IMG/VR virus record: IMGVR_UViG_3300042516_005475
Coordinates: 62,001-126,000 of that record
DNA: 64,000 bases
Direction: 5' to 3' (one strand)
Shown: piece after piece, positions 1 through 64,000 of the stretch
Layout of the letters: every line of letters starts with the position of its first letter
Position numbering within the stretch: the stretch's first letter is position 1
Program-made: the position numbers and the translations under genes
The notes under the pieces: model-generated
Databases searched by the model: none
Seen by the model: the letters and a program-made list of their open reading frames with translations, nothing else
What the model was told of the DNA's origin: nothing

Positions 1-46
1 GATACAATAAATAAGAGTACACAAGACAAGAAGAAAAAGACTACCG

Positions 47-763
47 ATGAACGAGCTATTTAATATAATCAAAAATTCCTTAAGAACAAATTCCTTTTAC
101 ATTCCAAGCCAGAACACATATGTAAATGGTTGCTCTCTTACTATTAAGCAATACAATGATTTGTTAGAGCTTGACGCAACACTTGAATTCGGCTTTGAGC
201 AGTATATCAAACATTCTATCTTAACTGATAGCATTATAAAAGAAAATGTTGATAATTACGAAAGTCTGCTTTATTTTGACAAGCCATTCCTACTAGCTCA
301 AATTAAATTAGCTCAAGAAAGCAACTTTCTAGGTTTTTCTTTGGGGGAATATAAAGAAGGTATTTCTAATAGAATTAGTACTGTAACCCTATCTTCATAC
401 GAGGCAGTATACAACAGTAATAATCTTGTTATAAGCTTTGGGTTGAACACATTTAAAGATGTTCAGCTGATTAATAAAGAATATTTTGAAACATTAAACG
501 GTAAGTACAATTTGGCTGGAGATGTAATATCATTAGAGATTTTCAAACACTTAAAAGAAATTTCTTATCTTAATCAAAGCATTGGTAGTGTAAGAAATAT
601 TAAAGAGCTCAAACCATTAATTGATCAAATGCCTGCTGGCTTGGTTGAAACCTTTAATGGGTTGCTTAGTAAAGTAAACGAAGATATAAGAGAGCTTAAT
701 AAGTTCGAAATTGACGGTGAAAACTTTGTTTTTAATCCTTCGCTAGAGTTTATGTTGTCGTAA
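47..763 (+). CDS. Putative baseplate hub protein, T4 gp26-like
   Basis: 238 aa. Pattern SLTIKQYNDLL...LLYFDKPFLLAQIK resembles the gp26 family; lies directly upstream of tape-measure-like and gp53-like genes. Confidence 0.45.
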   Translation: MNELFNIIKNSLRTNSFYIPSQNTYVNGCSLTIKQYNDLLELDATLEFGFEQYIKHSILTDSIIKENVDNYESLLYFDKPFLLAQIKLAQESNFLGFSLGEYKEGISNRISTVTLSSYEAVYNSNNLVISFGLNTFKDVQLINKEYFETLNGKYNLAGDVISLEIFKHLKEISYLNQSIGSVRNIKELKPLIDQMPAGLVETFNGLLSKVNEDIRELNKFEIDGENFVFNPSLEFMLS

Positions 764-774
764 TAAATATTTAC

Positions 775-3135
775 ATGGGTGTAAAAGATAGTAACACACA
801 GGCTATAATAGATGCCATTACAAATCTTGTAAAAGAGACGCAGCAATCCAACCGTATTGTTGAAAGAGAGATTAAAAATCTAAGCGTCAACACCAAGTCT
901 TACATTGAGAAAGCACAAAGTAGTGCAAACTTTGAAAAGGTTTTTGAGTCCTTTTCAAAAGAATTCTCTACAAATATATCTGAATCAATTAATGAAACTG
1001 TTAAAGATGCAAATGAGAAGACCTTTAAGCAGCTAAAAGAAGGTATTCAGTCTAAAAAGCAGGAGATAGAAAAAAGAAAAAAGGATTTAAAGAGCTCTGC
1101 ATCCCTTGGACCTGAGTTTCAAAAAGATCTTAACAAAAAAATTAAGCAATCTGAAAAAGAGTTAAGAGAGCTTATTGAAAACTACGATAAAACTGCTAGA
1201 ACAAACAACCAGAATTTAATTCAGCAGATTAGAGAATCTCAAGCTAAACTAACAGAAGAGCTTACTGGTGGTCTACAGGAATTTGGTAAATCTTCCTTTA
1301 AAAACTATGTAAAAGAAACAAACAATGTAGATGAAGCACTAGTAAAATATAAAAACGCTTTAAAAGAACAGTATACTTCCCTTGAAAAAAATGTAGAGAC
1401 AAGAAAAAAACTTGGCTTAACTGACAAGAAAATGGAAGAAATAAAAGAAGATCTTTATGATTCTTATTTTAAGGAACTAGAAGCTCAGGGTAACAGAGCA
1501 GATATTGATGAAAAGACAAGAAAAGTTCTCACTGACAAATTAAAGAGAGAGCAAATATTAGCTGGTAGATCTACCTATGAACAAACTTATGGTAAGACTT
1601 CTTCTATAGGCCAGCTAGCTGGTAGATTAGCTGATTTTACTACAAGTAGATACAAAAAGCAAGATCAAAATACCTCTGCTTTGGGTAAAGCCTTTAACGC
1701 AGGTTTAGGTGCTTTATTTAAAGGTAAAGATGCTAAGGAACCTTTCCTAGAAGCAGATAAAAACGACTTATCAACAAAACCATCTATTACTCAAAAAGAT
1801 ATAGAAGGTGGAGAAGGTAGCACTTATATTAAACCATATAGTGAATCAGAAAATAAAGAAACTGTTGAAACAGCTGAAGCAGATAAAATAGCAGCTGAAA
1901 ATGCAAATGCTTCTGTAAATCCTTCTGCTCAAGTAGAGGCTCTAGAAGCTATTCAACAATCATTTGAAGAAGCAAAAGAAAATGTACCGTTTAAGGTAGT
2001 TATATCTGACCTTGATCCAAAAGCTCAAAAAGGAATGACTGCTGCATTTAATGAGGCTTTTAAAGAATCTTTAGAGCCAATAGTAAAAGATGCTTTAGCT
2101 ATTGCAATACAAGGCGGTCAAAAAGGTATGGTTAAAGCTTTAGGTAAGCCAGAAAAAAAAGAAAAGGAGGATGGTTCTATAATAGACGTAGAAGATATAA
2201 TAGATTTAATCCCAAAAGGTAAAAAAGGTTTCTTTAAAAAGACTGCTCAAAGAGGGAGAATTGCTGCTAAAAAAGCTGCGAGAGGTATTGGGAGAGCTGC
2301 GAGAGGTCTTTCAAGAGTAGCTACAGGAGGTGTTGGTGTAGGTGGTTTACTAGGTACAAATGTAGGAGCAATTGGTAGTTTAGGAGCAGGTGCTGTAGCA
2401 ACTTCTGGTCTTTTAGCTGCTGGTACAGCCTATGGTGGTTACAAAGCTGGAGAGGCTCTAGAAGAAAACTTTGGTTTAGGTACTAAGGCTATTGAAGCAG
2501 TAGGAGTAAACAAAGAAACAAACCAACTAGAAAAAACTCAAGAAGATTTAAACAGCAAATTGCAAGATGTTTCAAAAATTAAAGATCCAAACGAGAGGAG
2601 AATAGCATATTTTGAGACTCAATTAGACACTTTAGAAAAACAGAAAACAATTCAGTCTGGAGATGATAAAGCTCAAACTGAACGTATGATTACTGTTGTT
2701 AAAGGTAAGTTAGAAAAACTTAAAAACCCACCTAAAGTTGAACCTGCTCCAGCTGCTAAACAGGCTTCTAACCCTGAAATAGGCGCAGCAGCTAATGTTG
2801 CTCCAGCTGTTATATCAGCTGCTACTCCTGCAATTGGTGTTGCAGCTAATGTTGCTCCAGCTACAACAGCCTCTCCAATAGCTGGAGCAACAATGCCAAC
2901 AATTACAGCTAATATTCCTCAACCAAAAGATGTTTCTCCAGAGCTTAACACAAATAACAAGCTAACTGAGCAAACCAATCAAATACTTGGAGATTTGGTT
3001 AAAGTTATGGCTGGAAAAGACTATAACCCTACATCTATTACACCAATAATGGTTTCTCAGGCTGCTCCTAGCCAATCGACTGGACAAACACAAAGTCCTG
3101 CTTATCAATTTAGATCACAGAACAGGCTAGAATAA
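775..3135 (+). CDS. Tape-measure / baseplate hub (gp29-like) coiled-coil protein
   Basis: 786 aa. Long K/E-rich helical N-half, Gly/Ala-rich hydrophobic stretch (GAGAVATSGLLAAGTAYGGYKAG), low-complexity C-terminus; position in the tail module. Confidence 0.45.
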   Translation: MGVKDSNTQAIIDAITNLVKETQQSNRIVEREIKNLSVNTKSYIEKAQSSANFEKVFESFSKEFSTNISESINETVKDANEKTFKQLKEGIQSKKQEIEKRKKDLKSSASLGPEFQKDLNKKIKQSEKELRELIENYDKTARTNNQNLIQQIRESQAKLTEELTGGLQEFGKSSFKNYVKETNNVDEALVKYKNALKEQYTSLEKNVETRKKLGLTDKKMEEIKEDLYDSYFKELEAQGNRADIDEKTRKVLTDKLKREQILAGRSTYEQTYGKTSSIGQLAGRLADFTTSRYKKQDQNTSALGKAFNAGLGALFKGKDAKEPFLEADKNDLSTKPSITQKDIEGGEGSTYIKPYSESENKETVETAEADKIAAENANASVNPSAQVEALEAIQQSFEEAKENVPFKVVISDLDPKAQKGMTAAFNEAFKESLEPIVKDALAIAIQGGQKGMVKALGKPEKKEKEDGSIIDVEDIIDLIPKGKKGFFKKTAQRGRIAAKKAARGIGRAARGLSRVATGGVGVGGLLGTNVGAIGSLGAGAVATSGLLAAGTAYGGYKAGEALEENFGLGTKAIEAVGVNKETNQLEKTQEDLNSKLQDVSKIKDPNERRIAYFETQLDTLEKQKTIQSGDDKAQTERMITVVKGKLEKLKNPPKVEPAPAAKQASNPEIGAAANVAPAVISAATPAIGVAANVAPATTASPIAGATMPTITANIPQPKDVSPELNTNNKLTEQTNQILGDLVKVMAGKDYNPTSITPIMVSQAAPSQSTGQTQSPAYQFRSQNRLE

Positions 3136-3146
3136 TAAATAATTAT

Positions 3147-4640
3147 ATGGCCAGTACGTCCCAACAGCAAATAGTAAGTCAGTCTAGTGTACTTTTTAAA
3201 TTTGAAGTACCTAACTATGATGATGGAATTGCTGGTTCAAACAGAGTTCTAAATAGTGAGTTTGTTGCTATGGCGAGTGACAAATTTAACGGTACTAGCA
3301 ACGCTGGTATTACAACCCCATTCGCTGGATTGTTAGGACCATCTTCAAAAGCTCCTAAACTAGTCCCTATATCTTCTGCTCCTATTGATATAAAAAATAA
3401 TTTTGCATGGACTTCTAGTAAGGCTGACCCAGCAAGAGCTGACATGCCATATGTCTATTTAACAGAAAAAATTGTAGATAGGTCCTCTCGCTTACAAAAC
3501 CTAATGTATAGCACAGTTTCTTTGCTACAAAGCCCATTAGGAACAGTTGCTGGTGCTGCTATAGGAGCTGGAGCAGGTTCTTCTCTAGGTTCTAGTGCTG
3601 CAGCTGCTATTGGAGCTACTGGAAAATTGGCTTCTGGTTTAAAATTTGCCGGAGCTGTAGTGGGTGGTGCTGGTGGAGCTGTTGGAGCTGATACAGTAGC
3701 AAGCGCATTTTCACAAACATCTCTAGGTGGAGATGTTTACACCAAAAACTTAAAAGCCTTTTCAGGTTTATATAGCACAACACCAACCAATTTTAGCTAT
3801 AAATTACCATTTGTAAAAACTTCTGGTTCAATTAGCAAAGGCATTTCCCAGAATTGGAATGAAGAATCTAATACAATTGGTAATTCCCTTGAAAATATTA
3901 ATTCTAAACTAGAAGAAACAGTAGGCTCTTCAGCAGCTGAAGGTCTTGTTGGCGCTGCTTCTCGTGGAATTGGTACAGCTCAATTACTTGCGAAAGCTGC
4001 TGATGATGTTAATAGCATGGTTTCCGACATGAACAAAAATGTTTTTGCTGCTGCTTATACAGAATCTGCTAAGACATTTGGTTACGGTGGAGCCCCTGGT
4101 TTTGACATTAGTTTTTATTTGTTTAATAACTTGACTTGGGCTGATACAGTAAAAAATTGGTATGTTGTTTTTGCTTTACAGTATCAAAATCTACCAAATA
4201 GATTAAACAGATTAATTTTAACACCTTCAGTTATATACGAGGCTGTTGTACCTGGTTATTTTTATAGCATGTACACATACATAAAGAACCTAAATGTTAC
4301 TTTTTTAGGCTCAAATCTACTAATTGATATTCCAATTATACAGACAAATACCTCAGATGATTCAGTTAGAAACATATCAACTAACCAGGCCCCTTCATCT
4401 GAATCTACTATTAAAGTAATAATGCCTGAAGTGTATAAAATTGATATTTCATTTGAAAGTCTCGTACCAGAATCTCAAAACTTGTTGTATGAGGCTATGG
4501 TACAAACAAGAAGTAATGGTTCAGTCTCACAGGCTGTAGCTGGTCAACAGGTTACATTCCCTAACCCACAAAATAATATAATTCCTAACTCCTCCCGTAA
4601 TGCTGTTCCAATCAACATAACTGGAAATCCAAATTTTTAA
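3147..4640 (+). CDS. Putative baseplate tail-tube initiator/cap (gp48/gp54-like)
   Basis: 497 aa. C-terminal FDISFYLFN...YQNLPNR...PSVIYE...PG...IKNLNVTF resembles the tube-initiator fold; precedes gp53-like gene. Confidence 0.45.
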   Translation: MASTSQQQIVSQSSVLFKFEVPNYDDGIAGSNRVLNSEFVAMASDKFNGTSNAGITTPFAGLLGPSSKAPKLVPISSAPIDIKNNFAWTSSKADPARADMPYVYLTEKIVDRSSRLQNLMYSTVSLLQSPLGTVAGAAIGAGAGSSLGSSAAAAIGATGKLASGLKFAGAVVGGAGGAVGADTVASAFSQTSLGGDVYTKNLKAFSGLYSTTPTNFSYKLPFVKTSGSISKGISQNWNEESNTIGNSLENINSKLEETVGSSAAEGLVGAASRGIGTAQLLAKAADDVNSMVSDMNKNVFAAAYTESAKTFGYGGAPGFDISFYLFNNLTWADTVKNWYVVFALQYQNLPNRLNRLILTPSVIYEAVVPGYFYSMYTYIKNLNVTFLGSNLLIDIPIIQTNTSDDSVRNISTNQAPSSESTIKVIMPEVYKIDISFESLVPESQNLLYEAMVQTRSNGSVSQAVAGQQVTFPNPQNNIIPNSSRNAVPINITGNPNF

Positions 4641-4641
4641 T

Positions 4642-5034
4642 ATGGCTAACACTGTTACAGAAATAGGTCTATATATTAGCGACATACCAACTTATGTAGA
4701 AGTTGAGAATGTTTCGTATGAGAATTTCTTTAAGCTTCACATCTATAACGATGAGTTTGCTTTCTTTAATCTATTAAAAAAGATTAACATCCTCACAAGC
4801 ACTAATGATGCGGACCCAACGTATTTTATTACCTACAATGTAGACGTAGATATTCCTTGGGTAGTATTAAGCTATAAAATTTATGGAACATTAAATTTGT
4901 GGTGGTTGCTTTGTTTAGTAAACAATATTCAAGATGCTACTAAAAATCCTGCTTTAGGTACACAAATTAAAGCAATTAAGCCTCAATTTGTAAATACAGT
5001 AGTAAATCAAATTAACATTCAATTAAGAGTATAA
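4642..5034 (+). CDS. Baseplate wedge protein, T4 gp53-like (LysM-like)
   Basis: Motif LSYKIYGTLNLWWLLCLVNNIQD..NP..GTQIK is typical of gp53/LysM baseplate proteins. Confidence 0.8.
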   Translation: MANTVTEIGLYISDIPTYVEVENVSYENFFKLHIYNDEFAFFNLLKKINILTSTNDADPTYFITYNVDVDIPWVVLSYKIYGTLNLWWLLCLVNNIQDATKNPALGTQIKAIKPQFVNTVVNQINIQLRV

Positions 5035-6602
5035 TGGCTGAAGCAAAAACTTATACAATAGTAACATATAATAATACTCAATACGAATTCGAATTGGTAT
5101 TAGTAAACGAGTTTTTTAACATTTATATCCCGCATAATATTGTTGAATCGATTATTATTGTAGATGACTTATACAATGTTTTTACTTCTGCTACAATAGT
5201 TTTAAACAACTCAAGAAATAATATTGATATCTACTCAAATTATAAAAGAGGGGTTAAGCAGATAACAGAAAACAAATCTTACAACTTTTTAGGTTCTGGT
5301 AATGACTTTTTCTTACTACATTTAAAACCAAAAACACAAAACACTCAAAACGCAGATCAAAGCAGACTGAATGAAGATATATTTGCTCTAGACCTTCAAC
5401 TTACAATTCAAGATGAAGATGAAGTTTTAACTGGTAACGGTCAAAAGAGAAAAATCTTTCAATGTATTGATGTTAGAGAATATATTTTACAGACAGATAA
5501 AAGAGGTTTTTCTTCTATAAACGAACCTAACTTCGCTAAAAATAGTTTCAGAGTAAAACAACTAGACAATACTTCTAGAGTAGCTCCTTCTGGAGATATT
5601 ATAAAATATATTCTTTCTGAATCATTAAAAGAAACTAATCCTACGTTTGCACAGCAATGGGACTCAGGAGAAAGTAAGCTATTTTATTCTTCTCCACAAA
5701 ATTTCTCTGCTTATGATGACGTCGAATACCTACTAGACTTCCACGTTTCTTCAGTAATTAAAGATAATAGCTTATTAAAATTGCAGAGAGATGGAACATT
5801 TTCTTTAAAGTCTTTTTCTGATTACTTTGCATCTAATAGAAACGGGAATTCTGCTGGACCATATATGCAAGATTTCTTTGCATATGAAGATAATACTTCT
5901 AAGAATGCTAATACATCTGCACCAATAGATAAAAAAGACAACCAAATAACAACCCCTATTAAGTTCTCTTTTGATAATATTACTAACATTGCTAACTTAC
6001 CTCAATTACCAGAGTTTAACTTTCTCAACAGAACCGGTATTGATGGTTATTCTTATTTAATTTCCTACGGTATTAGTACCTATGACTTAGGGTCAAAGAA
6101 CTTCTCGATTCTACAGCCTGTAAATCACGTAGATAATCAAAAAGCATTTATTGATGAGCATTATACTAAAAAATTTGGTGGGGCTAATCCAACTACTGCT
6201 TATTACATTGATAACGTTAAGAGAAGTAACGTAGTATTTAAATCTGATTTTTGTTTGCCTATTGATTCTAACAGCTTTCAAAAATATGGATTAAATGTTG
6301 CCTTAAAAAAATACATTGATTCCTCTCCATGTATTAGCTTTGATACAGAAGGTTTTTCACATAGAGAAAGCGGTAAATTTATGTCTTTAGTTAATTCTCA
6401 ATTTGAGACTGAATCTGTATTTGCTAGCTTATTCTCTGGAGAGTGGTTAACTACAAAGATTGTACATAATTTTACAGGTAATAAATACACTAATAATATT
6501 ACTGGCATTAAGACATACTTTTATGATAGAGTGTCTGCTGCTAATGCTACAGATGACCCTAAGCTTGCTGACAAGATAAATAAGATTGAATCATTAGGAT
6601 AA
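5034..6602 (+). CDS. Putative baseplate hub protein (gp27-like)
   Basis: 522 aa. N-terminal SIIIVDDLYNVFTSATIVL and C-terminal FSGEWLTTKIVHNFTGNKY match hub/late-control protein patterns; follows gp53-like gene. Confidence 0.55.
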   Translation: MAEAKTYTIVTYNNTQYEFELVLVNEFFNIYIPHNIVESIIIVDDLYNVFTSATIVLNNSRNNIDIYSNYKRGVKQITENKSYNFLGSGNDFFLLHLKPKTQNTQNADQSRLNEDIFALDLQLTIQDEDEVLTGNGQKRKIFQCIDVREYILQTDKRGFSSINEPNFAKNSFRVKQLDNTSRVAPSGDIIKYILSESLKETNPTFAQQWDSGESKLFYSSPQNFSAYDDVEYLLDFHVSSVIKDNSLLKLQRDGTFSLKSFSDYFASNRNGNSAGPYMQDFFAYEDNTSKNANTSAPIDKKDNQITTPIKFSFDNITNIANLPQLPEFNFLNRTGIDGYSYLISYGISTYDLGSKNFSILQPVNHVDNQKAFIDEHYTKKFGGANPTTAYYIDNVKRSNVVFKSDFCLPIDSNSFQKYGLNVALKKYIDSSPCISFDTEGFSHRESGKFMSLVNSQFETESVFASLFSGEWLTTKIVHNFTGNKYTNNITGIKTYFYDRVSAANATDDPKLADKINKIESLG

Positions 6603-6603
6603 T

Positions 6604-7749
6604 ATGTCTAGCCAACCACAAAATACAGGTATTCCTTACTTAGTAGATCAAAATCTATTTAATACGTTAGATTTTTTAATTGCTGCAGGTAATCTTAACT
6701 CTCTTGTACAAACATTCCCTAATGAAATTTGCGTAGCATACCTATATAACTATACCAAGACAACTAACGACCCTATTACTTCTCAGGCTATATTCTTTAA
6801 AGAAATAAACAAGAATTTGTTACAGCTTAAAAATAATTTTAGGTGCACTAAAAACCCAAATGTTAAACAATATAGCTTCATTAAGGATAGTCTTAGCATT
6901 GGTAAAGATGAAGAAATTACTACTGACTCTGTAGGAAATAACTTTACAAGAATTAATCCTGATACAGGCAATCTAGAAATTCAAGTAAACATAATTAACG
7001 AAAAGAATAGAACAAGATTTGTTGAAGTCTTAACCAATGTATCTGCAGAAGTAAATTCAATTTTAGAAACAGTAGAAGATGGATACGGTCAAAGTTCTCT
7101 TAGTGAAGAGTTTTGCCAATATTGGATAAACGTATTCAATAACAGTTTAGCACAAGTAAAAGAAGAGTATAAAAAGCTAGATCCAGATTACGAAAAAGGA
7201 ATTTTTCAAACTCTTAGCGACAGTATTAGACTGTATACAAGATACAAAGAAAACTTTGATGTAGTAAACGGCCCACTATCTGACCCTTATTACGAGTATA
7301 ATCAATTATTGCCAAGACACTTTCCTTCATTTATTGGTGATAAACTAGATGATGAATTTCAGAGACTATTAATTGAATTCTCTCAAAAAACTTCTTACGT
7401 TCATAGACACAACCTACAAGGAGTTTATACTAACCCAACAGTAGTTTATCCTGCTACAACAGCTCACGGAAACAATCTAGTAACTGACGACAAGTATTAT
7501 GAGTATATTGGAACTATAAATGATTCGTTATTAGGAGCTGTAAACAACTATTTAGATGTCGGTTCTCGTATATTTGAGTATAGGGTGCTTGTTGGTTTAT
7601 CTACTGAGGGTAACAGACAGGAAATAACCAAAGCCCTAATTAACAAGATTATTCAAAACACTTCTTGTACGGTAGACTTCTTCCAACAATTATTTCAAAA
7701 TATTCAGAATAAGAATACAACTAATGCTATGCTGAGTGTGTTACGTTAA
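6604..7749 (+). CDS. Hypothetical protein, probably virion-associated
   Basis: 381 aa ORF starting 1 nt after the hub-gene stop; no recognisable motif. Confidence 0.6.
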   Translation: MSSQPQNTGIPYLVDQNLFNTLDFLIAAGNLNSLVQTFPNEICVAYLYNYTKTTNDPITSQAIFFKEINKNLLQLKNNFRCTKNPNVKQYSFIKDSLSIGKDEEITTDSVGNNFTRINPDTGNLEIQVNIINEKNRTRFVEVLTNVSAEVNSILETVEDGYGQSSLSEEFCQYWINVFNNSLAQVKEEYKKLDPDYEKGIFQTLSDSIRLYTRYKENFDVVNGPLSDPYYEYNQLLPRHFPSFIGDKLDDEFQRLLIEFSQKTSYVHRHNLQGVYTNPTVVYPATTAHGNNLVTDDKYYEYIGTINDSLLGAVNNYLDVGSRIFEYRVLVGLSTEGNRQEITKALINKIIQNTSCTVDFFQQLFQNIQNKNTTNAMLSVLR

Positions 7750-8200
7750 TCTCACTTTGCTGATTATTCTTTGCTGATAGCATCATTTTTAAAATCTCCT
7801 CTCTTGAGGCCATAACTTTTACAGCATGGTCGTTAGATTGGAGTTCCTTTTTATTCTCAACATCCATTTTCTTAATTTCAATTGCAGCGTCATTTTTCTT
7901 TTTTTGCAGAAGTAGTTTTGTAAGAGTGTCTAAGGCATTGGTAGAAGCATTAACTAATTCAGAGTAGGCTGCCATCTCTTCTGCTCCTTGAACTGTTTGA
8001 ACAACTCCTTCCATATTTTTAAGCATGCTAATTGAGGAATTAACAATTTCACTGCTATTTTTAAGAACAAATTCCTCAAGATTGTCTATTGTCGCGACAG
8101 TATCTCTAGGCACGTTAACTGTAGATTGCTCTGCACGTATGGTTTGCAGGTCGTTTAAGAATTGTGCGACTGATTCATCTGGGATGTTGGCTTCGTCCAT
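7727..8200 (-). CDS. Helical protein, possibly terminase small subunit (gp16-like)
   Basis: 157 aa. ELVNASTNALDTLTKLLLQKKK...VMASREEILKMM loosely resembles T4-like small terminases; TAAATA lies 5 nt upstream of the ATG. ORF is solid, function is tentative. Confidence 0.4.
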   Translation of the reverse strand: MDEANIPDESVAQFLNDLQTIRAEQSTVNVPRDTVATIDNLEEFVLKNSSEIVNSSISMLKNMEGVVQTVQGAEEMAAYSELVNASTNALDTLTKLLLQKKKNDAAIEIKKMDVENKKELQSNDHAVKVMASREEILKMMLSAKNNQQSEINVTHSA

Positions 8201-8205
8201 ATAAT

Positions 8206-8241
8206 TATTTACTTGAATAATGGTTTTTTCTATGCTATACT
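8206..8241. promoter_or_regulatory. Back-to-back promoters: TAAATA (minus, 8206-8211) and sigma70-like TTGAAT-N17-TATACT (plus, 8213-8241)
   Basis: TTGAAT 8213-8218, TG at 8233-8234 (extended -10), TATACT 8236-8241, dut ATG at 8248. Minus-strand TAAATA lies 5 nt before the ATG at 8200. Confidence 0.7.
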
Positions 8242-8247
8242 CATGTC

Positions 8248-8703
8248 ATGAATATGAAAGAAGAGGTAAAAATCCTGTTTAAACGTACTCACGATCTTGC
8301 TAAGCTCCCTGTTAAGGCTAATCCTGAACCAGCGACCGGCGATTCTGGGTATGATGTATTTGCGGTTGAACAAGTCGTTATTCCTGCTCGAGGTTCAGCA
8401 GTTGTTCCGGTTGGTCTTCAACTAGCATTTATTACTCTTGGTTATTGGTTCCGAATTGAACCTAAGAGTGGTCTGGGCTTCAAGCATGGTTTGCAACCAC
8501 ACTTGGGAATCATCGATAATCAGTATCGTGGAGGCATGGGTATTAAAATCTACAACTTTTCTGATGTTGATTATACCTATAACGTTGGGGATAAAGTCGC
8601 TCAATTCGTTGTCTACGAGTTGGTGAATTCTACTGTTGACTGGAGTGATACCGTTTATGAAACTAATAGAGGATCAAAGGGCTTTGGCTCAACTGGCCGA
8701 TAA
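8248..8703 (+). CDS. dut: Trimeric dUTPase
   Basis: All five motifs present: GDSGYD, PKSG, GIIDNQYRG, VAQ, RGSKGFGSTG. Confidence 0.95.
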   Translation: MNMKEEVKILFKRTHDLAKLPVKANPEPATGDSGYDVFAVEQVVIPARGSAVVPVGLQLAFITLGYWFRIEPKSGLGFKHGLQPHLGIIDNQYRGGMGIKIYNFSDVDYTYNVGDKVAQFVVYELVNSTVDWSDTVYETNRGSKGFGSTGR

Positions 8704-8869
8704 CATTAACATTGAATCAATTGATTGCCCAGAAAGTGGAGAATGTGATGTCAAATACAAAGTCAAACCTGGTTTTTTCGACCTTATTGAAAAGCAAAAA
8801 TTCAAGAAAATGTTCGAAGGAATGGATCTTGACTCTATCGTAAAAACTGTTATACTTGAATACCTGTGA
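8657..8869 (+). CDS. Small hypothetical protein, start uncertain
   Basis: Fills the gap between dut and the clamp loader; its stop overlaps the clamp-loader start (GTGA). In-frame ATG at 8657 overlaps the dut 3' end. Confidence 0.45.
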   Translation: MKLIEDQRALAQLADNINIESIDCPESGECDVKYKVKPGFFDLIEKQKFKKMFEGMDLDSIVKTVILEYL

Positions 8870-9786
8870 ATAAACCTCCGGCTAGTTACATTTGGTTCGA
8901 AAAGTACCGCCCTCAGTCTCTGGAAGAGATTATTCTTCCAGATAACATCAAGGCTACTATTGAAGGTTATGGTCGTGACGAGAAGATACCTCATTTGATG
9001 TTTGTTGGTAAGCCTGGCTTGGGTAAAACCAGTCTTGCAAAGATTATTGCTAAGAGTGTTCTAAAGTGTCAGTATCTGTATATTAATGCTTCAGATGAGA
9101 ATGGTATCGATGCAATTAGAACTAAGGTTGTTGCATTTTCTCAGACTAAATCAATCGACGGTCGAATCAAGATTATTATTCTTGATGAATGTGATGGGTT
9201 GACTCAAGACGCACAAAAGGCCTTGCGTAACGTAATGGAAGAGTTCCATAAAGTAACTAGTTTCATTCTTACAGCCAACTATGGTCACAAGATTATCGGT
9301 GCGTTAACTAGCCGGTGTCAGAAGTTCGATATTCAAATCTCAAAGACTCAATTTGAGAACCAATTGGCTAATATTCTTAATAAAGAGAATGTTACCTTTG
9401 AAAAGGTTCAAGTTGAGACTATTACAGAGCAGTATTATCCTGACTTGCGTATTGCTATTAATGAATTGCAGAAGAATAGCAGGTCAGGATCTCTTCAGAC
9501 AGCTTCTAATAAGCAGAACATTGCTCTTGTAAAAGGCATCTTAATTAATGTTCTTTCTAAGAAAGACTGTACTATTATTCGTCGTCATGTAATTGAGAAC
9601 GAAGAAGTGTTTAACGGAGATTATGTTGGACTGATGCGTCAGCTATTCAACTTCATTAATGAGTTTGAATTTGACGAAAAAAATAAGCGTAAAATGCTCG
9701 TCACCATTGCGGATCACTTGTATAAGTCTGCTTTTGTAATGGATCAAGAGATCAACTTTTACGCTTGTTTGTTGGCGATGGTTTAA
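8866..9786 (+). CDS. Sliding-clamp loader AAA+ subunit (T4 gp44 / RFC small subunit-like)
   Basis: WFEKYRPQ, Walker A GKPGLGKT, NASDENG, Walker B ILDECD, SRC motif. Confidence 0.95.
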   Translation: MNKPPASYIWFEKYRPQSLEEIILPDNIKATIEGYGRDEKIPHLMFVGKPGLGKTSLAKIIAKSVLKCQYLYINASDENGIDAIRTKVVAFSQTKSIDGRIKIIILDECDGLTQDAQKALRNVMEEFHKVTSFILTANYGHKIIGALTSRCQKFDIQISKTQFENQLANILNKENVTFEKVQVETITEQYYPDLRIAINELQKNSRSGSLQTASNKQNIALVKGILINVLSKKDCTIIRRHVIENEEVFNGDYVGLMRQLFNFINEFEFDEKNKRKMLVTIADHLYKSAFVMDQEINFYACLLAMV

Positions 9787-10400
9787 TAACCCTTCATGTA
9801 ACTACCATAACCCATCTTATGCTTCTGTGTATAAGATAGGGTTGTGTTAGTTGTAGGGTTACCTGTTACATTCTTATCTGTCTGAGGAATATTACCTGGA
9901 TCTTCATTACCAGGAAGAGCATCGATCTTAGGGTAGCTTGGGTGTTGAGTATCCATATATCTAGCTGTGCTATTAATTGGCTTAACTGCTTCTGGTTTAA
10001 TAATCTCATTATTTGGTCTTACAAGCTTTGGATTAATAGGTGTTTGAGTTCTATTCTCACCACCTGTCATCATTAATTCAACTAGGTAAGAAGGTACAGT
10101 TATTTTGTCTGTAAAGAGACCTGGTGCAATTTCTCTTGTAATATCAAGATAAAAGGCATCTGGTTCATAATCTTTACCGTTAGCACTGAAACCATATGGG
10201 GATTTAATATGGCTAACACGCAAATAATCACCTGATGTAGCAAGCTCTCTAAGCATGTTGATTTTCTCAACAGACTGAGTCTTAGACCAAGGACCTGTGA
10301 AGGCTTCTTGTTTAATTCTAACTAGATCACCGCAAAGAAACCCGTTGCGAGTAAATCTGTCATAATGTTCTTTTATTACTTGTTCAAATCGAGATGCCAT
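9783..10400 (-). CDS. Hypothetical protein
   Basis: Start refined to ATG 10400 (MASRFEQVIKE) because minus-strand TAAATA lies at 10408-10413; convergent with the clamp loader. Confidence 0.65.
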   Translation of the reverse strand: MASRFEQVIKEHYDRFTRNGFLCGDLVRIKQEAFTGPWSKTQSVEKINMLRELATSGDYLRVSHIKSPYGFSANGKDYEPDAFYLDITREIAPGLFTDKITVPSYLVELMMTGGENRTQTPINPKLVRPNNEIIKPEAVKPINSTARYMDTQHPSYPKIDALPGNEDPGNIPQTDKNVTGNPTTNTTLSYTQKHKMGYGSYMKGY

Positions 10401-10407
10401 ATATAAA

Positions 10408-10440
10408 TATTTATGTAATTCGTTCAAAAATTTATAAATA
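10408..10440. promoter_or_regulatory. Divergent T4-type late promoters
   Basis: Minus-strand TAAATA at 10408-10413; perfect plus-strand TATAAATA at 10433-10440, 8 nt before the gp25-like ATG. Confidence 0.7.
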
Positions 10441-10448
10441 ATTAACAG

Positions 10449-10928
10449 ATGGCAACAGTAAACTTAAACAATCTCTTTAAGAAGCCAGTCAATCCTAATA
10501 GTGCTATAAAGTACATTTATCAGGACTTTAATGTCATGTCTATGGAAACACTTTATACCAATAACATTGCTGCTCGTAAAGTAAAGACTGACCTTAATGT
10601 TTCTTACGATGTCGCTGCTGTTAAAAACAGTATTTCTAATCTTTTAACAACAAAGAAGAGTGAAAAGATATTAAGCCCAGAATACGGTTTAAGAATAGAA
10701 GATTTTTTGTTTGAACCAGTTACAAGCACAACAGCTACTGCCATTGCCAACGAGATTGTCAATGCTTTAACAATATTTGAACCAAGAGTTCAAATAGTAG
10801 ATTTGCAAGTGATACCTTATCCAGATCAATACCTTTATGTAATTAATCTGGCATTGAGAATACCAACATTAAAACAATCTTTTTCCTTGCAAGGAACATT
10901 TCAAGGAGACGCAATAACAATTTTATAA
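10449..10928 (+). CDS. Baseplate wedge subunit, T4 gp25-like
   Basis: AVKNSISNLLTTKKSEKILSPEYG...FLFEP...FEPRV matches the gp25/GPW family signature. Confidence 0.9.
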   Translation: MATVNLNNLFKKPVNPNSAIKYIYQDFNVMSMETLYTNNIAARKVKTDLNVSYDVAAVKNSISNLLTTKKSEKILSPEYGLRIEDFLFEPVTSTTATAIANEIVNALTIFEPRVQIVDLQVIPYPDQYLYVINLALRIPTLKQSFSLQGTFQGDAITIL

Positions 10929-10929
10929 T

Positions 10930-12738
10930 ATGGCTACAGGTGTTTTTCCAGAATTCAAATTAGCTCCAAATGCCTATACAGCATTTGACGCCACTAGTCT
11001 TAAGCGCTTAATGATTGAGCGTCTTAACACTCCATCAAATACCGTTTTTACAGATCAGAATTTTGAAGGCAGTAATTTAAATGCGATAATTGATATTGTA
11101 GCATATTCCTACCAGACATTACTCTTTTATCTAAACCAAACATCCAGCGAATCTGTTTTCACAGAGTCTCAATTATATGAGAACATTAACAGAATTGTAA
11201 AGCTTCTAAATTATAACCCAGTTGGACCTCAAACCTGTGCATTACCTTTCGTAGCTAATTCCTCATTACTGAGCGCTGGTGTTTATACAATTCCAAGATA
11301 TTCATACTTAAACGTAAATGGTATTAACTATACTTTTACTAATGATGTTACTTTTGAGAAAACAACTCAAGCAGGAATTAATGAAACCTTAAAACAATTT
11401 AGCTCTACTTATTTGCTCTATCAGGGTAAAATGGTTGAATATCCAACACAGTCCTCTGCTGGAGTAGCATTCGAGACTATTGCTCTATTACCAGGCAATT
11501 CAGTTATTGTTGATAACTTTAATATTTTTGTTTATGTATTTGAAAGACAAACAGGAACATATGTTGAATATAGAAGAGTGGATAGCTTATTCTTATATGG
11601 TCCTCAGGATAGAGTTTGTGAGATTAGATTAAACGAAAATAAGCACTACGAAGTTAAATTCGGAGATAATATTACTGGTCGTCAGTTACAAGGTGGAGAT
11701 TTAATTGCGTTGTATTTCTTACAATCTGATGGAGTAGATGGTCAAGTTAACTCTAACAAGTTAAATGATACCGCAATTTCTCTTTACAACACACCTAGAT
11801 TTAATCAAATTTTCGCTTCTGTAAGAGATGAAAATTTGACATATTTAACTGCTTTACAGGTATTAGGTCTTAATATTAATAACGAGGTAGACTCAACAGC
11901 CTTCTTTGATGCTGAAACAGTAGAATCAATTAGAACAAGAGCACCTCAAACATTTACATCTCAATACAGATTAGTAAATGCTACTGACTATGAAAACTTT
12001 GTTTATACAAACTTTGCTAGCTTTGTATTCTCTACAAAAGTATTAAGCAACTCACAATATTTAAATTCTCATTTAAAGTATTTGACAGACAACTTAAAAC
12101 TAAATGACCCAAATTTAGATACAAATGTATTATCTAATCAAATACTGTTTTCTTCTTCTTGTAATTTTAACAATGTTTATATCTATTGTGTACCAAAAAC
12201 ATCTGCATCTAAAATTACCACGATTACAAAGAATAACTTCGTAACACCAGCTCAAAAGAACTTTGTTATTTCAGCTATTAATTCAGTAAAAACAGTAACC
12301 GCTGAACCAATAATTATGGATCCAGTTTATATGGCATTTCAATTTGGATATGGTTCAAGCGTAGACGACTCTGCAATTCAAGATACTAATTTCGGTGCTA
12401 GGATAATAATAACAACAAACCCTAATATTGTTGTAAATAGAGACAAAATTAAGAGTGTTATTATTAGTACAATTCAGAGTTATTTTGATTTACAATCTCT
12501 AGGTGGTACTGTAAACATAACTGACTTAAATGCTCAAATTCTTGATATTGCTGGGGTACAATCAATTCAAACTGCTAATATAAATGGAGCTAGAAACGGG
12601 CTAAGCTTCGTTTACTATAATTTTCAATACCCAAATATCGATGTAAAATCTTCTGTATCTTCTGTTGTACTTCAAGATTTTATGTTCCCATATTTGCCTG
12701 ACTACTTTACCTTATCTAACTTAATTACTATTCTCTAA
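10930..12738 (+). CDS. Baseplate wedge subunit, T4 gp6-like
   Basis: FTDQNFEGSNL..IIDIVAY, LLNYNP, YEVKFGD, ETVESIRTRAP...SQYRLVNATDYE; follows gp25-like gene. Confidence 0.9.
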   Translation: MATGVFPEFKLAPNAYTAFDATSLKRLMIERLNTPSNTVFTDQNFEGSNLNAIIDIVAYSYQTLLFYLNQTSSESVFTESQLYENINRIVKLLNYNPVGPQTCALPFVANSSLLSAGVYTIPRYSYLNVNGINYTFTNDVTFEKTTQAGINETLKQFSSTYLLYQGKMVEYPTQSSAGVAFETIALLPGNSVIVDNFNIFVYVFERQTGTYVEYRRVDSLFLYGPQDRVCEIRLNENKHYEVKFGDNITGRQLQGGDLIALYFLQSDGVDGQVNSNKLNDTAISLYNTPRFNQIFASVRDENLTYLTALQVLGLNINNEVDSTAFFDAETVESIRTRAPQTFTSQYRLVNATDYENFVYTNFASFVFSTKVLSNSQYLNSHLKYLTDNLKLNDPNLDTNVLSNQILFSSSCNFNNVYIYCVPKTSASKITTITKNNFVTPAQKNFVISAINSVKTVTAEPIIMDPVYMAFQFGYGSSVDDSAIQDTNFGARIIITTNPNIVVNRDKIKSVIISTIQSYFDLQSLGGTVNITDLNAQILDIAGVQSIQTANINGARNGLSFVYYNFQYPNIDVKSSVSSVVLQDFMFPYLPDYFTLSNLITIL

Positions 12739-15071
12739 TGAGTGTACCGTTTTCAATTATAACTGGCAAGGGAAGCACAAGGGAATACGTTGTTAGCAAC
12801 AACAATGTTTTCCCAGTTTCTTCTTACACTGGGATGCCTGTAACTCTAAGTGTTTCTCTATCTAGTTTACCTTTATCTGCCGACAAAGACTTTATTGTAT
12901 TTGCTGTTAATGATAAATTTGTTTTAAAAGAAAACAACTCAGTCTATGATTTTCCATTGCCTGGGGTTTATAAAATTACTTTATTTACTGCTGATTTAAA
13001 TGGTGAACCGATTGAGAGTTATACAACCTATCTTTCAGCTTATAATTACATTACAGATGTAATTAACCCATCCATTGTTCCTGTTAATGATGTTTATTAT
13101 AATTCTTCAACTACAACTTCGGGTATTAATCAAAGCAGAACGTATGTTGATAACATGACAGCTTTTGCTGCTCAATTTACTGACCCTGTTTATGTCTATA
13201 GATATAATACTTGGCAGCTATGTAACAGCTTATCTTCTATAGATTACAAGATTGAATTATATTGTGATGGTAGCTTTTCTAACGACTACGAAAATAGAAC
13301 ATATTACCAAACAAATTGGTACCATTTAGTTCCTTTCTGGCAATTTACAAACGAGAACCAAACAACAATTATTAGGTCTCTAAGTACAGACAGTACAAAT
13401 CTCTACTTAACATATGATGGTTATACTGGTAATGTGAGTACACTAAGCAGTGTAAATAGTATTTTCGTTGGATCTAGCGGTCAAAATGTATTTTATTTTA
13501 AAGACGATTCTCCTTCTAGAGAAACTCTTGAGAGGCTTTATCTAACACAGAATTTAAAAGATGTACCTTTAGCACAACAGATTTTAAATAACAAGTTATT
13601 TTCTATTTTTGAGAAGGGGTTACCATTTATTAACAATTCAAGTACAATTATTGACTTGTATGTTAATTATACAGTCCCAGTTTCCTGGAGCTTCACTAGC
13701 AATGGTTTAACTCAGCCACCGTTACCTAACATTATGTTTAACGGAACATCTTTTCCGTTGTTTATTGCTCCTGCAGATAGTGAAGGTAACATTTTAAAAT
13801 ACTATGGGCAAATGCACTATATTCCTGCTAGTGCAACTATTTCAACAAACTCCTTTAAGTTAGCTTTACTTTCTGCTGATGGAACAAAAGATGCCTTTGG
13901 TAACAATAATTTATTCCCTACAAATTTTCAGTACAATGCTTATGATACAAACAACATATCAACAGAGTTATTAAGCAGTTTTTATGCTGGTGTTTTATCA
14001 GCAAATTATACTAATAGCTTTGCAAGCATAGGAGCTACTACTAACTTTTCTCTAAGTACAGCCTACACAAACATACAGGTTCCTTTTGCAGTAAATCCTG
14101 TTGTATTATCAGCATTCGGTTACGCAATGGATACAGACGGTTTTGGTCAATACATCGAAGGTATATATGTGTTTAATTATTATCCTGAGTATGTAGAGTA
14201 TAACATAATGAAGATTAATGAAAACTTCGATTATGTTGAAACTTTAAAGAGCTATGCGTTAATGCCTAGACTAAAAGATCAAACATCTTTGTTTGATGAT
14301 TTCTTTGCATATGTTGGTGGTACTCAAGAAAGCAGCCCTAATAGCATTGGTAAGAGATATTATGAAAAAATTGCAAATTTCGTTGACAATAACGCTAATG
14401 TTGACGGCGCAAACATTACTCAGCTATATGGTCTCTTTGAAGAAATAAACTACAAAGATAAGAACTACAACATAAAGTTCCCATCTGATGTTCAAAGGGT
14501 AATGGACTTGTTGAGCATTAATTATTCAAGATTACTAGGTTCCGATACAGGCTTTAATAGTAATTACGAAAAGTATGCTAGTGTAGATGCTCAATACTCT
14601 CAAACAAATTTAGGAGCACAGCTTACTAATAGTAGTATCATTTCTGCTGGTTCTAACATTATTTCTTATCAATTTTTTGGAAACGTCTACACAACAATTA
14701 CCCCATCAACAGTTGCATGTAATACCACTGCTTTAGCTACATATTCTGCTGCTAACCCTAGCAGTGTAGATGTTACATTTAATGGTTTATCTTCCTACCC
14801 GTTATCAGCCTATCAGAATAATTGGAATTGGGGATTGCCTACTGATATAAACTGGAACAGTATAACTCAGCAATACAGTTTTTATTTACAGACACCAACT
14901 GTTGTTTCTGACATAAATAAGATTGATGGTTATATTGACTGGAGTAACAATTTGACTACGTTAACTGCTATTCAATTTGATAGTAACTTATCAACATATT
15001 TTACTATGTCTGGTGGGTTAATGGAACAATATCTCGGAAATGCTCTTAGAAGGGGAGTAGGATTAATTTAA
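12738..15071 (+). CDS. Putative baseplate/virion structural protein (gp7-like position)
   Basis: 777 aa, coupled to the gp6-like gene by TAATG overlap; PKD-like YDFPLPGVYKITL; S/T/N/Y-rich. Confidence 0.55.
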   Translation: MSVPFSIITGKGSTREYVVSNNNVFPVSSYTGMPVTLSVSLSSLPLSADKDFIVFAVNDKFVLKENNSVYDFPLPGVYKITLFTADLNGEPIESYTTYLSAYNYITDVINPSIVPVNDVYYNSSTTTSGINQSRTYVDNMTAFAAQFTDPVYVYRYNTWQLCNSLSSIDYKIELYCDGSFSNDYENRTYYQTNWYHLVPFWQFTNENQTTIIRSLSTDSTNLYLTYDGYTGNVSTLSSVNSIFVGSSGQNVFYFKDDSPSRETLERLYLTQNLKDVPLAQQILNNKLFSIFEKGLPFINNSSTIIDLYVNYTVPVSWSFTSNGLTQPPLPNIMFNGTSFPLFIAPADSEGNILKYYGQMHYIPASATISTNSFKLALLSADGTKDAFGNNNLFPTNFQYNAYDTNNISTELLSSFYAGVLSANYTNSFASIGATTNFSLSTAYTNIQVPFAVNPVVLSAFGYAMDTDGFGQYIEGIYVFNYYPEYVEYNIMKINENFDYVETLKSYALMPRLKDQTSLFDDFFAYVGGTQESSPNSIGKRYYEKIANFVDNNANVDGANITQLYGLFEEINYKDKNYNIKFPSDVQRVMDLLSINYSRLLGSDTGFNSNYEKYASVDAQYSQTNLGAQLTNSSIISAGSNIISYQFFGNVYTTITPSTVACNTTALATYSAANPSSVDVTFNGLSSYPLSAYQNNWNWGLPTDINWNSITQQYSFYLQTPTVVSDINKIDGYIDWSNNLTTLTAIQFDSNLSTYFTMSGGLMEQYLGNALRRGVGLI

Positions 15072-17065
15072 TGAACGGAAATATTGCATCATTCATAAAC
15101 TTCTCAAAGACTAAAAAAGGGATCAACCAAAATTCCATATCTACTGAGTTGGAGTATAAGGGGTATATTTCAGAAAAGAGTGTACCTCAAGCAACTCTCA
15201 ATACAGATGAGAAAAATATCATAAGGGATGAGTACATTTCTGCGATACAATATGTATTGCTCAACCTCACAACCCCTCAAGAACGGGTTTTCTTTAAAGA
15301 CTTAGACCTTTCTAATAATAACAACTTAGCTACCGTGATTCCCTTAGTTTCACAGAAGCTAAAAGAGGTAGCAATTTATATTGCCAAGGAAAGAGAAAGA
15401 GCAAAATTCTCAACCATTAAATATAACCTCAAGGGTTCTGATTATGGTACAACAATTTATGTAAAGAACTATGTATACACTCTTTACAATGACCCTGATT
15501 TTACTTCTTTATTTTTAACATTCCCACCACTTTCCTCAATTAACTATCTTGATGCGAGTCTAAACTACTATTATGCTCAAAACGTAGACTTATATGACAA
15601 AGATTACGCAGTAGGTTTACAGGATCCAGGGCTTTATAATGGTGGAGACTATGAAAAGTTAAACCTGTTGTATTTCAACAAGGATTTATATTTTCCTGCC
15701 TTGAGCAGTAATGTAATTAGGCAGTATACTGCCCTCAATTTAAAGTTTTTAAAAACTAGCAACAATAAAACTATTGTTGTTAATAGCAAACAAAAACTTA
15801 AAGTTAAGTATGTTTCTACCAACATTAATGATTTAGAGGCAAAATACTTTTTATACGGTGAGAAAACAGAAGCTAACCTAATTTTTAACATAATTAAAAA
15901 CGGTGTAGCAGGTGCTCAAAGCGCTCTAGGTTCTAACAAGTTCCTTGGTAATAATTTAGTGTATGTAGCTGATGCTAATACATCTAACCCGCTTTCTGGT
16001 GCCTTAGTTGAGGCTGGACAAAGGTATGCTAACATTTTAAACTATCGCAATTACACCTTACAGGCACTTGAATCTAATTTTGCTATTAGAAAGCTCAATC
16101 AAATTGGTGGCTTTTTCTTACCTGAAAAGCAAGGTTTAAGTGTTGCTTTGAGTAAGCAATATAGTTTTTACTACAATACTTCTCTTTCTGGTCTAAATGT
16201 TACAGTTGATCCAGCCTTAGCAATTAACCCTAGAGGTAATTCTAAACTACAATACCCAAATGTGTTCTATTTTACAGAGAACGCTAGTTGGATTATTAAT
16301 GATTTAGCTGGGCAGTATAATTGGGGTAGAATTAAAGACATTAAACCGTATCAAAAGCTTAATGGCTATCAGTCTTATGAAGAAGTTAACTTTGAATACA
16401 AGTCTGGTATCAACAAAGTAACAGATAGCTTTGATTTCTTTACCGGTCCTGAGAGAAATATATGGGCAAATTCAGATGTTTACAGTGTTACGGTTGGTCA
16501 ACCCTTGCCTCTTAATACAAGAGAGGAAAGTTATAACACAGGTGTAGAAGACATCTATAGATGGCAAGGAGATATATACGGCAATAACTATGCTTTGTAT
16601 AAGAGACTCAACAACTATGATGTACCTGAACAATTTAATCAGCAATATAGTAATACAGCTGCATTGAATCTGGAAGACTTTCAAGCAAATGTAGGTTTAA
16701 TTACAGCTTCTGATGAAGTAGCCTTCTTATATAGATTAAGCTCGTTCGATACTGATGTTCAATCTCTTTCTACAACAACAATTTACAATACTATTCATGA
16801 AAAGTATCAAAAGTTTGGAGAGGTTTACGTTAGAACCTTTAATAATACAGCATTGAAAACTTTATCAGATGCATTTAGCGCTGTGTTTTCTAAGTACAGT
16901 ACAGCTATTCAAAATGAAATTAGGAATAGCGTAAAAACATTCAACATAATTAACGATGTTATTATTATTAAGACTGAAAACTATAAGGTGATGGAGAGAT
17001 TTGTGTTTGATATTGATCAAGACACATTTGTTCCATTTTACACATTTAGAACAGAACTTCAGTAG
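15071..17065 (+). CDS. Putative virion structural protein
   Basis: 664 aa, TAATG-coupled within the baseplate operon; no specific motif. Confidence 0.55.
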   Translation: MNGNIASFINFSKTKKGINQNSISTELEYKGYISEKSVPQATLNTDEKNIIRDEYISAIQYVLLNLTTPQERVFFKDLDLSNNNNLATVIPLVSQKLKEVAIYIAKERERAKFSTIKYNLKGSDYGTTIYVKNYVYTLYNDPDFTSLFLTFPPLSSINYLDASLNYYYAQNVDLYDKDYAVGLQDPGLYNGGDYEKLNLLYFNKDLYFPALSSNVIRQYTALNLKFLKTSNNKTIVVNSKQKLKVKYVSTNINDLEAKYFLYGEKTEANLIFNIIKNGVAGAQSALGSNKFLGNNLVYVADANTSNPLSGALVEAGQRYANILNYRNYTLQALESNFAIRKLNQIGGFFLPEKQGLSVALSKQYSFYYNTSLSGLNVTVDPALAINPRGNSKLQYPNVFYFTENASWIINDLAGQYNWGRIKDIKPYQKLNGYQSYEEVNFEYKSGINKVTDSFDFFTGPERNIWANSDVYSVTVGQPLPLNTREESYNTGVEDIYRWQGDIYGNNYALYKRLNNYDVPEQFNQQYSNTAALNLEDFQANVGLITASDEVAFLYRLSSFDTDVQSLSTTTIYNTIHEKYQKFGEVYVRTFNNTALKTLSDAFSAVFSKYSTAIQNEIRNSVKTFNIINDVIIIKTENYKVMERFVFDIDQDTFVPFYTFRTELQ

Positions 17066-17096
17066 TAGAAATAACAAAAATAGATAAATAATTTCG

Positions 17097-19409
17097 ATGG
17101 TTTGCTCTGTACCTAACTTAACTGGATCTTTTGGAAGCTGCGCGCAAGACATTGTTGCAAGCGATTTTAACAAAGATTCTGTGTTTTGGTATATAGAAAA
17201 TGAAGATTCTGTATACAATTTTAAGCTAACTCTCTGCCCTTTCCTATCAGCTACACCATTAAAAATTGTTTATCCAGAAATTGAAATTTTTAATTTAAAG
17301 ACGTTTAATAAAACATACGCTTTCCCTTCATTTAACACAGTTGACGAGCAATCTTTTCCAAGTTTACTACCATTCTCTGTTAATAGCTTACCAAGCGGAG
17401 CAGAGTATAATATAAAAAGTATAGACCAACCAGTATTAAGTTACAACTCAATTAATAACATTTTTGATTTATCTTTTATTGGTAGATTTCCTGCTGGAGT
17501 AGAGGGTTTATCAATTTTTAATTACCGTTTCTTAAAGAATAATCAGACAGTTAATCCTTACGCAATAAACATTTATACTCCAAGTCAGTTTATTTTCTCT
17601 TCTAACTTTGCTGATGGTTATTTCTCTAAGTTCTTAGATTTACAAACATATCCTAAGAGTGTTGGTTTTTATGTGTTGCCCCTTTCAGTTAATACAATAG
17701 AATATCCTTGTAATTATGAACCCCCCTGCCAAAGTATTACAGCTGTTCACAATTTAGCTAATGACAGCTTAAAGTTTAACTCTGCTAGTGTTGATACTTT
17801 AAGCACATTTGGTAACAATGTTACTTTTTTAAACTATGTTTGCGGTTTTAACCCTGATAAAGACATACAGATAGTATTTGATGCTGCAGCTTATATTTTT
17901 AATAATGAGCAGGTTTTAGGTACAGTTAATAGTACAGAAATTTGTTCTGCTAGAACAGTTACTAATTTTACTAGAGGGGGAGCAGGAGAAGGTTTTTGTG
18001 TTTATTTTTACCAATTAACAAGCTTTGCTGATTTTATTGGTTCAGGACCAGCTTCTTGTTTTGGCTATGCTCCTGGCTCAGCTGTTGATGTAGACTACTT
18101 AAACGGAACACCTATGATGTTTCCGTTTGGTATGTATGGTGGTTATTTGGGGTTAGGTTTTGATATTGGTGGAGATTTCGGTACTCGTTTACATGGAAAA
18201 AGTGCTGTTGGGTCTGCTTCTCCTAATGCAAAACGTCCAAACACTATTACATTAAGAAGCAGTCAATTAGATAATTTTAATGTTTTAACAACAACAAATA
18301 ATTTAACAGCATACAATTTATATCTTGCACAACAAGTCACTTCTGTAGATGAAGTTAAGTTTAACACCTACAAAGTTGTATTAGATAATCACGGCAAAAG
18401 AATTAGAGCAAGTGTATTAGATTGTCTTTCAAACGAGTTTATAGATATTTTTTGCTATGAGGTTGACTTTGCAGATGGCTGTGATGCTTCTCCTTCAATT
18501 TTATTTCCTGGAATAAGCTTTTCTACAAGTGAATATACATGTAATTTTGAAATTAAAAATGTTTCATTTATAGGAGCCTTAGCTGACACTGAAGCAGATG
18601 CTTGTGGTAGAGTGCGTATACCAACACCAACTCCAACCTGCCCAATCTTCCTGCTATCTCCTACACCTACACCAACAAGTTCTGTTACACCAACACCAAC
18701 ACCTTCAATATCAGTATCTTCTACAGTTACACCAACTGTCACACCTACAAATACAGTAACCCCAACTTTAACACCTACAAAAACAGTTACACCTACAAAT
18801 ACTGTTACACCTACTCCTACTTTAACTCCTTTATACTCCCCAACCCCAACAAGTACTGCAACTCAAACAGTTACACCTACACCTACCATTACCCCAACTT
18901 TAACAGTTACACCTACAAAAACAGTTACACCTACACCTACCATTACCCCATCAGTAACAGTTACTCCAACACCATCCCCTGCTGCAACAAATGTGTATTG
19001 TTGGTTTACTCCTTCAATTTACATTTATCTTTCTAGCTTTGCCTCTTGTAGAGCTTATTTTACTGCTAATGGTATTTCTGAGCAATCAGGTGGAGTTATT
19101 ATTAGGAGTAATATTGCGGCGCTGGGTGGTATTGATTTAACCAAGATATTAAGATTTATTTTCAATAGACTGCCAACTGTTTCAAATATTTCTAGTACTA
19201 ATAATTGGGGTATATATGGATCAACTACACCAAACTATTATGTAAACTACACATACGATTCTGGTAATAATGATTATACTGTTGACATTTATAGAACAAG
19301 CGATAATGCTAATATTGCCAGTATTTCAAGCTTATCGTTCGTAAATAATGATGCAGCTCAGGAATCGTTTATAGCCTGCCAGTGTTTGTATGTAGCCTTA
19401 TACGTATAA
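17097..19409 (+). CDS. Putative virion adhesin: L-type lectin-like domain + Thr/Pro linker + Cys-containing C-terminal domain
   Basis: [11 protein letters not shown]...GPASCFGY...[14 protein letters not shown]...PNTITLR resembles bacterial L-type lectin domains. TPT repeats at about 18621-18980. C-terminal domain is shared with the 3533-aa protein. Confidence 0.65.
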
Positions 19410-19410
19410 T

Positions 19411-21150
19411 ATGAATAGAGTAAGCTCAAATTTTTATTTTGCCCCATCTTCAACCCAGACAAATTATCTTTCGTCTGGTAACCTAAGCGCTTTCTCTACT
19501 ACTAACTTTTCTCTTTCTACTGATGGTTTAACTAATCTTGTTTTAAGCTTATCAAATGTTCAAGAAAATTTTGACAGATATCAAAAGGTATTAGTTGATT
19601 GGGGTCAAGGCAAGGAGTATTATGAGGCTACAATTAACCCAATTTCTACTCAATCTATAAGTGATTTTATTTTTCAAAACTTTTTTACTACATCTTCTAC
19701 TAATGACCCGAACACCTTTAACGTTTCATTAAGTTTATTTAGATTGCCTTTTAATAATGTTTTTGATACAATTAATATTGATCTTAACATTTTTCAACCA
19801 AGCTTTACTGACGAGTATAATATAAAGTTATTAAAAAACTATAACTATTATGACCCAGATACTAAGATTAATAATTTAGTATTATTTATTGAGCAGCAAA
19901 ATAATAATGGTATTTCTGTTGTTTATAATGAGATAGGTAATAATTTAACTAATTTTGTTGATACAAGAATTAGTGCAGCTCTTGTAAATTTTGTACCAGA
20001 TGTTTCCGTAGAAGGCATCGCTGAGTATCATTTAAGTGCTTGTGATTGTAACGGATTACTAGCAGTAAATAGAGCCTCTGATGGTGTAGGACCAGCAATG
20101 GTAATTGTTACAGCCTTAACAGCAGACTTTTTATATACTTCTAGCACTAATACAGTTTATTATCCAGTAACAGGTTTTACATATTCAGCCTTGACTGAAA
20201 CAGCTAAAGTGATTAATTGGAGCTCTAATGAAACAGGTATAAAGTACTTCTCGGTACCGATTTATGTACCTGACTTATATGTAAATACACCTCAGTTCTT
20301 CTTAGTAACAATTGAAAATCTTTTTAACACTTTTGTTGACCCAACTTCAACACAGGCGTTTGTATTATTAGACCCATATTCTGATTGTATGTTAGATATG
20401 GAACCATGTGGAGTTGCTCCTATACCATCCCCAACAGTTACACCTACAATCACTCCTACAAATACAATCACTCCTACAATCACACCTACAATCACACCAA
20501 CGACTGGTTTATCTCCAACTGTTACCCCAACTGTAACCCCAACTAAAACTGTAACCCCAACTGTAACCCCAACTAAAACTGTAACCCCAACTTCTACCCC
20601 TACAGCTACCCCAACTGTAACCCCAACAAAGACATTAACACCTACTAACACAGTTACACCACCAGCTACAGTCACGCCAACAGTTACACCAACCACAACA
20701 CCACCAGCTACAGTTACACCAACAGTTACAGTCACCCCAACCGCAACACCACCAGCTACAGTTACACAAACAGTTACAGTTACTCCTTCACCAACACCTC
20801 AAGATCCAACATGCGCAGAGGCTTTGCAATTAGTCACCCTTACAGTTTATAACCCTTTCTCGGCAACTGTAACAGATTTAACTTGGTCAATTAATGACAC
20901 TGAAGAATCTCAGATGGCTATTTTTGCTACTCAACCGCTATCTGTTAGCCAATATGGAAACCCAACAATTGGAATAGTACGGTCTTGTTGTACTTTTGAT
21001 GATCCAACATGGAAAATAACATTCTACTGGACAAGCCCTGATGGGAAAGGACCCCAAAACTTTGTATTCCCTGATGATGTTTCTGATGGACCTTGGACAG
21101 TTTGTACATATGGAGCGCTATATAGTACATGGCAGGTCAATCTTAGCTAA
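19411..21150 (+). CDS. Putative virion protein: Calx-beta-like domain + Thr/Pro linker + Cys-rich C-terminal domain
   Basis: VINWSSNETGIKYFSVPIY...FLVTIEN resembles Calx-beta. TPT repeats at about 20420-20800. Confidence 0.55.
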   Translation: MNRVSSNFYFAPSSTQTNYLSSGNLSAFSTTNFSLSTDGLTNLVLSLSNVQENFDRYQKVLVDWGQGKEYYEATINPISTQSISDFIFQNFFTTSSTNDPNTFNVSLSLFRLPFNNVFDTINIDLNIFQPSFTDEYNIKLLKNYNYYDPDTKINNLVLFIEQQNNNGISVVYNEIGNNLTNFVDTRISAALVNFVPDVSVEGIAEYHLSACDCNGLLAVNRASDGVGPAMVIVTALTADFLYTSSTNTVYYPVTGFTYSALTETAKVINWSSNETGIKYFSVPIYVPDLYVNTPQFFLVTIENLFNTFVDPTSTQAFVLLDPYSDCMLDMEPCGVAPIPSPTVTPTITPTNTITPTITPTITPTTGLSPTVTPTVTPTKTVTPTVTPTKTVTPTSTPTATPTVTPTKTLTPTNTVTPPATVTPTVTPTTTPPATVTPTVTVTPTATPPATVTQTVTVTPSPTPQDPTCAEALQLVTLTVYNPFSATVTDLTWSINDTEESQMAIFATQPLSVSQYGNPTIGIVRSCCTFDDPTWKITFYWTSPDGKGPQNFVFPDDVSDGPWTVCTYGALYSTWQVNLS

Positions 21151-21183
21151 TTGAAAAATAATTAAGGTGGTATAAATCCTCGT

Positions 21184-22473
21184 ATGAGTTCCGCCTCTAA
21201 CGATAAGATTTTTTGCCAAATAGCTGCATATAGAGACCCCCAACTAATCCCAACGCTTAGAAGCATGATTGACAATGCTTCGAACCCAGACAACCTTGTA
21301 TTTTGTATTGCCTGGCAACGCGACAAGAGAGATGAGTTTGATAATCTAGAGATTTTTAGCCAGGATCCTAGATTTATTATTATTGAAATTCCTGCTATGG
21401 AGAGCAAAGGAGCCTGTTGGGCTCGTAACTTAATCCAGCAGCGCTATAATGGGGAAGGTTATACTCTTCAAATTGACAGCCACATGCGCTTTGTAAAAGA
21501 TTGGGACAGTAAATGCATCAGTATGATTAAGCAGCTACAAGAAACTGGCTATGAAAAGCCTTTGTTAACAAGCTATGTTAGCTCTTTTGACCCTGATGAT
21601 GATACTAAGTTTGTAAAAGAGCCATGGAAGATGAAGTTTGATCGCTTTATTCCAGAAGGAGCAATATTCTTCTTACCTGAAACAATTGATGAATGGCAGC
21701 ACTTAACAACACCTGTAAAGGCTAGATTCTATTCAGCTCACTTTTGCTTTACTTTGGGCACAATGTGTCAAGAGGTTCCACATGACCCAAATTATTATTT
21801 CCATGGTGAAGAAATTTCAATTGCTGTAAGAGCCTTTACTCACGGCTATGATTTATTCCACCCACATATGATTATTTGCTGGCATGAATATACTCGTAAG
21901 GGTAGAACCAAGCATTGGGATGACCACGTTGAGTCAAATAAAGAGGTGGTACCGTGGCATATTCGTAACAATGATTGCCACAAGCGTAATAGATGCTTGT
22001 TTAGCATGGATGGTGAGAAACATGAGTCTGTTGATTGGGGTATGTATGGTTTTGGTACTAAGCGTACTCTAAAAGATTATGAGGACTATGCTGGTATTAA
22101 TTTTAAGCTAAGACTTGCTCATAAGTTTACTACAGACAATGTTGATTATCCTCCTAATCCAATTGTTTATAAGAATGATGAAGAGTGGAAGTCTAAGTGC
22201 TTGAAGAATTACGACATACAGGTTCAGATAAAAGAAGAATATGAAAATAACCCAGACGTTCTATTTTGGTTCTTTGGAGTTCACAACGCCTCTGGAGATG
22301 AATTGTTCAGAAAAGACTTTACCTATGATATGTTAGAGAAGATTAGAAATGAGAACATTAAGTCTGAACTTGTAACAATTCGCACTAATGATAAGCCCGC
22401 TAAGTATATTATTTGGGTGCACAAGAAAGAAACCGGTTGGGGGCAAAGATTTGAAATACCAATTAACGTATGA
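21184..22473 (+). CDS. GT60-family (Pfam GlcNAc; Skp1-hydroxyproline / mucin-type alpha-GlcNAc transferase-like) glycosyltransferase
   Basis: IFCQIAAYRDPQL, SKGACWAR, YTLQIDSHMRF (DSH metal motif), VPHDP..YFHGEEI..AVRAFTHGYDLFHP...WHEY.R. Confidence 0.85.
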   Translation: MSSASNDKIFCQIAAYRDPQLIPTLRSMIDNASNPDNLVFCIAWQRDKRDEFDNLEIFSQDPRFIIIEIPAMESKGACWARNLIQQRYNGEGYTLQIDSHMRFVKDWDSKCISMIKQLQETGYEKPLLTSYVSSFDPDDDTKFVKEPWKMKFDRFIPEGAIFFLPETIDEWQHLTTPVKARFYSAHFCFTLGTMCQEVPHDPNYYFHGEEISIAVRAFTHGYDLFHPHMIICWHEYTRKGRTKHWDDHVESNKEVVPWHIRNNDCHKRNRCLFSMDGEKHESVDWGMYGFGTKRTLKDYEDYAGINFKLRLAHKFTTDNVDYPPNPIVYKNDEEWKSKCLKNYDIQVQIKEEYENNPDVLFWFFGVHNASGDELFRKDFTYDMLEKIRNENIKSELVTIRTNDKPAKYIIWVHKKETGWGQRFEIPINV

Positions 22474-24146
22474 ATAACGAAGTAACATTTGTAACAGGTC
22501 TTTGGGATTTAGGTAGAGATAAAATTGGAGGTGGTTTTAGGAGAGATTTTAACTCTCATTACCTGCCACAATTTCAAAACTTACTTGCTCAAAATATTAA
22601 TTTAATTATTTTTTGTGATAAAGATGTAGAAGAGTTTGTGTGGAGACATAGAGAACCTCGTAACACCCTTGTTATTAACAAACCTCTTGAATCCTTTAAA
22701 ACAAATTTTGATTTTTACAATCAAGTCCAGAATATTCGTAACAAACCTGAATGGAAAAATCAGGCTGGTTGGTTAGCTGACAGCCCGCAGAGCTCTCTTG
22801 AATATTATAACCCAGTTGTAATGAGTAAGTTCTTTATGTTGCATGATAGCTGCATAATGAACCCATTTAATACTGAGCATTTTTATTGGATTGATGCAGG
22901 TATTTCATCTACTGTTAACCTAAGTTATTTTTCAACATTTAATGTTCATAATAAACTTTCAAAATACATTTCCAGTTTATTGTTTGTTTGTTTCCCGTAT
23001 GATGGACAAGTAGAAATTCATGGGTTTACTAAGAGTAAATTTAATGAGTGCTGTAATGCTGACTCACAATATGTTGCAAGAGGTGGTTTTTTTGGTGGTA
23101 AGAGTGACTATATTAAGAAGTTTAACCCCAAATATTATGATACTCTTCGCTCTACTTTAAGTGAGGGTTATATGGGTACAGAGGAGAGTATTTTCACAAT
23201 TCTTTGCTATCTTTACCCAGAAGATATTTGCAGAGTAATGATTGAAGATAATGGTTTGCTTAATACTATATTTGAGGCTCTTAAAAACGACTCTATTGTA
23301 GTAGAAAGACCTATAAACTCTAAAAATTTTAAAATTCCAACATTAGAAGAGATTAAAATTTATGTATTAACATTCAATAGCTGCTCACAACTTGAATTGC
23401 TATTAAACAATTTTACTATTACGTATCCTGAATTGATATCAATTAAAGATAAAGTATTAATTAACAATAGTACAGAAAGAAGCTATGATGAGTGCTATAA
23501 AGAAATAGCTGATAAATATGGGTTCACTATTCAAAACTTCGACAACATTGGTATTTGTGGCGCGCGTCAATGGGTAGCTGAAGATTTTGAAAAATCTGAT
23601 AAGAGTTATTATATCTTCTTTGAAGATGATATGTTGTTTAATACTGATTTTACTTATTGTAAGAATGGTTTTAGCACCAAAGCTAATGATTTGTTTAACA
23701 AGAGCCTTAAAATTGTTGAAAAAGAAGCATTAGACTATCTTAAAATAAGCTTTTCAGAGTTTTTTGGTGGTAATAACCAACAGTGGGCTTATTGTAATGT
23801 GCCTCAGCAAGTAAGGCTAGATAATTTTGGTGATTTAAAGCTACAATTTCCAAGAGATTATGACAAGATTCCAGGGACTGTTACTTATTCTATAGGCTCT
23901 TTTGAAGGATTGCCATATGCTATTGGGGAGTTTTACTATTGTAACTGGCCATTACTGTTCACAAAACAAGGCAATCGCAAGGTTTTCCTTGATACTAAGT
24001 GGGGACACCCGTATGAACAAACATGGATGTCGTATGTATTTCAGGAGCAGCGTAAGAAAAACATAAAGGCTGGTTGTTTGTTACTCTCTCCAATAGCTCA
24101 TAACAGAGTTTATTTCTATAAAGCACAGGATAGAAGAGAGAGCTAA
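22470..24146 (+). CDS. Bifunctional glycosyltransferase: HtrL/YibB-like N-domain + GT-A (GT2-like) C-domain
   Basis: N-half TFVTGLWDLGR...YNPVVMSKF...NPFNTEHFYWIDAG...GGFFGG...GTEESIFT. C-half NIGICGARQW...YYIFFEDDM (DxD-like). Overlaps the GT60 stop (ATGA). Confidence 0.75.
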   Translation: MNNEVTFVTGLWDLGRDKIGGGFRRDFNSHYLPQFQNLLAQNINLIIFCDKDVEEFVWRHREPRNTLVINKPLESFKTNFDFYNQVQNIRNKPEWKNQAGWLADSPQSSLEYYNPVVMSKFFMLHDSCIMNPFNTEHFYWIDAGISSTVNLSYFSTFNVHNKLSKYISSLLFVCFPYDGQVEIHGFTKSKFNECCNADSQYVARGGFFGGKSDYIKKFNPKYYDTLRSTLSEGYMGTEESIFTILCYLYPEDICRVMIEDNGLLNTIFEALKNDSIVVERPINSKNFKIPTLEEIKIYVLTFNSCSQLELLLNNFTITYPELISIKDKVLINNSTERSYDECYKEIADKYGFTIQNFDNIGICGARQWVAEDFEKSDKSYYIFFEDDMLFNTDFTYCKNGFSTKANDLFNKSLKIVEKEALDYLKISFSEFFGGNNQQWAYCNVPQQVRLDNFGDLKLQFPRDYDKIPGTVTYSIGSFEGLPYAIGEFYYCNWPLLFTKQGNRKVFLDTKWGHPYEQTWMSYVFQEQRKKNIKAGCLLLSPIAHNRVYFYKAQDRRES

Positions 24147-24158
24147 ATAAATATTAAT

Positions 24159-25061
24159 ATGGCTGATGATACAGAATATATTTCAGATCTAGAACCGATA
24201 CTAGAACTAGCCCCAACTGATAGTTTTCCAGTAGAAACTCTAGAGGGTACTAAGAGAATAGAGTTTAAAGATGTTATTCTCGGTCCAGACAACATTAGCT
24301 TTTACGAAGAGGTAGCAACAAATACACTGGCAATTGTTGTACTATCGTCTGAAGTTTTAGATCTTGATGCGAGTGTCACCAACATTAACTCCGGTTTAAC
24401 TGGCTTATCTGCAGCATATGATGAAGCAATTAAGAGCGGTTTTTGCTATGTTAGCTTCAATGATGCAGGTACTTTATCAGTATTAGCTAGCTCTTCTAAC
24501 GTAGCGGGTATTATATCAACTGATGGTGGTTCTAGAATTCAAATTACAGGTAATAATGTTTCTAATTTAATTTTTGCTTCAATAAATGTTACATTAAACA
24601 ACAATATTTCAGCCTCTACTTCTACAGATGACTTCTTAACATATACACCAGTAATTGACAGTAGAACTTCTAATACATTTAAAGTTGGTATAAATTCAGT
24701 ATTGAATCATTTTACAACAGTTTCTTTACCAACAGCTATTAACGTTACCTCTGAAGCCTTTAGTCCAATTACAAGCTTAAATGTTACCCCAGCTTCTATT
24801 ACACCTGTAACACAGGTTGTACCTACATCTGTCTCAGTATTATTAAACCCTACTGGTAACGGTAACGTAGTTGAATCTATTGCAGTAACTAACTTACCTT
24901 CCGCAATAGTTGAAACAGTTACTGGTAATACAACAACTAAAAACATTGTAAGTAATGTAGCTGTAACTGATACCTCGTTTAATTTATCTTTAATTACAGA
25001 TCAAGGCAGTGGTTTACCTTTAAGAAATACAGAAATTAATATCTCTTTTAGATACAGATAA
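24159..25061 (+). CDS. Putative fibre/virion structural protein
   Basis: N-terminal ISDLEP.....TDSFPVET..GTKRI resembles common phage fibre N-termini; T/S/V-rich; TAAATA-N5-ATG upstream. Confidence 0.55.
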   Translation: MADDTEYISDLEPILELAPTDSFPVETLEGTKRIEFKDVILGPDNISFYEEVATNTLAIVVLSSEVLDLDASVTNINSGLTGLSAAYDEAIKSGFCYVSFNDAGTLSVLASSSNVAGIISTDGGSRIQITGNNVSNLIFASINVTLNNNISASTSTDDFLTYTPVIDSRTSNTFKVGINSVLNHFTTVSLPTAINVTSEAFSPITSLNVTPASITPVTQVVPTSVSVLLNPTGNGNVVESIAVTNLPSAIVETVTGNTTTKNIVSNVAVTDTSFNLSLITDQGSGLPLRNTEINISFRYR

Positions 25062-28000
25062 TGAATGTTCTAAATTTATCAGCTCTAATACCAATGGAGG
25101 TAGAATACTCCTTGGATGGTAATGTTAATTTAACAAATAACATTACAAACTATTTCTATGGTTTAAATCTTTACAGTACAGAGCTGTTTAATTTTGCTAG
25201 AGATCTTTCAATCAACTACTATAACACCTTTATCTTAACAGATAAACTGGATAAACCCGACTTTCTCACCTTAAGCGAACCAATTACAGCTTCTTATCCT
25301 AAGACAATTAGTACAACTGTTCAATGTGTTGGTCTTTCTTCTACTGGTCTAGGTTTTTGGGAAGATTATGCTGCTAATTACTCTTCTACAAGCCCGTACT
25401 TATCTTGCGGAGAGGGAATATTTTCAACAGGTAGCATTTGGAATTTAGGTTCTTGGAATATGTATGATATTGAGTTTTTGAATGCAAATCAATGTTACAT
25501 TTCCAAGCTAAGAAACAATAATTCAGTATTAACTCAGCTACAAACAAAAGAATATCTTGGACCTGCATTTACAGAGGATGTAAACTACCTTACATTTTCA
25601 TCAACTCCTTACACTTTTAACTACATCTATAATGAGCAAAACAATACTATTGTATTTTATTTTAATTATGCTCCTAATGGTAGTAGCTCTAACAGCTTAT
25701 TTTTAATTACACAAGAAGAAAATAGAGTAGTTTTAAAGTCTGTAGATGAATATGTGATTTCTGATCTTGGTCTTTATAATTTAAGCGCAGTTTTCTGTTT
25801 ATCTTACAGAGATGCTAATACAAGATTGGCAGAATTTACTACTAACTATAATGCATATAAAAGAACATATTTTCCAACAGCTGAAACTTCTTTATGTGAT
25901 AGCTATGATGGGTTGAAGAACAACTATTTAGTATCAAGCAACGTTGTATTTACGGATAATAAGTTCCTTGTTAACTTTCAACCACTTAAAAATCAGCTAG
26001 ATTTAAATTATAACTTTACTGCAACCAATAGCTTCATTGGCCAACCGTTTGATAATAGAGATTATCAATCTATTGTATCTGGAACTGACCAAGAATTAGG
26101 CTTTCCAAACCTAACATTAACATTTTATACATATAACGCTCCTATTACGTTCAAGAAAGGAGCCTTAACCTATTTTCACTTCCCAGTTAGTGCTACTCCG
26201 TTTGATAAACTCAATGTAAACGATTCAACTTTGGTTGATTGTGGCTCTTTTGCAGGGCAAAACCCATTAGATGCTGATAAGGTCTTTAAAAAGCTATTAC
26301 CAACTGTAGCTGGCAACAATATAGATAAGAATCAAACAGGTACTTACTTGTGTACTTGGTTGTATATATCAGCTTTTGACAGTAGACCTATTTGGATGGA
26401 TCGTTATTACAATCCAAACTTTACTTCTCTACAAACAGCCTATACCCAAAACTTTAATTCAGACTTTGTAAACACTGTTACTACTCTTAGTGCCAAGAAT
26501 TTTACATATTTTGATAAAGTTAGTGATTTAACCTTTGAGCCTAATAGTACATATAGCTATTATAGACTATCTGAGGCAGATATTGCTCGTATTAATAACA
26601 ATCTTTATGAGAATCAGATTAATTCTGATGTTATTAATGTTTATGATGCTAATTTAAACCTCCAACAGGCTGGAGCCGCTTCTTTTGAATATGGTTTCAA
26701 TACTGGTTCACTTGTTCAAAAGACTTCTGCCTCAGGAGATTATAGTATTTGCTTCAATATAAAGAGCAAAGACTTTAAAAAGAAGTTTGGTAATACCTTA
26801 TTAAACAATTTTTATAATTTAAACGGGTTGAATATTACAAATTATGACAATTTAAACAACTTAATACTGTTTACCTCTGGTTCAGAGATTGTTGTAAGTA
26901 ATACTAATTTTGATTCATTAAGAAATGTAAAGGTGCTTTTAGAGAAATCTATTTTTAAGACACCAGATGCCTTATTAAGCATTGATTTTAACAATAACGT
27001 TGAGGGGTTTTATGTTACCAGTATTAGTACCCTTTCAAGCAACGTCGGTATTAATTTAAATGTAGGTCCAAACACTTCAGACTTCTATCTTTCTAAGTTA
27101 GATAAGAACTTCACTACATTAAATACAATACTTTTAACTTCCTTCTCTGGTGGAACCTATAATTTTGTTAGTTCTAACATAGATGATACTTACTACTACG
27201 CGCTTTTCAATACATTTAATACTCAAGTAGCTGCAACTAATCAAAATTACTTTTTAATTAAGTATCCTTTGTCTGGAATGTTATTAAGTCAGCCTATTAA
27301 TACTCCAGTTAACTTGCAGCTCCCTAGATATGGTTCAGTTAATGGTAATAGCATTACAATTTCTGACTTTACTTTGTGTAGAAGTACCTATAACTTTATT
27401 CTTTCTGCTGGTTTACCTGTTTATTATTTGACTGATTATGCAAATAACAGCATTTGTTCTGATGTAAACAACAGAGCCTGGTATATTTATAATAATATTT
27501 TATATCATTCTGTTACTGATTTAGGTAATTTAGATGGTTTTAATCTATCATATCTTAAAGATTCAAATAACAATCAAACTATTACTAATGTAACAACTGA
27601 TAACAGTGGTAACATTTACTTAATTTCTGATAACGGTACAGATAGTTACTTGTATAAGCTTGATAATAATAGAAAACCTATTTACTTTCAGTCTCTTTCT
27701 TCAAGCTTTGGTGCACCTACAACGAAATATTTGGATATTTTGTATGTAAACAACAATGGAGTTATAGAACCAAGACCTTATGTTATATATGACCCGTACC
27801 AACCAAGTAGTTTATCAGCCAGAAGCTTTAAAGAGGTTAATGTTTTTGATGCTAGTGGCAATTTAATTTATATTAAGCCACTAGAATATGAAACTGATAC
27901 GTTTAACATAAGCAATCAGAACAGAAAAGGGTTTAGAAGAACGCTTTCTAATGTTGAGCAGGTTAATAATCTGTTTGAAGTAGATGGTAACCCAATTAAA

Positions 28001-28597
28001 TTTAACTATTATGTGTCAGATGTAGCAGGGGATGTAGAAAAGATTACTTTACAGGCTAATTTAGAAACATTAGCTAACCAAGATTTATTCTTTACATTTA
28101 CTTTTAATTCTCTTACTGGTGGTTCTAAGCTCTATATTAATAGTATCTTGGTTGAAGAATCTGATACTACTAATATTAAGTATTCCAAGACCCCTATCTC
28201 TGGTTCTATAGCCTTAAATTCTATTTCATTGACTGACCCAGCCTTTGAGTCTACTCAATTCAAGTGTCAAAACCTTGAGATGTACGGTATAAAGGCCTTC
28301 AACACAGTGTTATCAAAATATGATATTAGAAATCTGTTTATTAGATCAGCTAGAATTACAGATATAAACTGGAACGTTCCAGCAGGCAAGAGAAACATAA
28401 CTGAAACCATTCAGCAGAACTTTAAGTTTAGTTTACCAGGTTATAAGACCAACTTGTTTGATATTATTGTTTCAGGAGCTCAAGGATTAAACGATGTACA
28501 AAGAGAAGCAATTGCTGAAAAAATAAGAGAGTACATAAAGGGTAACATTCCGATAAATACTATTATTAACGAGGTTAACATCAGAAGTAATGAATAA
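25061..28597 (+). CDS. Large virion structural protein (beta-rich; LamG-like segment near C-terminus)
   Basis: 1178 aa, TAATG-coupled; FFTFTFNSLTGGSKLYINSILV resembles LamG/ConA strands. Confidence 0.55.
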   Translation: MNVLNLSALIPMEVEYSLDGNVNLTNNITNYFYGLNLYSTELFNFARDLSINYYNTFILTDKLDKPDFLTLSEPITASYPKTISTTVQCVGLSSTGLGFWEDYAANYSSTSPYLSCGEGIFSTGSIWNLGSWNMYDIEFLNANQCYISKLRNNNSVLTQLQTKEYLGPAFTEDVNYLTFSSTPYTFNYIYNEQNNTIVFYFNYAPNGSSSNSLFLITQEENRVVLKSVDEYVISDLGLYNLSAVFCLSYRDANTRLAEFTTNYNAYKRTYFPTAETSLCDSYDGLKNNYLVSSNVVFTDNKFLVNFQPLKNQLDLNYNFTATNSFIGQPFDNRDYQSIVSGTDQELGFPNLTLTFYTYNAPITFKKGALTYFHFPVSATPFDKLNVNDSTLVDCGSFAGQNPLDADKVFKKLLPTVAGNNIDKNQTGTYLCTWLYISAFDSRPIWMDRYYNPNFTSLQTAYTQNFNSDFVNTVTTLSAKNFTYFDKVSDLTFEPNSTYSYYRLSEADIARINNNLYENQINSDVINVYDANLNLQQAGAASFEYGFNTGSLVQKTSASGDYSICFNIKSKDFKKKFGNTLLNNFYNLNGLNITNYDNLNNLILFTSGSEIVVSNTNFDSLRNVKVLLEKSIFKTPDALLSIDFNNNVEGFYVTSISTLSSNVGINLNVGPNTSDFYLSKLDKNFTTLNTILLTSFSGGTYNFVSSNIDDTYYYALFNTFNTQVAATNQNYFLIKYPLSGMLLSQPINTPVNLQLPRYGSVNGNSITISDFTLCRSTYNFILSAGLPVYYLTDYANNSICSDVNNRAWYIYNNILYHSVTDLGNLDGFNLSYLKDSNNNQTITNVTTDNSGNIYLISDNGTDSYLYKLDNNRKPIYFQSLSSSFGAPTTKYLDILYVNNNGVIEPRPYVIYDPYQPSSLSARSFKEVNVFDASGNLIYIKPLEYETDTFNISNQNRKGFRRTLSNVEQVNNLFEVDGNPIKFNYYVSDVAGDVEKITLQANLETLANQDLFFTFTFNSLTGGSKLYINSILVEESDTTNIKYSKTPISGSIALNSISLTDPAFESTQFKCQNLEMYGIKAFNTVLSKYDIRNLFIRSARITDINWNVPAGKRNITETIQQNFKFSLPGYKTNLFDIIVSGAQGLNDVQREAIAEKIREYIKGNIPINTIINEVNIRSNE

Positions 28598-31500
28598 TCT
28601 ATATTCAGTTGTATCAAATTCATTAGGGTTCAACAGAGCAATTTCTATTGAACCAGAAAAATTCCCTGTATTGCTAGAGGATATTTTAATCAAACCTAAT
28701 GATTTTCTAACAGAGAATAATTTTAACTTTTCTCTATCCTGCTTATATCAAGACTTTTTGTCTATTGTAAGTGATAGCTATGTTTATAGTCCCAATTTTC
28801 CAGTAACAAACCCGTTTTTTGATAATATTAATAACATTGTAGGTACTCTTTGTGGTACATTAGTTCCTTCTAACTATTCAACTGAAGGAACAGCTTCTAT
28901 TAGATATTTTGTAAATGGTATTCCGCACAGTAATGCAGCTTTTAACATAATTTACAACACTCATGATTTCGTTATCAGTGGTAATTATTTGACTTTAGCA
29001 GTAGGTATTTTAAGCACTACAACTTTATCTCCTATTCTTTCTTCTAATGTTTATTATCCTGCTTTAGGAGTTTATAACTACCCTCTTTCAGCTATTTTTA
29101 ATAATGGAGAGGTAACAAATAGTAGTGAATTTCCTAATCAAGGTTTCCAAGAAAGCGCTGTTGTACCTAATTTTGGTGTTGTAACAAAGTTCTTAAATAA
29201 GAACTTGAATTTAAAGTATAACTCAATTTCAAAACTTAAGATAGCCAATGAAAGGTTGTATGTTTTAGATAATATTAGTAACAAGTTTTTAATTTACGAC
29301 ATTAGTGATGTTATAGTTAATAGAACAAATAAAACAACTTTTGAGGTACCGCTTGAAACATTAGGTTTCGCAACATCTTCAAGAACAAATATAAGAAAGA
29401 TTAGCTCTTTTTGTGTTAATGAGAACTATGTTGTATTCTTTAACTATGTTAACAACGCTCTTTCTATTTTCTCAACTAATTTAAACCAGTTATATGATTA
29501 TTCTCAAGACAAAGTATCTGTTTCTGGGTTTAGAAATACAGAAGTATTTGCAGATATAGAGTTTGATCCGTTCGGTAATTTGTATTTGTTAACGCAAAGT
29601 GGCACTGTTTATGTTTATACAGTTTCAAATACCGCTTTAACAAGAGTAAAAACATATAATATCCAACCACAAAACACAAACGTATTTTCTTCTTTATCTG
29701 CAATTCAAGTTACCTATCAGAAAGAGATATTTAAAAAGATATCATTCTCAAAATCTGATACAAATGTATTTTATGTATCTACAGATACTAACATCTACAA
29801 GAGATTTGTAGATAGAAATGTAAACATTGGTCAGTTTAATAACTTTGTTAATAACACAACATATTATTCTACTCTAAGTAATATTGCTGACCCATTTAAT
29901 ACGTTAATGGGTTGCTGTTTTGCTGAATATCCTGCTGAAAAGACCTCTCTAGACTTTTTAAAGTATCAAATTAATAGCACTAACAGTATTAGTTATAACG
30001 GTTATGAGATTTTTTCTGTATGCTTTACAGATAACTGTACGTACGCCTCTCAAAACGCTGGCCCTGGCTTTGTTTTAAATGTTGGTTCATATGGTTCAAT
30101 TGATTTTTTAACAGCTAATCTAACATATGGATTAAACCCGGTTTCTGCCTCTGGTATTACATTTGTTGTAGATAGGCCTAACTATATAAATTTAAATAAT
30201 GACGATTTATCAGCTGTTCTGGTTTATTCCTTTGATGACATCAAGGTAAAGGCAGATGAATTCATTACAGACTTTACAATAAACAAGTCTTTGCGCAAGC
30301 TGTTATATAATATTTTTAATTATCAGACTTATCAAGCCTTTAAACCTGTTGTAGATATTGATATTAACAATAATGCAATTTATAAAAAGCTTGATTACAT
30401 TGTTTCTTACAATAAAAATCAAAATATTACTAATTTTGATAATTTTATAGGTATAAATGAAATTACAAGCACAGTATTTTTAAATAGATGTTTTACTAAA
30501 GTTTACGAATTGCTTGCAACAATGCAAGCCAATTTTAACTCTAGAGTAATTAATATCTACCCTAGATATGCAGATTCAGTTTTGTTAAACCAAACAACAC
30601 AAAAATATGCATCGTTTTATAATGATAGTGAGACGTTTATTACTGGTGAGTTTGACACTGAAATTGAACCTTTAAATCCTAATCTCTGTGTTGTTGAGAA
30701 TGCTAGTACAATTGTAGTGTCTCCAACACCATCCCAGACCCCTTTAGTTTCTCCAATAGTCTTTGTTACACCTACACCTACACCAGCCCCTTCTCCTACA
30801 ATGCCGCCAACACCTACATCTTCCGGGTATGTGTTGGTGAATAAATCTATTCAACATGTCGCTACAGTTTATCTAAACAACGAGTACGAAATTCCAGTAC
30901 CAATAGCACCTTTCCCAAACTACGACATTAAGCCTCTTTCAGCTATTTATGATGGGACAGGAATTGATACTATTGTTTCAGAGTTTAGTGCATATTTTGA
31001 CCAGGGAGAGTTTTATATTGAGCTAGCTAAAGTTAACGGTGATTATGAAAAATTAGTAGGTAAGCAATTTGGTGATTACATACTTCAGAGTTATACACCA
31101 TCGAATAATAGTGAGTTTATTTTAGGGGCAAGAACGTGTTTACAAGAAACACACACCATAGAAAGTTTATCTCCTACACCAACACCATCTATAACCCCAA
31201 CCAATACAGTTACACCTACAGTAACACCGACTATTACCCCAACTAGTACAGTTACCCCTACAGTAACACCGACTATAACTACAACACCCGCTAATACAGT
31301 TACTCCAACCAACACTGTTACCCCTACAGTAACACCAACTAACACTGTTACTCCAACCAATACGGTTACACCTACAGTAACTCCTTCTGTAACCCCAACA
31401 ACAGGTCTTTCTCCAACACCAACTCAAACAATAACCCCTACAAATACAGTTACTCCTACAGTAACACCAACTAACTCTGTAACCCCTACAGTAACACCAA

Positions 31501-32318
31501 CCAATACAGTTACACCAACCAATACAGTTACACCAACAAACACAGTAACCCCAACAGTAACACCACCAGTTACAGTAACACCAACTAACTCTGTAACCCC
31601 TACAGTAACACCAACCAATACAGTTACACCAACCAATACAGTTACACCAACAAACACAGTAACCCCAACAGTAACCCCAACAGTTACAGTAACACCAACT
31701 AACTCTGTTACTCCAACAGTTACAGTAACACCAACAGTAACACCACCAGTTACAGTAACACCAACTAACTCTGTTACTCCAACAGTTACAGTAACCCCAA
31801 CAGTAACACCACCAGTTACAGTAACACCTACAGTTACAGTAACACCACCAGCTACAGTAACACCTACAGTTACAGTAACCCCAGCAGCTACAGTTACTCC
31901 AACACCAACCCCCTCATCCCCACAATCTTGCCTTGAGCCCCTAACAACAGTTAGATGGGTATTGTGGAACCCTTACAATGATACAGACCCTTCGACTTTA
32001 GTTAATGCTGTAGTTAATTATACTCTCTCTAATAATTCAGGTAGCTCAACTTTCGGTTCCGGTACTCAATCCGTTCCAGTTGGAGCTTTTGGACAATCAC
32101 CAGCTGGTACATATTATACTTTAGGTACAACAAGTGATTGTTGTTCAGCGCCTTATACAGGTACTTTATTTTACACCTTATCTTGGGTAAATAGTTATGG
32201 GGTTTCTCGAGCAAATCGAGATATACCAGATTATTCAAACTCAGAAAACTACTGTAGTTGGGCAGCATCGTTACCTGTAGAGAGTGGTTTACCGACGTTT
32301 ACTTTAACTCTTAGTTAA
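28590..32318 (+). CDS. Large virion protein with propeller-like region, long Thr/Pro linker and Cys-containing C-terminal domain
   Basis: 1242 aa. NHL-like DIEFDPFGNLYLL and [15 protein letters not shown] repeats at about 31170-31920. Confidence 0.65.
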   Translation: MNNLYSVVSNSLGFNRAISIEPEKFPVLLEDILIKPNDFLTENNFNFSLSCLYQDFLSIVSDSYVYSPNFPVTNPFFDNINNIVGTLCGTLVPSNYSTEGTASIRYFVNGIPHSNAAFNIIYNTHDFVISGNYLTLAVGILSTTTLSPILSSNVYYPALGVYNYPLSAIFNNGEVTNSSEFPNQGFQESAVVPNFGVVTKFLNKNLNLKYNSISKLKIANERLYVLDNISNKFLIYDISDVIVNRTNKTTFEVPLETLGFATSSRTNIRKISSFCVNENYVVFFNYVNNALSIFSTNLNQLYDYSQDKVSVSGFRNTEVFADIEFDPFGNLYLLTQSGTVYVYTVSNTALTRVKTYNIQPQNTNVFSSLSAIQVTYQKEIFKKISFSKSDTNVFYVSTDTNIYKRFVDRNVNIGQFNNFVNNTTYYSTLSNIADPFNTLMGCCFAEYPAEKTSLDFLKYQINSTNSISYNGYEIFSVCFTDNCTYASQNAGPGFVLNVGSYGSIDFLTANLTYGLNPVSASGITFVVDRPNYINLNNDDLSAVLVYSFDDIKVKADEFITDFTINKSLRKLLYNIFNYQTYQAFKPVVDIDINNNAIYKKLDYIVSYNKNQNITNFDNFIGINEITSTVFLNRCFTKVYELLATMQANFNSRVINIYPRYADSVLLNQTTQKYASFYNDSETFITGEFDTEIEPLNPNLCVVENASTIVVSPTPSQTPLVSPIVFVTPTPTPAPSPTMPPTPTSSGYVLVNKSIQHVATVYLNNEYEIPVPIAPFPNYDIKPLSAIYDGTGIDTIVSEFSAYFDQGEFYIELAKVNGDYEKLVGKQFGDYILQSYTPSNNSEFILGARTCLQETHTIESLSPTPTPSITPTNTVTPTVTPTITPTSTVTPTVTPTITTTPANTVTPTNTVTPTVTPTNTVTPTNTVTPTVTPSVTPTTGLSPTPTQTITPTNTVTPTVTPTNSVTPTVTPTNTVTPTNTVTPTNTVTPTVTPPVTVTPTNSVTPTVTPTNTVTPTNTVTPTNTVTPTVTPTVTVTPTNSVTPTVTVTPTVTPPVTVTPTNSVTPTVTVTPTVTPPVTVTPTVTVTPPATVTPTVTVTPAATVTPTPTPSSPQSCLEPLTTVRWVLWNPYNDTDPSTLVNAVVNYTLSNNSGSSTFGSGTQSVPVGAFGQSPAGTYYTLGTTSDCCSAPYTGTLFYTLSWVNSYGVSRANRDIPDYSNSENYCSWAASLPVESGLPTFTLTLS

Positions 32319-32380
32319 TGAAAAAAATTGTTTGTAAATAGTTCAGCTATATTTTTAGCCCACTTTAATAAATAATAATA

Positions 32381-35300
32381 ATGGAATACGATAAGCCAGC
32401 AAAAATTGTATGGGTAGCTAAGCTATCAGCCACTGGGTTATATGATACTCCATTTTTAAAAATCGTTGACCCAACTACAGCACCTCAAAATATAGTCAAT
32501 GAATATACGGATTTAGGGTTAGAAAACTATACAATAAATAATTATTTTGTTAATACAAATTTACTTTTTAGTATAACAGATAATGAATTAAACACTAATA
32601 GAAAAACCTTTAACTGGACTTTTAGTGCCTATAAGGGACCATCTCAGGCTGCTTCTGCAATGATAGCGGTTAATTATTTTAACAATTATACTGCTAACGA
32701 TATGGGGTTGGTTATTAATTATAATAACCAGTATCTATCCCCACCATTTTATTTTGATCCTTATGAAACAAGCCCTAACCCTACCGCTTCTAAAACATTT
32801 ATAGTTCCTGCTGGTGCTCAAAATTTTCCTATACCGCTATGGGTGAGAGTAAATGATGGTTCTGCCATATCAACTTTTACATGTTTAGTTTGTACTAACC
32901 CTTCTATTATTTTAACTAATAATATTGCGAGATATTCCAATATATTTGTTACCCCATCACCAACACCAACAAATACAGTTACTCCAACTACTGGATTATC
33001 TCCAACTGCGACTCCTACTAATACACCTACCAACACCGTAACCCCTACAAATACCCCAACCAATACTGTTACTCCTACAAATACTCCAACCAATACTGTA
33101 ACACCAACAGTTACTCCAACTAATACTGTAACAGTAACACCCACTATCACCCCAACCAACACAGTTACTCCAACCAATACAGTAACACCAACCAATACTG
33201 TTACACCAACTAATACTGTTACACCAACAGTAACACCAACAAATACTGGTACTCCAAACAATACAGTTACACCAACAAATACAGTAACACCTACAGTTAC
33301 ACCAACCAACACAATCACCCCAACCAACACAGTAACACCAACCAATACAGTAACACCAACCAATACTGTTACACCAACTAATACAGTAACACCAACTAAT
33401 ACGGTTACCCCTACAAATACTGTTACTCCAACCATTACACCAACCAATACAGTAACACCAACTAATACAGTAACACCAACTAATACAGTAACACCAACAA
33501 TTACTCCTTCCAACACAGTAACACCAACCAACACAGTAACTCCAACAATTACACCAACAATTACCGTCACTCCTACAAACACAGTAACACCTACAATTAC
33601 TCCTTCCAACACAGTAACACCAACCAACACAGTAACACCAACAATTACACCAACCAATACTGTTACACCAACCAATACTGTCACACCTACCAATACAGTA
33701 ACACCAACAATTACTCCTTCCAACACAGTAACTCCAACAAATACGGTTACTCCAACTAATACAATTACACCTACAAATACGGTTACACCTACAAATACTG
33801 TTACACCAACAGTAACAGTAACACCAACCAATACAGTAACACCAACCAATACAGTAACACCAACAATTACTCCTACACCACCACAACCACCGAGCAAGAG
33901 AGCGATATTTGGTTTCGGTAGTACAACTTTTGGTGGTTTTGGGTCTCCTACTTCTCTTTCCAACATAGTATCAGATACTGGTGTATTGGCTTCAGATGTA
34001 ACTAATGTTGGTACGTCTGCTAGACTTTATCTAGCTGCTGCTAGTTTTGGTGATGGTTTAGCTATTTTTGGTTTCGGTTATAATAATGGTAATGCTGTTG
34101 GGGTGTATAACCCTGTAAATAATAGCGGAGAAATTGGAATTGATGATACCCGTGGTAGTTTTACTGCTAGATATCAGTTAGCGGCTGCAAGTTACGGTGG
34201 AGATAAAGCAATATTCGGGTTCGGTTCCACAACCTCAGGAGTAAGTTCTATTACAAATCTGGTAGATAATTTAGGTCAAATGGGTAATAATGTATCTACT
34301 GTTGGTACAGCTAGAAATAACCTCGCCGCTGCAGGTTATGGTACAGATAAAGCTATATTTGGTTTTGGTTTTTCAACAGCTATAACAAATATAACAAACC
34401 TTGTATCCAATACTGGTGTAATAGCTGCAGATGTAACAACCATTGGTACAGCAAGACAGATATTAGCTGCAGCTAGTTATGGTGGAGATAAAGCTATTTT
34501 TGGTTATGGTTATACTTCAAGCTTTGTTTCTTTAACAAATGTAGTAACTAACACAGGAGTAGTTGGAAGTGATGTAGGAGGGATTGGAACAGCTAGAGGC
34601 TATCTAGCAGCAGCAGGATACGGAACGGATAAAGCAATATTCGGGTTTGGTATAAACGGGTTTGGTGGTTCTACTTTGTCAATGACAAACCTAGTATCTA
34701 ACACAGGTGTTGTTGCTAATGATAATAGTACAGTTGGTACAGCTAGAATGGGTTTAGCAGCAGCAAGCTTCACTCAATATTTTGCACCTTCTCCAACACC
34801 TACTCCATCTATAACACCTTCTGAGACAGTTACACCAACAATTACTCCAACGGTTACACCTACAAATACGGTTACCTCAACCAATACAGTAACACCAACA
34901 ATTACCCCAACCAATACAGTTACACCAACAATTACCCCAACCAATACAGTTACACCAACCAATACAGTTACCCCAACAATTACACCAACCAATACAGTTA
35001 CACCAACCAATACAGTTACACCAACCAATACAGTTACACCAACAATTACCCCTACACCTGGAGCTACATCTACACCAACCAACACAGTAACACCAACAGT
35101 TACAGTTACACCAACCAATACAGTTACACCAACCAATACTGTTACACCAACCAATACTGTTACTCCAACAATAACCCCAACAAACTCATATACTGGTCCA
35201 GATAGAGCTATATTTGGTTTCGGACAATCATCTGGAAACACAGGTACAAATATAACTAATTTAGTTTCAGATACTGGCGTTGTAGCTTCTGATCTTTCTG

Positions 35301-38300
35301 GAGTAGGTACTGAAAGATCGCAACTTGCTGCTGCAAGCTATGGTTTTGATAAGGCTATTTTTGGTTATGGTGGTGGTCCATCCAACGCCTACAATAATGT
35401 TTCTACTTTAGTAAACAATTTAGGTGTAGTAGTTACTGATCAATTAGGTGTTGGTACTGGCAGAAAAGGTCTAGCAGCAGCTGGTTATGGTTACGATAAG
35501 GCGATTTTTGCTTTTGGGCGAACCTCTTCTGGAAATGTAAATATTTCAAATCTTGTGACTAATTTTGGTGTTATTGGCACAGATAATGCAAGTGTAGCCA
35601 CTTCTAAAGAAAACTTAGCAGCAGCTGTTTATGGTTACGATAAAGCAATTTTTGCATATGGTAGTAATTCAGGTGTTACAAATACAACCAACATTGTTTC
35701 AAATCTAGGAGTAATTTCTACAGATACAGCAGGAGTAGGAACAGCAAGATCAAGTCTCGCAGCAACAGGTTATGGCATGGATAAGGCAATATTTGGTTTT
35801 GGCTCTACAACTATTAATGTAAATATTACCTCGTTATTTTCAAATACAGGCTCTTATGTTAGTGAGAGTTCTGGTGTCGGTACTGCTAGAATTTATCTAG
35901 CAGCCACAGGTTACAATCAAGATAAAGCAATATTTGGTTTTGGTTTCGCTGGATTCTTTGCCTCCATGACAAATCTTGTTTCTAATATTGGCAATATTGC
36001 TGCTGATAATAGTACAGTAGGTACTGGAAGGTATGGGTTAGCTGCTGCAAGATTTGGTGGTATACTTCCAACTCCAACAGCTACTCCAACAGTTACTCCA
36101 ACAGTTACTCCAACTACCGGGCTATCTTCTACTCCAACTAATACAATTACACCAACTAATACAGTAACACCTACAATAACACCTACAATAACACCTACAG
36201 TAACACCTACCAATACAGTTACACCTACAATCACTCCAACGATTACTCCTACTCCAGCACCAATACAAAATTATAGTGGTATTTTTGGTTTCGGTACAAG
36301 TACTTCTGGAGGGAATACATCAATTACTAATTTATTAGTATCTAACATTGGTATTCTTGAAAATGATGTAACTACTGTTGCTACTGCCAGAAGTGAATTA
36401 GCAGCAGCAACTTACGGTACAGATAAAGCCATATTTGCTTTTGGGTATATTAACTCTGTCGGTGTTCAAAATATATCTAATTTAGTAACTAATGAGGGAG
36501 TTGTTGGAACCGATCAATCAACAGTAGGTACTTCTAGAAACCGTCTTGCAGCAGCTGGTTATGGTATAGATAAAGCTATTTTTGGTTACGGTTATAATGG
36601 AGGCTATTTGTCATTGACAAATATAGTTACTAATACCGGTGTTGTTGGTAGTGATCAAGGGGGGATTGGTACTGCTAGAGCTGATCTAGCAGCTGCTACT
36701 TTTGATAGAGATAGGGCAATTTTCGGTTTTGGAACTAATAACACTAATTTGTCAATGACAAATATAGTTACTAATACCGGTGTTGTTGGTAATGATGTAT
36801 CAAGTATTGGTACTGCTAGAAGAGGTCTAGCAGCTGCTACTTATGATGTAAATAAAGTTATATTTGGTTTCGGTAGTGTAGGAATTAGTGCTCCTGTATC
36901 AATAACCAATTTGGTTTCTAATACTGGTATTGTTGCTTCTGATACCTCTAATGTTCAAACAGCTAGAAGCGGTCTTGCTGCAGTAAGTATTGGTACTGAT
37001 AGAGCTATGTTTGGTTTTGGCTTTAGTAATACTGCTACAAATATTACAAATCTAATTAGTAATTTAGGAACAATTGTTACAGAAAATTTTGGTACTGGCA
37101 CTACAAGATACAGTCTAGCAGCTGCGAGCTTTGTTTATGTAGCCCCTACACCTTCCCCAACAATTACTCCAACAATTACTCCAACAATTACTCCAACAAA
37201 TACAGTAACACCAACTAATACACCTACCAATACAGTAACACCTACAGTTACACCTACCAATACAGTTACACCAACGAATACACCACCAAATACACCACCA
37301 CCTCAATCAGATAAGAGCGCAATATTTGGATATGGTACCAATGGTAGTTTTGGAAATAACTTATCAATGACCAATTTAGTATCTAACGCTGGTGTTGTTA
37401 CTATAGATCAAACCGGGGTTGGAACTGCAAGATATGGTTTAGCTGCTGCAAGCTATGGTGGAGACAAGGCAATATTTGGATATGGTTATGTTTCAGCTGG
37501 GTCTGGAGTACAGAATATAACCAACAAAGTTTCAAATCTTGGTATAGTTGCTAATGATGATGCTGGTGTCGGTACTCAAAGATTCTATTTAGCTGCAGCT
37601 ACCTATGGTACTGATAAAGCAATATTTGGATATGGTCAAAATAGTTCATTTGTTGGAGTTACAATAACCAATTTAGTGAATAACATTGGTAATGTTGCTT
37701 CAGACGTAACTAGTGCTGGTACTGCAAGAAGCGCATTAACATCTGCTAGCTACGGTTACGATAAGGCAATATTTGCTTTAGGTAACGGAAGTGTAATTAA
37801 TAAGATTTCAAACACTGGTATTGTTGCTTCAGATTCAAGTGGTACACCTCCAACAGCTCGAAATGGTGCTTTCGGTGCTGGGTATGGTTATGATACAGCT
37901 ATACTTGGTTTTGGTTATGATGGAACACATTTAAATACTATAACACTAATTAACAACCAAGGAGACGTTGTCACTAATACTACTGGAGGTGGTTCTTCTA
38001 GAGCTTTTGGTGCTTCAGCAAGCTATAGTACTGATAAGGCAATATTTGGTTATGGTAGTACTACTAGTTCTGCTTCGTCTGTAATAACTCTTATTTCAAA
38101 CACAGGTACAGTCGCATCAGAATCATCCGGAGTTGGTACAGCAAGAAGCAGTCTAGCTGGAGCAAGCTATGTTTCTGGTATTGCTCCGTCACCTACAGCT
38201 ACAACAACAATTACACCAACAGTAACACCTACCAATACAGTTACACCAACCAACACAGTAACACCAACTAACACACCAACTAACACAGTTACTCCAACAG

Positions 38301-41300
38301 TTACAGTTACACCAACCAATACAGTTACACCAACAAACACAGTTACACCAACTAACACAGTTACACCAACAATTACCCCAACTAATACAGTTACAGTTAC
38401 ACCTACTAACACAGTAACACCTACTAACACAGTAACACCAACACCTACGAGTACACCAGGTGCTTCTGTAACACCAACAGCTACTCCATTTGCTTTAACA
38501 AATAAAAATGCAATATTTGGTTTTGGACAAAATAATAGTGGCTCTCCCGTTTCTATGACTAACATAGTAGCTACTAATGGTAATGTGGCTTCAGATGTAA
38601 CTAGTGTTAATACAGCAAGAAGTGGTTTGGCTGCAGCTAGCTATGGTGGAGATAAGGCAATATTCGGATATGGTTATTCTAATACATTTGTTTCTATTAC
38701 TAACTTAGTTTCCGGTGCTGGTGTTGTTGCTTCAGATGTATCTAGTGCTGGTACTGCTAGATGGGCCTTAGCTGCAGCAAGTTTTGGTACTGATCAAGCG
38801 ATATTTGGTTACGGTTATAATGGTGCAGGTATTTCTATAACTAATAAAGTTTCTAACACTGGTATTGTTTCTTCTAATAATAGTACAGTTGGCTCAGCAA
38901 GAGGTAGATTAGCGGCAGCAGGTTATGGTTATGATAAAGCAATATTCGGTTATGGTTATATTTTTGAAAGCTTTGCATATGTTTCTATCTCTAATTTAGT
39001 ATCTAATACAGGTAATGTTGCTGCAGATGTTACAAATGCCGGTTCAAGACAATACCTAGCTGCGGCTGGATATGGTGGAGATAAAGCTATTTTTGGTTTT
39101 GGTGACTTTGGTAGTTATACAAATATTACAAACAAGGTTTCAAACACCGGTATTGTTGCAGCTAATACAAATGTTACTGGTACAGCTAGAAATGGTCTAG
39201 CAGCTGCTAGCTATAGTACAAATTTAGCAATATTTGGTTATGGTTATACCGGTTCAGCGTTATCAATGACCAATAAAATAAATTCAGATGGGGATGTAGC
39301 TTCTGATATAACTGGGGTTGGTACAGCTAGATATTATTTAGCTGCAGCAAGTTTTGGTCCTGAAATAATACCAACCCCAACAACTACTGCTTCAAACACA
39401 CCGACTAATACAGTGACCCCTACAGTTACACCAACTAACACAGTAACTCCAACTAACACAGTAACTCCAACCAATACTGTTACCCCTACAAATACAGTTA
39501 CACCAACTAACACTGTAACTCCAACTAACACTGTTACTCCTACAAATACAGTTACTCCAACAATTACACCAACTAATACAGTTACACCAACTAATACAGT
39601 TACTCCAACCATTACAGTTACACCAACAAACACACCAACTAACTCTGTTACACCAACAGTTACAGTTACTCCAACAATTACACCAACAATTACACCTACA
39701 CAAGATAATACATATTGCTTCCAAACTCCAGTACAAACTGTATATTTAAATAACTTTGATATTTGTCAAAATTATATAAAAGACCAACTTTTTGCCTCAA
39801 ATCTTCAATCAAGAGGGGCTTCTGATCTTCGAAAAATTCTCCTTTATATTACTCAAGTACTACCAACTACAAGCAACATATTAAATAATTCTAACTGGGG
39901 AGACTTTGGTACTACTAACGCTGCTTATAGTGTAATTTACACTTTTAATGGAATAGTTGGCGGTAAAAATCAATATTATGTATCAATAGAATGGTCATAT
40001 TCTGGTAATGTTGAACCCTATCAAATAGCTTATATTAGCTATCTATCATATAATAATAATACTGGTCAATGCGCGATTGATATGTGCTTGTTGAATGTTA
40101 TTCAATATTTTAATGTAACACCAACCCCAACAGTTACACCAACAGTTACAGTAACTCCAACCAATACAGTAACACCAACAAATACAGTTACACCAACAGT
40201 TACACCAACCACTACAGTAACCCCAACAAATACTGTTACCCCTACTGTTACCCCTACTGTTACAACGACAACTGGTTTATCTCCTACAATTACCCCTACA
40301 ATTACTCCAACAAACACTGTAACTCCAACAATTACACCAACCAATACAGTAACACCAACAATCACACCAACCAGCACAGTTACTCCTACAAATACTGTTA
40401 CTCCTACAAATACTGTTACACCTACAAATACTGTAACTCCAACCAATACAGTAACACCAACAGCTACTGTAACTCCAACTATCACTGTTACACCAACTAA
40501 TACAGTAACTCCACCCAATACTGTTACTCCAACCATTACAGTTACACCAACAATCACACCAACTAACTCTGTTACACCAACAATCACACCAACCAATACA
40601 ATCACACCAACAATTACACCCACACAAGATAACACATATTGTTTTCAGACTCTTAGAGTCCCAGTATATTTAAACAGCTTTGCAAGTTGTCAGGGTTATA
40701 TTTCTGGCTTAATTAGTTCTTCTAACATTGGTTCAAGAGGAGCAACAGATATTGTTAAGATTCTACGATACATTGTTAATAACTATAACCCTAGTGTTAA
40801 TATTTTAAATAATACAGACTGGGGAATTTATGGAACAACTGGTGGTGCTTATAGTGTACTTTATACTTATAATGGAATAGTATCTGGTAACAATGAATAT
40901 TATGTTTCTATTGAGTACACAACAGGGACACAGCAAATTCAAGTTGCTTATATCAGCTGGATGACTACAAATCTATCCCCTGGTTCTTGTATATTTGACA
41001 TGTGTTTAATTAATATTCTAACTTTTACTAATATTGATCCAACACCTACCCCAACTCCATCAGTAACTCCAACCAATACAGTAACTCCAACAAATACAGT
41101 TACACCAACCAACACAGTAACTCCAACTAATACAGTTACACCAACCAACACAGTAACACCAACAATTACACCAACTAATACAGTTACACCAACAGTTACA
41201 CCAACTAATACAGTTACACCAACCAACACAGTAACGCCAACAATTACACCAACTAATACAGTTACACCAACTAATACAGTTACACCAACAGTTACACCAA

Positions 41301-42982
41301 CTAATACAGTTACACCAACCAACACAGTAACGCCAACAATTACACCAACCACCACAGTAACGCCAACAATTACACCAACTAATACAGTTACACCAACAAT
41401 CACTCCCACAATTACACCTACACAAAAGAATACATATTGCTTCCAGTCTCCGGATACTGAACCATACATTAATAATTTTGCCGATAGTAAGAATTATATA
41501 ATTAATGCTATTGATTCTTCTAATATTGCTTCAAGAGGCGCAACTGATATAGCTAAGATTCTTAAGTTTGTTGTAAGCAGACTATATTTAGTTGGAAATA
41601 TATTTAATAATTATAGTTGGGGAGCATATGGTACAACTTCAGCAGCCTATAACGTAGTTTTCACTAATTTCGGTCCAGAGGGTAGCAATCAGAAATATTA
41701 CTTTGAAATTCAGCCAAGTTATGTAACACCAACTCAATATATTGCATATTGTTCATATTTGTTCTTCAATATGAATACTGGTACAATGTTAGTTGATATG
41801 TGTTTACTTAATATTTTTGATTATAGTAACTTCCCAGCAACACCAACACCTACAATTACTGTTACTCCAACTCAATCGTTAACACCAACTAATACAGTTA
41901 CACCAACTAATACAGTTACACCAACTATAACTCCAACCAAAACAGTTACCCCTACACCAAATAGTACCTTAACTACTCCAACTACCCCAACTTTAACTCC
42001 AACCAAGACAGTTACACCAACAGTTACAGTAACACCAACAGTAACTGTAACACCAACAGTAACTGTAACACCAACAGTAACCCCAACAGCCTCTCCTGTT
42101 TTAACAAATAAACAAGCTATTTTTGGTTATGGTCAAGGGGATAGCGGTATACTTTCAAAATCTAACACAGTTACAAATCTTGGTGTAGTTAATATAGATC
42201 AAACCGGGGTTGGAACTGCAAGATATGGTTTAGCTGCTGCAAGTTACGGTGGAGATAAGGCAATATTTGGATATGGCGCAAGTGATATTAAGCTTTCTAT
42301 AACCAATACTGTTACAAATCTTGGTATAGTTAATGCTGATCAAGCAGGAGTTGGTACAGCAAGACTTTATTTAGCTGCTGCAAGTTATGGTGGAGATAAG
42401 GCAATATTTGGCTTTGGCTTCGATGGAGGTTATACAAGTACAACCAACACTGTTACAAATCTTGGTATTGTTAATTCAGATACAAGTAGCGTAGCCACAT
42501 CAAGAGCTAATTTAGCTGCTGCAAGTTATGGTGGAGATAAAGTAATATTTGGTTTTGGAGCAACATACTCAGCGGGTAATGTTTTCTATAATAAAACCTC
42601 ACTATTTTCTAATACAGGTGTGTATGTTAGTGAAACTGACAATATTGTAACTGAAAGAGGTTTCCTCGCTGCAGCTGGTTACGGAACAGATAAAGCAATA
42701 TTTGCTTATGGTTTTAATAATAGCGGGTTCCTTTTATTAACTAATAAAGTTACAAATACAGGCACTCTTGGTTCAGATACTACTGTTGCCGGTACTGCTA
42801 GATACGCTTTAGCAGCAGCTGGTTATGGTGGAGATAAGGCGATATTTGGGTTTGGTTTCTCAAGCGACTATAGTGTTGTTAATACTACTACCTTATTTGA
42901 CAATCAAGGTAATTTTGTTAGTGAAAATTCTGGGGTTGGTACTGCAAGATACGATCTTGCAGCAGCAAGCTTTGGTAGCTAA
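32381..42982 (+). CDS. Giant (3533 aa) mucin-like multidomain protein: six Kelch-like 6-bladed propellers, three YCFQ domains, nine Thr/Pro linkers
   Basis: Continuous ORF. 36 copies of a ~47-aa unit AIFG(F/Y)G...TN.VSNTG.V..D...VGTAR..LAAA.YG.DK, in groups of six separated by TPTNTV arrays. Confidence 0.8.
32951..33890 (+). repeat. Degenerate coding tandem repeat (18-nt TPTNTV and 12-nt TPTI/TPTV units), longest of the Thr/Pro arrays
   Basis: Recurring ACACCAACYAAYACAGTW units. Similar arrays at about 18621-18980, 20420-20800, 31170-31920, 34787-35182, 36068-36260, 37144-37300, 38185-38487, 39371-39700, 40118-40625, 41039-41422 and 41840-42095. Confidence 0.95.
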
Positions 42983-43022
42983 TGCATCTTGTTTTTTGTG
43001 AAGTTTCTTGTTAATAACATTG

Positions 43023-45437
43023 ATGAAGAAAGATTCACCTCTAATCAAGAAGTTGCTAGAAGACGCAAAGCAAGAGGCTAAAAAGAGAAAAAATAAATAT
43101 GCTGGTACTGAGCATATTCTTTTGGCTTTGCTTAAGTGTAATAGCACTATCTTAATTAACTTGTTTAAGAATCTAAAGGTTGATTACAACAACATCGTAT
43201 TCATTATAGACAATGTTTTGTTTTATAGCAACGTAGAAAAACCACCAACCTTAGAAGAGATTCAATTTACCCCTAAAGTAGAAAAGATTTTTGCATTAGC
43301 TGAGCAGATTTGTGAGAAGCTCGAGCAAAAAGAGCTTACCCCTGTTCATGTCTTTTTAGGTTTACTCTACGACGATCAAGGTAGCGCAATTAACATTTTA
43401 AAATCAGAAGGAGTCTTTTATAAAAACGTAAAAGAGGTTGTTTGTAAACATTTAGACGGGGAGTTGTTACCTAATGAACCAAAAGTCTCAGAGGCTATTC
43501 CAGTATTAACTGATGATGATATGATGGAAGAGGAATCAAACGACATTCTTGATGTGTTTGGTACTAATTTAAATGAAACTAATTTACCTCTCAACGTTAT
43601 TGGTGGGGAGAATTATATTTCAAGAATGGTTGAGATTCTTTGTCGTAAAAATAAAAGCAATGTTATTCTTATTGGTGAGCCTGGAGTTGGAAAAACAACC
43701 CAGGTATTAAATCTCGCAAGAAAAATTAGAGATAATGATGTACCTGAGTTCTTGCAGAACAAGACAGTTTACAGTCTTGATTTAAACAAGCTTATTTCTG
43801 GTACTAGATTCAGAGGAGATTTCGAAGAACGTATTCAAGGGCTTATTCACGCACTTTTAACAAAGAAAGACCTTATTGTCTACATTGATGAGATTCAAAA
43901 CCTGACTAGTTTAGGTAAATCCTCTGGGGTTGATCTAGGGAATACATTAAAGTCTGTTCTTACAGCTGAAAATGTTAGAATAATTGGCTCAACCACCTTC
44001 AGTGATTACAAGGCTTCATTCGAACAAGACAAGGCTCTTGAGAGAAGGTTTCAAAAAGTAATATTTAAAGAGCCTAACACTAATGAGACGTTGTGTATTC
44101 TCAAAGGAGTAAAGAAAGATTACGAGAATTACTATAAATGCCACATTAATGACACAATTTTAAAGCGTATTGTTCATCTTTCTGACAGGTTTGTTACTAA
44201 TAGAAAGTTTCCAGACAAGGCTATTGACATTTTAGATGAAGTTGGCTCATTTGTCTACAATAAAAAGAATGTAATACCAAAGAATATAGTTAAGACACAG
44301 AACATTGTACTAAAGACAATGCAGAAGAAAGAGCAGTTCTTGTTTAAAAACAACTTTGAAAAGGCTTTATTGTATAAAGAACAAGAAGAACAAGAGACTG
44401 CTGTGTTGAACAAGCAGTTAGACGACTGGAAAAAGAGTATTACTTCCTTTGCACCAATAAAAGTCAATGATGTTGATGCTGTTGTAAGTAAGTTGACTAA
44501 CATTCCAATTAATAAAATCAAAGTTAATGAAGAATACTTTAAGGAACTCAGAACATATTTAGAGAATAACGTGTTTGGACAGTCTCAGGCTATCCAAAAG
44601 ATTGTTAAAATCATTAAAAAGTCTAAGTTGGATTTACAGGATCCAAATAAACCCCTTGGATCTTTCTTACTAGCCGGGACTACTGGTGTTGGCAAGACAT
44701 TACTAGTGAGAAAGCTCCATGAATTTTTAAATAACAGCACTCCAGAGTCGTTTGTAGTGTTTGATATGTCTGAATTTGCTGAGGCTCATTCAATTGCCAA
44801 GCTAATCGGCGCACCTCCAGGATATGTTGGGTATGGGAAGGGTGGTTTGCTTACTGAAAAGATAAAGAACTTTCCTAATAGCATCATTTTATTTGATGAA
44901 ATTGAAAAGGCTCACCCAGAAGTATATACTGTTTTATTGCAAGTGCTAGATAGTGGTAGGTTAACTGACTCTTCTGGCGAAGAAATAAACCTTAAGAACT
45001 GTTATTTCTTTGCTACAACCAATGTTGGTGCTTCAACTGAGAGATCCATGGGTTTCGGTGCACAGAACTTTACAGAAAACTTCGTTAGCTCTATTGAGAA
45101 GCACTTTAAACCTGAGTTTCTGAACCGCTTTGATGATATTATCGTGTTCGATAAGGTAACTGATAATAATACTATAAATCAAATTATCAATAAGGAACTA
45201 GAAATTATTATTAATAGAGTTAAACAGAAGACCGGTATACGTTCTGTCTCCTTCTCTGAATCTATTGTAAAGTATATTTCAGATAAAAGCCAGACTGAGA
45301 AGTATGGGGCACGGGAAATTAAGAGAATTGTTGAAAAGCTTATTTTTAACCCAATGATTGACTTCATTTCCTCTAAAAATAAGGTTAAAACTCTAAAGAT
45401 TTCAGAAGAAAATAAAGAAATTAATTTTTCTGCTTGA
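43023..45437 (+). CDS. clpC: ClpC-type Hsp100 AAA+ ATPase
   Basis: Clp-N GTEHILLALL; NBD1 GEPGVGKT, IDEI, ALERRFQ, FPDKAIDILDE; UVR-like coil; NBD2 GTTGVGKT, LIGAPPGYVGY, LFDEIEKAH; SMGF loop; YGAR. Start set to first in-frame ATG. Confidence 0.9.
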   Translation: MKKDSPLIKKLLEDAKQEAKKRKNKYAGTEHILLALLKCNSTILINLFKNLKVDYNNIVFIIDNVLFYSNVEKPPTLEEIQFTPKVEKIFALAEQICEKLEQKELTPVHVFLGLLYDDQGSAINILKSEGVFYKNVKEVVCKHLDGELLPNEPKVSEAIPVLTDDDMMEEESNDILDVFGTNLNETNLPLNVIGGENYISRMVEILCRKNKSNVILIGEPGVGKTTQVLNLARKIRDNDVPEFLQNKTVYSLDLNKLISGTRFRGDFEERIQGLIHALLTKKDLIVYIDEIQNLTSLGKSSGVDLGNTLKSVLTAENVRIIGSTTFSDYKASFEQDKALERRFQKVIFKEPNTNETLCILKGVKKDYENYYKCHINDTILKRIVHLSDRFVTNRKFPDKAIDILDEVGSFVYNKKNVIPKNIVKTQNIVLKTMQKKEQFLFKNNFEKALLYKEQEEQETAVLNKQLDDWKKSITSFAPIKVNDVDAVVSKLTNIPINKIKVNEEYFKELRTYLENNVFGQSQAIQKIVKIIKKSKLDLQDPNKPLGSFLLAGTTGVGKTLLVRKLHEFLNNSTPESFVVFDMSEFAEAHSIAKLIGAPPGYVGYGKGGLLTEKIKNFPNSIILFDEIEKAHPEVYTVLLQVLDSGRLTDSSGEEINLKNCYFFATTNVGASTERSMGFGAQNFTENFVSSIEKHFKPEFLNRFDDIIVFDKVTDNNTINQIINKELEIIINRVKQKTGIRSVSFSESIVKYISDKSQTEKYGAREIKRIVEKLIFNPMIDFISSKNKVKTLKISEENKEINFSA

Positions 45438-45461
45438 TTCATAAACTAGACCATCTATAAT
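45434..45461 (+). promoter_or_regulatory. Sigma70-like promoter TTGATT-N16-TATAAT
   Basis: -35 at 45434-45439, -10 at 45456-45461, ATG 7 nt downstream at 45469. Confidence 0.6.
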
Positions 45462-45468
45462 GTTGGTC

Positions 45469-45660
45469 ATGAAGAGTTACAAAGTCGTTATTCGCAACTT
45501 CCACAATCACGATTGCCGCGACATCGAGATCTCTGGAAAGAACGTTCAGCTTGCTCATAAGCTCGCCTTGAAGCAGGTGAAGTTTGAGGAAGATATTCTG
45601 GAAATGTATAATGCTGACGGCAACCTTGCCTACCATCTGCAAAAAGGTTGGAGGGAGTAA
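45469..45660 (+). CDS. Small hypothetical protein
   Basis: MKSYKVVIRNF... (63 aa) directly after a sigma70-like promoter. Confidence 0.65.
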   Translation: MKSYKVVIRNFHNHDCRDIEISGKNVQLAHKLALKQVKFEEDILEMYNADGNLAYHLQKGWRE

Positions 45661-45705
45661 ACTTTCCTGTTGCCTTTTTCTGATATCGAGACTATAAATA
45701 ATGGT

Positions 45706-46650
45706 ATGACAAGCAATCTTATCTCTCTCGACACGAAGCTTGGAACCGAAATCACTGGTGTTACCGACTTCGACGAGTTGATTACACGAGCTAATCTTGA
45801 CTTTAAGCTCGAGAAGGAGCCGCTGTTTGACCGCAATGGCAAACAGATCAAGGATAAGTTCATTATTCGCAACACCAACAACGATTCTGTGCTTGGTATT
45901 GTTGGTAAGCGTTATAACATTGTTGATGTTCCTACTATGGTTGAACCTTTCCACAAGAACATTGTTAAAAAGTTCGATCTTGAGTATGAGAACGCTGGTA
46001 TCATTGAAAACGGGCGAAAGTGCTGGGTAGCAGCTCGATTTAAGAATCCGATGAGTCTCAAGTACCGTCCCATGGATACAATTAACAATCGTATCTTCTG
46101 TTTGATTACTAACGATGGTACTTTTCGAAACTCTTATTTGAGTATGGCTCATCGAATCTTCTGTAACAATCAGTTGAAGCTCATGGTTAAGGCTGCTTCT
46201 GAGTCTGGTCTTGGTGTTATGCACACCAAGAATCACCAACGCAAGATTGATACTAATATGATTCTTATCAATAGCTTCTTGGATGCAGGCAAGGGTTTTG
46301 TTGAACAGGCTGATGCTCTTAACGATAAGATTATGAATGCTCAGGAGGCTAAAAACTTTCTTGATAAGCTTATGCCTAAGAACGCTAAGAAGGCTAATTC
46401 AAAGCAGTCTATGCGTCTTATTCACCGCAAGGCTCATATCATTGAGCTGTTTAATAACGGTGCTGGTAACATTGGGCGTACTCGTTGGGATATGTTCAAT
46501 GCAGTTACGGAGTATTTTGACCATCATAATAATCCGAATAAGATTCTTAAGCACGGTAAAATTGCTCTTGAAAAACGTTTTGTAGCTAATACAATCTTTG
46601 GGCAGGGTGTACAAATTAAGCAAAAAGCTCTGGATTTGTTGCTTAATTGA
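45706..46650 (+). CDS. DUF932 / TIGR03299-family phage protein
   Basis: LGIVGKRY, AGIIENGRKCW, HRIFCNNQL, TRWDMFNAVTEYFDH, KQKALDLL. Start refined to ATG 45706, 5 nt after TATAAATA (45693-45700). Confidence 0.85.
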   Translation: MTSNLISLDTKLGTEITGVTDFDELITRANLDFKLEKEPLFDRNGKQIKDKFIIRNTNNDSVLGIVGKRYNIVDVPTMVEPFHKNIVKKFDLEYENAGIIENGRKCWVAARFKNPMSLKYRPMDTINNRIFCLITNDGTFRNSYLSMAHRIFCNNQLKLMVKAASESGLGVMHTKNHQRKIDTNMILINSFLDAGKGFVEQADALNDKIMNAQEAKNFLDKLMPKNAKKANSKQSMRLIHRKAHIIELFNNGAGNIGRTRWDMFNAVTEYFDHHNNPNKILKHGKIALEKRFVANTIFGQGVQIKQKALDLLLN

Positions 46651-46664
46651 TTAAATAATAACAC

Positions 46665-46739
46665 GGGAGGTTAGCTCAGCGGCAGAGCAGATCCTTTACA
46701 CGGATAAGGCCAGAGGTTCAAATCCTCTACTTCCCACCA
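46665..46739 (+). tRNA. tRNA-Val(TAC)
   Basis: Acceptor GGGAGGT/ACTTCCC, anticodon loop TT-TAC-AC, T-arm AGAGG-TTCAAAT-CCTCT, encoded CCA. Confidence 0.93.
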
Positions 46740-46744
46740 TTTAT

Positions 46745-46818
46745 CGGTCACAAGTGTTACGGTAGCATACATGCTTTGGGAGCATGCGGAGACAGTTCAA
46801 TTCTGTCGTGGCCGACCA
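46745..46818 (+). tRNA. tRNA-Pro(TGG), atypical core (A8/U14)
   Basis: Acceptor CGGTCAC/GTGGCCG, anticodon stem CATGC/GCATG with TT-TGG-GA loop, T-arm GACAG-TTCAATT-CTGTC, G72/A73, CCA. Confidence 0.9.
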
Positions 46819-46869
46819 TTTTAATTCGAGAGGTTGTCTCAAACCCATACAATTTGAATAAATAATTGT

Positions 46870-47343
46870 ATGGGTAAAGTTTTTATAAAGTGTTCTTCTT
46901 GTTTAATTCAGATTGAAAAATGGGATTATGAATTAAAAAACATCAAACAAAAAGAGAATTACACCTGTAAAGTTTGTAAAGTTAACAAAAGCAAGCAAAT
47001 TAGTACTTGCCCGATTTGTAAAAACAATTTTATTACATCAGTAAAGAGACCTAGCACAACTTGTTCATATGCTTGCTCAAATAAGTTGTTTAGAACCGGA
47101 CCTAATAACGGTAACTGGAAAGAAGACAGCTATAGAACTACTTGTTTTCATTATCATAAAAAAGAATGTATTGTTTGCAAAGAAAATTTAATTGTTGAAG
47201 TTCATCATTACGATGGAAATCACGATAATAATAATCCAAACAATTTAATTCCGCTGTGTCCAACTCACCATCAGTACATGCACAGCAGTTATAGAGATAA
47301 AATAAATACCATTGTAGAAGAATATAAGAAGAATTTTAAATAG
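46870..47343 (+). CDS. HNH endonuclease with N-terminal CxxC zinc-ribbon repeats (putative homing endonuclease)
   Basis: EVHHYDGNHDNNNPNNLIPLCPTHH; several CxxC pairs; immediately downstream of the tRNA pair. Confidence 0.85.
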   Translation: MGKVFIKCSSCLIQIEKWDYELKNIKQKENYTCKVCKVNKSKQISTCPICKNNFITSVKRPSTTCSYACSNKLFRTGPNNGNWKEDSYRTTCFHYHKKECIVCKENLIVEVHHYDGNHDNNNPNNLIPLCPTHHQYMHSSYRDKINTIVEEYKKNFK

Positions 47344-48382
47344 CCATGATCTTCATGGCTGTGCTATAACCAGAGCCAGTTGACCAGTCGTAATTAAATC
47401 TCCAATCTTTTTTCTTTTCTAAGAGTTGGCTTACTGGAATGTTAGAATTGACAAGATCAATCTTAATATCAGTACTTTCACAATCAAAGGCTAATAGGTA
47501 ATCGAAGTTCTTATTGAGCTGGTAGCACTTTAATTGTATAAAGCCAACTAGCCTCAATAAATCGTCAGCCTGAGATAAGGTTCTCTTGTCGATGTATTTG
47601 GTTCTGATGCTTCTTACAATAGAAGACTTTCTGCTTTCAATATAAGAATCAAGAGTGCCACTAATTAGCTCCTCTTTACCTGGATCATCAATATCATATC
47701 CAGCTAATACAGAGACCAAGTCTTTAATATCTTCTAAGTCACCTTCTGCAGCCTTGCGACCTAGATCTTCTTTGCTAGCTCCTTCTGTTCTCTCTGTCTC
47801 TAATCTAGCACCTGGAGTAGACTTAATTTCAAAAGTCTTCCCATCTAGTTCCATATCACCTACAGAGGCGCTAGTACCACCTGCGAAAATCTCAAAGAAA
47901 ATTTCACCTGGACCAACAGCCTTACCTTTTTTAGCCTCTGTCTTTTGTTTTACTAGGCGAGTAAGTTCTGGAATATGAGAAGAAACGTTGCCTTTGTAAC
48001 AGGTAGTAAGAATCTCAACAAGAGAACCACTATCGCTGCTTTCTCCGTAGAGTTTTAAAATCTTGGCAAACTCATCTTGATTTTCTTTCTTGAAAGTCAT
48101 ACCAGTCTCCTTGATAAAGACTGCAAATGAGTTGGCGATATCAGAGCCTGGAGCAACTCCAGCCTTTATAAGAGACTCTTTAAACAAGACTGTGTCAACT
48201 TCTTCTCCAGAAACATCGTTTGCCTTAAGAGCTCTTCTGAGAACATTGTTGTAGTAGACTTTATCCAAGGTGGCAATGTGCTCAACTGAGTCTTGATCAG
48301 GGTCCTGCTTAAAGATTTTCACCTCATCCTGTTCTCTGAGGACTTTTCGGGCATAGATATCTTTGAGCTTTGATACGATCAT
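47336..48382 (-). CDS. Hypothetical protein with PD-(D/E)xK-like motif
   Basis: VGPGEI...VGDMELDGKTFEIKS. Start refined to ATG 48382, 5 nt after minus-strand TAAATA (48388-48393). Confidence 0.55.
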   Translation of the reverse strand: MIVSKLKDIYARKVLREQDEVKIFKQDPDQDSVEHIATLDKVYYNNVLRRALKANDVSGEEVDTVLFKESLIKAGVAPGSDIANSFAVFIKETGMTFKKENQDEFAKILKLYGESSDSGSLVEILTTCYKGNVSSHIPELTRLVKQKTEAKKGKAVGPGEIFFEIFAGGTSASVGDMELDGKTFEIKSTPGARLETERTEGASKEDLGRKAAEGDLEDIKDLVSVLAGYDIDDPGKEELISGTLDSYIESRKSSIVRSIRTKYIDKRTLSQADDLLRLVGFIQLKCYQLNKNFDYLLAFDCESTDIKIDLVNSNIPVSQLLEKKKDWRFNYDWSTGSGYSTAMKIMAI

Positions 48383-48416
48383 AGAAATATTTATGCGCTG
48401 ACCTAAATAAAAACAG

Positions 48417-48444
48417 TTGCTTTTTTTTGGCAACGCTTTATAAT
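48417..48444 (+). promoter_or_regulatory. Sigma70-like promoter TTGCTT-N16-TATAAT for the beta-barrel gene
   Basis: -35 at 48417-48422, -10 at 48439-48444, ATG at 48455. A GTTGC...GCAAC inverted repeat overlaps the -35. Confidence 0.6.
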
Positions 48445-48454
48445 ATTACTCGAT

Positions 48455-49162
48455 ATGAAAAACATGTTTAAGTCCCTCGTGGCGATCGCATCTTTGGTTG
48501 TCGCCCTTTCTATCACTGCCGCTGATAACGCCTCTGTTGGGGTTACGGCAGGATACAATAATAACTACGTCGTTAATGGTGTTGTTCGTAACAATGCCTC
48601 AGCATTGATTGCTGTTGATGCCAGCAAGACTCTTAAGTATGCTGATGTCTACCTCAAGGGCACGTTGCTCCCCAACAACGACTTGGATCAGTCTCATTGG
48701 ACGCTTGGAACTGGAAAGGCATTTGATCTTTTCAGTGATTTCTCTTTGCGTGCTGATGCTGATATTACTCGTCACCAAAGCGGTGTGACTGGTATTCCTA
48801 ATTCCACTGAGTTTGGAGCTAAGCTTGCTCTTAAGAACCCATATGTCACTCCTTATGTTCGCGGTTCTTATGATTACAACCTCGATCAGACTGGTGTTAG
48901 TGCAGGTCTTTATCGCGTTCAGGCTCTCCCGTTCGGCTTCTCTGTGACTCCTCTTGCTGAGTATGGTAAGTTCACCGATTATGAGGCCTTCGTTGGTAAG
49001 GTTACTGTTGCTCGTCCGTTTGAGCTCTCCTTTGGAACCCTTACTCCGTTTGCTGATGTTAGTTATGTTGATAACAACTTTAGCACTAGCAAGTTTAACT
49101 TCGCTACTAAGGAGCTTAATGGTTCAGTTGTTGTTTCCGCTGGCTTGAACTTCCGCTTCTAA
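48455..49162 (+). CDS. Outer-membrane beta-barrel protein (putative porin, TorF/TIGR02001-like)
   Basis: Sec signal peptide (MKNMFKSLVAIASLVVALSITA), alternating amphipathic strands, C-terminal LNFRF ending in Phe; has its own promoter and terminator. Confidence 0.75.
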   Translation: MKNMFKSLVAIASLVVALSITAADNASVGVTAGYNNNYVVNGVVRNNASALIAVDASKTLKYADVYLKGTLLPNNDLDQSHWTLGTGKAFDLFSDFSLRADADITRHQSGVTGIPNSTEFGAKLALKNPYVTPYVRGSYDYNLDQTGVSAGLYRVQALPFGFSVTPLAEYGKFTDYEAFVGKVTVARPFELSFGTLTPFADVSYVDNNFSTSKFNFATKELNGSVVVSAGLNFRF

Positions 49163-49180
49163 TCAGAATCAGTCAGTTAG

Positions 49181-49212
49181 CCCGCTGAGATTAATTTCTC
49201 AGCGGGTTTTTT
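49181..49212 (+). terminator. Rho-independent terminator
   Basis: Perfect 10-bp stem CCCGCTGAGA/TCTCAGCGGG with TTAATT loop, followed by TTTTTT. Confidence 0.9.
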
Positions 49213-49251
49213 GTTGCTTTTATCTAGGAGATAGTAAATAATATAGTCAAT

Positions 49252-49327
49252 GCGGTATTCGTATAGTGGCTTATTATGCGAGCTTGCCAAGCTTGAGACG
49301 AGGGTTCGATTCCCTCATACCGCACCA
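49252..49327 (+). tRNA. tRNA-Gly(GCC)
   Basis: Acceptor GCGGTAT/ATACCGC, anticodon loop TT-GCC-AA, T-arm GAGGG-TTCGATT-CCCTC, CCA. Confidence 0.93.
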
Positions 49328-49367
49328 TTTCTCTCTAAAAAATAATCGTAGCCTAATAAATATTGAC

Positions 49368-49784
49368 ATGGCTAGACCTACCAAAACGAGAGATTCTTTT
49401 AAATGCTTAAACTGTGGAGCTGAAAAAGAAATGATGCATCACTTAGTTTCAAAAAACAAGTTTTGCAACCCTGCTTGCAGAGGAGAATAAAAACAATTCT
49501 TAAACAAGCAAAAGTGGTTAAATGGGGATTCTCAAGTAATTGAAAGAACAACAATTCGTAGATATATTACAGAAGAGAGAGGCTATAAGTGTGAGTGTTG
49601 CAATATATCTAATTGGAATAACAAGCCGTTAACACTACAAGTAGACCATATAGACGGAAACCCTAGTAACCATAAACCCAATAATGTTAGATTAATATGC
49701 CCAAATTGTCATAGCCAGCAAGAAAACTGGGGAGCAAGAAATAAAGGATCTGGTAGAAAAAGCAGGGGCATGTCTTTAGCATAA
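49368..49784 (+). pseudogene. HNH endonuclease interrupted by an in-frame TAA
   Basis: TAAATA-N5-ATG start at 49368. Reading through TAA (49488-49490) in the same frame gives YKCECC...LQVDHIDGNPSNHKPNNVRLICPNCHSQ and a stop at 49782-49784. Confidence 0.85.
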
Positions 49785-49800
49785 CAAATAAATAATAGAA

Positions 49801-50544
49801 ATGAACTTTTTAAATCATTATCTTATTCAAGAGAGTAAAGAAAGAGAACAGCTTGATAAAACAATAGACTACTTGTCTAAGAAAGAAAAAGTTCTTCTTC
49901 TCACCACTTCTAATCGTTGGACAGGTCATACTGACGATATTCCTAAGTCTACTCAATTAGCTATCTATGTTCAGGAACAATTAGGAAAGCAAAAGGCTAC
50001 ATTAATTGAAGTACCTAAGCTAAAGATCTATCCATGTGAAGGAAATGTTAGTAGCAGCCCTGATAAAGGTGGTAATCACTGTGGTACTAAGGATGCCTTG
50101 TTAAAAGACAAAGAAAAGAACCCTAGTGGTTTTCATAGATGCTGGGCTAGTATCAATAACAAGGATGACGAACTTTGGAAGATTAGTAAACCGTTGTTCG
50201 AGAGTGATGCAGTTCAGATATTTGGTTCAGTTAGATGGGGACAAACAAATGGTTACTATCAAAAGCTAATTGAGCGTTTAACCTGGATCGAAAACAGACA
50301 TTCAACGCTGGGTGAGAAGAACATTGTATCTAATATTGATGCTGGTTTAATATTGATTGGTCAGAACTGGAATGGAAAAGATGTATTAGATACTCAAAAG
50401 CAGGTATTAGAGTTTTTTGGATTTAAAACACCTAAAGAGATGTTCTGGAACTGGCAATACACACAAAATGCTACTTTAGAAACAAAAGAGTCGTATAAGA
50501 AGGCTTATACGACATTCGAGAAGCAATTTGTTATTGAAGATTAA
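49801..50544 (+). CDS. Flavodoxin-like / NADPH-dependent FMN reductase family protein
   Basis: LLLTTSNR...KSTQLA, IYPCEG...C...RCWAS, ESDAVQIFGSVRWG...KLIERL. Confidence 0.75.
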   Translation: MNFLNHYLIQESKEREQLDKTIDYLSKKEKVLLLTTSNRWTGHTDDIPKSTQLAIYVQEQLGKQKATLIEVPKLKIYPCEGNVSSSPDKGGNHCGTKDALLKDKEKNPSGFHRCWASINNKDDELWKISKPLFESDAVQIFGSVRWGQTNGYYQKLIERLTWIENRHSTLGEKNIVSNIDAGLILIGQNWNGKDVLDTQKQVLEFFGFKTPKEMFWNWQYTQNATLETKESYKKAYTTFEKQFVIED

Positions 50545-50907
50545 TTACTCTAAGGTCAATAGATACTTGAGCTTATTGAGTTCAGCAAGCATCTCGTCTC
50601 TGATGTTCATAAGATCTGTATCAGCATTCTTATCAGGAATCTCTAAAGCTACAATATACTCTACAGCATTATTTACAAAACCATCTACAGGCAATTGATC
50701 TGTATTAAACAAGTCAACTGTAGAAGAACCACCTTTGGCTTCTATTCTACCGTATTTACCCATGTATACTTCAATGAATTGATCAATCAAACCATTGAGA
50801 GCATCATAGGCTCCACCAAGAGCCTGATGTTGAGCATAGCTAGTAGTCTGCCAATGATAGACTTTGAGCTGATTGAGAATAGTAAGTAGATTCTTAATAT
50901 ATTTCAT
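50545..50907 (-). CDS. Ferritin/Dps-like protein (DUF5856-like)
   Basis: QLKVYHWQTTSYAQHQAL...DQFIEVYMGKYG...DLMNIRDEML..LNKLKYLLTL. Start refined to ATG 50907 (TAAATA-N5-ATG). Confidence 0.8.
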   Translation of the reverse strand: MKYIKNLLTILNQLKVYHWQTTSYAQHQALGGAYDALNGLIDQFIEVYMGKYGRIEAKGGSSTVDLFNTDQLPVDGFVNNAVEYIVALEIPDKNADTDLMNIRDEMLAELNKLKYLLTLE

Positions 50908-50911
50908 ATAG

Positions 50912-51370
50912 TTATTTATTAAACAATAGTCTAAAAGTTCGTTGAAAGTGCTTAGTTGAATAGTGTCTAGCATCTACTTCCCAAACATTCCAATAGTACT
51001 TATCTGTTTTATTATCTACATCGTGAGCTGTATAATCAAGTTCCTTTTCTTTTACTTTTAGCAGTTTATCTTGTATCCAGTGCCTGAATTCGTGTAATAA
51101 ATCTCTTAAAAATATACGTCTTCTTGACTTCTTATCATATTTCTTCCTAAATGGAGCAACCCCAATATCTAAAGTATTACTCCCGAAGTAATAACCACTA
51201 TCTAAGAATCGAGAATCAGCCTTAATGTTTATGTGTCTTTTAATTTTTTTACCTGGAAACTCTTTTTCTAATAATTTTTCAAAGGCTAATTGTAATTTCT
51301 TTCTTTCTATGCCAAATCTCAAGAACCAATCGGCTGTTTTCTTTCCGTACCGTACTTGGATTTTAACCAT
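50912..51370 (-). CDS. Putative zinc metallopeptidase (HEXXH)
   Basis: LLHEFRHWIQ with downstream WEVDAR third-ligand pattern. Confidence 0.6.
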   Translation of the reverse strand: MVKIQVRYGKKTADWFLRFGIERKKLQLAFEKLLEKEFPGKKIKRHINIKADSRFLDSGYYFGSNTLDIGVAPFRKKYDKKSRRRIFLRDLLHEFRHWIQDKLLKVKEKELDYTAHDVDNKTDKYYWNVWEVDARHYSTKHFQRTFRLLFNK

Positions 51371-51463
51371 ATGAATATTAATTCAGATTATTTATTTTTA
51401 CAAGTTGCACTTTGCAGAATAGAAAAATAAGTAAATTTGTACGATGAATCGTGCAAAACACAT

Positions 51464-51715
51464 ATGAAAACATCACAAACAAACACGGTTAGCACTGCAA
51501 ACAAAAACGCCTATGAGATTAGACTTGAGGTTCTCCAGATGGCAAAGGATCTGGAAATGCATAACATTTATCTCAGGCAAGAAGAAGTGCGAAGCAACAG
51601 CGATGGTTCCAAGGAGTTCCTAGAATATCCTGAATCTGTACTTGCAAACGAGAGACTTTACGACAAGATTCTCGGTACCGCAAATAAACTTTATTCTTTC
51701 ATCGAACGAAAGTAG
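51464..51715 (+). CDS. Small conserved T4-like phage hypothetical protein
   Basis: NAYEIRLEVLQMAKD...YP...ANKLYSFI pattern recalled from T4-like phages; first in-frame ATG used. Confidence 0.65.
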   Translation: MKTSQTNTVSTANKNAYEIRLEVLQMAKDLEMHNIYLRQEEVRSNSDGSKEFLEYPESVLANERLYDKILGTANKLYSFIERK

Positions 51716-51753
51716 ATTTCACGAGAGAATAAATATATACTACACTTATAACA

Positions 51754-51781
51754 GAGAGTAGAGGGGTAACCTTCTACTTTT
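51754..51781 (+). promoter_or_regulatory. Stem-loop with GTAA tetraloop upstream of nrdJ (terminator or 5' UTR element)
   Basis: AGTAGAGGG-GTAA-CCTTCTACT (51757-51778), extendable by G-T pairs; downstream of TAAATA at 51730-51735. Confidence 0.5.
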
Positions 51782-51796
51782 CTTCATCTAAACTAT

Positions 51797-53920
51797 ATGG
51801 GAACTACAACTGAAAATAAACCGGTAAACGGGCTCGAAGAAATCGCTCGTTTTGTTTTTACTACGAAATACGCTCGTTACAACGAGAAGAATAAGAGACG
51901 TGAGACTTGGGATGAGACAATCGGTCGAGTCGAGTCTATGCATTTGCAAAAGTTTAAGCATCTTTCTGTAGAAGATAAGAAGCTGATTTCAGAGGCCTTT
52001 GATTATGTTCGTGCCAAGAAGGTTGTTCCTTCTATGCGTTCTATGCAATTCGGTGGCAAGGCTGTTTTCGCTCACAACGCCCGCCTTTTTAACTGTGCGG
52101 TTCGCCACGTAGACTCAGTGAGAAGCTTTTCTGAGATCTTTTACCTACTTTTGTGTGGTTGTGGTGTTGGGATTGGTCTCTCCAAGACCTTCTTGGACCG
52201 CTTGCCCGACTTGGTTACTGCAGCAGATAAGACAGGAACGGTTGTTACTTATACTGTGCAGGATACTATTGAAGGTTGGGCTGATTCAGTCGAAGTCTTG
52301 TTGAATTGTTATACTCGTAACAATGCCTTGTCTGGTCGTAAGATTGTTTTCGACTATAGCAAGATTCGTCCAGAAGGTGCAAAGATTAAGACTGGTGGTG
52401 GCAAGGCTCCTGGTTACAGAGGTCTTAAGTCTGCTCACAAGAAGATCAAGGATTTCTTGGATCATTTGATTGAGAAGCAAGAGCATGCTCGTCTTCGCTC
52501 TGTTGATGCTTATGATATCTTGATGCATTGTTCTGATGCTGTTCTTTCTGGTGGTATTCGTCGTTCTGCTACTTCTGTTATCTTCATGAAGGAAGATGAA
52601 GACATGCTCAATGCAAAGACTAACTTTGCAATAACTAAGCACTCTAAGTTCCATAAGGAAGACAATGGTCAATACTCTGGCAAGGTTATTGTTAACAAGA
52701 AAGAGTATGAAGTTACTGTTTCTGAGTGGGAATATCAGAATACAATTACCAAGGATATGATGATTGGTTGGCATCATATTGAACCTCAGCGCGCTCGTTC
52801 TAACAACAGTATTCTTCTTTTGCGAAATCAGACTACTCTGGAAGACTTTCGCAAGATCATTGAACGCACTCGTCAGTATGGTGAACCTGGGTTCGTATTT
52901 GCAGATCATCCTCAGCAATTGTTGAATCCTTGCTTTGAGATTTCATTCGTTCCTGTTACTGAAGATGGTGTTTGTGGTGTTCAGTTCTGTAACTTGACTT
53001 CTATCAATGGAGCCAAGGTTAAGACTAAGCAGGACTTTATTGAGGCTTCTAGAGCTGCTTCTTTGATTGGTACTTTACAGGCTGCATATACTGACTTTAA
53101 GTATCTTAGCAATGCTGCTAAGAAGCTTACTGATGACGAGGCTCTTTTGGGTGTATCTATTACTGGCATGATGGATAATCCTAGTGTGTTGCTTGATCCC
53201 GACTGTCAGAACCTTGCCAGTGCTGCTGCTGTAGAGACTAATCGTGTTTGGGCTGACAAGATTGGTATCAAGCAGGCTGCTCGTGTTACTTGTATCAAGC
53301 CTGAAGGAACCTCTAGCCTTGTACTAGAGTCTGCTTCTGGTATTCACCCTCATCACTCTCGCAAGTACTTCCGTAGAGTGCAGATGAACAAGATTGATAA
53401 TGTTTATCAGTTCTTCAAGATGTACAATTCTCATATGTGCGAACCTAGCGTTTGGTCTGCTAATAAGACTGACGACGTTGTTTGCTTCCCTATTGAGGTT
53501 AGCCCAGAGGCTATTGTTAAGGGGGACTTGTCCGCTAAGCAGCACTTGGAGTACATCAAGTCTACTCAGACAAACTGGGTTATCCCTGGAACTAACGATT
53601 ATGAGAAGCCTATTCATCATAACGTTAGCTGTACTGTTAGCGTCAAGGATGACGAATGGGACTTTGTGACCAAGTACTTGTTTGATAATCGTCAGTACTT
53701 CTGTGCTGTGTCGTTGTTGCCTGACTTTGGTGATAAGCTCTATGCTCAAGCACCTAATGAATCAGTATCTACTGAGGCTGACAAGCAGAAGTATGAGGCT
53801 ATTATCAAAAACATGAGTAGTGTAGACTATACCAAGCTACAAGAAAATGAGGATGAGACGTCTGTTCAGGCTACTGTTGCCTGTGCTGGTAATGCCTGTG
53901 AGTTTGTCTTTAACTCTTAA
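51797..53920 (+). CDS. nrdJ: Class II (adenosylcobalamin-dependent, RTPR-type) ribonucleotide reductase
   Basis: RRETW, PSMRSMQFGG, FNC, LLLCGCGVG, VLSGGIRRSA, NPCFEI, FCNL, TCIKPEGT, C-terminal CAGNAC. Confidence 0.93.
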   Translation: MGTTTENKPVNGLEEIARFVFTTKYARYNEKNKRRETWDETIGRVESMHLQKFKHLSVEDKKLISEAFDYVRAKKVVPSMRSMQFGGKAVFAHNARLFNCAVRHVDSVRSFSEIFYLLLCGCGVGIGLSKTFLDRLPDLVTAADKTGTVVTYTVQDTIEGWADSVEVLLNCYTRNNALSGRKIVFDYSKIRPEGAKIKTGGGKAPGYRGLKSAHKKIKDFLDHLIEKQEHARLRSVDAYDILMHCSDAVLSGGIRRSATSVIFMKEDEDMLNAKTNFAITKHSKFHKEDNGQYSGKVIVNKKEYEVTVSEWEYQNTITKDMMIGWHHIEPQRARSNNSILLLRNQTTLEDFRKIIERTRQYGEPGFVFADHPQQLLNPCFEISFVPVTEDGVCGVQFCNLTSINGAKVKTKQDFIEASRAASLIGTLQAAYTDFKYLSNAAKKLTDDEALLGVSITGMMDNPSVLLDPDCQNLASAAAVETNRVWADKIGIKQAARVTCIKPEGTSSLVLESASGIHPHHSRKYFRRVQMNKIDNVYQFFKMYNSHMCEPSVWSANKTDDVVCFPIEVSPEAIVKGDLSAKQHLEYIKSTQTNWVIPGTNDYEKPIHHNVSCTVSVKDDEWDFVTKYLFDNRQYFCAVSLLPDFGDKLYAQAPNESVSTEADKQKYEAIIKNMSSVDYTKLQENEDETSVQATVACAGNACEFVFNS

Positions 53921-54425
53921 TAGTTTCAGTTGTAGTTAAACCGCAAGAGGGTAACGTGTAAATGTTACCCTCATTTTTTTGTAGATATAGTTCGTAATCA
54001 TCTAACAAATCAGGGTAATAAAATTTAAAGTTGCTATTATAGTTAGCTCCAAACAACTTATAGTTGTTTTTATACTCATAATAAACAATTTCACTTCTAG
54101 TCAAGGCATCTTGAAACAACACTGAAGGGTCTTTAGTTAGCACTGTTTTAACATCTATATACAAAAACTGCTGAGGTTTAGTGAGGAACCCAGCTAAAAA
54201 GCTGTGCTCTAGACTTTCATGTAAGTGAATATTTGACTTAAGTCTTAGCATTTTAAAGGTTCTATGCACTTCTTTATCGTTAAAAATAAAGTTTAGACGC
54301 TCGTTAAACCCCAATCTTTTGGATCGGTAATAAAAAGGTATAGCATGCTCTAATTCGTTGTTATCTACTAGTGTAAAAACAAACATATGTAATAAGTAAT
54401 TACCATTAAACCTGTTGGTTTTCAA
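53910..54425 (-). CDS. Hypothetical protein, possibly a degenerate nucleotide-sugar transferase-like fold
   Basis: FLYIDVKTVLTKDPSVLF resembles the hhhDxD...DP..LF segment of GT-A enzymes but lacks the second Asp; start uncertain. Confidence 0.4.
   Translation of the reverse strand: MKTNRFNGNYLLHMFVFTLVDNNELEHAIPFYYRSKRLGFNERLNFIFNDKEVHRTFKMLRLKSNIHLHESLEHSFLAGFLTKPQQFLYIDVKTVLTKDPSVLFQDALTRSEIVYYEYKNNYKLFGANYNSNFKFYYPDLLDDYELYLQKNEGNIYTLPSCGLTTTETIKS
53947..53980 (+). terminator. Rho-independent terminator of nrdJ, embedded in the antisense CDS
   Basis: GAGGGTAACGT-GTAA-ATGTTACCCTC then ATTTTTTT, 26 nt after the nrdJ stop. Confidence 0.8.
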
Positions 54426-54442
54426 TAAATATTTTCACTAAT

Positions 54443-57400
54443 ATGGCAGACATACAAGTAATACCAGGAGTAGCGGTAATATCTTTCTCAGGAGTAGCTA
54501 CAAACACTGTATATCTTTCTTCAAGCGACGCTGGTGTAGCAATCTTAGAAGGACCAAGCGGGTCAATGTTTACAGCAGATGGTAATACTAACGAGATGAC
54601 TATACATTCTACGTTATCTGCTTCAAACTTTGTAATTAATACCCCAGATATAGATGCATCTGGACTTGATACTCTAGTAGACCCACTCTCAGTCTTAGCA
54701 CTTTCAGCTGGTAAATTTTATGTTACAACTGCCGGTAAAATAGGAGCCCCTGGAGAATCTGGAGCTAGTGGTTTACCTGGCTCTCCTGGTATCTCCGGTA
54801 TTCCTGGTATCTCCGGTATTCCTGGTATTAGCGGAACTCCTGGTTTCAGCGGACTGCCTGGAGCTAGCGGACTACCAGGAGCCAGTGGCTTGCCTGGAGC
54901 AAGCGGTCTTCCTGGAGCAAGTGGGTTACCAGGAGCAAGTGGTGTACCAGGCATTAGCGGTATTCCGGGTATCTCTGGTACTCCTGGTATTAGTGGAACG
55001 CCCGGTATCTCTGGTATTCCAGGCGCAAGTGGGCTGCCTGGCGCAAGTGGTCTTCCTGGAGCAAGTGGGTTACCAGGAGCAAGCGGTCTCCTTGGCACTA
55101 GCGGCATACCAGGCATCTCTGGTACACCAGGCATAAGTGGTGTACCGGGTATTAGTGGCATACCAGGCATCTCTGGTACACCAGGCATCTCTGGTACACC
55201 AGGAGCAAGCGGTCTACCTGGTATTCAAGGTATATCTGGGGCTCCTGGTATTTCAGGTATTCCTGGTATTAGTGGTCTTCCAGGAATATCAGGAATACCC
55301 GGAATTAGTGGTACTCCAGGAACTTCAGGCAATCCTGGCGCTAGTGGATTACCAGGTGTTCAAGGCCCATCAGGAACCTCAGGAGAAAGTGGGTTGCCTG
55401 GAACAAGTGGGTTGAGCGGCAAGCCTGGAGATAGTGGTTTGCCAGGCATTAGTGGCTCTCCAGGGGATAGTGGTTTGCAAGGCATTAGCGGCTCTCCAGG
55501 CATTAGCGGCTTACCTGGTACAGTAGGTACTCAGGGTATTAGCGGTTTACCTGGATTTAGCGGCATCCCTGGTATTAGTGGTACTCCAGGAGCAAGTGGT
55601 TTGCCAGGGACTAACGGAATTCCTGGAGATAGTGGTTTTCCAGGTATTAGCGGTGTTCCAGGTATTAGCGGTCTTCCTGGAGCAAGAGGTTTTCCAGGAG
55701 ATTCTGGTGTTCCTGGAATTAGTGGAACACCAGGAGACTCTGGAACCCCTGGAATAAGCGGTCTACCAGGTGCTAGCGGTCTACCAGGTGCTAGCGGTGG
55801 TCTTGGTATTAGTGGTACTCCTGGTATCAGCGGGGTTCCTGGGGTCTCCGGTGCTCCAGGTATTAGCGGCCCTCCTGGGGTCTCTGGTCTTCCTGGAGCA
55901 AGTGGTTTGCCAGGTATTAGTGGTACTACAGGAGAATCTGGAGTACCAGGTATCAGCGGCACTCCTGGTGACTCTGGTCTTCCTGGAGCAAGTGGTTTGC
56001 TAGGTGTCTCTGGTCTTCCTGGAGAATCTGGAGTACCAGGTATCAGCGGCACTCCTGGGGTCTACGGTACTCCAGGTATTAGCGGGGTTCCTGGTGTCTC
56101 CGGTACTCCAGGTATTAGCGGGGTTCCTGGTGTCTCCGGTACTCCAGGTATTAGCGGGGTTCCTGGTGTCTCTGGTCTTCCTGGAGCAAGCGGACAGTCA
56201 GGGGATAGTGGTACTACAGGAGCAAGCGGGTTGTCTGGTATTAGTGGTACTCCTGGTGTCTCCGGTACTCCAGGTATTAGCGGTGTTCCTGGTATTAGTG
56301 GTTTACCAGGAGCAAGTGGTTTACCAGGAGCAAGAGGTATTGCTGGTGGTGCAACGTATTACTTAAACAACTCAGTTACATCTTTATCTGGTTGGAAAGA
56401 GTGGAGTACAACTCCAGTACTTTTAGCACAGACAGTTGATACAATAACTTTAAGTGCCAGTGAAACAGGTGTTATTCAAAGTTTCATTACTCCAGAGAAC
56501 GACCCTTATTTAACATTCATTACACCTGGTATTTGGGCATTTTATTTGCACTGTGTAAGAGGTGGTAACAATACAATTTTTGATGTATATGCTCAAGTTT
56601 ACCGATACAACACTAATTTAGGCACCTTAACCTATTTATTATCAACTGCTCCTGTTGCTGTTGTTTCAAACACTACACCACAGATGCAACTTTCAGACTC
56701 GTTCTTTAATGGGGCATCTGCATTATTAAATGATCGATTGTATGTTGAAATTAAAGCTGTAAATAATGGTAATAATACTAATACAGTTTCTCTTTATTCA
56801 GAGGGAGAGACAAATTATTCCTTCAGTATTACTCCAATTGGTGCAACAGGTAACAGCGGTCTTCCTGGTATAAGCGGAACTCCTGGTATTAGTGGGTTAC
56901 CTGGCGCTAGCGGTTTGTCTGGCTACAGTGGTCTGCCAGGTATTAGCGGTTTACCTGGCCACAGTGGTCTGCCAGGTATTAGCGGTTTACCTGGCCACAG
57001 TGGTCTGCCTGGCTTTAGTGGTCTGCCAGGCGATAGCGGTCTGCCTGGTGTTAGCGGTGGTCCTGGTGTTAGCGGTGGTCCTGGTGTTAGCGGTGGTCCT
57101 GGTATTAGTGGAGCACCAGGTATCAGCGGAGCTTTAGGTGGTAGTGGTTTGCCAGGTGTTAGTGGTTTGCCAGGTATGGTTGGATTGTCAGGCGATAGCG
57201 GTCTGCCTGGTTACAGTGGGTTACCTGGTATTAGTGGTGGTCCTGGTATTAGTGGTACTCCTGGAATTAGCGGTCCTCCTGGTGTCTCCGGTGCTCCAGG
57301 TATTAGCGGTCCTCCTGGAGTCTCTGGTCTTCCTGGAGCAAGTGGTTTGCCAGGTAAAGATGGTGGTCAATTAACTGTAAGCAATTATGTAGCAAGCGGG

Positions 57401-58564
57401 AAGTTGAATTCTTCTACTCAAACAATAACAGCTGGAGCTGATACAGTAGTCCAATTTGTTGATTATTTTGACCCACAAAACTGGTGGAATGCCTCTACAT
57501 ATCAATTCAAACCAACCGTTGAAGGTTATTATGAAATAACTTTTGCTGTATGGTGGGGCGCAGCAGATGTTACTACAACTAACCAAACTAATATTCAAAT
57601 ACGTAAGAATGGTACAACCCAAATGGGTATTAGCCAACATTCATTACAAGCTGGTATTGGTATTTCTCAAATCTTAACAAAGATAATCTTTCTCAATGGT
57701 GGTGCTGACTATTTAGATTTTACCGTTTTTACTGCAGATACTGGAACACAAGACATCCAACAAGGCAATACTGAAGGAAGCGGTACATATTTTTCTGCAG
57801 CATTAATTGTTGGTGGAACATCATCTGGTTTACCTGGTGCATCTGGTTTACCTGGTGAATCTGGTTTACCTGGTGCTGTAGGTTTACCTGGTCATAGCGG
57901 TTTACCTGGTGTTTCTGGTGTTTCTGGTTTTTCTGGTTTACCTGGTGCTGTAGGTTTACCTGGCCATAGCGGTTTACCTGGTGTTTCTGGTTTACCTGGC
58001 TTCTCAGGTCAGCCTGGTCATAGCGGTTTACCCGGTCATAGCGGTTTACCTGGAGCATCTGGTTTACCTGGTACATCTGGTTTACCAGGCTTCTCAGGTC
58101 AGCCTGGTGCTGGAGTATCAGGTGGAACCACTAACACAATTGCGAAATTTAGCAGCTCTACAACAGTTGCAAATTCTTCAATGACTGATGATGGTACAAC
58201 AGTTACAATATCTGCAGTAAGTAATATAAGAGGTGTTAAGGAAACTTTCAATAATGTTTCCCCTTCAGCTGGGGTTGTTACTATAGATCTTAACACAACA
58301 ACCGTTGCGCGTCTTACTCTTAATGCTAGCGTCACTAGCTTTACTATTAGTAATCTAACTGCAGGTAGGGCAAATTCATTTACAATAATAACAATACCTA
58401 ATGGTTCTGTATTCACAATAACCTGGTCCTTTGGTGGGGTTTCTGTTAAGTGGCCAGGAGGTACAGCACCAACTCTAACAACAACAAATACTAAATTTGA
58501 TATTTTTAGCTTTATATATGACGGTACAAACTGGTATGGTTTTAACGGAGGTCAAAATTTTTAA
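54443..58564 (+). CDS. Collagen-like fibre protein: three Gly-X-Y tracts, internal C1q-like domain, phage fibre C-terminal module
   Basis: Gly-X-Y at about 54743-56345, 56840-57365 and 57827-58125. C1q-like VVQF...WNASTYQFKPTVEGYYEI...KNG...LNGGADYL...TYFSAALI. C-terminal VKWPGGTAPTLT...DIFSFIYDGTNWYG. Confidence 0.9.
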   Translation: MADIQVIPGVAVISFSGVATNTVYLSSSDAGVAILEGPSGSMFTADGNTNEMTIHSTLSASNFVINTPDIDASGLDTLVDPLSVLALSAGKFYVTTAGKIGAPGESGASGLPGSPGISGIPGISGIPGISGTPGFSGLPGASGLPGASGLPGASGLPGASGLPGASGVPGISGIPGISGTPGISGTPGISGIPGASGLPGASGLPGASGLPGASGLLGTSGIPGISGTPGISGVPGISGIPGISGTPGISGTPGASGLPGIQGISGAPGISGIPGISGLPGISGIPGISGTPGTSGNPGASGLPGVQGPSGTSGESGLPGTSGLSGKPGDSGLPGISGSPGDSGLQGISGSPGISGLPGTVGTQGISGLPGFSGIPGISGTPGASGLPGTNGIPGDSGFPGISGVPGISGLPGARGFPGDSGVPGISGTPGDSGTPGISGLPGASGLPGASGGLGISGTPGISGVPGVSGAPGISGPPGVSGLPGASGLPGISGTTGESGVPGISGTPGDSGLPGASGLLGVSGLPGESGVPGISGTPGVYGTPGISGVPGVSGTPGISGVPGVSGTPGISGVPGVSGLPGASGQSGDSGTTGASGLSGISGTPGVSGTPGISGVPGISGLPGASGLPGARGIAGGATYYLNNSVTSLSGWKEWSTTPVLLAQTVDTITLSASETGVIQSFITPENDPYLTFITPGIWAFYLHCVRGGNNTIFDVYAQVYRYNTNLGTLTYLLSTAPVAVVSNTTPQMQLSDSFFNGASALLNDRLYVEIKAVNNGNNTNTVSLYSEGETNYSFSITPIGATGNSGLPGISGTPGISGLPGASGLSGYSGLPGISGLPGHSGLPGISGLPGHSGLPGFSGLPGDSGLPGVSGGPGVSGGPGVSGGPGISGAPGISGALGGSGLPGVSGLPGMVGLSGDSGLPGYSGLPGISGGPGISGTPGISGPPGVSGAPGISGPPGVSGLPGASGLPGKDGGQLTVSNYVASGKLNSSTQTITAGADTVVQFVDYFDPQNWWNASTYQFKPTVEGYYEITFAVWWGAADVTTTNQTNIQIRKNGTTQMGISQHSLQAGIGISQILTKIIFLNGGADYLDFTVFTADTGTQDIQQGNTEGSGTYFSAALIVGGTSSGLPGASGLPGESGLPGAVGLPGHSGLPGVSGVSGFSGLPGAVGLPGHSGLPGVSGLPGFSGQPGHSGLPGHSGLPGASGLPGTSGLPGFSGQPGAGVSGGTTNTIAKFSSSTTVANSSMTDDGTTVTISAVSNIRGVKETFNNVSPSAGVVTIDLNTTTVARLTLNASVTSFTISNLTAGRANSFTIITIPNGSVFTITWSFGGVSVKWPGGTAPTLTTTNTKFDIFSFIYDGTNWYGFNGGQNF

Positions 58565-58569
58565 TTTTT

Positions 58570-59385
58570 ATGGCTACTATAGGTTCTGGTCGCGGACCAT
58601 TAATAAGAAGTAAAGGTGGCGGTGGTTTTACACCAGTAGAAGTTTTAGTACTAAGTGTAGGTTCTGGTTCAAGTACCGTTCCATCTGGAGCCACAAGCGC
58701 AGTTGTAGAAGCTTGGGGTGGAGGAGGAGGAAGCACTGGAGGTGATATAAGTACTGGAACTGGTGCGGGAGGAGCTTATGCAAGATCTACTATTACAGGA
58801 ATAAGTGGTGGGAATATTTTTTATTATACTGTTGGAGCTGGAGGAGTTGGTACTGGTTCATCAAGTGCAACAGCAGGTGGTGATAGTTGGGTAAATTATA
58901 ATTCTAACTCTGTACCTACGTCTTCAACTACTGGCTGTAAAGCGGTTGGTGGAGCAACACATCCAACTACAATACCAAATAATTCAACTCAATTAGCTAA
59001 TTCTATTGGCACAATAAGATATATTGGCGGATCAGGAGGTGGTGGTCCAGAAGGTGGTGGAGGAGGATCAGCAGGAACAACTGCAAATGGAGTCAATGGA
59101 ACTGGTGGAAGCGGTGCAGCGGGAGGCGCTTCTGGAAGCGGTGCAGCGGGAGGGTGTGGAGGTGGAGGTTCCAATTCAGGTGGAAATGGACAAAGTACTG
59201 TCAACGGAGGAGGTGGAGGGGGTGGTTCATATAATAATGCAGGAGGTAATGGTGGAGTTCCTGGAGGAGCTGGTGGTATGGGATGGTCAAGTCAAAATGC
59301 AGTTTGTGCAGGAGGTACAAATACAAATACCGCAGGAACTGGTGGTGATGGTGGAAGAGGTCAAGTCAGAATAACTTATAATTAA
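58570..59385 (+). CDS. Glycine-rich tail-fibre tip / receptor-binding-type protein
   Basis: TVPSGATSAVVEAWGGGGG...YTVGAGG...GDSW...GDGGRGQVRITY is the phage Gly-rich domain pattern. Confidence 0.75.
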   Translation: MATIGSGRGPLIRSKGGGGFTPVEVLVLSVGSGSSTVPSGATSAVVEAWGGGGGSTGGDISTGTGAGGAYARSTITGISGGNIFYYTVGAGGVGTGSSSATAGGDSWVNYNSNSVPTSSTTGCKAVGGATHPTTIPNNSTQLANSIGTIRYIGGSGGGGPEGGGGGSAGTTANGVNGTGGSGAAGGASGSGAAGGCGGGGSNSGGNGQSTVNGGGGGGGSYNNAGGNGGVPGGAGGMGWSSQNAVCAGGTNTNTAGTGGDGGRGQVRITYN

Positions 59386-59389
59386 AATT

Positions 59390-59851
59390 ATGAAAGTAGC
59401 AACAATAATCGACAATAATATTACAATACAAAATATTTATGAAATGTATCCTCATGTATCTTTTCCAGATACTGGTGTACCAGATTCATTTTTACAAGAA
59501 AATAACTTGTATAGAGTTATTGACACATTACCATACAATCCAGAAACGCAAATTTTTAATTTGTTGGATAAACCAGTGTTAGTAGATAATTTAGTTTATA
59601 CTGTTGTAGTGTTTGCAAAAACAGAAGAAGAAATTAAATCAGACAAGCTTTTAAAAGTCAGACAGTATCGTAATGATCTTTTAAATGCATCTGATAATTA
59701 CGTAACTATTGATAGGTGGGAAACATATTCAGAAGATAAAAAATTTGCTTGGAGACAGTATAGACAAGCCTTAAGGGATTTACCTCAATACACAGAAGAT
59801 CTGGATAATATCCTATGGCCAGTAAGTCCCGCTGCTCCACCAGCGCGCTAA
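59390..59851 (+). CDS. Tail fibre assembly chaperone
   Basis: VRQYRNDLLNASD...AWRQYRQALRDLPQ...ILWPVSP. Confidence 0.85.
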   Translation: MKVATIIDNNITIQNIYEMYPHVSFPDTGVPDSFLQENNLYRVIDTLPYNPETQIFNLLDKPVLVDNLVYTVVVFAKTEEEIKSDKLLKVRQYRNDLLNASDNYVTIDRWETYSEDKKFAWRQYRQALRDLPQYTEDLDNILWPVSPAAPPAR

Positions 59852-59892
59852 ATGTTAATTGATTTCAATCGAAAATAATATACATATTTTGT

Positions 59893-60675
59893 ATGACGGT
59901 ATTACATCAGGATATTGGAAAGGTAATCCAGCCTAAAATTAATCCAAATCTCATTATTCAGGAACTAGCTAGTACATTTAAATCTACTGGCAGATTAGAA
60001 ATTCCTGAATTTTTAGATGCTGCTACTGCTGATCATATGCATTATTTTTATAATGAACTGTATCCTTCAGAATGGTGGTCTTCCTCAAGTGTGCCAGCCA
60101 TATTTAAAAATTATGTAACTAACACTGAGATCTATGATGAGTATAATCAAGGAGATCGTTTTCAAAACACTCCTGATAATCAGGCTGCAATTAAAATTAC
60201 ATACGAGGCAGCTCATAAGGCTAATGGGGAGGGTAAATTTGCATATTTCTTCTATAGATCTTTTAATGATCACCCAGTAGATTGTGTTTGTCAAGAATGT
60301 CAGCTAACTAGATTCTTTAGCGCTCCTGAGTTTATAGTGTTTTTAAATGCTATTACTGGTAATACACTGAATATTGTTGCTCCCTTTACAATTTTTACTA
60401 GCAAATACTCTCAAGGCTGCTTCCTTAATACCCATTCTGATGATATGAATGGTAAACTAGCCTTTGTCTATCATCTTACTAAGGATTGGAGACCTGACTA
60501 CGGTGGCTTATTTACAGCTCAAGATAAGGATAGAAACGTGCTAAAAACCATTGTTCCTAGCTTTAACAAGTTTGTTTGCTTTAGAGTTGGAGATTATGTT
60601 ACTCCTCATAGTGTCACTCAGGTTTCTCACCACGTACAGAAGCATAGAATGTCGTTAACTGGTTGGTATAAGTGA
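59893..60675 (+). CDS. 2OG-Fe(II) oxygenase, prolyl-hydroxylase-like
   Basis: FLNTHSD (HxD), LAFVYHLTKDWRPDYGG, PSFN, PHSV (distal His), RMSLTGW (RxS). Confidence 0.85.
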   Translation: MTVLHQDIGKVIQPKINPNLIIQELASTFKSTGRLEIPEFLDAATADHMHYFYNELYPSEWWSSSSVPAIFKNYVTNTEIYDEYNQGDRFQNTPDNQAAIKITYEAAHKANGEGKFAYFFYRSFNDHPVDCVCQECQLTRFFSAPEFIVFLNAITGNTLNIVAPFTIFTSKYSQGCFLNTHSDDMNGKLAFVYHLTKDWRPDYGGLFTAQDKDRNVLKTIVPSFNKFVCFRVGDYVTPHSVTQVSHHVQKHRMSLTGWYK

Positions 60676-60690
60676 GAACATTAAAACAAG

Positions 60691-60742
60691 ATAAAACCCG
60701 TTGTCTCCCTGTTATAGTGACGGAGAACAACGGGTTTATTTT
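60691..60742. terminator. Bidirectional terminator between convergent genes
   Basis: AAACCCGTTGT-CTCC...GGAG-A-ACAACGGGTTT hairpin with T-rich tails on both strands. Confidence 0.8.
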
Positions 60743-60757
60743 GTGTTAAAACTTAGA

Positions 60758-61075
60758 TTAATGTCTAAAGTGGTGATAGTGATGAAAAGTAGCAGGGAAA
60801 TACACAGTTACAGGGGTTGGGCAAACAATTCCAATAGGAGTTGGATATACAACCGGAGCAGGAGCTGGAACATATACAACAGGAGCAGGGGAATATATTA
60901 CCTGTCTTGGCAAATAAACAGGTGTTGTATAAACTACAGGAGCGGGAGTATAAACTACAGGAGCTGGGGTATAAAAAGGAATTCCAATGTTTACACTAAC
61001 TCCCCAACCTCCTGCATATGCAGAGGTTGTGATAAACAAACCAACTATTACCAACATTAACTTTTTCATAGTCAT
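60758..61075 (-). CDS. Secreted PXPV-repeat protein
   Basis: Signal peptide MKKLMLVIVGLFITTSAYA, then GVSVNIG, repeated PAPVVY and a His-rich tail. Start may be ATG 61069. Confidence 0.75.
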   Translation of the reverse strand: MTMKKLMLVIVGLFITTSAYAGGWGVSVNIGIPFYTPAPVVYTPAPVVYTTPVYLPRQVIYSPAPVVYVPAPAPVVYPTPIGIVCPTPVTVYFPATFHHYHHFRH

Positions 61076-61084
61076 ATATATTTA

Positions 61085-61723
61085 TTAGGTTTTAATAAAG
61101 ATCTTCCAGTCTTCATGTCTAATACTAACGTAGTGAGTGCCTGGAGCAGGAGCCTTAGGAACTCTTAAAAGCTTATATCCAGCCTCATCAGGCATTTTAT
61201 TACCAATCTTTTGATTGAGGGTAACATCGCAAAGCACCATGTTTTCCCATGAATCTTTCCCACCACGGCTCTTAGGTGTAACGTGATGAATACTACCATT
61301 ATGCTTATCAAGCTTCTTGCCGGTAAGCTGACAGATATAGTTATCCCGCTTCCAAATAGCAGTCTTAGTAACCCTTTCTAGACGTTTAGGCATAGAACCA
61401 TAGTTCTTAGCAATAAGAACAGTAGGAATTCGCATAATCCTATTGTTAGCACACTTAATAAATGGAGAGTATTTAAAAACTGGTTGAAAATACCATTCGT
61501 TGCGAGACACAGTCTTTATAGTGTAATTGGAATAATCATATCCAGTCACATTTCCAGTCTTAGAATCAGTTTGCTCTTTATAGTCGATGCAAATAGCCTC
61601 CCAGCCGTTAGAGTCTTCTTGGCTAAGAAACTGAGTCATGGTGTCTTTGACAGTTTTGGTTTCTCCAGTAAACTCCCAGTTCTTGTTTAGAACAATAGTA
61701 TAGACATCGTTTTCGACTGACAT
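61085..61723 (-). CDS. HNH endonuclease (McrA-like bacterial type)
   Basis: IWKRDNYICQLTG...SIHHVTPKSRGGKDSWENMVLC...N..IGNKMPDEAG. Upstream TTGCCA-N17-TAATAT (61758-61730). Confidence 0.85.
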   Translation of the reverse strand: MSVENDVYTIVLNKNWEFTGETKTVKDTMTQFLSQEDSNGWEAICIDYKEQTDSKTGNVTGYDYSNYTIKTVSRNEWYFQPVFKYSPFIKCANNRIMRIPTVLIAKNYGSMPKRLERVTKTAIWKRDNYICQLTGKKLDKHNGSIHHVTPKSRGGKDSWENMVLCDVTLNQKIGNKMPDEAGYKLLRVPKAPAPGTHYVSIRHEDWKIFIKT

Positions 61724-61758
61724 GCCTATATATTATCAGCTTTTAGAAATTTTGGCAA

Positions 61759-62463
61759 CTATTTTCCAGGATTTGTTTTTGGTTCATTAAAGAATTTAGA
61801 ACCTTTTAACTTTTTAATGGAATTTTCTACTCTTGTCTTGACTCCTGTTTCTGCTCCTTGAATACGACTTCTTATTAAATTAGTTGCTTGTTCTTTCTCA
61901 CCAGCTAAAAGCAACTTAGTTACATCGTATTTTAAATCCCCTCTATAAACTAAATCAAACAAGGCTTGTTGAGTGTTGTAATCATACTTAAAAAAGTCTG
62001 GATACAATCTTTTTAAAGTTGATAGTCTAGACTTAACGTCGTAATCTAATATCTTTTCTGCTTGCTGTTCAGTTAGTTCTGCAGGTTTTTGTTTGTTAAA
62101 GATTTCCTCAAATTTAAACTCAGGTATAACTTTATTAAAGATAGCCTTTGATTGGTTTGTATGCTTTAGGCTATGCCCCCAACCAATAGTAGGGTCTTTA
62201 GGTGCTCTATGCAACTTTTTAACTAGATTAAAATCAGAGCTACCCTCTCTCTTTTTTAGATCATGTTTAATTTTGTACATAAACTCTTCTTCAGAAGAAG
62301 GTTTAATAGATTTCTGAACTATAGCTGGTTGTTCTTTTTGAGGTATTTCTTTAGCAGCTCCAGGAGCAGCAATTAAACCAGCAGCAAGAAGACTTTTCCA
62401 ATCAAGCTTTTCTTCAACTTGATACTGCTTTAACACATCATTATATGTTTTAGAAAAGCTCAT
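61759..62463 (-). CDS. Lysozyme-like (GH24-type) muramidase
   Basis: LKKREG...PTIGWGH...LTEQQAEKILDYDV...QQALFDLVYRG. Confidence 0.7.
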   Translation of the reverse strand: MSFSKTYNDVLKQYQVEEKLDWKSLLAAGLIAAPGAAKEIPQKEQPAIVQKSIKPSSEEEFMYKIKHDLKKREGSSDFNLVKKLHRAPKDPTIGWGHSLKHTNQSKAIFNKVIPEFKFEEIFNKQKPAELTEQQAEKILDYDVKSRLSTLKRLYPDFFKYDYNTQQALFDLVYRGDLKYDVTKLLLAGEKEQATNLIRSRIQGAETGVKTRVENSIKKLKGSKFFNEPKTNPGK

Positions 62464-62825
62464 TGTGTAGGAGGTTGTGGGTTGATTGAAGCAGAGGTAA
62501 ATGTAGGTTTCTTAGGACCAGGTGGTAATCCTTGAGCTTTTCTTAAAGCATCGCTTAACGAGGAAACCATTGTTTGTAAATCCTTTATTTGCTTATATGA
62601 GTTCTGAACATAAGCATTAGTTTGCTGGTCAATTTTGCTTGGTTGAGCGTTTGGAGAACTATCTGTAGCAGCTTCTGTGTCTGAGTATTGAGACTTTACG
62701 CTTGTTTGTGGAGCGTTGATAAGCTGTTTACCACCCGGAGCAGTTAAATTAACCTTAGGTACAGCTGGCATCGTAATACCAGGAGCTTCTTCTAAAAGGC
62801 TCTTACACAATTGATCGAAAGTCAT
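62460..62825 (-). CDS. Hypothetical low-complexity protein
   Basis: Start refined to ATG 62825 (MTFDQLCKSLLEE) by TAAATA-N5-ATG; stop overlaps the lysozyme start. Confidence 0.65.
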   Translation of the reverse strand: MTFDQLCKSLLEEAPGITMPAVPKVNLTAPGGKQLINAPQTSVKSQYSDTEAATDSSPNAQPSKIDQQTNAYVQNSYKQIKDLQTMVSSLSDALRKAQGLPPGPKKPTFTSASINPQPPTQ

Positions 62826-62826
62826 G

Positions 62827-63999
62827 TTAATATTTATTGAAGCTATTAACAATTTTGTCAACTTCTGTTTGCACTGTATCAACAGATATGCTTTTCATAC
62901 AGTTTGCTCTAAACGGATTCAAATGATCTTTTATCCATTTTAAATGTTCAAAGTCTTCCTTTACTTTACCAACAATATATGTTGTAGACGGCCAAAACGC
63001 GTGATCATTATGAGCAGGAGTAACAACAATACCTTTTTTACCCATTAAGCCACACAAATGCTGAAAGAATGTATCTAAACCTAAAAAGAATCTACTAGTT
63101 ATTATTAAAGCAACTAACTCTCCAAAGCTTCTGTTAAAAAAGTATTCATTTACGTTATTAACTTTAAAATCTTCCTTAACACCTACTTGGATTATGTAAT
63201 AGCCTTTGCTTTGCAGATTAGAAACAATTTGTTCCCACCTACTAAACTCCCATGTTTTATTACTTAGCATTAACCCGTTACTTGGACCTTCTCTATTAGA
63301 AGCTGATGGAGCCAGCAATACTATCTCTTTACCAGAAAATTCGTTTCTTATTTTAGAAACATCATCTAAATTGTAAAAGTATTTCCATCTTCTATCATCA
63401 AACAGGTCTTCTTCTCCATTCATAGAGAAGTAAGCATACTCGAGTGTTTTGCTTTTATTTTCACTACCATGTTCGTAAACATTAAAACCTAACCCGTTTA
63501 ATTCCCACAAATCATATCTCATTTTTATATCACCTGATAAATCGTATAAAAATGGATAGGCTGTTCCTACAGTTAGACTATTAGTCTTTTTTAAAGATTC
63601 AAGAAGATTAAATGCACAAACGTTATCTCCAAGAGCCTCGTGAATATTAATCCATCTAGTGGAATTGTCTAATAATCTCTTTTCTTTCTTTGTTTCGAAC
63701 CTAGCTTTATCTTCTTTATGGTATTCCGGCTCACTAATTTCGTCTCCCATTCTAACTGCGAAATCGTAAATAGCCCACTCTAATGTTATATACTTAAAGT
63801 CTATACCACCAATCTTCCTAGCCTTTTTAATATCAGAAATATAAATGTATCCCTTTGTGTATTTTTTCTCAAAAGCAAATTCCTCTATGTTAAAGTCATC
63901 ATTTGTTAACAATACTTTTTTTGTTCTGCAAATGTTTATTAACTTATTCCAGTTATAAGCATTTTCATTTGTCTCATAACCTGTTTCACTGTGTCTGGT
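62827..63999 (-). CDS. GT9-family (heptosyltransferase-like) glycosyltransferase, 5' end outside the window
   Basis: Frame is open to the window edge. KTWEFSRWEQIV...IIQVG...ALIITSRFFLGLDTFFQHL...GKKGIVV...CMKSISVDTV. Confidence 0.75.
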   Translation of the reverse strand, partial: TRHSETGYETNENAYNWNKLINICRTKKVLLTNDDFNIEEFAFEKKYTKGYIYISDIKKARKIGGIDFKYITLEWAIYDFAVRMGDEISEPEYHKEDKARFETKKEKRLLDNSTRWINIHEALGDNVCAFNLLESLKKTNSLTVGTAYPFLYDLSGDIKMRYDLWELNGLGFNVYEHGSENKSKTLEYAYFSMNGEEDLFDDRRWKYFYNLDDVSKIRNEFSGKEIVLLAPSASNREGPSNGLMLSNKTWEFSRWEQIVSNLQSKGYYIIQVGVKEDFKVNNVNEYFFNRSFGELVALIITSRFFLGLDTFFQHLCGLMGKKGIVVTPAHNDHAFWPSTTYIVGKVKEDFEHLKWIKDHLNPFRANCMKSISVDTVQTEVDKIVNSFNKY

Positions 64000-64000
64000 A

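What the first reader, a model, noticed from the sequence alone, without database searches (positions are those of the whole stretch)
764..62836. TAAATA-N5-ATG: late promoter placed so that the start codon is at +1 (leaderless mRNA programme)
Seen: TAAATA lies exactly 5 nt before the ATG at 775, 3147, 24159, 45706, 46870 and 49368 (plus) and at 8200, 48382, 50907 and 62825 (minus). It lies 6-8 nt before ATGs at 17097, 32381, 49801, 10400 and 10449, and also precedes the tRNA genes (46652, 49235). No Shine-Dalgarno is evident at these starts. Many internal genes are coupled by TAATG overlap or a 1-nt gap (4642, 5034, 6604, 10930, 12738, 15071, 19411, 25061). Established: the T4 gp55 late promoter TATAAATA spans about -13 to -6, so a 5-nt spacer puts the A of ATG at the transcription start. 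Inference: late genes are translated from leaderless mRNAs plus reinitiation. Caveat: several starts were themselves chosen using this motif.
Basis: partly seen in the sequence, partly recalled or inferred. Interest (0 to 1): 0.68.

Follow-up and report, generated by a model that had tools for sequence, protein, structure and literature searches.

The report
Late promoters fused to start codons
In this 230-kb uncultured T4-like phage the late-gene promoter box (A/C)ATAAATA sits exactly five bases before the ATG of about 40 genes, so transcription should begin on the start codon itself and give messenger RNAs with no leader, an arrangement that T4 and cyanophages lack but that the SAR11 phage HTVC008M shares.

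Summary
TAAATA-N5-ATG occurs 11 times in the window against 1.8 expected. Genome-wide there are 41, of which 36 open 50 or more codons. It is the most frequent of all 4096 hexamers at 13 spacings; same-composition hexamers average 2.2.

The motif is best read as a T4-type, gp55-dependent late promoter:
- The genome encodes a gp55 late sigma, a gp45-like clamp and a gp44 clamp loader.
- The box has no -35 element and an AT-rich downstream segment.
- It heads capsid, portal, terminase, tail-tube and baseplate genes, and none of 12 replication genes.
- It also precedes four tRNA genes at N7-N11, which argues against a purely translational role.

In T4 the box spans -13 to -6, so N5 puts the A of ATG at +1. 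An internal calibration agrees: sigma70-like TTGnnn-N17-TATAAT promoters sit one base further out (N6-N7) before early genes.

T4, S-PM2 and Melnitz place the box about 19-38 nt upstream. HTVC008M and this phage's uncultured relatives share the N5 peak.

No transcript 5' ends could be examined, so leaderless transcription remains an inference, though a strong one.

The parts
764..777 (+). Late promoter box TAAATA (764-769), N5, ATG 775 of a 786-aa ORF (775-3135). The previous gene's TAA stop (761-763) abuts the box.
3136..3149 (+). Late promoter box, N5, ATG 3147 of a 497-aa ORF (3147-4640)
8198..8211 (-). Late promoter box (8206-8211 on the minus strand), N5, ATG 8200 of a 157-aa ORF (7727-8200)
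8213..8250 (+). Sigma70-like early promoter TTGAAT (8213-8218), N17, TATACT (8236-8241), N6, ATG 8248 of the dUTPase gene (8248-8703). It shares the 47-nt divergent spacer with the late box at 8206-8211.
10398..10413 (-). Late box (10408-10413 on the minus strand), N7, ATG 10400 of a 205-aa ORF (9783-10400)
10433..10451 (+). Late box TATAAATA (10433-10440), N8, ATG 10449 of the gp25-like baseplate wedge gene (10449-10928). It heads the tightly coupled run 10449-17065 (gp25-like, gp6-like and two further ORFs).
17085..17099 (+). Late box, N6, ATG 17097 of a 770-aa ORF
24148..24161 (+). Late box, N5, ATG 24159 of a 300-aa ORF. The orthologues in G003 and G005 keep N5.
32369..32383 (+). Late box, N6, ATG 32381 of the 3533-aa ORF (32381-42982)
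45695..45708 (+). Late box TATAAATA, N5, ATG 45706 of a 314-aa ORF (phrog_1221)
46652..46739 (+). Late box (46652-46657), N7, then tRNA-Val (46665-46739), followed by tRNA-Pro (46745-46818)
46859..46872 (+). Late box, N5, ATG 46870 of an HNH endonuclease gene (157 aa)
48380..48393 (-). Late box, N5, ATG 48382 of a 348-aa ORF (47336-48382)
49235..49327 (+). Late box (49235-49240), N11, then tRNA-Gly(gcc) (49252-49327)
49357..49370 (+). Late box, N5, ATG 49368 of a 40-codon ORF, a likely remnant of a 138-aa HNH/McrA-like gene
49789..49803 (+). Late box, N6, ATG 49801 of a 247-aa ORF
50905..50918 (-). Late box, N5, ATG 50907 of a 120-aa DUF5856 protein
62823..62836 (-). Late box, N5, ATG 62825 of a 121-aa ORF (62460-62825)
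8866..9786 (+). gp44-like clamp-loader subunit, part of the late-transcription and replication clamp machinery. It has no late box.

Best explanation
The motif (A/C)A-TAAATA-(A/T)TTn(T/C)-ATG is the late promoter of a deep-branching T4-like phage. It is recognised by host RNA polymerase core carrying the phage gp55-type late sigma, probably helped by the phage gp45-like sliding clamp. As in T4 it is a lone extended -10 box without a -35 element. In T4 that box occupies -13 to -6, so a five-base spacer makes the A of ATG the first transcribed base. About 40 late transcription units (virion genes, homing endonucleases and others) would therefore be made as leaderless mRNAs. Their 5'-terminal AUG would be bound directly by ribosomes. 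The genes behind them in each unit would be translated by termination-reinitiation across 1-nt gaps or overlapping stop/start codons.

The same logic applies to part of the early programme. Canonical sigma70-type promoters (TTGnnn-N16-18-TATAAT) lie N6-N7 before ATGs, one base further out, as that promoter geometry requires.

Shown: the motif, its spacing, its gene class, the gp55, gp45 and gp44 genes, the tRNA association, conservation in relatives, and the contrast with T4 and cyanophages. Inferred: the exact transcription start and the mode of ribosome loading.
For: Statistics:
- 11 versus 1.83 in the window.
- A genome-wide N5 peak of 41.
- 31 of 265 motif-independent starts.
- The top cell of all hexamers at all spacings, 36 versus a mean of 2.19 for same-composition hexamers.

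Promoter identity:
- gp55 homologue, phrog_234 at E 7.8e-27 and 41% identical to T4 gp55 (35.7% in the local tblastn), lying between a uvsW-like helicase and gp47/gp46.
- gp45-like clamp, phrog_223 at E 2.7e-8, and gp44.
- No information upstream of -13, and TTG at -35 in only 6 of 36 sites against 15 of 28 in the sigma70-like class.
- An AT-rich N5 segment, as described for T4.
- NATAAATA is the accepted cyanomyovirus late promoter.

Gene class: the major head, portal, large terminase, tail tube, gp25 and a virion structural protein carry the box. None of the 12 identified replication or recombination genes does.

Not merely translational: four tRNA genes carry the box at N7, N7, N8 and N11, where I estimate about 0.13 expected from the motif density.

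Start-site geometry:
- The T4 box is at -13 to -6.
- Position -1 is a pyrimidine in 31 of 31 sites against 63% at other genes.
- The sigma70-like -10 hexamers peak at N6-N7.
- A Pribnow box localised 6-8 nt from the start is the accepted genomic signature of leaderless transcription.
- A divergent gene pair has only 10 nt between its ATGs, inside the palindrome CATAAATATATTTATG.

Comparative evidence:
- Close relatives keep box-N5-ATG before the portal gene while the flanks diverge.
- Orthologues at about 30-60% identity keep the box at N5-N7.
- G003, G005, G001 and G002 and Pelagibacter phage HTVC008M show the N5 peak.
- In HTVC008M, 6 of 6 checked sites coincide with GenBank starts of genes annotated as baseplate tail tube cap, baseplate wedge subunit, tail tape measure and DNA end protector.
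- T4 peaks at N23-29, S-PM2 at N19-38, and Shine-Dalgarno hexamers top the list in T4 and Melnitz.
Against:
- The -13 to -6 numbering is transferred from T4 and E. coli polymerase to an unknown host.
- N5-N9 is also the range of a ribosome-binding-site spacer, and the genome has no other recognisable ribosome-binding signal, so an added RNA-level role cannot be excluded.
- gp33 was not found.
- A secondary peak at N9 (9 genes, implying 4-nt leaders) is unexplained.
- 5'-end folding energies do not differ between the motif genes and the others.
- About 55 of 119 ATAAATA copies lie more than 100 nt upstream of the next same-strand gene start, mostly inside coding sequence, so the 7-mer alone is not sufficient.
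Confidence: 0.75

Rival explanations
1. The box acts on RNA as a non-Shine-Dalgarno translation-initiation element (an AU-rich enhancer or ribosome-binding site) inside longer polycistronic late transcripts. The real promoters lie elsewhere.
For: No Shine-Dalgarno signal exists anywhere in the genome. The N5-N9 range resembles a ribosome-binding-site spacer. Many boxes sit only 1-11 nt after the previous gene's stop. AU-rich, non-Shine-Dalgarno signals near the start are known in Bacteroidetes.
Against: The box precedes four tRNA genes. It matches the gp55-type promoter consensus, and gp55 is encoded. It is confined to about a fifth of genes, the late class, and is absent from replication genes. 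The N5 peak is much sharper than typical ribosome-binding-site spacings. A distinct DNA-level promoter class shows the same abutment, shifted by one base. The -1 pyrimidine and +1 purine rule holds.
Confidence: 0.12
2. The box is an RNA-processing site: a phage or host endoribonuclease cuts in AU-rich sequence and creates the 5' ends of late mRNAs and tRNA precursors.
For: It occurs before both mRNAs and tRNAs and between closely packed genes. AU-rich single-stranded sites are typical endonuclease targets (general knowledge).
Against: No dedicated nuclease was linked to it. The sequence is the known late-promoter box of the phage family. It is strongly enriched in oriented intergenic DNA, including divergent spacers where no read-through transcript is expected. 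The parallel N6-N7 class has full -35 and -10 promoters.
Confidence: 0.05
3. The pattern is a compositional or annotation artefact: AT-rich upstream regions, TAA stop codons near starts, or starts picked by eye with the motif.
For: The genome is 36% G+C. Some boxes overlap or abut the previous gene's TAA.
Against: Shuffles give 1.83 against 11. Same-composition hexamers average 2.19 against 36. Motif-independent starts and public gene calls agree. T4 at 35% G+C has no such peak.
Confidence: 0.01

Closest known systems
Phage T4 late promoters (TATAAATA, gp55/gp33/gp45-dependent)
   Same: A lone extended -10 box with the core ATAAATA, no -35 element and an AT-rich downstream segment. It heads virion genes. 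gp55, gp45-like and gp44 genes are present.
   Different: Position -13 is A/C, not T. In T4 the box lies about 23-29 nt before the ATG, with a Shine-Dalgarno leader. Here it lies at N5 with no leader. gp33 was not detected.
Cyanomyovirus late promoter NATAAATA (S-PM2, Syn9, P-SSM2)
   Same: The same relaxed consensus and the same gp55 system. These are the nearest cultured relatives by gp6 and gp20, at about 28-33% identity.
   Different: S-PM2 shows no N5 peak; the box-to-ATG distances are about 19-38 nt. In P-SSM2, ATAAATA-N5-ATG is no commoner than its reversed control (3 versus 3).
Pelagibacter (SAR11) myophage HTVC008M
   Same: A sharp TAAATA-N5-ATG peak (12 sites). It is the top hexamer-by-spacing cell and coincides with annotated starts of late genes.
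   Different: It is only distantly related (TerL N-terminus 28%). It has no sigma70-like N6-N7 class. Its spacer consensus is GTAnn rather than ATTnT. A study of pelagimyophages reported that late-promoter prediction was unsuccessful.
Leaderless transcription in Actinobacteria and Deinococcus-Thermus (GeneMarkS-2 'group C': Pribnow box 6-8 nt from the start)
   Same: The same genomic signature, a -10 box at a fixed short distance from ATG, and the same inference.
   Different: There it is a host sigma-A promoter in a cellular genome whose internal genes keep Shine-Dalgarno sites. Here it is a phage-encoded sigma's promoter, and no Shine-Dalgarno is seen anywhere.
Poxvirus late promoters (TAAATG initiator overlapping the start codon); recalled from general knowledge, not tested here
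   Same: It works alike: a late-class promoter core fused to the ATG, so that late mRNAs have essentially no templated leader.
   Different: This is a eukaryotic cytoplasmic DNA virus with its own polymerase and poly(A) heads. There is no homology.

Membership tests
T4-type (gp55-dependent) late transcription | Phage-encoded gp55 late sigma factor | tested here: met
   G000 28582-29160: phrog_234 'late sigma transcription factor' at E 7.8e-27, and 41% identity to T4 gp55 residues 21-117. The synteny is helicase-55-47-46.
T4-type (gp55-dependent) late transcription | An 8-bp TATAAATA-like box as the only conserved promoter element, with no -35 | tested here: met
   The consensus is (A/C)ATAAATA. 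Information content is about 0 upstream of -13, and TTG at the -35 position occurs in 6 of 36 sites. Exact TATAAATA is not enriched.
T4-type (gp55-dependent) late transcription | AT-rich segment between the box and the start site | tested here: met
   The N5 spacer reads (A/T)TT(A/n)(T/C), with G in 0, 1, 1, 6 and 0 of 31 sites at the five positions. The feature is described for T4.
T4-type (gp55-dependent) late transcription | Sliding clamp (gp45) and clamp loader (gp44/62) as activator machinery | tested here: met
   gp45-like protein at G000 44401-45138 (phrog_223, E 2.7e-8). gp44 at window 8866-9786. gp62 was not identified. T4 gp45 itself and PF02916 gave no hit.
T4-type (gp55-dependent) late transcription | gp33 co-activator | tested here: inconclusive
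   tblastn and phmmer with T4 gp33 found nothing below E = 0.7. The protein is small and poorly conserved.
T4-type (gp55-dependent) late transcription | The box heads late (virion) genes | tested here: met
   The major head, portal, TerL, tail tube, gp25 and a virion structural protein carry it. None of 12 replication genes does.
T4-type (gp55-dependent) late transcription | Transcription from the box depends on gp55 and on replication | not testable with these tools
   This needs in vitro transcription or an infection time course.
Leaderless mRNA genes | A -10 type box localised at the distance that puts the start codon at +1 | tested here: met
   The late box is at N5 (the T4 box ends at -6). 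The sigma70-like hexamer is at N6-N7 (that hexamer ends at -7).
Leaderless mRNA genes | The start codon is AUG | tested here: met
   After TAAATA-N5, ATG opens 60 or more codons 35 times. GTG does so 5 times, at the level of unrelated triplets.
Leaderless mRNA genes | The mapped primary 5' end coincides with the start codon | not testable with these tools
Leaderless mRNA genes | No Shine-Dalgarno upstream | tested here: met
   There is no Shine-Dalgarno peak at the motif genes, but also none at the other 211 genes. The feature is met but does not discriminate.

The most novel reading that the evidence does not exclude
A whole clade of aquatic T4-like phages has largely abandoned 5' untranslated regions and Shine-Dalgarno pairing. 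The clade comprises this freshwater-type 230-kb lineage and its marine relatives at about 51-56% portal identity. The cultured SAR11 phage HTVC008M shares the late class, either independently or ancestrally. On this reading both the host-sigma early promoters and the phage gp55 late promoters are fused to the ATG, each at its own geometric distance, and operon-internal genes rely on termination-reinitiation. That would imply that their abundant, still unidentified hosts translate leaderless mRNA efficiently. It would also explain why late promoters could not be found in pelagimyophages.
Probability: 0.5. Interest if true: 0.72.

Novelty: new variant of a known kind. Interest (0 to 1): 0.62.

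Why it matters
T4 late transcription is a textbook system, but its promoters have always been seen ahead of Shine-Dalgarno leaders. Here the same promoter type is fused to the start codon in about 40 transcription units, and host-type promoters are fused likewise, so transcription start and translation start coincide.

If confirmed, this has four consequences:
1. It gives a simple rule for calling gene starts and late genes in a large group of uncultured aquatic myoviruses.
2. It supplies the late promoters that a published survey could not find in pelagimyophages.
3. It predicts that the hosts, among them SAR11, are proficient in leaderless initiation.
4. It offers a compact natural promoter-start cassette of 16 bp.

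It is directly testable in the cultured HTVC008M and Pelagibacter system.

Tried and rejected
- **Close relatives among cultured phages.** Megablast of 6 kb against the phage collection found nothing.
- **Clamp and co-activator searches.** T4 gp45 as a single query and Pfam PF02916 found no clamp; it was found later through PHROGs. T4 gp33, gp62, gp59 and dsbA gave only noise.
- **Ribosomal protein S21.** None in this genome (PF01165), although pelagimyophages carry one.
- **Host.** A portal scan of 185,579 species genomes found no relative. A Bacteroidetes host was considered because Shine-Dalgarno is absent. I judge it unlikely, because the early promoters are TTGnnn-N17-TATAAT and the Bacteroidetes form was rare (TTTG...TAnnTTTG 1 match, TAnnTTTG alone 7).
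- **5' folding.** Folding energy of the first 42 nt does not differ between gene classes.
- **Other phage types.** crAss-like or phiKZ-like identity, suggested at first by the 3533-aa ORF, was dropped once the T4-like core genes were found.
- **Literature.** Searches found no report of leaderless late transcription in T4-like phages. AR9 and phiKZ transcripts are leadered.

Full report
**What the window is.** The window is bases 62,001-126,000 of a 230,047-bp IMG/VR virus record with 36% G+C, rated complete by CheckV. It is a deep-branching T4-like myovirus. Its gp6-like and gp25-like baseplate wedge proteins, portal, major head protein, large terminase and tail tube are recognisable. So are gp43, gp44, gp46, gp47, gp32 and UvsX homologues. 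No cultured phage is closer than about 28-33% identity, and the nearest are cyanomyoviruses. The genome carries 24 tRNA genes.

**The observation.** TAAATA-N5-ATG occurs 11 times in the window against 1.83 +/- 1.30 in dinucleotide shuffles. The eleventh, on the minus strand with its ATG at 3450, opens only 11 codons.

Genome-wide, the distance from TAAATA to ATG has a sharp mode at 5 (41 cases) with a shoulder at 6 (18), over a background of about 4-5 per bin. I called genes without using the motif, taking coding-potential-scored ORFs and their first ATG. With those starts, 31 of 265 have the box at N5, 9 at N6, 6 at N7 and 7 at N9.

Two further controls hold:
- Among all 4096 hexamers at 13 spacings upstream of ATGs that open 50 or more codons, TAAATA at N5 is the top cell (36). 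The next cells are its own overlapping shifts. The 15 hexamers of the same composition average 2.19 per cell.
- Ten of ten motif-defined products, and the 300-aa product of 24159, exist letter for letter in public gene-call collections on many contigs. Independent gene callers therefore chose the same ATGs.

The tight coupling of downstream genes is also real. Genome-wide, same-strand gaps of -4, -1 and +1 occur 17, 14 and 26 times.

- The 8-mer TATAAATA is not enriched (4 against 9.6 expected). The consensus is (A/C)A-TAAATA-(A/T)TT(n)(T/C)-ATG.
- Absence of a Shine-Dalgarno sequence is not special to these genes. The other 211 genes show no Shine-Dalgarno peak either, only an A-rich upstream region.

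**What the motif is.** Several independent lines point to a gp55-type late promoter.
1. The genome encodes a gp55 homologue: phrog_234 'late sigma transcription factor' at E 7.8e-27, 41% identical to T4 gp55. It sits in the T4-like order helicase-55-47-46.
2. The genome also encodes a gp45-like clamp (phrog_223, E 2.7e-8) and gp44 (window 8866-9786). gp33 was not found.
3. The box has no -35 partner. Information content is nil upstream of -13, and TTG at the -35 position occurs in 6 of 36 sites. It is followed by an AT-rich segment. Both features are described for T4 late promoters. NATAAATA is the accepted late promoter of cyanomyoviruses.
4. The genes it heads are the classical late genes: major head, portal, TerL, tail tube, gp25, a virion structural protein and several HNH endonucleases. 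None of the 12 identified replication or recombination genes has it.
5. It precedes four tRNA genes at N7 (Val), N7 (Gly-tcc), N8 (Thr) and N11 (Gly-gcc). From the motif density I estimate about 0.13 such cases by chance. tRNA genes need transcription, not translation initiation.
6. TAAATA is the most enriched oriented hexamer in intergenic regions of 40 nt or more (37 against 7.1).

**Where transcription should start.** The T4 review places the TA of TATAAATA at -13/-12, so the box spans -13 to -6. With five bases after the box, the A of ATG is +1.

Three observations in this genome fit that placement:
- The base before the ATG is a pyrimidine in 31 of 31 N5 sites, against 63% elsewhere. This is the usual pyrimidine(-1)/purine(+1) preference.
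- The ATG cannot lie upstream of the start site, and a polymerase cannot normally start much closer to a -10 box. N5 is therefore close to the only spacing that keeps the AUG in the RNA without adding a leader.
Canonical TTGnnn-N16-18-TATAAT promoters lie N6 (10 cases with TTG) or N7 (5 cases) before ATGs of early-type genes, for example dUTPase at window 8248 and UvsX at G000 36327. A sigma70 -10 hexamer ends at -7, so N6 again puts ATG at +1.

The two promoter types thus sit at two different spacings, each the one its own geometry requires for a leaderless transcript. A Pribnow box localised 6-8 nt from the start codon is the accepted genomic signature of leaderless transcription (see also the title and abstract listed).

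A divergent gene pair at G000 149815/149826 has only 10 nt between its two ATGs, inside the palindrome CATAAATATATTTATG. That leaves no room for leaders.

**Comparison with other phages.** The annotation-free histogram separates genomes cleanly.

| Genome | Box-to-ATG pattern | Top hexamer-by-spacing cell |
|---|---|---|
| T4 (35% G+C) | About N23-29 | Shine-Dalgarno (AGGAGA at N5) |
| Melnitz (OM43 phage) | No N5 peak above background (3 sites) | Shine-Dalgarno |
| S-PM2 | N19-38 | No dominant cell |
| HTVC008M (SAR11 phage) | Sharp N5 peak, 12 sites | TAAATA at N5 |
| G001, G002, G003, G005 (uncultured relatives) | N5-N6 peak | TAAATA at N5 |

In HTVC008M, all six sites I checked coincide with GenBank-annotated starts. 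These include genes annotated as baseplate tail tube cap, baseplate wedge subunit, tail tape measure and DNA end protector.

In this phage's own relatives:
- Contigs with 77-100% portal identity keep ATAAATA-N5-ATG before the portal gene while the flanking sequence diverges.
- The marine clade at 51-56% portal identity (G003, G005) shows the N5-N6 peak genome-wide and, in G003, the sigma70-like N6-N7 class as well.
- Several orthologues keep the box at N5-N7. Others, such as the portal and head genes of G003, have a different arrangement.

A published survey of pelagimyophages states that prediction of late promoters 'was unsuccessful in PMP genomes'. My literature searches found no description of leaderless late transcription in T4-like phages. 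The jumbo phages AR9 and phiKZ have leadered transcripts.

**How it most likely works.** After replication begins, core polymerase carrying gp55, tethered by the clamp, opens the (A/C)ATAAATA box and starts on the A of ATG. The resulting mRNAs have a 5'-terminal AUG, which ribosomes bind directly. Downstream cistrons, joined by TAATG, ATGA or one-base gaps, are read by terminating ribosomes that reinitiate.

Where the box lies 1-11 nt behind the previous stop, the same gene can also be reached by reinitiation on read-through transcripts. The tRNA units get 2-6-nt 5' leaders for RNase P to remove.

My rough classification of the 268 genes is as follows:
- 46 with a late box at N5-7.
- 13 with a -10 hexamer at N6-7.
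- 9 with a late box at N8-10.
- 70 tightly coupled to the preceding gene.
- 25 with longer overlaps.
- 105 other.

The programme is therefore mixed, not wholly leaderless.

**Limits.**
- No RNA data could be examined. The start site is inferred from T4 numbering and from internal consistency.
- An additional RNA-level role of the AU-rich box in ribosome recruitment cannot be excluded. I give that rival 0.12 as the main function.
- The host is unknown. Its promoters look like sigma70 promoters of the proteobacterial kind rather than Bacteroidetes promoters, and no host genome carried a relative of the portal.
- The N9 secondary peak, the missing gp33 and the 55 ATAAATA copies lying more than 100 nt from the next same-strand start (mostly inside genes) remain unexplained.

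**Verdict.** It is a new variant of a known kind: T4-type late promoters combined with the leaderless architecture known from some bacteria. It is testable in a cultured system.

Noticed in passing
window 8213-8250; also G000 21192, 26814, 35919, 36327, 37601, 45708, 170066, 178349, 186073, 226058: A second promoter class: canonical TTGnnn-N16-18-TATAAT lying N6-N7 before the ATG of early-type genes such as dUTPase and UvsX/RecA. This implies leaderless early mRNAs from the host sigma. G003 shares it; T4, S-PM2, Melnitz and HTVC008M do not.
   Followed up: yes
G000 147686, 159297, 171743, 180660, 186927, 187703, 189448, 190640, 192168, 193538, 209431 (outside the window); window 45664: A third upstream family, cTTG(A/C)(G/A)GTTCCTG-N10-12-TATACT, often followed by a conserved A-rich leader (AGAAAATAAGAT-ATG). 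TTCCTG is the second most enriched intergenic hexamer (17 against 2.7). This is possibly an early or middle promoter with an extended -35, or a factor-binding site.
   Followed up: partly
G000 149800-149830 (outside the window): A divergent gene pair whose ATGs are 10 nt apart inside the palindrome CATAAATATATTTATG, so each late box overlaps the other gene's first codons.
   Followed up: partly
window 54443-58564: A 1373-aa collagen-like protein (Pfam Collagen, E 5.7e-123, 15 stretches) in a G+C-rich island (about 0.42-0.45 against 0.36). A late box lies N11 upstream. It is probably a fibre.
   Followed up: partly
window 32381-42982, 25061-28597, 28590-32318: Three very large ORFs (3533, 1178 and 1242 aa) with no Pfam match. 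The largest is headed by a late box at N6.
   Followed up: no
genome-wide: G000 18234, 49427, 86159, 195961, 211018, 214046, 220258: A secondary spacing peak at N9 (9 ATGs opening 50 or more codons, of which the seven called gene starts are listed here, over a background of about 2). It would give 4-nt leaders, and the sixth base after the box is a purine in most cases. The sigma70-like class has a matching minor peak at N10. Unexplained.
   Followed up: partly
window 49368-49490: The 40-codon ORF behind a perfect late box clusters with 138-aa McrA/HNH endonucleases from related contigs. Here it looks like a truncated homing-endonuclease remnant next to tRNA-Gly.
   Followed up: partly
G000 22426-23532 (outside the window): A 368-aa protein behind a late box has a weak match to the phage tubulin PhuZ (phrog_4733, E 6e-4; phrog_17961, E 1.3e-8). 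That would be unusual for a T4-like phage if real.
   Followed up: no
G000 52979-55741 (outside the window): The large terminase is 920 aa, much longer than usual. An N-terminal stretch also matches a primase-type family (phrog_510). This may be a fusion or an insertion.
   Followed up: no
L037-L078 (marine relatives), upstream of the portal gene: In the clade at 51-56% portal identity, the portal gene is preceded by a conserved AATAACAATTAATTAAT-ATG block instead of ATAAATA-N5. This is possibly a variant box (ATAACAAT) with a 3-nt leader.
   Followed up: no
window 51797-53920: A class II (B12-dependent) ribonucleotide reductase-like gene lies between late-box genes.
   Followed up: no

What the first reader, a model, noticed from the sequence alone, without database searches (positions are those of the whole stretch)
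12738..32318. Strong over-representation of Leu-Ser-(Ala/Ser) in virion proteins: a possible modification sequon
Seen: by manual count the 777-aa protein at 12738-15071 has 11 LS[AS] tripeptides plus 3 LST, in non-repetitive sequence; a rough composition estimate predicts only one or two. The motif recurs in 15071, 17097, 19411, 24159, 25061, 28590 and the collagen head (YLSSS, TLSAS, ALSAG). I found none in the 809-aa ClpC. The collagen units ISG/VSG/LSG fit a broader hydrophobic-Ser-small pattern. Inference: a lineage-specific acceptor sequon for one of the phage glycosyltransferases, selected on exposed virion surfaces.
Basis: partly seen in the sequence, partly recalled or inferred. Interest (0 to 1): 0.62.

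Follow-up and report, generated by a model that had tools for sequence, protein, structure and literature searches.

The report
Leu-Ser-small motif in phage tail proteins
The outer baseplate and tail-fibre proteins of an uncultured T4-like phage group carry five to eight times more Leu-Ser-(Ala/Gly/Ser) tripeptides than chance allows; the excess is real and is kept by selection, but I could not show that it is a sugar-attachment site.

Summary
ORF 12738-15071 (777 aa) has 11 LS[AS] against 1.16 expected, and 0 of 2000 shuffles reach that. Across the seven ORFs 12738-32318, L-S-A is the most over-represented non-repeat tripeptide of all 8000 (19 vs 2.1, P about 1e-12). The rest of the 230-kb phage genome sits near expectation (61 vs 50).

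The signal is in the protein, not the DNA, and it depends on residue order: the permutations L-A-S and S-L-A are depleted. The excess is confined to the genes after baseplate gene gp6. It recurs in about 70 related uncultured T4-like loci, but not in T4 or in cyanophage Syn19.

The refined motif is [P/A]-L-S-[A>G>S]-aromatic. Motif residues are more conserved than the same residues elsewhere. Distant homologues keep the motif count (5-16 vs about 1.5) at mostly different positions. In the structure model the sites fall in strands, loops and helical turns alike.

Three complete relatives lack both neighbouring glycosyltransferase families, GT60 and HtrL, yet keep the excess. The proposed link to those enzymes is therefore not supported.

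I favour a motif read by a trans-acting factor such as a modifying enzyme or a chaperone (about 0.4). A clade-specific structural idiom is close behind (about 0.35). Serine exposure and modification remain untested.

The parts
12738..15071 (+). The 777-aa protein in the gp7 position. It has an N-terminal PKD domain, four more Ig-like beta-sandwich domains, and a conserved C-terminal domain. It carries 11 LS[AS] and 3 LST.
   Evidence: AF2 with a 58-sequence alignment gave pLDDT 80.3.
14802..14810 (+). L689-S690-A691, within the family signature Y-P-L-S-x-Y-x-x-x-W-G-W-G-L. This is the only motif copy whose L and S are at least 90% invariant across the whole family. The model places it in a one-turn helix.
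13230..13238 (+). L165-S166-S167, the second positionally conserved copy (19 strict matches in 42 distant homologues). It lies in a low-confidence loop.
12858..12881 (+). The doublet L-S-S-x-x-L-S-A (residues 41-48). The same doublet recurs at residues 684-691 and at residues 20-27 of ORF 19411.
   Evidence: A spacing of 5 is the most frequent gap between sites in the family (36 cases).
15071..17065 (+). A 664-aa tail-module protein with 3 LS[AS] vs 0.62 expected and L-S 10 vs 4.6. It has homologues in most related loci.
17097..19409 (+). A 770-aa tail protein with a phrog_15511 domain. It has 2 LS[AS] vs 0.85 and L-S 10 vs 5.3.
19411..21150 (+). A 579-aa tail protein with a phrog_15511 domain. 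It has 3 LS[AS] vs 0.40.
21184..22473 (+). A GT60-type glycosyltransferase (PF11397, E 8e-73) with no LS[AS]. It is not required for the motif excess in relatives.
22470..24146 (+). A two-domain glycosyltransferase-like protein. The N-terminal half matches HtrL_YibB (E 8e-16) and the C-terminal half matches phrog_842. It has no LS[AS].
24159..25061 (+). A 300-aa protein with 2 LS[AS] vs 0.62.
25061..28597 (+). A 1178-aa tail protein (a weak lead suggests a LamG-like fold). It has 8 LS[AS] and 1 LSG against 1.55 and 2.08 expected (for LS[AS] and LS[AGS] respectively). Its homologue family shows the same pattern: conservation among close relatives and positional turnover among distant ones.
28590..32318 (+). 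A 1242-aa tail protein with a phrog_15511 domain and 5 LS[AS] vs 0.93. The TPT/VTP repeat words counted fall within the seven region ORFs and probably in this one (GC skew of window 30001-32000 matches the repeat-bearing 32381 ORF), but the strict repeat search listed no Pro/Thr run in it.

Best explanation
L-S-[A/G/S] is a genuine short motif kept by selection. It is usually preceded by Pro or Ala and followed by an aromatic or aliphatic residue. It marks the peripheral baseplate and fibre proteins, that is the genes after gp6, of a large uncultured clade of T4-like phages.

Shown: the excess is 5-8 fold and depends on residue order. It is confined to this gene module. The motif residues are more conserved than their surroundings. 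Distant homologues keep the number of copies (about one per 100 residues) while most positions change.

Inferred: selection acting on motif density rather than on fixed positions, together with mixed secondary-structure contexts and almost no information in the flanks, is how a short linear motif read by a trans-acting factor behaves. The leading candidate for that factor is an enzyme that modifies the serine, with O-glycosylation first among the possibilities. A fibre-assembly chaperone is the second candidate. The reading factor is not necessarily the adjacent GT60 or HtrL-like transferases, and probably is not.
For: - Statistics.
- Protein-level signal: diverse codons and no DNA word.
- Order and residue specificity in the 777-aa family: third position A 8.5x > G 5.2x > S 4.7x > T 2.3x; first position L 8.5x >> V 2.6x > I 1.8x; centre S 8.5x > T 3.8x; the permutations L-A-S 0.39x and S-L-A 0.51x.
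- Flanks carry at most 0.3 bit per position.
- Clade-wide and module-specific: in distant loci the downstream ORFs have 690 vs 157.5 and the upstream ORFs 33 vs 60.
- Absent from T4 gp7-gp12 plus wac (2 vs 3.9) and from the Syn19 giant structural protein (6 vs 5.3).
- Turnover with the count maintained, seen in two unrelated families.
- The motif L and S form islands of conservation: 0.88 and 0.91 against a mean of 0.75, and 0.87 and 0.82 with flanks at 0.67 against 0.73.
- Mixed structural contexts in a pLDDT-80 model: of 15 central Ser/Thr, 6 are in strands, 3 in helices and 6 in coil.
- Glycosyltransferase cassettes sit inside the tail module here and in relatives, for example GT60 plus a GT1-like and a GT10-like gene in L026. 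All complete relatives that were checked carry some glycosyltransferase.
Against: - No modification was observed, and none could be observed with these tools.
- No known sequon has this form.
- The excess does not depend on GT60 or HtrL.
- At the two copies that are invariant among close homologues (378-380 and 457-459), the serine sits mid-strand. Bulky hydrophobic residues lie at i-2 and/or i+2 (L377; V456 and F460), which suggests partial burial and a structural role.
- In relatives, a tail protein with leucine-rich repeats has 27-30 copies for a purely structural reason. This proves that structure alone can generate the motif.
- The homologue sequences are related to one another, so the pooled counts overstate the independent evidence.
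- The alignment of the variable N-terminal parts is poor, which inflates the apparent turnover.
- The giant 3533-aa protein and the collagen-like fibre are not enriched.
Confidence: 0.4

Rival explanations
1. A cis-acting structural idiom. Leu anchors into a hydrophobic pocket, the Ser hydroxyl caps a backbone NH (an ST-turn or N-cap type contact), and a small residue allows a tight turn or close packing. The beta-rich modules of this clade's tail proteins (PKD/Ig-like, LamG-like, LRR) would reuse this element, and it would spread by domain shuffling. No modification is involved.
For: - L689-S690 are among about 25 nearly invariant residues of the family.
- L-S-A at 378 and 457 is invariant among 34 homologues and lies inside strands with hydrophobic neighbours.
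- Substitutions are conservative, as packing would demand: L to I/V, and A to S/G/C/T.
- Several sites lie at strand ends or helix starts (420, 439, 742, 751).
- Hydrophobic enrichment at +5 fits a hydrophobic-staple geometry.
- LRR-bearing relatives show the motif as part of a fold consensus.
- The excess does not depend on the neighbouring transferases.
Against: - There is no common secondary-structure context, no extended flanking signature and no domain periodicity.
- Most positions are not conserved between distant homologues although the count is.
- There is no detectable paralogy among most of the seven window proteins.
- Comparable beta-rich tail proteins of T4 and Syn19 lack the excess.
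- Strong discrimination for Leu over Ile and Val is unusual for strand positions.
Confidence: 0.35
2. One reading: L-S-[A/S] is the acceptor sequon of the adjacent GT60-type (21184-22473) or HtrL-like (22470-24146) glycosyltransferase.
For: - Both genes are embedded in the tail-gene run.
- The same arrangement occurs in close relatives (L002, L007) and, for GT60, in six distant loci.
- PF11397 relatives are polypeptide GlcNAc-transferases. This last point is established knowledge of CAZy family GT60, recalled from memory and not tested here.
Against: - Three complete or near-complete genomes lack both families but keep the excess.
- Fold enrichment is the same with GT60 (85 vs 20.5) and without it (375 vs 94.1).
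- Characterised GT60 enzymes act on Thr or hydroxyproline in Pro/Thr-rich segments (recalled). The window offers long TPTNTVTP repeats and a GLP-rich collagen-like fibre next to a P4H-type 2OG-Fe(II) oxygenase.
Confidence: 0.1
3. The excess is an artefact of amino-acid composition, low-complexity sequence, recent internal duplication, or a DNA word such as a methylation or promoter site that happens to be translated.
For: - The proteins are rich in Ser.
- Part of the excess is already visible at the dipeptide level (L-S 2x, S-A 1.7x).
- TCA is used for 10 of the 19 serines in L-S-A, against about 20% overall.
Against: - The excess survives shuffles and per-protein expectations and a Markov expectation.
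- Permutations of the same residues are depleted.
- 26 different nine-base spellings occur.
- The pentamer shows no strand or frame excess.
- There are no internal repeats or paralogy.
- The classical N-x-S/T sequon, used as a control, is not enriched.
Confidence: 0.03

Closest known systems
Three-residue O-glycosylation motif of Bacteroidota, D-(S/T)-(A/I/L/V/M/T) (recalled from the literature, not tested here)
   Same: It is a tripeptide with the acceptor Ser/Thr in the centre and a small or aliphatic residue after it. It is scattered over many unrelated proteins of one functional class, with little flanking information.
   Different: Here Leu replaces Asp at the first position. The third position is restricted to A/G/S. 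The proteins are made in the cytoplasm rather than exported. No modification has been demonstrated.
Leucine-rich-repeat consensus, for example the plant-type ...N-x-L-S/T-G-x-I-P... (recalled)
   Same: L-[S/T]-[G/A/S] followed by a hydrophobic residue is part of a fold-defining repeat. A tail protein of related phages (L068:16612-20718) has Pfam LRR hits and 27 copies.
   Different: No window protein has an LRR hit. The modelled 777-aa protein is built of Ig-like sandwiches. There is no 20-30-residue periodicity.
GT60 polypeptide alpha-GlcNAc-transferases (Dictyostelium Skp1 Gnt1, Trypanosoma cruzi mucin transferase; Pfam PF11397)
   Same: ORF 21184-22473 matches PF11397 at E 8e-73, so a protein-directed transferase is plausibly present in the tail module.
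   Different: The known acceptors are hydroxyproline or Thr in Pro/Thr-rich segments, not L-S-A. The motif excess occurs without this gene. The nearest cultured homologues, at 45-51% identity, are uncharacterised genes of Xanthomonas and Stenotrophomonas jumbo phages.
T4 baseplate wedge protein gp7 and the peripheral baseplate proteins gp8-gp12
   Same: The genomic position matches: directly after gp25 and gp6. The gene order is conserved in about 70 related loci.
   Different: There is no detectable sequence or fold match to T4 gp7 or to any solved structure. T4's proteins show no motif excess.

Membership tests
Protein O-glycosylation sequon (any enzyme) | The motif is over-represented in the target protein class beyond what composition predicts | tested here: met
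Protein O-glycosylation sequon (any enzyme) | The acceptor Ser/Thr is solvent-exposed in the folded protein | tested here: inconclusive
   Only secondary structure was returned, without coordinates. Contexts are mixed. Sites 378 and 457 have hydrophobic neighbours at i-2 and/or i+2 (L377; V456 and F460). Site 99 is flanked by Tyr.
Protein O-glycosylation sequon (any enzyme) | A covalent glycan is detected on the motif serine | not testable with these tools
   This needs glycopeptide mass spectrometry on virions or co-expressed protein.
Acceptor sequon of the neighbouring GT60 or HtrL transferases | The motif excess co-occurs with the enzyme across genomes | tested here: not met
   G001-G003 lack PF11397 and PF09612 yet keep 6-7 sites vs about 1.1. 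Fold enrichment is the same with and without GT60 nearby.
Leucine-rich repeat proteins | A Pfam LRR match or a 20-30-residue periodic L-x-x-L-x-L-x-x-N pattern | tested here: not met
   The window proteins have no LRR hit. The model shows Ig-like domains. There is no periodicity. The feature is met only in a relative's tail protein.
Fold-determined structural signature | The same alignment column and the same secondary-structure element across the family | tested here: not met
   Only sites 165 and 689 are positionally conserved in distant homologues of the 777-aa protein, and none in the 1178-aa family. Caveat: the alignment of the variable regions is poor.
T4-like myovirus baseplate module | gp25 and gp6 homologues immediately upstream, with other T4-type virion and packaging proteins (sheath, portal, terminase) in the genome | tested here: met
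   PF04965 E 8e-15 and phrog_219 E 7e-35. Sheath, portal and terminase were found.

The most novel reading that the evidence does not exclude
L-S-(A/G/S) is a previously unknown serine-modification sequon, with O-glycosylation the most likely chemistry. An uncultured, environmentally widespread clade of T4-like phages would use it to decorate its outer baseplate and fibre proteins in the host cytoplasm. Site density would be held at about one per 100 residues while positions turn over, much like the glycan shields of enveloped viruses.
Probability: 0.25. Interest if true: 0.8.

Novelty: new variant of a known kind. Interest (0 to 1): 0.5.

Why it matters
Short motifs that are enriched in one class of proteins, conserved as residues but mobile in position, usually mean that something reads them.

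It would matter for host range, for evasion of receptor-blocking defences and for the stability of environmental phages. It would also give a simple sequence rule for predicting modified sites in metagenomic phages.

If the motif is instead a structural idiom, it becomes a cheap sequence marker for the peripheral tail proteins of a large phage clade that is otherwise hard to annotate. None of the seven window proteins reaches a Pfam gathering threshold, and the only PHROG matches are to an unannotated family.

In either case the analysis separates the motif from the glycosyltransferases that sit beside it. It also points to more likely acceptors for those enzymes: the Pro/Thr repeats and the collagen-like fibre.

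Tried and rejected
- **Composition or low-complexity artefact:** rejected by shuffles, per-protein and Markov expectations, and depleted permutations.
- **DNA-level word:** rejected. 26 codon spellings occur, and there is no strand or frame excess of the commonest pentamer.
- **Recent duplication or paralogy:** an all-against-all BLASTP of the region's proteins found only one unrelated C-terminal match.
- **One site per Ig-like domain:** no clear periodicity in pair distances.
- **General property of phage tail proteins:** rejected. T4 gp7-gp12 plus wac have 2 vs 3.9, and the Syn19 giant protein 6 vs 5.3.
- **General property of virion proteins:** rejected. The portal, the capsid-like protein, the 3533-aa protein and the collagen-like fibre are not enriched.
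- **Classical N-x-S/T sequon as a parallel signal:** not enriched.
- **Avoidance of the motif in non-tail proteins:** L-S-A is 0.43x in upstream ORFs of related loci. Those ORFs are a few orthologous families counted many times, and the window's own genome shows no avoidance (28 vs 20.6), so I do not claim it.
- **Known relatives:** no Pfam or PHROG match and no tblastn match in the phage-genome collection for the 777-aa protein. No solved structure matches. The fold searches returned only generic Ig-like matches and one uncharacterised family member.
- **Literature:** no paper on such a motif or on GT60 in phages.
- **Not run:** Complex prediction of a transferase with a substrate fragment, because I do not claim that they bind. 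No read mapping and no large representative search, because neither was needed for the claim.
Full report
**Setting.** The window is bases 62001-126000 of a 230,047-bp IMG/VR virus record rated complete. It is a T4-like myovirus. A gp25 homologue lies at 10449-10928 (PF04965, E 8e-15) and a gp6-like wedge protein at 10930-12738 (phrog_219, E 7e-35). The genome also has a sheath, a portal, a terminase and a DNA polymerase. The nearest cultured relatives of gp6 are cyanophages, at only about 28% identity. The flagged region, 12738-32318, is the run of large genes directly after gp6. In T4 that position holds the peripheral baseplate and fibre genes.

The motif was chosen after looking at the data, so I scored all 8000 tripeptides in the seven ORFs. 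After the words of a Pro/Thr repeat, L-S-A is the top tripeptide (19 vs 2.08, P 1.3e-12) and L-S-S follows (15 vs 4.05). The dipeptide L-S is itself doubled (86 vs 41.8). Over the whole genome, the region has 34 vs 6.5 and all other ORFs 61 vs 49.9.

The sites use TCN and AGY serine codons and five leucine codons, in 26 different spellings. The commonest DNA pentamer shows no strand or frame excess. The signal therefore lies in the protein. Permutations of the same three residues are depleted in relatives, L-A-S to 0.39x and S-L-A to 0.51x, so local composition does not explain it.

**How far does it extend?** The 777-aa protein has 33 homologues at 46-92% identity. A pattern scan of IMG/VR then gave 80 loci down to about 24% identity. 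In these the order gp6, 777-like, 664-like is conserved.

In the distant loci the ORFs after gp6 hold 690 LS[AS] vs 157.5 expected. The ORFs before gp6 hold 33 vs 60.

T4's gp7-gp12 plus wac have 2 LS[AGS] vs 3.9. The 6325-aa structural protein that follows gp6 in cyanophage Syn19 has 6 vs 5.3. Within the window's own genome the portal, the capsid-like protein, the terminase, the giant 3533-aa protein and the collagen-like fibre are not enriched. The excess is thus specific both to a clade and to a gene module. It is not a property of virion proteins in general.

**What is the motif?** In the 777-aa family:
- The third position prefers A (8.5x) > G (5.2x) > S (4.7x) > T (2.3x).
- The first position prefers L (8.5x) far above V (2.6x) and I (1.8x).
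- The centre prefers S (8.5x) over T (3.8x).
- The residue before is often P (4.8x) or A (3.3x).

Across 1020 distinct sites, the residue after the motif is enriched in Tyr and Phe and almost never Pro. No flanking position carries more than 0.3 bit. The doublet L-S-S-x-x-L-S-A occurs three times in the window.

**Conservation.** Among close homologues the motif S and A are conserved at 0.85 and 0.88, against 0.65 and 0.59 for other S and A. Substitutions are conservative: L to I/V, A to S/G/C/T, and S to T at one site. The 1178-aa family behaves in the same way.

In conservation profiles, L and S stand out as islands. In the 777-aa family they score 0.88 and 0.91 in average surroundings. In the 1178-aa family they score 0.87 and 0.82 in surroundings that are less conserved than the protein mean (0.67 vs 0.73).

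In a 58-sequence alignment reaching 22-28% identity, only two window sites keep their column: 165, and 689 inside the family signature Y-P-L-S-x-Y-x-x-x-W-G-W-G-L. Yet each distant homologue still has 5-16 LS[AGS] vs about 1.5 expected, mostly at other columns. In the 1178-aa family essentially no site is shared with distant members (at most one column in two of seventeen), and most of those members still have 4-13 vs 1-2.3.

Two caveats apply. The variable parts align poorly. In close homologues, many 'new' sites come from near-motif states such as V-S-S, L-N-G or L-T-A.

**Structure.** With the deep alignment, AlphaFold2 gives a usable model (pLDDT 80.3). It shows five beta-sandwich domains, the first a PKD domain, followed by a mixed alpha/beta C-terminal domain. 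Fold searches find only generic Ig-like proteins and one uncharacterised family member. No solved structure is related.

The fifteen central Ser/Thr of the strict and near-strict sites fall in strands (six, two of them at strand ends), in short helices or helix starts (three) and in coil (six). There is no common context and no domain periodicity. At the two copies invariant among close homologues (378-380 and 457-459), the serine has bulky hydrophobic residues at i-2 and/or i+2 (L377; V456 and F460), which hints at partial burial.

**The glycosyltransferase link.** ORF 21184-22473 is a GT60-type enzyme (PF11397, E 8e-73). ORF 22470-24146 combines an HtrL_YibB domain with a second transferase-like domain. 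Some relatives carry a larger cassette at the same place, with GT60, a GT1-like gene and a GT10-like gene in L026.

Three complete or near-complete relatives (96%, 100% and 100% complete) have no match to either family. Their homologues still carry 6-7 sites vs about 1.1. Fold enrichment is the same in loci with and without GT60 nearby. These genomes do hold GT2- or GT4-type genes, so 'some transferase' cannot be excluded.

From recalled knowledge, GT60 enzymes act on Thr or hydroxyproline in Pro/Thr-rich segments. The window offers exactly such substrates. There are long TPTNTVTP repeats in the 3533-aa protein. There is also an 813-residue collagen-like region, rich in GLP and GIS triplets, in 54443-58564. 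That fibre gene is followed by a tail-fibre assembly chaperone and a P4H-type 2OG-Fe(II) oxygenase. These are better candidate acceptors for the neighbouring enzymes than L-S-A.

**Interpretation.** The selection on this motif is real, but the mechanism is not shown.

I give the edge, at 0.4, to a motif read by a trans-acting factor, either a serine-modifying enzyme or an assembly chaperone. My reasons are these:
- Density is maintained while positions move.
- The contexts are mixed and the flanks carry little information.
- Leu is sharply preferred over Ile and Val.
- The excess is limited to one protein class of one clade.

A structural idiom is nearly as likely, at 0.35:
- Two copies are deeply conserved.
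- Some serines look partly buried.
- Substitutions are of the kind packing would allow.
- A leucine-rich-repeat tail protein in relatives shows that a fold alone can produce 27-30 copies.

Artefact gets about 0.03.

**Limits.** Homologous sequences are not independent, so the pooled counts overstate the evidence. The strongest independent evidence is the seven mutually unrelated window proteins, together with the differing site positions in distant homologues. I found no literature on such a motif.

Noticed in passing
window 32381-42982: The 3533-aa ORF is not collagen-like. It carries several long runs of TPTNTVTP-type Pro/Thr repeats (for example from about residue 195 to beyond 400, where the printed stretch ends, and about 1230-1290) separated by globular repeats. 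These mucin-like runs are plausible acceptors for a GT60-type transferase. N-x-S/T is strongly under-represented in this ORF (42 vs 94.5).
   Followed up: partly
window 54443-60675: A collagen-like tail fibre (813 residues of G-X-Y, mostly GLP, GIS and GAS) is followed by a Ser/Ala-rich 271-aa ORF with no family match, then a Phage_tail_APC assembly chaperone (59390-59851) and a P4H-type 2OG-Fe(II) oxygenase (59893-60675). Together with the GT60 gene, this resembles a pathway of prolyl hydroxylation followed by GlcNAc addition.
   Followed up: partly
window 43008-45437: A full-length ClpC/ClpB-type double-AAA+ unfoldase with a Clp_N domain is encoded directly after the giant repeat protein, inside the structural gene run. 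It may be a fibre-assembly or disaggregation helper.
   Followed up: no
L068:16612-20718 and L061:14038-18180: Related phages carry a tail-module protein of about 1370 aa with leucine-rich repeats and an MBG domain. It has 27-30 L-S-[AGS] copies as part of the repeat consensus.
   Followed up: partly
L026:18350-23279: In some distant relatives, GT60 is followed by a GT1-like gene, a GT10 (fucosyltransferase-like) gene and two unknown ORFs. This forms a multi-enzyme glycan cassette at the same place in the tail module.
   Followed up: no
window 12738-32318, L-S-A sites: The serine in L-S-A uses TCA in 10 of 19 cases. TCA accounts for about 20% of all serine codons in these genes and for 25% of x-S-A cases. 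I have no explanation.
   Followed up: partly
window 21184-22473: The nearest cultured homologues of the GT60 gene (45-51% identity) are in jumbo phages of Xanthomonas (XacN1, Xoo-sp13) and Stenotrophomonas. In XacN1 the gene sits beside a carbamoyltransferase, with a GT9 gene about 7 kb further on and a giant ORF just beyond it.
   Followed up: partly
G000 12846-15347 (outside the window): A further two-domain glycosyltransferase (phrog_8858 and phrog_22332) lies next to a second 2OG-Fe(II) oxygenase hit. This is a second pairing of a transferase with an oxygenase in the same genome.
   Followed up: no
window 775-7749: Five ORFs (786, 497, 130, 522 and 381 aa) have no hit above the reporting cut-offs (E 0.01 in Pfam; E 1e-5 in PHROGs, where the 130-aa ORF was not scanned). 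Genes of matching size and order stand before gp25 in close relatives (L002-L004), and ORFs of similar size occur there in distant ones. They contain no LS[AS] at all, against about 2.5 expected.
   Followed up: no

What the first reader, a model, noticed from the sequence alone, without database searches (positions are those of the whole stretch)
18989..41830. Unrecognised ~130-aa YC(F/W) domain present four times in two different proteins
Seen: three copies in the giant protein (about 39707-40110, 40631-41030, 41429-41830) and one at the C-terminus of 17097-19409 (about 18989-19406). Shared pattern: N.YC(F/W)...Y(L/I)..F....Y......SN(I/L)...G..D..KIL......(N/S)I.....WG.(Y/F)G.T...Y.V.(Y/F)T.......Y...I.......(I/V)A.(I/C)S..........CL. 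Every copy follows a Thr/Pro tether. I do not recognise the family. The N- and C-terminal Cys could close the domain with a disulfide.
Basis: seen in the sequence. Interest (0 to 1): 0.62.

Follow-up and report, generated by a model that had tools for sequence, protein, structure and literature searches.

The report
Unnamed phage fibre-tip domain, tethered
A real, previously unnamed 130-residue protein domain of lake-water T4-like phages hangs on flexible Thr/Pro tethers four times in this phage, and as a free-standing protein in related phages it is predicted to cap a tail-fibre tip, so it is most likely a new host-attachment module.

Summary
Four in-frame copies of a ~130-135 aa YC(F/W) domain exist: three in the 3,533-aa protein (32381-42982) and one at the C-terminus of the 770-aa protein (17097-19409). 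BLASTP between the two proteins gives E 7e-21 to 3e-13. Each copy follows a Thr/Pro tether.

No described family matches. Pfam, PHROGs, PDB sequence profiles, Foldseek and VIA on PDB, BFVD and the ESM Atlas all gave nothing convincing (best Z 4.6, TM 0.51). The AF2 model (pLDDT 77) is a two-helix, six-strand alpha+beta fold.

The window is part of a 230-kb T4-like phage found in many lake-water metagenomes. A profile search of 1.84 billion proteins found only this family.
- **Tethered copies:** these occur in relatives of this phage.
- **Free-standing proteins:** 126-164 aa proteins occur in a second T4-like lineage, always directly after a tail-fibre-like gene.

A complex prediction places one free-standing protein on the trimeric fibre tip (score 0.74, best control 0.00). 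It docks through an N-terminal segment that the tethered copies lack.

Best reading: a distal, non-enzymatic host-binding module delivered in two ways, functionally like gp38 adhesins but unrelated to them. Binding to the host is inferred, not shown.

The parts
17097..19409 (+). P0002, a 770-aa protein in the baseplate gene cluster: N-terminal body (aa 1-506), Thr/Pro tether, C-terminal YCW domain
   Evidence: ORF and translation. It lies three genes after gp25 and gp6. Eight orthologues of 758-770 aa share this architecture.
18615..18992 (+). Thr/Pro tether of P0002 (aa 507-632)
   Evidence: Composition scan; sequence.
18987..19406 (+). YC(W) domain copy at the C-terminus of P0002 (aa 631-770)
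   Evidence: HMM i-Evalue 1.9e-54.
32381..42982 (+). Giant 3,533-aa beads-on-a-string protein: N-terminal domain, six six-blade propeller-like modules and three YCF domains, all separated by Thr/Pro tethers
39359..39712 (+). Thr/Pro tether before copy 1 (aa 2327-2444)
39704..40120 (+). YCF domain copy 1 (aa 2442-2580); this copy was modelled
40103..40636 (+). Thr/Pro tether before copy 2 (aa 2575-2752)
40628..41038 (+). YCF domain copy 2 (aa 2750-2886)
41015..41434 (+). Thr/Pro tether before copy 3 (aa 2879-3018)
41426..41836 (+). YCF domain copy 3 (aa 3016-3152); lacks the middle Cys21
   Evidence: Fragment P0011 from a relative is its orthologue.
33905..39358 (+). Five propeller-like modules of six ~48-aa DKAIFGFG repeats each (aa 509-800, 942-1224, 1299-1584, 1646-1931, 2039-2326), with tethers between them
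   Evidence: Repeat count and spacing. Weak similarity to Photorhabdus PHL/PLL propeller lectins.
42110..42979 (+). Sixth propeller-like module, at the C-terminus of the giant (aa 3244-3533)
10449..12738 (+). gp25-like and gp6-like baseplate wedge genes, which mark the cluster as the baseplate/tail module
   Evidence: PF04965 E 7.9e-15. phrog_219 E 6.7e-35. 28% identity to cyanomyovirus gp6.
21184..24146 (+). Two glycosyltransferase genes (PF11397 GlcNAc; HtrL_YibB) set among the genes for tethered proteins

Best explanation
The YC(F/W) unit is an autonomous, non-enzymatic alpha+beta domain specific to aquatic T4-like phages. It most likely acts as a distal host-surface-binding (adhesin) module of the tail apparatus. 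The family is delivered in two ways. In one phage lineage it is a free-standing 126-164 aa protein encoded directly after a tail-fibre gene. In the window's lineage that segment is missing. The domain is instead joined covalently through a 120-180 residue Thr/Pro tether and has gained a Cys pair in its first and last strands, probably a disulfide staple. It hangs once from a baseplate-cluster protein and three times from a 3,533-aa protein that also carries six lectin-like propellers, which gives a multivalent set of binding heads on flexible strings.

Shown: the domain is real and recurrent; it is restricted to phages; no known family or fold matches; its gene contexts; the module swap in a relative. 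Predicted by modelling: the fold and the fibre-tip docking. Inferred: host binding, the disulfide and any glycosylation of the tethers.
For: 1. Recurrence and significance of the four copies.
2. The window's genome is a 230-kb T4-like phage, and the genes lie in the baseplate and tail-fibre cluster.
3. A profile search of 1.84e9 representative proteins gave 9 hits, 8 of them phage family members. A word search found 42 clusters of free-standing members.
4. In every free-standing locus read, the order is PhoH | 424-500 aa fibre-like gene | domain gene | fibre paralogue(s) | HSP20 ... gp25, gp6. The upstream gene has GNVTGNLTG repeats and matches the 'putative tail fiber' of Roseobacter CRP phages at E 2e-7.
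5. Complex prediction of three fibre C-termini plus one free-standing protein: ipSAE 0.74, best of 3 controls 0.00. That mark was reached by 58 of 80 solved complexes and 2 of 110 mismatched pairs; these counts hold only roughly here because my own alignments were used. The runs share at least 85% of contacts and partner pLDDT is at least 87. The partner touches all three fibre copies through residues 1-28. That segment includes an 11-residue insertion absent from the tethered copies.
6. Only F18, G69, T71 and Y75 are invariant across the family, with no catalytic-type residues.
7. Among P0002 orthologues the domain is less conserved than the N-terminal body (73.7% against 83.4% mean identity, lower in 27 of 28 pairs), as is usual for receptor-binding tips.
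8. Tethered C-terminal modules are interchangeable. In a relative with 79% DNA identity, the orthologue of the gene after P0002 carries a propeller in place of its Cys-rich domain.
9. The co-tethered propellers weakly resemble Photorhabdus PHL/PLL lectins.
Against: There is no direct evidence of binding to any host structure, and the host is unknown. The fold has no informative structural neighbour, so the fold says nothing about function. The complex prediction concerns the free-standing relatives, not the window's own copies, and it fits a tip-bound chaperone as well as an adhesin. Some residues of the shared core also contact the fibre in that model (36, 40, 44, 103, 105, 125-138), so the core might be a docking surface rather than a receptor surface. 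That P0002 and the giant are virion proteins is inferred from gene position only. The P0002 body could not be modelled (pLDDT 31).
Confidence: 0.55

Rival explanations
1. The domain is a tail-fibre assembly chaperone or tip-protecting cap, like T4 gp38, Tfa or Pam3 gp25. It would bind the fibre's C-terminal tip to help trimer folding, not to recognise the host.
For: The free-standing genes sit directly after a fibre gene, which is the classic chaperone position. The predicted complex puts the protein on the fibre's C-terminal tip. Phage fibre chaperones that stay bound to the distal fibre are known (PMC9608196).
Against: Three conserved internal tandem copies in a protein built of propellers, and one copy held 126 residues from a non-fibrous body, are hard to explain as chaperones. 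The tethered copies lack the segment that makes the fibre contacts. The predicted stoichiometry is one cap per trimer, not the 3:3 seen for Pam3 gp25. There is no match to chaperone families in Pfam or PHROGs.
Confidence: 0.2
2. The domain is an inert structural or decorative bead: a spacer, a stabiliser, or a docking piece that binds another virion protein. It would have no role in host recognition.
For: No ligand site can be named. Part of the shared core contacts the fibre in the model. The most conserved motif (WG.YGTT..Y) may simply be core structure.
Against: It sits at free C-terminal ends of long flexible tethers, alongside lectin-like propellers and swappable modules. It evolves faster than the protein body it hangs from. 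Each of the three giant copies has been kept as a distinct orthologue (P0011 matches copy 3).
Confidence: 0.15
3. The domain is an enzyme, such as a depolymerase, esterase or lyase acting on the host envelope.
For: Phage fibres often carry enzymatic heads (general knowledge).
Against: Only Phe, Gly, Thr and Tyr are invariant across the 18 aligned members, with no conserved Asp/Glu/His/Ser/Lys/Cys set. There is no match to any enzyme family or fold.
Confidence: 0.04
4. The domain is a diverged von Willebrand A (vWA) domain, as suggested by hit P0017 in the profile search.
For: P0017, a 958-aa protein with four vWA-like repeats, scored E 2.1e-7 over four stretches on profile positions 37-92.
Against: Profile-profile comparison with one repeat gives probability 5.6% over 53 columns. 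The summed score comes from a four-fold repeated helix-strand coincidence. The AF2 topology (strand, two helices, then five antiparallel strands) is not a Rossmann-like vWA fold. No vWA chain appears in any fold search.
Confidence: 0.01

Closest known systems
Gp38 adhesins of T2/S16-type Straboviridae (monomeric tip adhesin on the trimeric gp37 long tail fibre)
   Same: For the free-standing relatives: a small protein encoded directly after the fibre gene, predicted as one monomer docked on the trimeric fibre tip through its N-terminal part. Gp38 is described as monomeric with an N-terminal attachment domain joining it to gp37 (PMC12032242).
   Different: There is no sequence or fold relation, and no glycine-rich motifs, beta-helix or polyglycine sandwich. 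This is a 130-aa alpha+beta domain. In the window the module is not docked but covalently tethered by Thr/Pro linkers, and it is repeated three times inside one protein.
Tail-fibre assembly chaperones (T4 gp38/gp57A, Tfa of Mu and lambda, Pam3 gp25)
   Same: Gene position after the fibre gene, and binding to the distal fibre.
   Different: No family match. Predicted 1:3 stoichiometry rather than 3:3. The tethered, tandem and internal copies have no counterpart among chaperones.
Carbohydrate-binding modules on Thr/Pro-rich linkers in bacterial glycoside hydrolases and cellulosomal proteins
   Same: Architecture only: small autonomous globular modules, singly or in tandem, joined by long Thr/Pro linkers and mixed with other binding modules. 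The comparison rests on general knowledge; the architecture here comes.
   Different: No CBM family in Pfam matches. Sugar binding is untested. The carrier is a phage tail-cluster protein, not an enzyme.
SRPBCC/START-like helix-grip and Cyt1A-type alpha+beta folds
   Same: An antiparallel sheet packed against helices; these are the top structural rows (Z 4.3-4.6, 90-103 residues, rmsd 4.2-5.0).
   Different: The scores are at background level for this search, where the typical best Z for unmatched models is 7-8. The model has no long C-terminal helix over the sheet. There is no sequence signal.

Membership tests
Any Pfam-A or PHROGs family | Significant profile-HMM match | tested here: not met
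   Pfam: no significant hit for the four copies (best DUF6275, E 0.11, below cutoff) or for five family proteins, four of them free-standing. PHROGs: best E 0.029-0.043.
Any solved or predicted fold (PDB, BFVD, ESM Atlas) | Structural match clearly above background | tested here: not met
   Model pLDDT 77, pTM 0.78. Foldseek on PDB: best E 0.044. VIA wide: best Z 4.3. VIA on the Foldseek list: best Z 4.6. BFVD: best E 0.016 with TM 0.30. Atlas: TM <= 0.51. The model has moderate confidence, so a known fold is not excluded.
Gp38-type tip adhesin | Gene directly downstream of the distal fibre gene | tested here: met
   Met for the free-standing relatives in all loci read. Not applicable to the window's tethered copies.
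Gp38-type tip adhesin | One monomer attached to the trimeric fibre tip by an N-terminal attachment part | tested here: inconclusive
   Predicted only: ipSAE 0.74 against best control 0.00. The mark was reached by 58 of 80 solved complexes and 2 of 110 mismatched pairs. Contacts run through residues 1-28 to all three fibre copies. No experiment.
Gp38-type tip adhesin | Glycine-rich motifs and hypervariable segments forming a polyglycine sandwich; sequence homology to gp38 | tested here: not met
   No such motifs in the alignments. The model is alpha+beta. No family hit.
Tail-fibre assembly chaperone (Tfa/Caudo_TAP-like) | Sequence match to chaperone families; needed for fibre folding | tested here: not met
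   No Pfam or PHROGs hit. The folding requirement cannot be tested with these tools.
vWA domain | Profile-level homology and an alternating beta-alpha Rossmann-like fold | tested here: not met
   hhalign probability 5.6%. The model's topology differs.
   Co-occurrence is perfect: both Cys are present in 13 of 13 tethered copies and absent from all free-standing members. They lie in the first and last strands of the model. No coordinates were available, so the distance was not measured.
PLL/PHL-type beta-propeller lectins (for the neighbouring DKAIFGFG modules, not the YC domain) | Repeat-register sequence match to the lectin propeller | tested here: inconclusive
   phmmer E 8.3e-4 to 5mxe_A; a profile of the six modules gives E 0.021, with blades aligned in register. 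These modules have six blades and the lectin has seven (the lectin's count is general knowledge). Pfam gave no hit.

The most novel reading that the evidence does not exclude
The YC(F/W) family is a new class of monomeric phage tip adhesin, convergent with gp38. Evolution has used it both as a detachable cap on a trimeric fibre and as a disulfide-stapled head on long mucin-like tethers, possibly glycosylated by the two glycosyltransferases in the same cluster. On this reading the 3,533-aa protein is a multivalent adhesin rope: six lectin-like propellers plus three YC heads that catch host surface glycans at a distance before the baseplate engages.
Probability: 0.35. Interest if true: 0.65.

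Novelty: new variant of a known kind. Interest (0 to 1): 0.5.

Why it matters
Host-recognition proteins of uncultured freshwater phages are almost entirely unannotated. This work defines a new domain family with clear boundaries, about fifty sequence clusters and two architectures. It also gives a testable model: a monomeric cap on a trimeric fibre, or a head on a tether.

If the model is right, the domain marks receptor-binding genes in a widespread group of lake phages. The recombinant domain could serve as a probe to pull the unknown hosts out of lake water. The family would also show that a module can switch between non-covalent docking and covalent tethering. The Thr/Pro-tethered, swappable modules and the adjacent glycosyltransferases further suggest a mucin-like, possibly glycosylated, fibre system in a phage, which would be unusual.

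Tried and rejected
- **GenBank phages (INPHARED):** megablast of the baseplate region found nothing. tblastn with the P0002 domain, the P0002 body and a free-standing member also found nothing.
- **Full-length relatives of the giant:** the word search found none. The only trace is a 176-aa fragment on a 1.9-kb contig, probably because the repeated linkers break assemblies.
- **AF2 of the P0002 body (aa 1-506, 8 close orthologues):** this failed (pLDDT 31.5) and was not used. My impression that aa 290-360 look ConA-lectin-like therefore stays untested; Pfam gave nothing.
- **vWA lead (P0017):** rejected.
- **PDB sequence profile of the family:** best hit was flagellar hook FlgE at E 0.0088 over 54 columns. 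I treat it as chance.
- **ESM Atlas by features:** no usable hit. A second call failed because the protein exceeds the size limit.
- **The genome search by the handle of L007:** the record is not held, so the giant's orthologue in the 79%-identical relative could not be read.
- **IMG/VR pattern scan with the four copies:** this returned only contigs of the same phage.
- **Frameshift fusion idea:** I considered that the fibre gene and the free-standing domain gene might be fused by a programmed frameshift, since the domain lies in the +1 frame. I saw no canonical slippery site and did not pursue it.
- **Scope notes:** Read laying was not used.
Full report
**1. What the window is**

The window is bases 62001-126000 of a 230,047-bp IMG/VR virus record rated complete, with 36% G+C. 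It encodes:
- gp25-like and gp6-like baseplate wedge proteins at 10449-12738. The gp25-like gene matches PF04965 at E 7.9e-15. The gp6-like gene matches phrog_219 at E 6.7e-35 and is about 28% identical to cyanomyovirus gp6;
- a ribonucleotide reductase, a Lon-like protease and a collagen-like tail fibre;
- three tRNAs.

It is therefore a large T4-like myovirus, far from any GenBank phage (no megablast hit). The P0002 gene occurs nearly intact in at least 20 lake-water metagenome runs filed under as many study codes. The host is unknown.

**2. The observation**

The 3,533-aa ORF (32381-42982, P0001) and the 770-aa ORF (17097-19409, P0002) carry the motif YC[FW] at aa 2445, 2753 and 3019, and at aa 634.
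- The four 135-140 aa segments align with 28 invariant columns.
- BLASTP of the P0002 segment against the giant's last third gives E 7e-21, 2e-17 and 3e-13.
- Each copy begins right after a Thr/Pro tract of 118-178 residues.
- A family HMM finds exactly four copies in the whole genome.
- Contigs from two other IMG/VR records are 100% and 99.99% identical across these genes. Other assemblies thus reproduce the architecture; whether those samples are independent of the window's source is not known.

**3. Is it a known family?**

No.
- Pfam and PHROGs give nothing significant for the copies or their relatives.
- A profile against all PDB sequences gives only chance-level rows.
- An AF2 model of giant copy 1, built from an 11-sequence alignment, has pLDDT 77 and pTM 0.78. 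Its topology is strand 4-7, helices 18-31 and 40-51, then strands 59-64, 70-85, 88-99, 102-113 and 125-132.
- Fold searches all stay at background. Foldseek on PDB: best E 0.044. VIA against 48,161 representatives: best Z 4.3. VIA on Foldseek's top 1000: best Z 4.6, to Cyt1A and START-like chains. BFVD: best E 0.016 at TM 0.30. ESM Atlas: TM <= 0.51.

The model's confidence is moderate, so I do not claim a new fold. I claim only that no known fold or family is recognisable.

**4. Where else the domain occurs**

A profile search of 1.84 billion representative proteins returned nine hits.
- One is a P0002 orthologue.
- One is a 176-aa fragment orthologous to giant copy 3.
- Six are small proteins of 126-160 aa.
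- One is a 958-aa protein with four vWA-like repeats. Its score comes from a 53-column coincidence repeated four times (hhalign probability 5.6%), so I reject it.

P0014, one of the six small proteins, is not free-standing. Its frame is open upstream into a TPTVTPTV linker, and the next gene is a homologue of the gene after P0002. It is therefore a distant tethered orthologue.

Word searches added eight full-length P0002 orthologues with the same architecture and 42 clusters of free-standing members.

**5. Context of the free-standing members**

Every free-standing locus read shows the same order: PhoH, a 424-500 aa gene, the domain gene, one or two paralogous genes, HSP20, and further on gp25 and gp6. 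This is a second T4-like lineage.

The upstream gene looks like a tail fibre.
- It has a conserved N-terminal part, a variable number of GNVTGNLTG repeats and a conserved C-terminal region of about 250 aa.
- It matches the 'putative tail fiber' of Roseobacter CRP phages at E 2e-7.
- The downstream genes share an N-terminal region of roughly 125-150 aa with each other, as fibre paralogues do.

**6. Predicted docking**

I modelled three copies of the fibre's last 249 residues with one free-standing protein, using my own alignments.
- The score was ipSAE 0.74 (three runs: 0.77, 0.74, 0.74) against 0.00 for the best of three controls.
- In the tool's calibration this mark was reached by 58 of 80 solved complexes and 2 of 110 mismatched pairs. 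These counts hold only roughly here because my own alignments were used.
- The runs agree in at least 85% of contacts, and partner pLDDT is at least 87.
- The partner touches all three fibre chains at the same residues (about 139-247 of the piece, including the terminal AIQNF). It uses its own residues 1-28, plus 36, 40, 44, 103, 105 and 125-138.

One monomer therefore sits on the three-fold axis of the fibre tip. Residues 11-22 of the free-standing proteins are an insertion that the tethered copies lack. The docking element is thus specific to the non-tethered form. This is a model's confidence, not a measurement, and it concerns relatives of the window's domain.

**7. What differs in the tethered form**

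All 13 tethered copies have Cys at model positions 5 and 128, in the first and last strands. P0014's second Cys is offset by one column. The free-standing members have Phe at the first position and Phe, Val or Leu (Arg in one) at the second. I could not measure the distance.

**8. The carriers and their other modules**

- **The giant protein.** It has a 188-aa N-terminal domain, then five modules of six ~48-aa DKAIFGFG repeats, then the three YCF domains, then a sixth such module. All are separated by Thr/Pro tethers.
- **The propeller-like modules.** They also end two proteins outside the window. They weakly resemble the Photorhabdus propeller lectins PHL and PLL, with blades aligned in register (E 8.3e-4 for one module, 0.021 for a profile).
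- **A third tethered module.** A Cys-rich domain of about 110-130 aa ends the 579-aa and 1,242-aa proteins of the cluster.
- **Module swapping.** In a relative with 79% DNA identity and the same gene order, the orthologue of the 579-aa protein keeps its body and tether but ends in a propeller. Tethered heads are therefore exchanged between close relatives, as receptor-binding tips are.
- **Evolutionary rate.** Among P0002 orthologues the YCW domain is less conserved than the body: 73.7% against 83.4% mean identity, lower in 27 of 28 pairs.
- **Invariant residues.** Only Phe18, Gly69, Thr71 and Tyr75 are invariant across the family. That argues against an enzyme.

**9. Interpretation**

The best-supported reading is a distal, non-catalytic binding head of the phage tail apparatus. 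It works like a gp38-type tip adhesin (monomeric, with N-terminal attachment to the trimeric fibre; PMC12032242), but it is unrelated to gp38 in sequence and predicted fold. In this phage it is delivered on covalent tethers rather than docked.

The main rival is a tip-bound assembly chaperone (compare Pam3 gp25, which binds 3:3; PMC9608196). That rival fits the free-standing gene position and the predicted complex. It does not fit the three internal tandem copies, the long tethers, or the loss of the docking segment.

Host binding itself, the disulfide, and presence in the virion are inferences.

**10. Limits**

- The body of P0002 could not be modelled.
- No intact giant orthologue from another species could be read.
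- No expression or proteomic data exist.

Noticed in passing
L011:1700-1770, L016:7690-7760, L018:6220-6300, L019:4170-4240, L014:9985-10060, L009:870-940: At the junction of the fibre gene and the free-standing domain gene, the fibre ends ...AIQNFS, followed by stop and TGATATG, and the small protein starts MIQNFSFWQQ. The pentapeptide IQNFS therefore occurs twice, 2-3 codons apart, encoded by different codons. Diverged loci keep weaker versions (VINNFQ* / MNFPFANW; AIQNFS* / MRNFAFW). The small gene is in the +1 frame. This could reflect strand mimicry at the docking site, a relic of a split fusion, or recoding.
   Followed up: partly
window 33905-39358 and 42110-42979; also G000:C1:216520-220257 (minus strand, outside the window): Eight modules of six ~48-aa DKAIFGFG...[11 protein letters not shown]...VGTAR..LAAA.YG repeats: six in the giant and one each at the C-termini of a 462-aa and a 773-aa protein. 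They have no Pfam or PHROGs family. They show weak, register-true similarity to the Photorhabdus propeller lectins PHL and PLL (E 8.3e-4 and 0.021).
   Followed up: partly
window 21184-24146: Two glycosyltransferase genes (PF11397 GlcNAc-type, E 8e-73; HtrL_YibB, E 8e-16) lie between genes whose products carry long Thr/Pro tethers. The relative L007 has the same arrangement. The tethers may be O-glycosylated like mucins. Virion glycosylation by phage enzymes is known for mycobacteriophages (Freeman et al. 2023, cited in PMC12619734).
   Followed up: no
window 20812-21147 and 31923-32315: A third kind of tethered C-terminal module, Cys-rich and about 110-130 aa, ends the 579-aa and 1,242-aa proteins. 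Both proteins hit phrog_15511 weakly, and the two modules align at E 0.003. It has no named family.
   Followed up: partly
L007:12291-14627 compared with window 19411-21150: Module swap between close relatives (79% DNA identity). The orthologue of the 579-aa protein keeps its N-terminal body and Thr/Pro tether but ends in a six-blade propeller instead of the Cys-rich domain.
   Followed up: yes
window 46665-46818 and 49252-49327; giant gene 32381-42982: The phage encodes tRNA-Val(UAC), tRNA-Pro(UGG) and tRNA-Gly(GCC) just downstream of the giant gene. The giant uses CCA for 71% of its 275 Pro codons, against 43% in eight other genes of the window. Val and Gly codon use does not differ. Threonine makes up 23% of the giant (797 of 3,533 residues).
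   Followed up: partly
window 52001-60000: G+C rises to 42-45% here, against 32-38% elsewhere. The region spans the ribonucleotide reductase and a 1,373-aa collagen-like tail-fibre gene (54443-58564). This may reflect the Gly-X-Y codon bias or a foreign origin.
   Followed up: no
G000:C1:6118-7494 (minus strand, outside the window): Another Thr/Pro-tethered protein (458 aa), with four N-terminal repeats of about 30 aa (LTETIYITS.YVSGG.TY.LP) and a different C-terminal head. Tethered modular proteins are a genome-wide theme in this phage.
   Followed up: no

What the first reader, a model, noticed from the sequence alone, without database searches (positions are those of the whole stretch)
17097..42982. 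Candidate phage-encoded mucin-type O-glycosylation system: GT60 + HtrL/GT-A genes inside a block of Thr/Pro mucin-like virion proteins
Seen: four large co-oriented genes downstream of the baseplate operon (17097, 19411, 28590, 32381) carry long TPT/TPTNTV arrays totalling well over a thousand residues. Two overlapping glycosyltransferase genes (21184-24146) sit between them. Established: the motifs of 21184-22473 (YRD, QIDSH, FxGEE) are those of GT60, whose characterised members add alpha-GlcNAc directly to protein (Dictyostelium Gnt1 on Skp1 hydroxyproline; trypanosome OGNTs on mucin Thr). Inference: the phage primes its own Thr/Pro linkers with the GT60 and extends the glycan with the HtrL/GT-A fusion. 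This would give stiff, protease-resistant bottle-brush stalks presenting binding domains, i.e. a virion glycocalyx. The GT9 and the oxygenase elsewhere in the window may belong to the same pathway.
Basis: partly seen in the sequence, partly recalled or inferred. Interest (0 to 1): 0.9.

Follow-up and report, generated by a model that had tools for sequence, protein, structure and literature searches.

The report
Phage cassette for glycosylating Thr/Pro fibres
A large lake-water phage carries two sugar-adding enzymes, one from the family that starts mucin-type sugar coats in protists, inside a block of fibre genes holding about 1,800 residues of Thr-Pro repeats; the same enzyme-repeat pairing recurs in many other phages and some bacteria, so the phage probably sugar-coats its own fibres, though nobody has yet shown this chemically.

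Summary
Four co-oriented genes (17097, 19411, 28590, 32381) carry 13 Thr/Pro arrays totalling 1,840 residues. Between them sit a true GT60/PF11397 enzyme (21184-22473, E=8e-73, invariant DxH) and an HtrL_YibB + GT-A fusion (22470-24146).

- In 52 dereplicated viral loci with a GT60 homologue at 50-54% identity, 45 have a Thr/Pro array within 3 kb.
- Array density falls from about 45 residues/kb next to the cassette to about 2 beyond 6 kb.
- A weaker version holds in bacterial chromosomes. There the neighbour is often a small protein with a Tat-type signal that is almost entirely TP array.

The AF2 model's best solved-structure matches are animal polypeptide GalNAc-transferases. XacN1, a cultured phage with the same cassette, has PAS-stained virion glycoproteins.

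Best reading: soluble, signal-less enzymes perform mucin-type O-glycosylation of the phage's own fibre linkers (confidence about 0.6). No chemistry has been shown, and the sugar, the acceptor residue (Thr or Hyp) and virion location are inferred.

The P4H-like oxygenase is real, but it lies beside a collagen-like fibre gene and no homologue was found in the other GT60 loci. This is a new variant of a known kind.

The parts
10402..10440 (+). Two copies of the T4-type late-promoter octamer TATAAATA, directly upstream of gp25. They may mark the start of one long late block.
   Evidence: only 3 copies on the + strand in 64 kb, two of them here. The next is at 45693. All genes from 10449 to 45437 are on + with overlaps or short gaps. 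Co-transcription is inferred.
10449..12738 (+). Baseplate wedge genes gp25 (10449-10928) and gp6 (10930-12738).
   Evidence: PF04965 at E=8e-15. phrog_219 at E=7e-35. tblastn gives 28% identity to cyanophage gp6.
12738..17065 (+). Two array-free ORFs (777 and 664 aa) between the baseplate genes and the first TP gene. They are presumed baseplate or fibre-attachment proteins.
   Evidence: No family hits. No cultured-phage homologue of the 777-aa ORF. The 664-aa ORF is 61% identical and syntenic in relative L287.
17097..19409 (+). TP protein 1 (770 aa): a 505-aa N-terminal domain, a 128-aa array (nt 18612-18995) and a 137-aa C-terminal module.
   Evidence: The N-terminal domain is 57% identical in L287, where the array is 171 aa.
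19411..21150 (+). TP protein 2 (579 aa): a 330-aa N-terminal domain, a 139-aa array (nt 20401-20817) and a 110-aa C-terminal module.
   Evidence: Its L287 orthologue is 1,605 aa with six arrays.
21184..22473 (+). GT60-family glycosyltransferase (429 aa), soluble, with no signal peptide or TM segment. A GT-A catalytic domain carrying DxH (D98-S-H100) is followed by a conserved C-terminal alpha/beta domain of about 95 aa. Proposed initiating polypeptide HexNAc-transferase.
   Evidence: PF11397 at E=8e-73. phrog_24687 at E=5e-159. AF2 model pLDDT 88. The Foldseek PDB top 26 hits are all polypeptide GalNAc-transferases, E=5e-11 to 2e-8. BFVD hits are 'Glycosyltransferase, GlcNAc' of uncultured phages, Megaviridae and Pandoravirus.
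22470..24146 (+). Two-domain glycosyltransferase (558 aa): N-terminal HtrL_YibB, C-terminal GT-A/GT2-like with an invariant EDD. Proposed glycan-extending, possibly bifunctional, enzyme.
   Evidence: PF09612 at E=8e-16. The atlas finds GT2/HtrL viral clusters. EDD 385-387 is invariant. AF2 pLDDT 77. Best PDB matches are tandem GT-A enzymes: LH3, LARGE1, COLGALT1, PmHS2 and K4CP. It is linked to GT60 in 78 of 83 loci.
24159..28597 (+). Two array-free ORFs (300 and 1,178 aa) inside the block, function unknown.
   Evidence: No family or cultured-phage hits. Conserved and syntenic in L287 at 32% and 49% identity.
28590..32318 (+). TP protein 3 (1,242 aa): a 711-aa N-terminal domain, arrays of 37 and 267 aa (nt 30723-30833 and 31149-31949) and a 122-aa C-terminal module.
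   Evidence: The L287 orthologue is 46% identical and has a single 59-aa array.
32381..42982 (+). Giant beads-on-a-string protein (3,533 aa): a 184-aa N-terminal domain, nine arrays (65-326 aa), six modules of about 283 aa made of roughly 47-aa repeats (141-nt period), and three modules of about 123 aa.
   Evidence: The atlas places the 283-aa module among all-viral clusters; a structure search seeded with the best cluster's model finds Kelch- and PLL-like beta-propellers (a lead only). In L287 only the 185-aa N-terminal domain exists, as a 196-aa protein. The distal part is therefore an add-on.
46665..46818 (+). tRNA-Val(UAC) and tRNA-Pro(UGG). They may support translation of the arrays.
   Evidence: The arrays use CCA for 71% of Pro codons against 45% in other genes. 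The link is inferred.
59893..60675 (+). P4H-like 2OG-Fe(II) oxygenase.
   Evidence: PF13661 at E=4e-19 and PF13640 at E=3e-13. It follows the collagen-like fibre 54443-58564 (PF01391) and a tail assembly chaperone. tblastn found no homologue in the GT60 loci held.

Best explanation
**Proposed mechanism.** A phage-encoded mucin-type protein O-glycosylation cassette acts in the host cytoplasm, where virions assemble.
1. Late in infection the soluble GT60 enzyme (21184-22473) transfers a HexNAc onto the Thr residues of the TPTxTx arrays. The sugar is most likely alpha-GlcNAc from UDP-GlcNAc.
2. The arrays link the globular modules of four fibre-like proteins encoded around the enzyme.
3. The translationally coupled two-domain HtrL/GT-A enzyme (22470-24146) then extends the primer.

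**Proposed result.** Long, extended, glycan-coated spacers hold propeller-type and other small modules away from the particle. In total there are about 1,840 array residues carrying 794 Thr.

**Shown:**
- the family membership of both enzymes;
- the arrays themselves;
- tight GT60 to HtrL-GT linkage;
- local co-occurrence of the cassette with TP arrays in diverged phages and in bacteria.

**Inferred:**
- the acceptor and the sugar;
- late co-expression;
- that the array proteins are on the virion;
- the physical effect of the glycans.
For: 1. **Family.** PF11397 scores 246 bits. DxH is invariant, and that motif variant is described as confined to GT27 and GT60, which share polypeptide Ser/Thr O-glycosylation (PMC7185993). 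TcOGNT1 makes GlcNAc-alpha1-O-Thr on mucin-like proteins (PMC9472816). The best solved-structure matches are polypeptide GalNAc-transferases, ahead of GlfT2 and SpsA.
2. **Co-occurrence in phages.** 45 of 52 dereplicated viral GT60 loci have an array within 3 kb. Density runs 48/43/29 residues per kb at 0-3 kb and about 2 beyond 6 kb. Of 21 flanks, 17 have an array at 0-3 kb and 2 at 6-9 kb (sign test p=6e-5). With low-complexity masking, tblastn with the window's array proteins found nothing in these loci, and their spacer residues differ (E/Q/S against V/N) while T stays near 42% and P near 21%.
3. **Reverse direction.** Of 120 viral loci picked only by a (TPTxTx)2TPT DNA pattern, 14 carry GT60 and/or the HtrL-GT within a median 9.4 kb. 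The pattern scan found only 133 GT60 relatives in 2.9 million contigs.
4. **Bacteria.** 17 of 68 chromosomal GT60 homologues have an adjacent array. By flank, 12 of 94 have one at 0-3 kb against 2 of 94 at 6-9 kb (p=0.013). Several neighbours are small proteins with a twin-arginine, Tat-type signal followed by almost pure TP array. Examples are Jiulongibacter sediminis L225 and L232, L237, L242, L262, L272 and L283. Tat export of a cytoplasmically modified protein fits a soluble GT60.
5. **Synteny.** Relative L287 (GT60 64% identical) keeps both GTs in the same slot, while array number and length change freely.
6. **Experiment.** XacN1 carries the GT60 and the HtrL-GT homologues and shows at least two PAS-stained virion bands (PMC5852040).
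7. **Local sequence context.** 753 of 792 array Thr have Pro at -1, +1 or +3. From my own knowledge, that is the context favoured by polypeptide GalNAc-transferases.
Against: - There is no biochemical or proteomic evidence for this phage.
- No characterised GT60 was aligned here. PDB sequence searches found nothing, so residue-level equivalence with Gnt1 or OGNT is untested.
- HtrL, and the GT25 and GT9 partners seen in other loci, are families named after LPS-core work.
- In L012 and XacN1 the cassette also abuts the DNA polymerase module.
- The GT-A half has a weak hit to a phage DNA glucosyltransferase family (phrog_842, E=5e-6).
- Most bacterial homologues (51 of 68) have no adjacent array. 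With a looser S/T/P criterion the bacterial enrichment vanishes into noise (17 against 14), and with a 4-7 kb control zone it is not significant (13 against 6, p=0.17).
- The loci are not phylogenetically independent, so the p-values are optimistic.
- No array protein matches a known virion protein.
Confidence: 0.6

Rival explanations
1. Same cassette and same array substrates, but linked through hydroxyproline. A prolyl 4-hydroxylase would convert array Pro to Hyp, and the GT60 would act like cytoplasmic Gnt1 (the Skp1 HyPro GlcNAc-transferase).
For: The phage GT60 is soluble and has no signal, like Gnt1 and unlike the Golgi OGNTs. The window encodes a P4H-like 2OG oxygenase. Pro is as constant a feature of the arrays as Thr.
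Against: The oxygenase lies 36 kb away, next to a collagen-like fibre gene. That gene is the simpler substrate. tblastn with it found nothing in the 83 GT60 loci held, and no P4H-like gene was seen in the bacterial cassette read in full (L225).
Confidence: 0.1
2. The cassette builds or alters a non-protein glycoconjugate of the infected cell, such as LPS/LOS core, capsule or another envelope glycan. The purpose would be superinfection exclusion or release. On this view it lies in the fibre module only because host-interaction genes cluster there.
For: HtrL_YibB, GT25 and GT9 are named from LPS-core loci. The bacterial cassettes sit beside nucleotide-sugar genes: UDP-Glc dehydrogenase and an SDR sugar enzyme in L225.
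Against: All characterised GT60 enzymes act on polypeptides. There are no flippase, polymerase or lipid-carrier genes in the window block. The array association holds in bacteria, where no tail-fibre module exists to confound it.
Confidence: 0.12
3. The enzymes glycosylate phage proteins, but not the arrays. The target would be a globular domain or a capsid or tail protein. The arrays would be plain flexible linkers that co-occur because both features belong to large freshwater phages.
For: The PAS-positive proteins of XacN1 were not identified, and XacN1 has only about 45 residues of PT linker. In mycobacteriophages it is capsid (coat) proteins that are reported glycosylated.
Against: Array density decays steeply with distance from the cassette. 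The bacterial neighbours are almost nothing but signal plus array.
Confidence: 0.1
4. The enzymes glycosylate phage DNA (hypermodified bases) to evade restriction.
For: There is a weak phrog_842 hit on the GT-A half. The cassette is next to the DNA polymerase in L012 and XacN1.
Against: The gene order is embedded in a structural block in the window and in L287. It belongs to the GT60/GT27 clade. Chromosomal bacterial homologues sit next to secreted TP proteins. None of the window ORFs scanned matched a base-hydroxymethylase family.
Confidence: 0.04

Closest known systems
GT60 polypeptide alpha-GlcNAc-transferases of protists (T. cruzi TcOGNT1/2; the Dictyostelium Golgi enzyme)
   Same: Same Pfam/CAZy family and DxH motif. 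They act on Thr-rich mucin-like repeats and make GlcNAc-alpha1-O-Thr, which other enzymes then extend.
   Different: The protist enzymes are Golgi type-II membrane proteins acting in the secretory pathway. The phage enzyme is soluble and has an extra conserved C-terminal domain of about 95 aa. Activity is untested here.
Gnt1, the cytoplasmic Skp1 hydroxyproline GlcNAc-transferase (Dictyostelium, Toxoplasma)
   Same: GT60, soluble and cytoplasmic. It primes a short glycan that other GTs extend (my own knowledge).
   Different: Gnt1 has a single Hyp acceptor on one protein and needs a dedicated P4H. Here there are hundreds of potential sites in repeats, and no homologue of the window's P4H-like gene was found in the GT60 loci.
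Animal polypeptide GalNAc-transferases (GT27)
   Same: These are the nearest solved folds, aligned over about 445 columns. GT27 is the sister family sharing DxH. The substrates are mucin tandem repeats with Pro near the Thr.
   Different: Only 10-14% identity. It is a different CAZy family, and its C-terminal ricin lectin domain is not shown to be equivalent to the phage C-terminal domain.
Mycobacteriophage virion glycosylation (Che8, Corndog, Myrna)
   Same: Phage-encoded GTs glycosylate the phage's own virion proteins (PMC12363180; PMC12582341).
   Different: The enzymes are unrelated: tblastn with the GT60 finds only four jumbo phages among 50,697 phage records. The substrate reported there is the capsid (coat) protein, not long tandem arrays.
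Xanthomonas jumbo phage XacN1 (ORF334 GT60, ORF330 HtrL-GT, ORF333 carbamoyltransferase, ORF328 GT9)
   Same: 49% and 42% identical homologues of both window enzymes sit near the baseplate genes and a 3,313-aa protein with PT linkers. The virions contain PAS-positive proteins.
   Different: Only about 45 PT-linker residues. It has extra carbamoyltransferase and GT9 genes. ORF330 was not recognised as a GT, and the substrate was never mapped.
Tandem GT-A enzymes (LARGE1, LH3/PLOD3, COLGALT1, K4CP, PmHS2)
   Same: These are the best fold matches of the HtrL/GT-A fusion, which has two GT-A-like domains in one chain. LARGE1, LH3 and COLGALT1 extend glycans on proteins.
   Different: TM is only about 0.26 over the whole chain and identity 9-11%. 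Polymerase activity is speculation.

Membership tests
CAZy GT60 / Pfam PF11397 (GlcNAc) | Match to the family HMM above the curated threshold | tested here: met
   246.3 bits against a cutoff of 21, E=8e-73, with two stretches reaching to position 350 of the 352-position profile. All 120 listed homologues carry PF11397.
CAZy GT60 / Pfam PF11397 (GlcNAc) | DxH in place of DxD (a variant described as confined to GT27 and GT60) | tested here: met
   D98, S99 and H100 are invariant in 20-22 sequences. Motif rule from PMC7185993.
CAZy GT60 / Pfam PF11397 (GlcNAc) | GT-A fold, closest to GT27 polypeptide GalNAc-transferases | tested here: met
   AF2 pLDDT 88. The Foldseek PDB top 26 hits are all GalNAc-Ts.
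CAZy GT60 / Pfam PF11397 (GlcNAc) | Transfers alpha-GlcNAc from UDP-GlcNAc to a polypeptide Thr/Ser or Hyp | not testable with these tools
   Needs an enzyme assay or glycoproteomics.
HtrL_YibB (PF09612 / TIGR02192) | Match to the Pfam domain above threshold | tested here: met
   58.8 bits against 24.1, residues 4-251.
HtrL_YibB (PF09612 / TIGR02192) | Equivalog of E. coli YibB (NCBIfam trusted cutoff) | tested here: not met
   69.8 bits against a cutoff of 264.9, and only the first 159 positions match. It is a domain-level relative, not a YibB orthologue.
Mucin-type O-glycosylation system (functional class) | Acceptor proteins with long tandem Thr/Pro-rich repeats | tested here: met
   13 arrays, 1,840 residues, T 44% and P 21%.
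Mucin-type O-glycosylation system (functional class) | Initiating enzyme genetically tied to the repeat proteins | tested here: met
   Distance-decay and flank tests in viral and bacterial loci. The bacterial signal is modest and depends on the criterion used.
Mucin-type O-glycosylation system (functional class) | O-glycans actually present on the repeats | not testable with these tools
   The only indirect evidence is PAS-positive virion bands in XacN1, whose identity is unknown.
Mycobacteriophage-type virion glycosylation | Homology of the GTs to the glycosyltransferases of the glycosylated mycobacteriophages (Che8, Corndog, Myrna) | tested here: not met
   tblastn of the GT60 against 50,697 phage records hits only XacN1, Xoo-sp13, CM1 and RAS14.
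T4-like contractile-tail baseplate module | gp25 and gp6 wedge proteins adjacent | tested here: met
   PF04965 and phrog_219.
Virion structural (fibre) proteins | Homology to proteins shown to be in virions | tested here: not met
   No PHROG, Pfam or cultured-phage hit for any array protein domain or for the neighbours tested. The assignment rests on position and architecture.

The most novel reading that the evidence does not exclude
A prokaryotic and viral mucin-type O-glycosylation pathway that operates in the cytoplasm, not in a secretory compartment. A soluble GT60 initiator works with a tandem GT-A extender, optionally joined by carbamoyl-, methyl- and GT25/GT9 modules. The pathway is widespread: more than 7,000 protein clusters, on contigs up to 487 kb. 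In bacteria it would decorate Tat-exported 'bacterial mucins'. Large freshwater phages would use it to coat hundreds of nanometres of fibre linker. It could also be the prokaryotic relative of the eukaryotic GT60/GT27 mucin machinery.
Probability: 0.45. Interest if true: 0.85.

Novelty: new variant of a known kind. Interest (0 to 1): 0.75.

Why it matters
Self-glycosylation of virions by phage enzymes is so far documented mainly in mycobacteriophages, with unrelated enzymes and with capsid proteins as the reported substrate. Mucin-type O-glycosylation is usually treated as a eukaryotic, Golgi-based process.

If this cassette does what its family and gene neighbourhood suggest, three things follow:
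- **Scale.** Very large amounts of environmental phage protein would be glycan-coated. The conserved GT60 motif region recruits up to about 50-fold extra contig depth in lake metagenomes. A coat of this kind would bear on adsorption, protease resistance, particle stickiness and viral-particle carbon chemistry.
- **A bacterial counterpart.** It points to a class of Tat-signal-bearing Thr/Pro-rich proteins in bacteria for which my literature searches found no description.
- **A tractable system.** It offers a compact two-enzyme system for cytoplasmic mucin-like glycoengineering.

The hypothesis can be tested now in cultured systems: phage XacN1 and Jiulongibacter sediminis JN14-9.

Tried and rejected
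- **PDB by sequence.** Searches with the GT60 alone and with a 22-sequence profile found nothing. No residue-level comparison with a solved GT60/GT27 enzyme was possible, so fold search was used instead.
- **HtrL fusion against PDB by sequence.** Only a chance bromodomain hit.
- **Family searches on array proteins.** Pfam and PHROGs on all globular parts of the array proteins and their neighbours found nothing usable.
- **Cultured-phage homologues.** tblastn of g25061 and g12738 against cultured phages gave no match.
- **External base-rate control.** The RNR query returned only 3 near-identical loci. I used internal distance controls instead.
- **Looser S/T/P criterion in bacterial loci.** This gave 17 proximal against 14 distal. 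It is dominated by off-frame ORFs in high-GC DNA, so I rejected it as uninformative.
- **A 4-7 kb control zone.** Not significant. It includes arrays that recur at +4-5 kb in Burkholderiales loci and may belong to the same clusters.
- **HtrL presence against array adjacency on the GT60 tree.** No correlation.
Not found with Pfam, NCBIfam or tblastn.
- **UDP-xylose synthase call for L225 6266-7237.** Below every equivalog cutoff. The LARGE1-like Xyl/GlcA idea is therefore kept only as a lead.
- **Literature.** Searches for GT60 or PF11397 in phages, or for TP repeats with jumbo-phage GTs, found no prior description.

Full report
**What is there**

The window is part of a 230-kb viral contig (IMGVR_UViG_3300042516_005475). 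The phage is seen in at least 19 lake-water metagenomes from 2020-2024. Near-identical contigs occur in independent runs.

From 10449 to 45437 every gene is on the + strand, with overlaps or short gaps. The block opens with two T4-type late-promoter octamers (10402 and 10433). Next come baseplate wedge genes gp25 and gp6.

Two array-free ORFs follow. Then the order is TP protein 1 (17097), TP protein 2 (19411), GT60 (21184), HtrL/GT-A (22470), two array-free ORFs (24159 and 25061), TP protein 3 (28590) and a 3,533-aa giant (32381). A ClpB-like ATPase (43008) comes after.

**The arrays**

- There are thirteen arrays totalling 1,840 residues.
- Composition is T 44%, P 21%, V 13% and N 8%.
- They are built from an 18-nt TVTPTN unit. 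Its copies are only 67-80% identical at the DNA level. This points to long-standing protein-level constraint, not recent slippage.
- 753 of 792 array Thr have Pro at -1, +1 or +3.
- There are no arrays anywhere else in the window.

The giant is a string of beads:
- a 184-aa N-terminal domain;
- six modules of about 283 aa made of roughly 47-aa repeats (141-nt period);
- three modules of about 123 aa;
- nine arrays of 65-326 aa separating them.

The atlas places the 283-aa module among all-viral clusters. A structure search seeded with the best cluster's model finds Kelch- and PLL-lectin-like beta-propellers. This is a lead only.

Minus-strand ORFs inside the arrays, such as 32818-33966, look like low-complexity complements rather than genes. 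I did not test this.

**The enzymes**

*GT60 (21184-22473):*
- It is an unambiguous PF11397/GT60 protein, at 246 bits against a cutoff of 21.
- The quoted motifs are present, and D98-S-H100 is invariant.
- DxH in place of DxD is described as confined to GT27 and GT60. These sister families share polypeptide Ser/Thr O-glycosylation (PMC7185993).
- TcOGNT1 of T. cruzi makes GlcNAc-alpha1-O-Thr on mucin-like proteins (PMC9472816).
- Sequence searches of the PDB found nothing.
- The AF2 model (pLDDT 88) has polypeptide GalNAc-transferases as its 26 best solved-structure matches. GlfT2 and SpsA come after them.
- In BFVD the best matches are 'Glycosyltransferase, GlcNAc' proteins of uncultured phages, Megaviridae and Pandoravirus.
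- The protein has no signal peptide or TM segment. It carries a conserved C-terminal alpha/beta domain of about 95 aa that the PF11397 match does not cover.

*HtrL/GT-A fusion (22470-24146):*
- It overlaps GT60 by 4 nt.
- It has an HtrL_YibB N-terminal half. This is a domain-level relative, not a YibB equivalog.
- Its C-terminal half is GT-A/GT2-like, with an invariant EDD.
- Its best fold matches are tandem GT-A enzymes: LH3, LARGE1, COLGALT1, PmHS2 and K4CP.

**The co-occurrence test**

*Distribution of the GT60.* The family is very large. More than 7,397 protein clusters match at E<1e-5, all unnamed, on contigs up to 487 kb. Among 50,697 phage records it occurs only in four jumbo phages: XacN1, Xoo-sp13, CM1 and RAS14.

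*Phage loci.* In IMG/VR, 133 relatives were found and 80 loci fetched.
- 78 of the 83 loci then held also carry the HtrL/GT-A fusion, 0-6 kb downstream.
- After dereplication, 45 of 52 viral loci have a Thr/Pro array within 3 kb of the cassette.
- Array density is 48, 43 and 29 residues per kb in the first three kilobases. It is about 2 beyond 6 kb.
- By flank, 17 of 21 have an array at 0-3 kb against 2 of 21 at 6-9 kb (p=6e-5).

tblastn with the window's array proteins, with low-complexity masking, found nothing in these loci. Their spacer residues differ, while T stays near 42% and P near 21%.

One example is L012, from a 321-kb contig. Its order is TP protein 1,309 aa, a 211-aa ORF, TP protein 672 aa, GT60, GT25, a 294-aa ORF, HtrL/GT-A, then DNA polymerase.

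*Reverse direction.* 120 viral loci were chosen only by a (TPTxTx)2TPT DNA pattern. 14 of them carry GT60 and/or the fusion within a median 9.4 kb. This is a lower bound, because in the window itself the far end of the giant gene lies 20 kb from the GT60.

**Bacteria**

A profile scan of one genome per species found 250 relatives at 35-57% identity in many phyla.

*How strong the signal is.*
- 17 of 68 full-length bacterial homologues have an adjacent array.
- Density falls from 10.2 to about 0.5 residues per kb.
- By flank, 12 of 94 have an array at 0-3 kb against 2 of 94 at 6-9 kb (p=0.013).

The signal is modest. It disappears with a looser S/T/P criterion. It is not significant against a 4-7 kb control zone. 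None of these tests corrects for shared ancestry.

*What the neighbours are.* They are informative: small proteins made of a twin-arginine, Tat-type signal plus almost pure TP array. They were seen in L225, L232, L237, L242, L246, L262, L272 and L283.

*The Jiulongibacter sediminis JN14-9 locus.* Its gene order is:
1. UDP-glucose dehydrogenase;
2. an SDR sugar enzyme;
3. a second, shorter GT60;
4. the TP protein with the Tat-type signal;
5. GT60;
6. a carbamoyltransferase, as in XacN1;
7. an FkbM-methyltransferase + HtrL + GT fusion.

From my own knowledge, Tat exports proteins that are folded, and so possibly modified, in the cytoplasm. That fits a soluble initiating enzyme.

**Plasticity**

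A closer relative, L287, has a GT60 64% identical to the window's. It keeps the order g15071, TP1, TP2, GT60, HtrL/GT-A, g24159, g25061, TP3, ClpB.

The N-terminal domains are 46-61% identical, but the arrays differ:
- TP2 is 1,605 aa with six arrays;
- TP3 has one 59-aa array;
- the giant is represented only by its first 185 residues, as a 196-aa protein.

Conserved N-terminal domains with exchangeable distal array-plus-module parts are what one expects of virion-anchored adhesin fibres. That reading is inference. No array protein matches any known virion protein.

**Experimental anchor**

XacN1 has 49% and 42% identical homologues of both enzymes. They lie next to its baseplate genes and a 3,313-aa protein with two short PT linkers.

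Its virions show at least two PAS-stained bands. The authors suggested that the phage GTs make them (PMC5852040). The bands were not identified. ORF330 was annotated only as a hypothetical protein.

**Side claims**

- No GT9 exists in the window. A GT9 does exist in the XacN1 locus.
- The 2OG oxygenase (59893-60675) is P4H-like. It follows a collagen-like fibre gene, a Gly-rich ORF and a tail assembly chaperone.
- tblastn with the oxygenase found nothing in the GT60 loci held. Collagen-like Pro is the simpler substrate, though a Hyp-linked variant of the model cannot be excluded.

**Rivals**

- An envelope-glycan target is suggested by the LPS-associated names of HtrL, GT25 and GT9. It does not explain the array association in bacteria.
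- DNA glycosylation is hinted at only by a weak phrog_842 hit and by the cassette's proximity to the polymerase in two loci.
- A non-array protein target remains possible, because the XacN1 glycoproteins are unmapped.

**Verdict**

The central interpretation is the best-supported reading (about 0.6), but it rests on comparative and structural inference plus one indirect experiment in a relative.

The literature searches found no description of GT60 in phages, or of its pairing with TP arrays. Phage self-glycosylation itself is known from mycobacteriophages, with unrelated enzymes. I therefore rate this a new variant of a known kind, and of high interest.

Noticed in passing
window 46665-46818 and 49252-49327: The phage encodes tRNA-Val(UAC), tRNA-Pro(UGG) and tRNA-Gly(GCC). 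These match amino acids over-used in the TP arrays and the collagen-like fibre. The arrays use CCA for 71% of Pro codons against 45% in other genes, and ACA for 59% of Thr against 42%. No tRNA-Thr lies in the window.
   Followed up: partly
window 54443-60675: A second fibre module: a 1,373-aa collagen-repeat protein (PF01391, 16 stretches), a Gly-rich ORF, a tail assembly chaperone (PF16778), then a P4H-like 2OG-Fe(II) oxygenase. This may be a phage-encoded prolyl hydroxylase for its own collagen-like fibre.
   Followed up: partly
window 21781-21938: In three lake metagenomes the summed contig depth jumps to 77-362x over the most conserved GT60 stretch (around FHGEEIS/GYDLFHP), against about 7-13x for the rest of the gene. 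Many other GT60 genes at 90% or more local identity therefore co-occur in the same waters. A metatranscriptome holds 152-259-nt contigs on the GT60 with 0-2 differences, which does not prove transcription.
   Followed up: partly
L225 8947-9735; L283 11548-12129; L232, L237, L242, L262, L272: Bacterial chromosomes encode small proteins made of a twin-arginine (Tat-type) signal plus a long TP/SP array, directly beside GT60 homologues. These are candidate Tat-exported 'bacterial mucins'. My literature searches on GT60/PF11397 did not turn up a description.
   Followed up: partly
L226 8438-9232 and L234 9212-9952: In Gemmatimonadaceae the array protein upstream of GT60 starts with a PqqD-like domain (PF05402, E=7e-6), a hydrophobic segment and then the TP array. 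PqqD-like domains are peptide-binding elements in RiPP pathways, which hints at a substrate-recruitment role.
   Followed up: no
L244, L245, L253, L254, L257, L269, L270: Burkholderiales and Dyella loci carry a GT60 match that mostly stops near residue 350, so it lacks the C-terminal domain. In five of the seven loci a ClpB/ClpV-like ATPase lies close by. In four, a 766-863-aa protein with a 61-97-residue TP array sits 4-6 kb downstream. This may be a different, secretion-system-linked use of the enzyme.
   Followed up: no
L287 19913-20503 vs window 32381-42982: In a related phage the homologue of the 3,533-aa giant is a 196-aa protein matching only its first 185 residues. The whole array-and-propeller string is a lineage-specific addition onto a conserved N-terminal domain.
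   Followed up: yes
window 10402-10440: Two T4-type late-promoter octamers (TATAAATA) lie 31 nt apart, just upstream of gp25. The octamer is otherwise under-represented in the window: 4 found against 9.6 expected.
   Followed up: partly
window 32818-33966, 34774-35241, 40102-40635, 40948-41469 (minus strand): Long minus-strand ORFs lie inside the arrays. They look like low-complexity complements of the repeats, as seen in the Gly/Val-rich minus-strand ORFs of L225 and L283, and probably should not be annotated as genes. Their translations were not checked.
   Followed up: no
window 45670-46650, 46870-47343, 61085-61723: A DUF932 protein and two HNH-endonuclease-like ORFs flank the tRNA genes and the lysozyme-like gene. 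These are typical mobile or selfish elements of large phages.
   Followed up: no
L012 11272-12889; L003 24792-27089; L225 11241-15151: The cassette is modular. A GT25, a NodU-type carbamoyltransferase, an FkbM methyltransferase or a GT9 joins GT60 + HtrL/GT-A in different lineages. The glycans probably differ and may be carbamoylated or methylated.
   Followed up: partly
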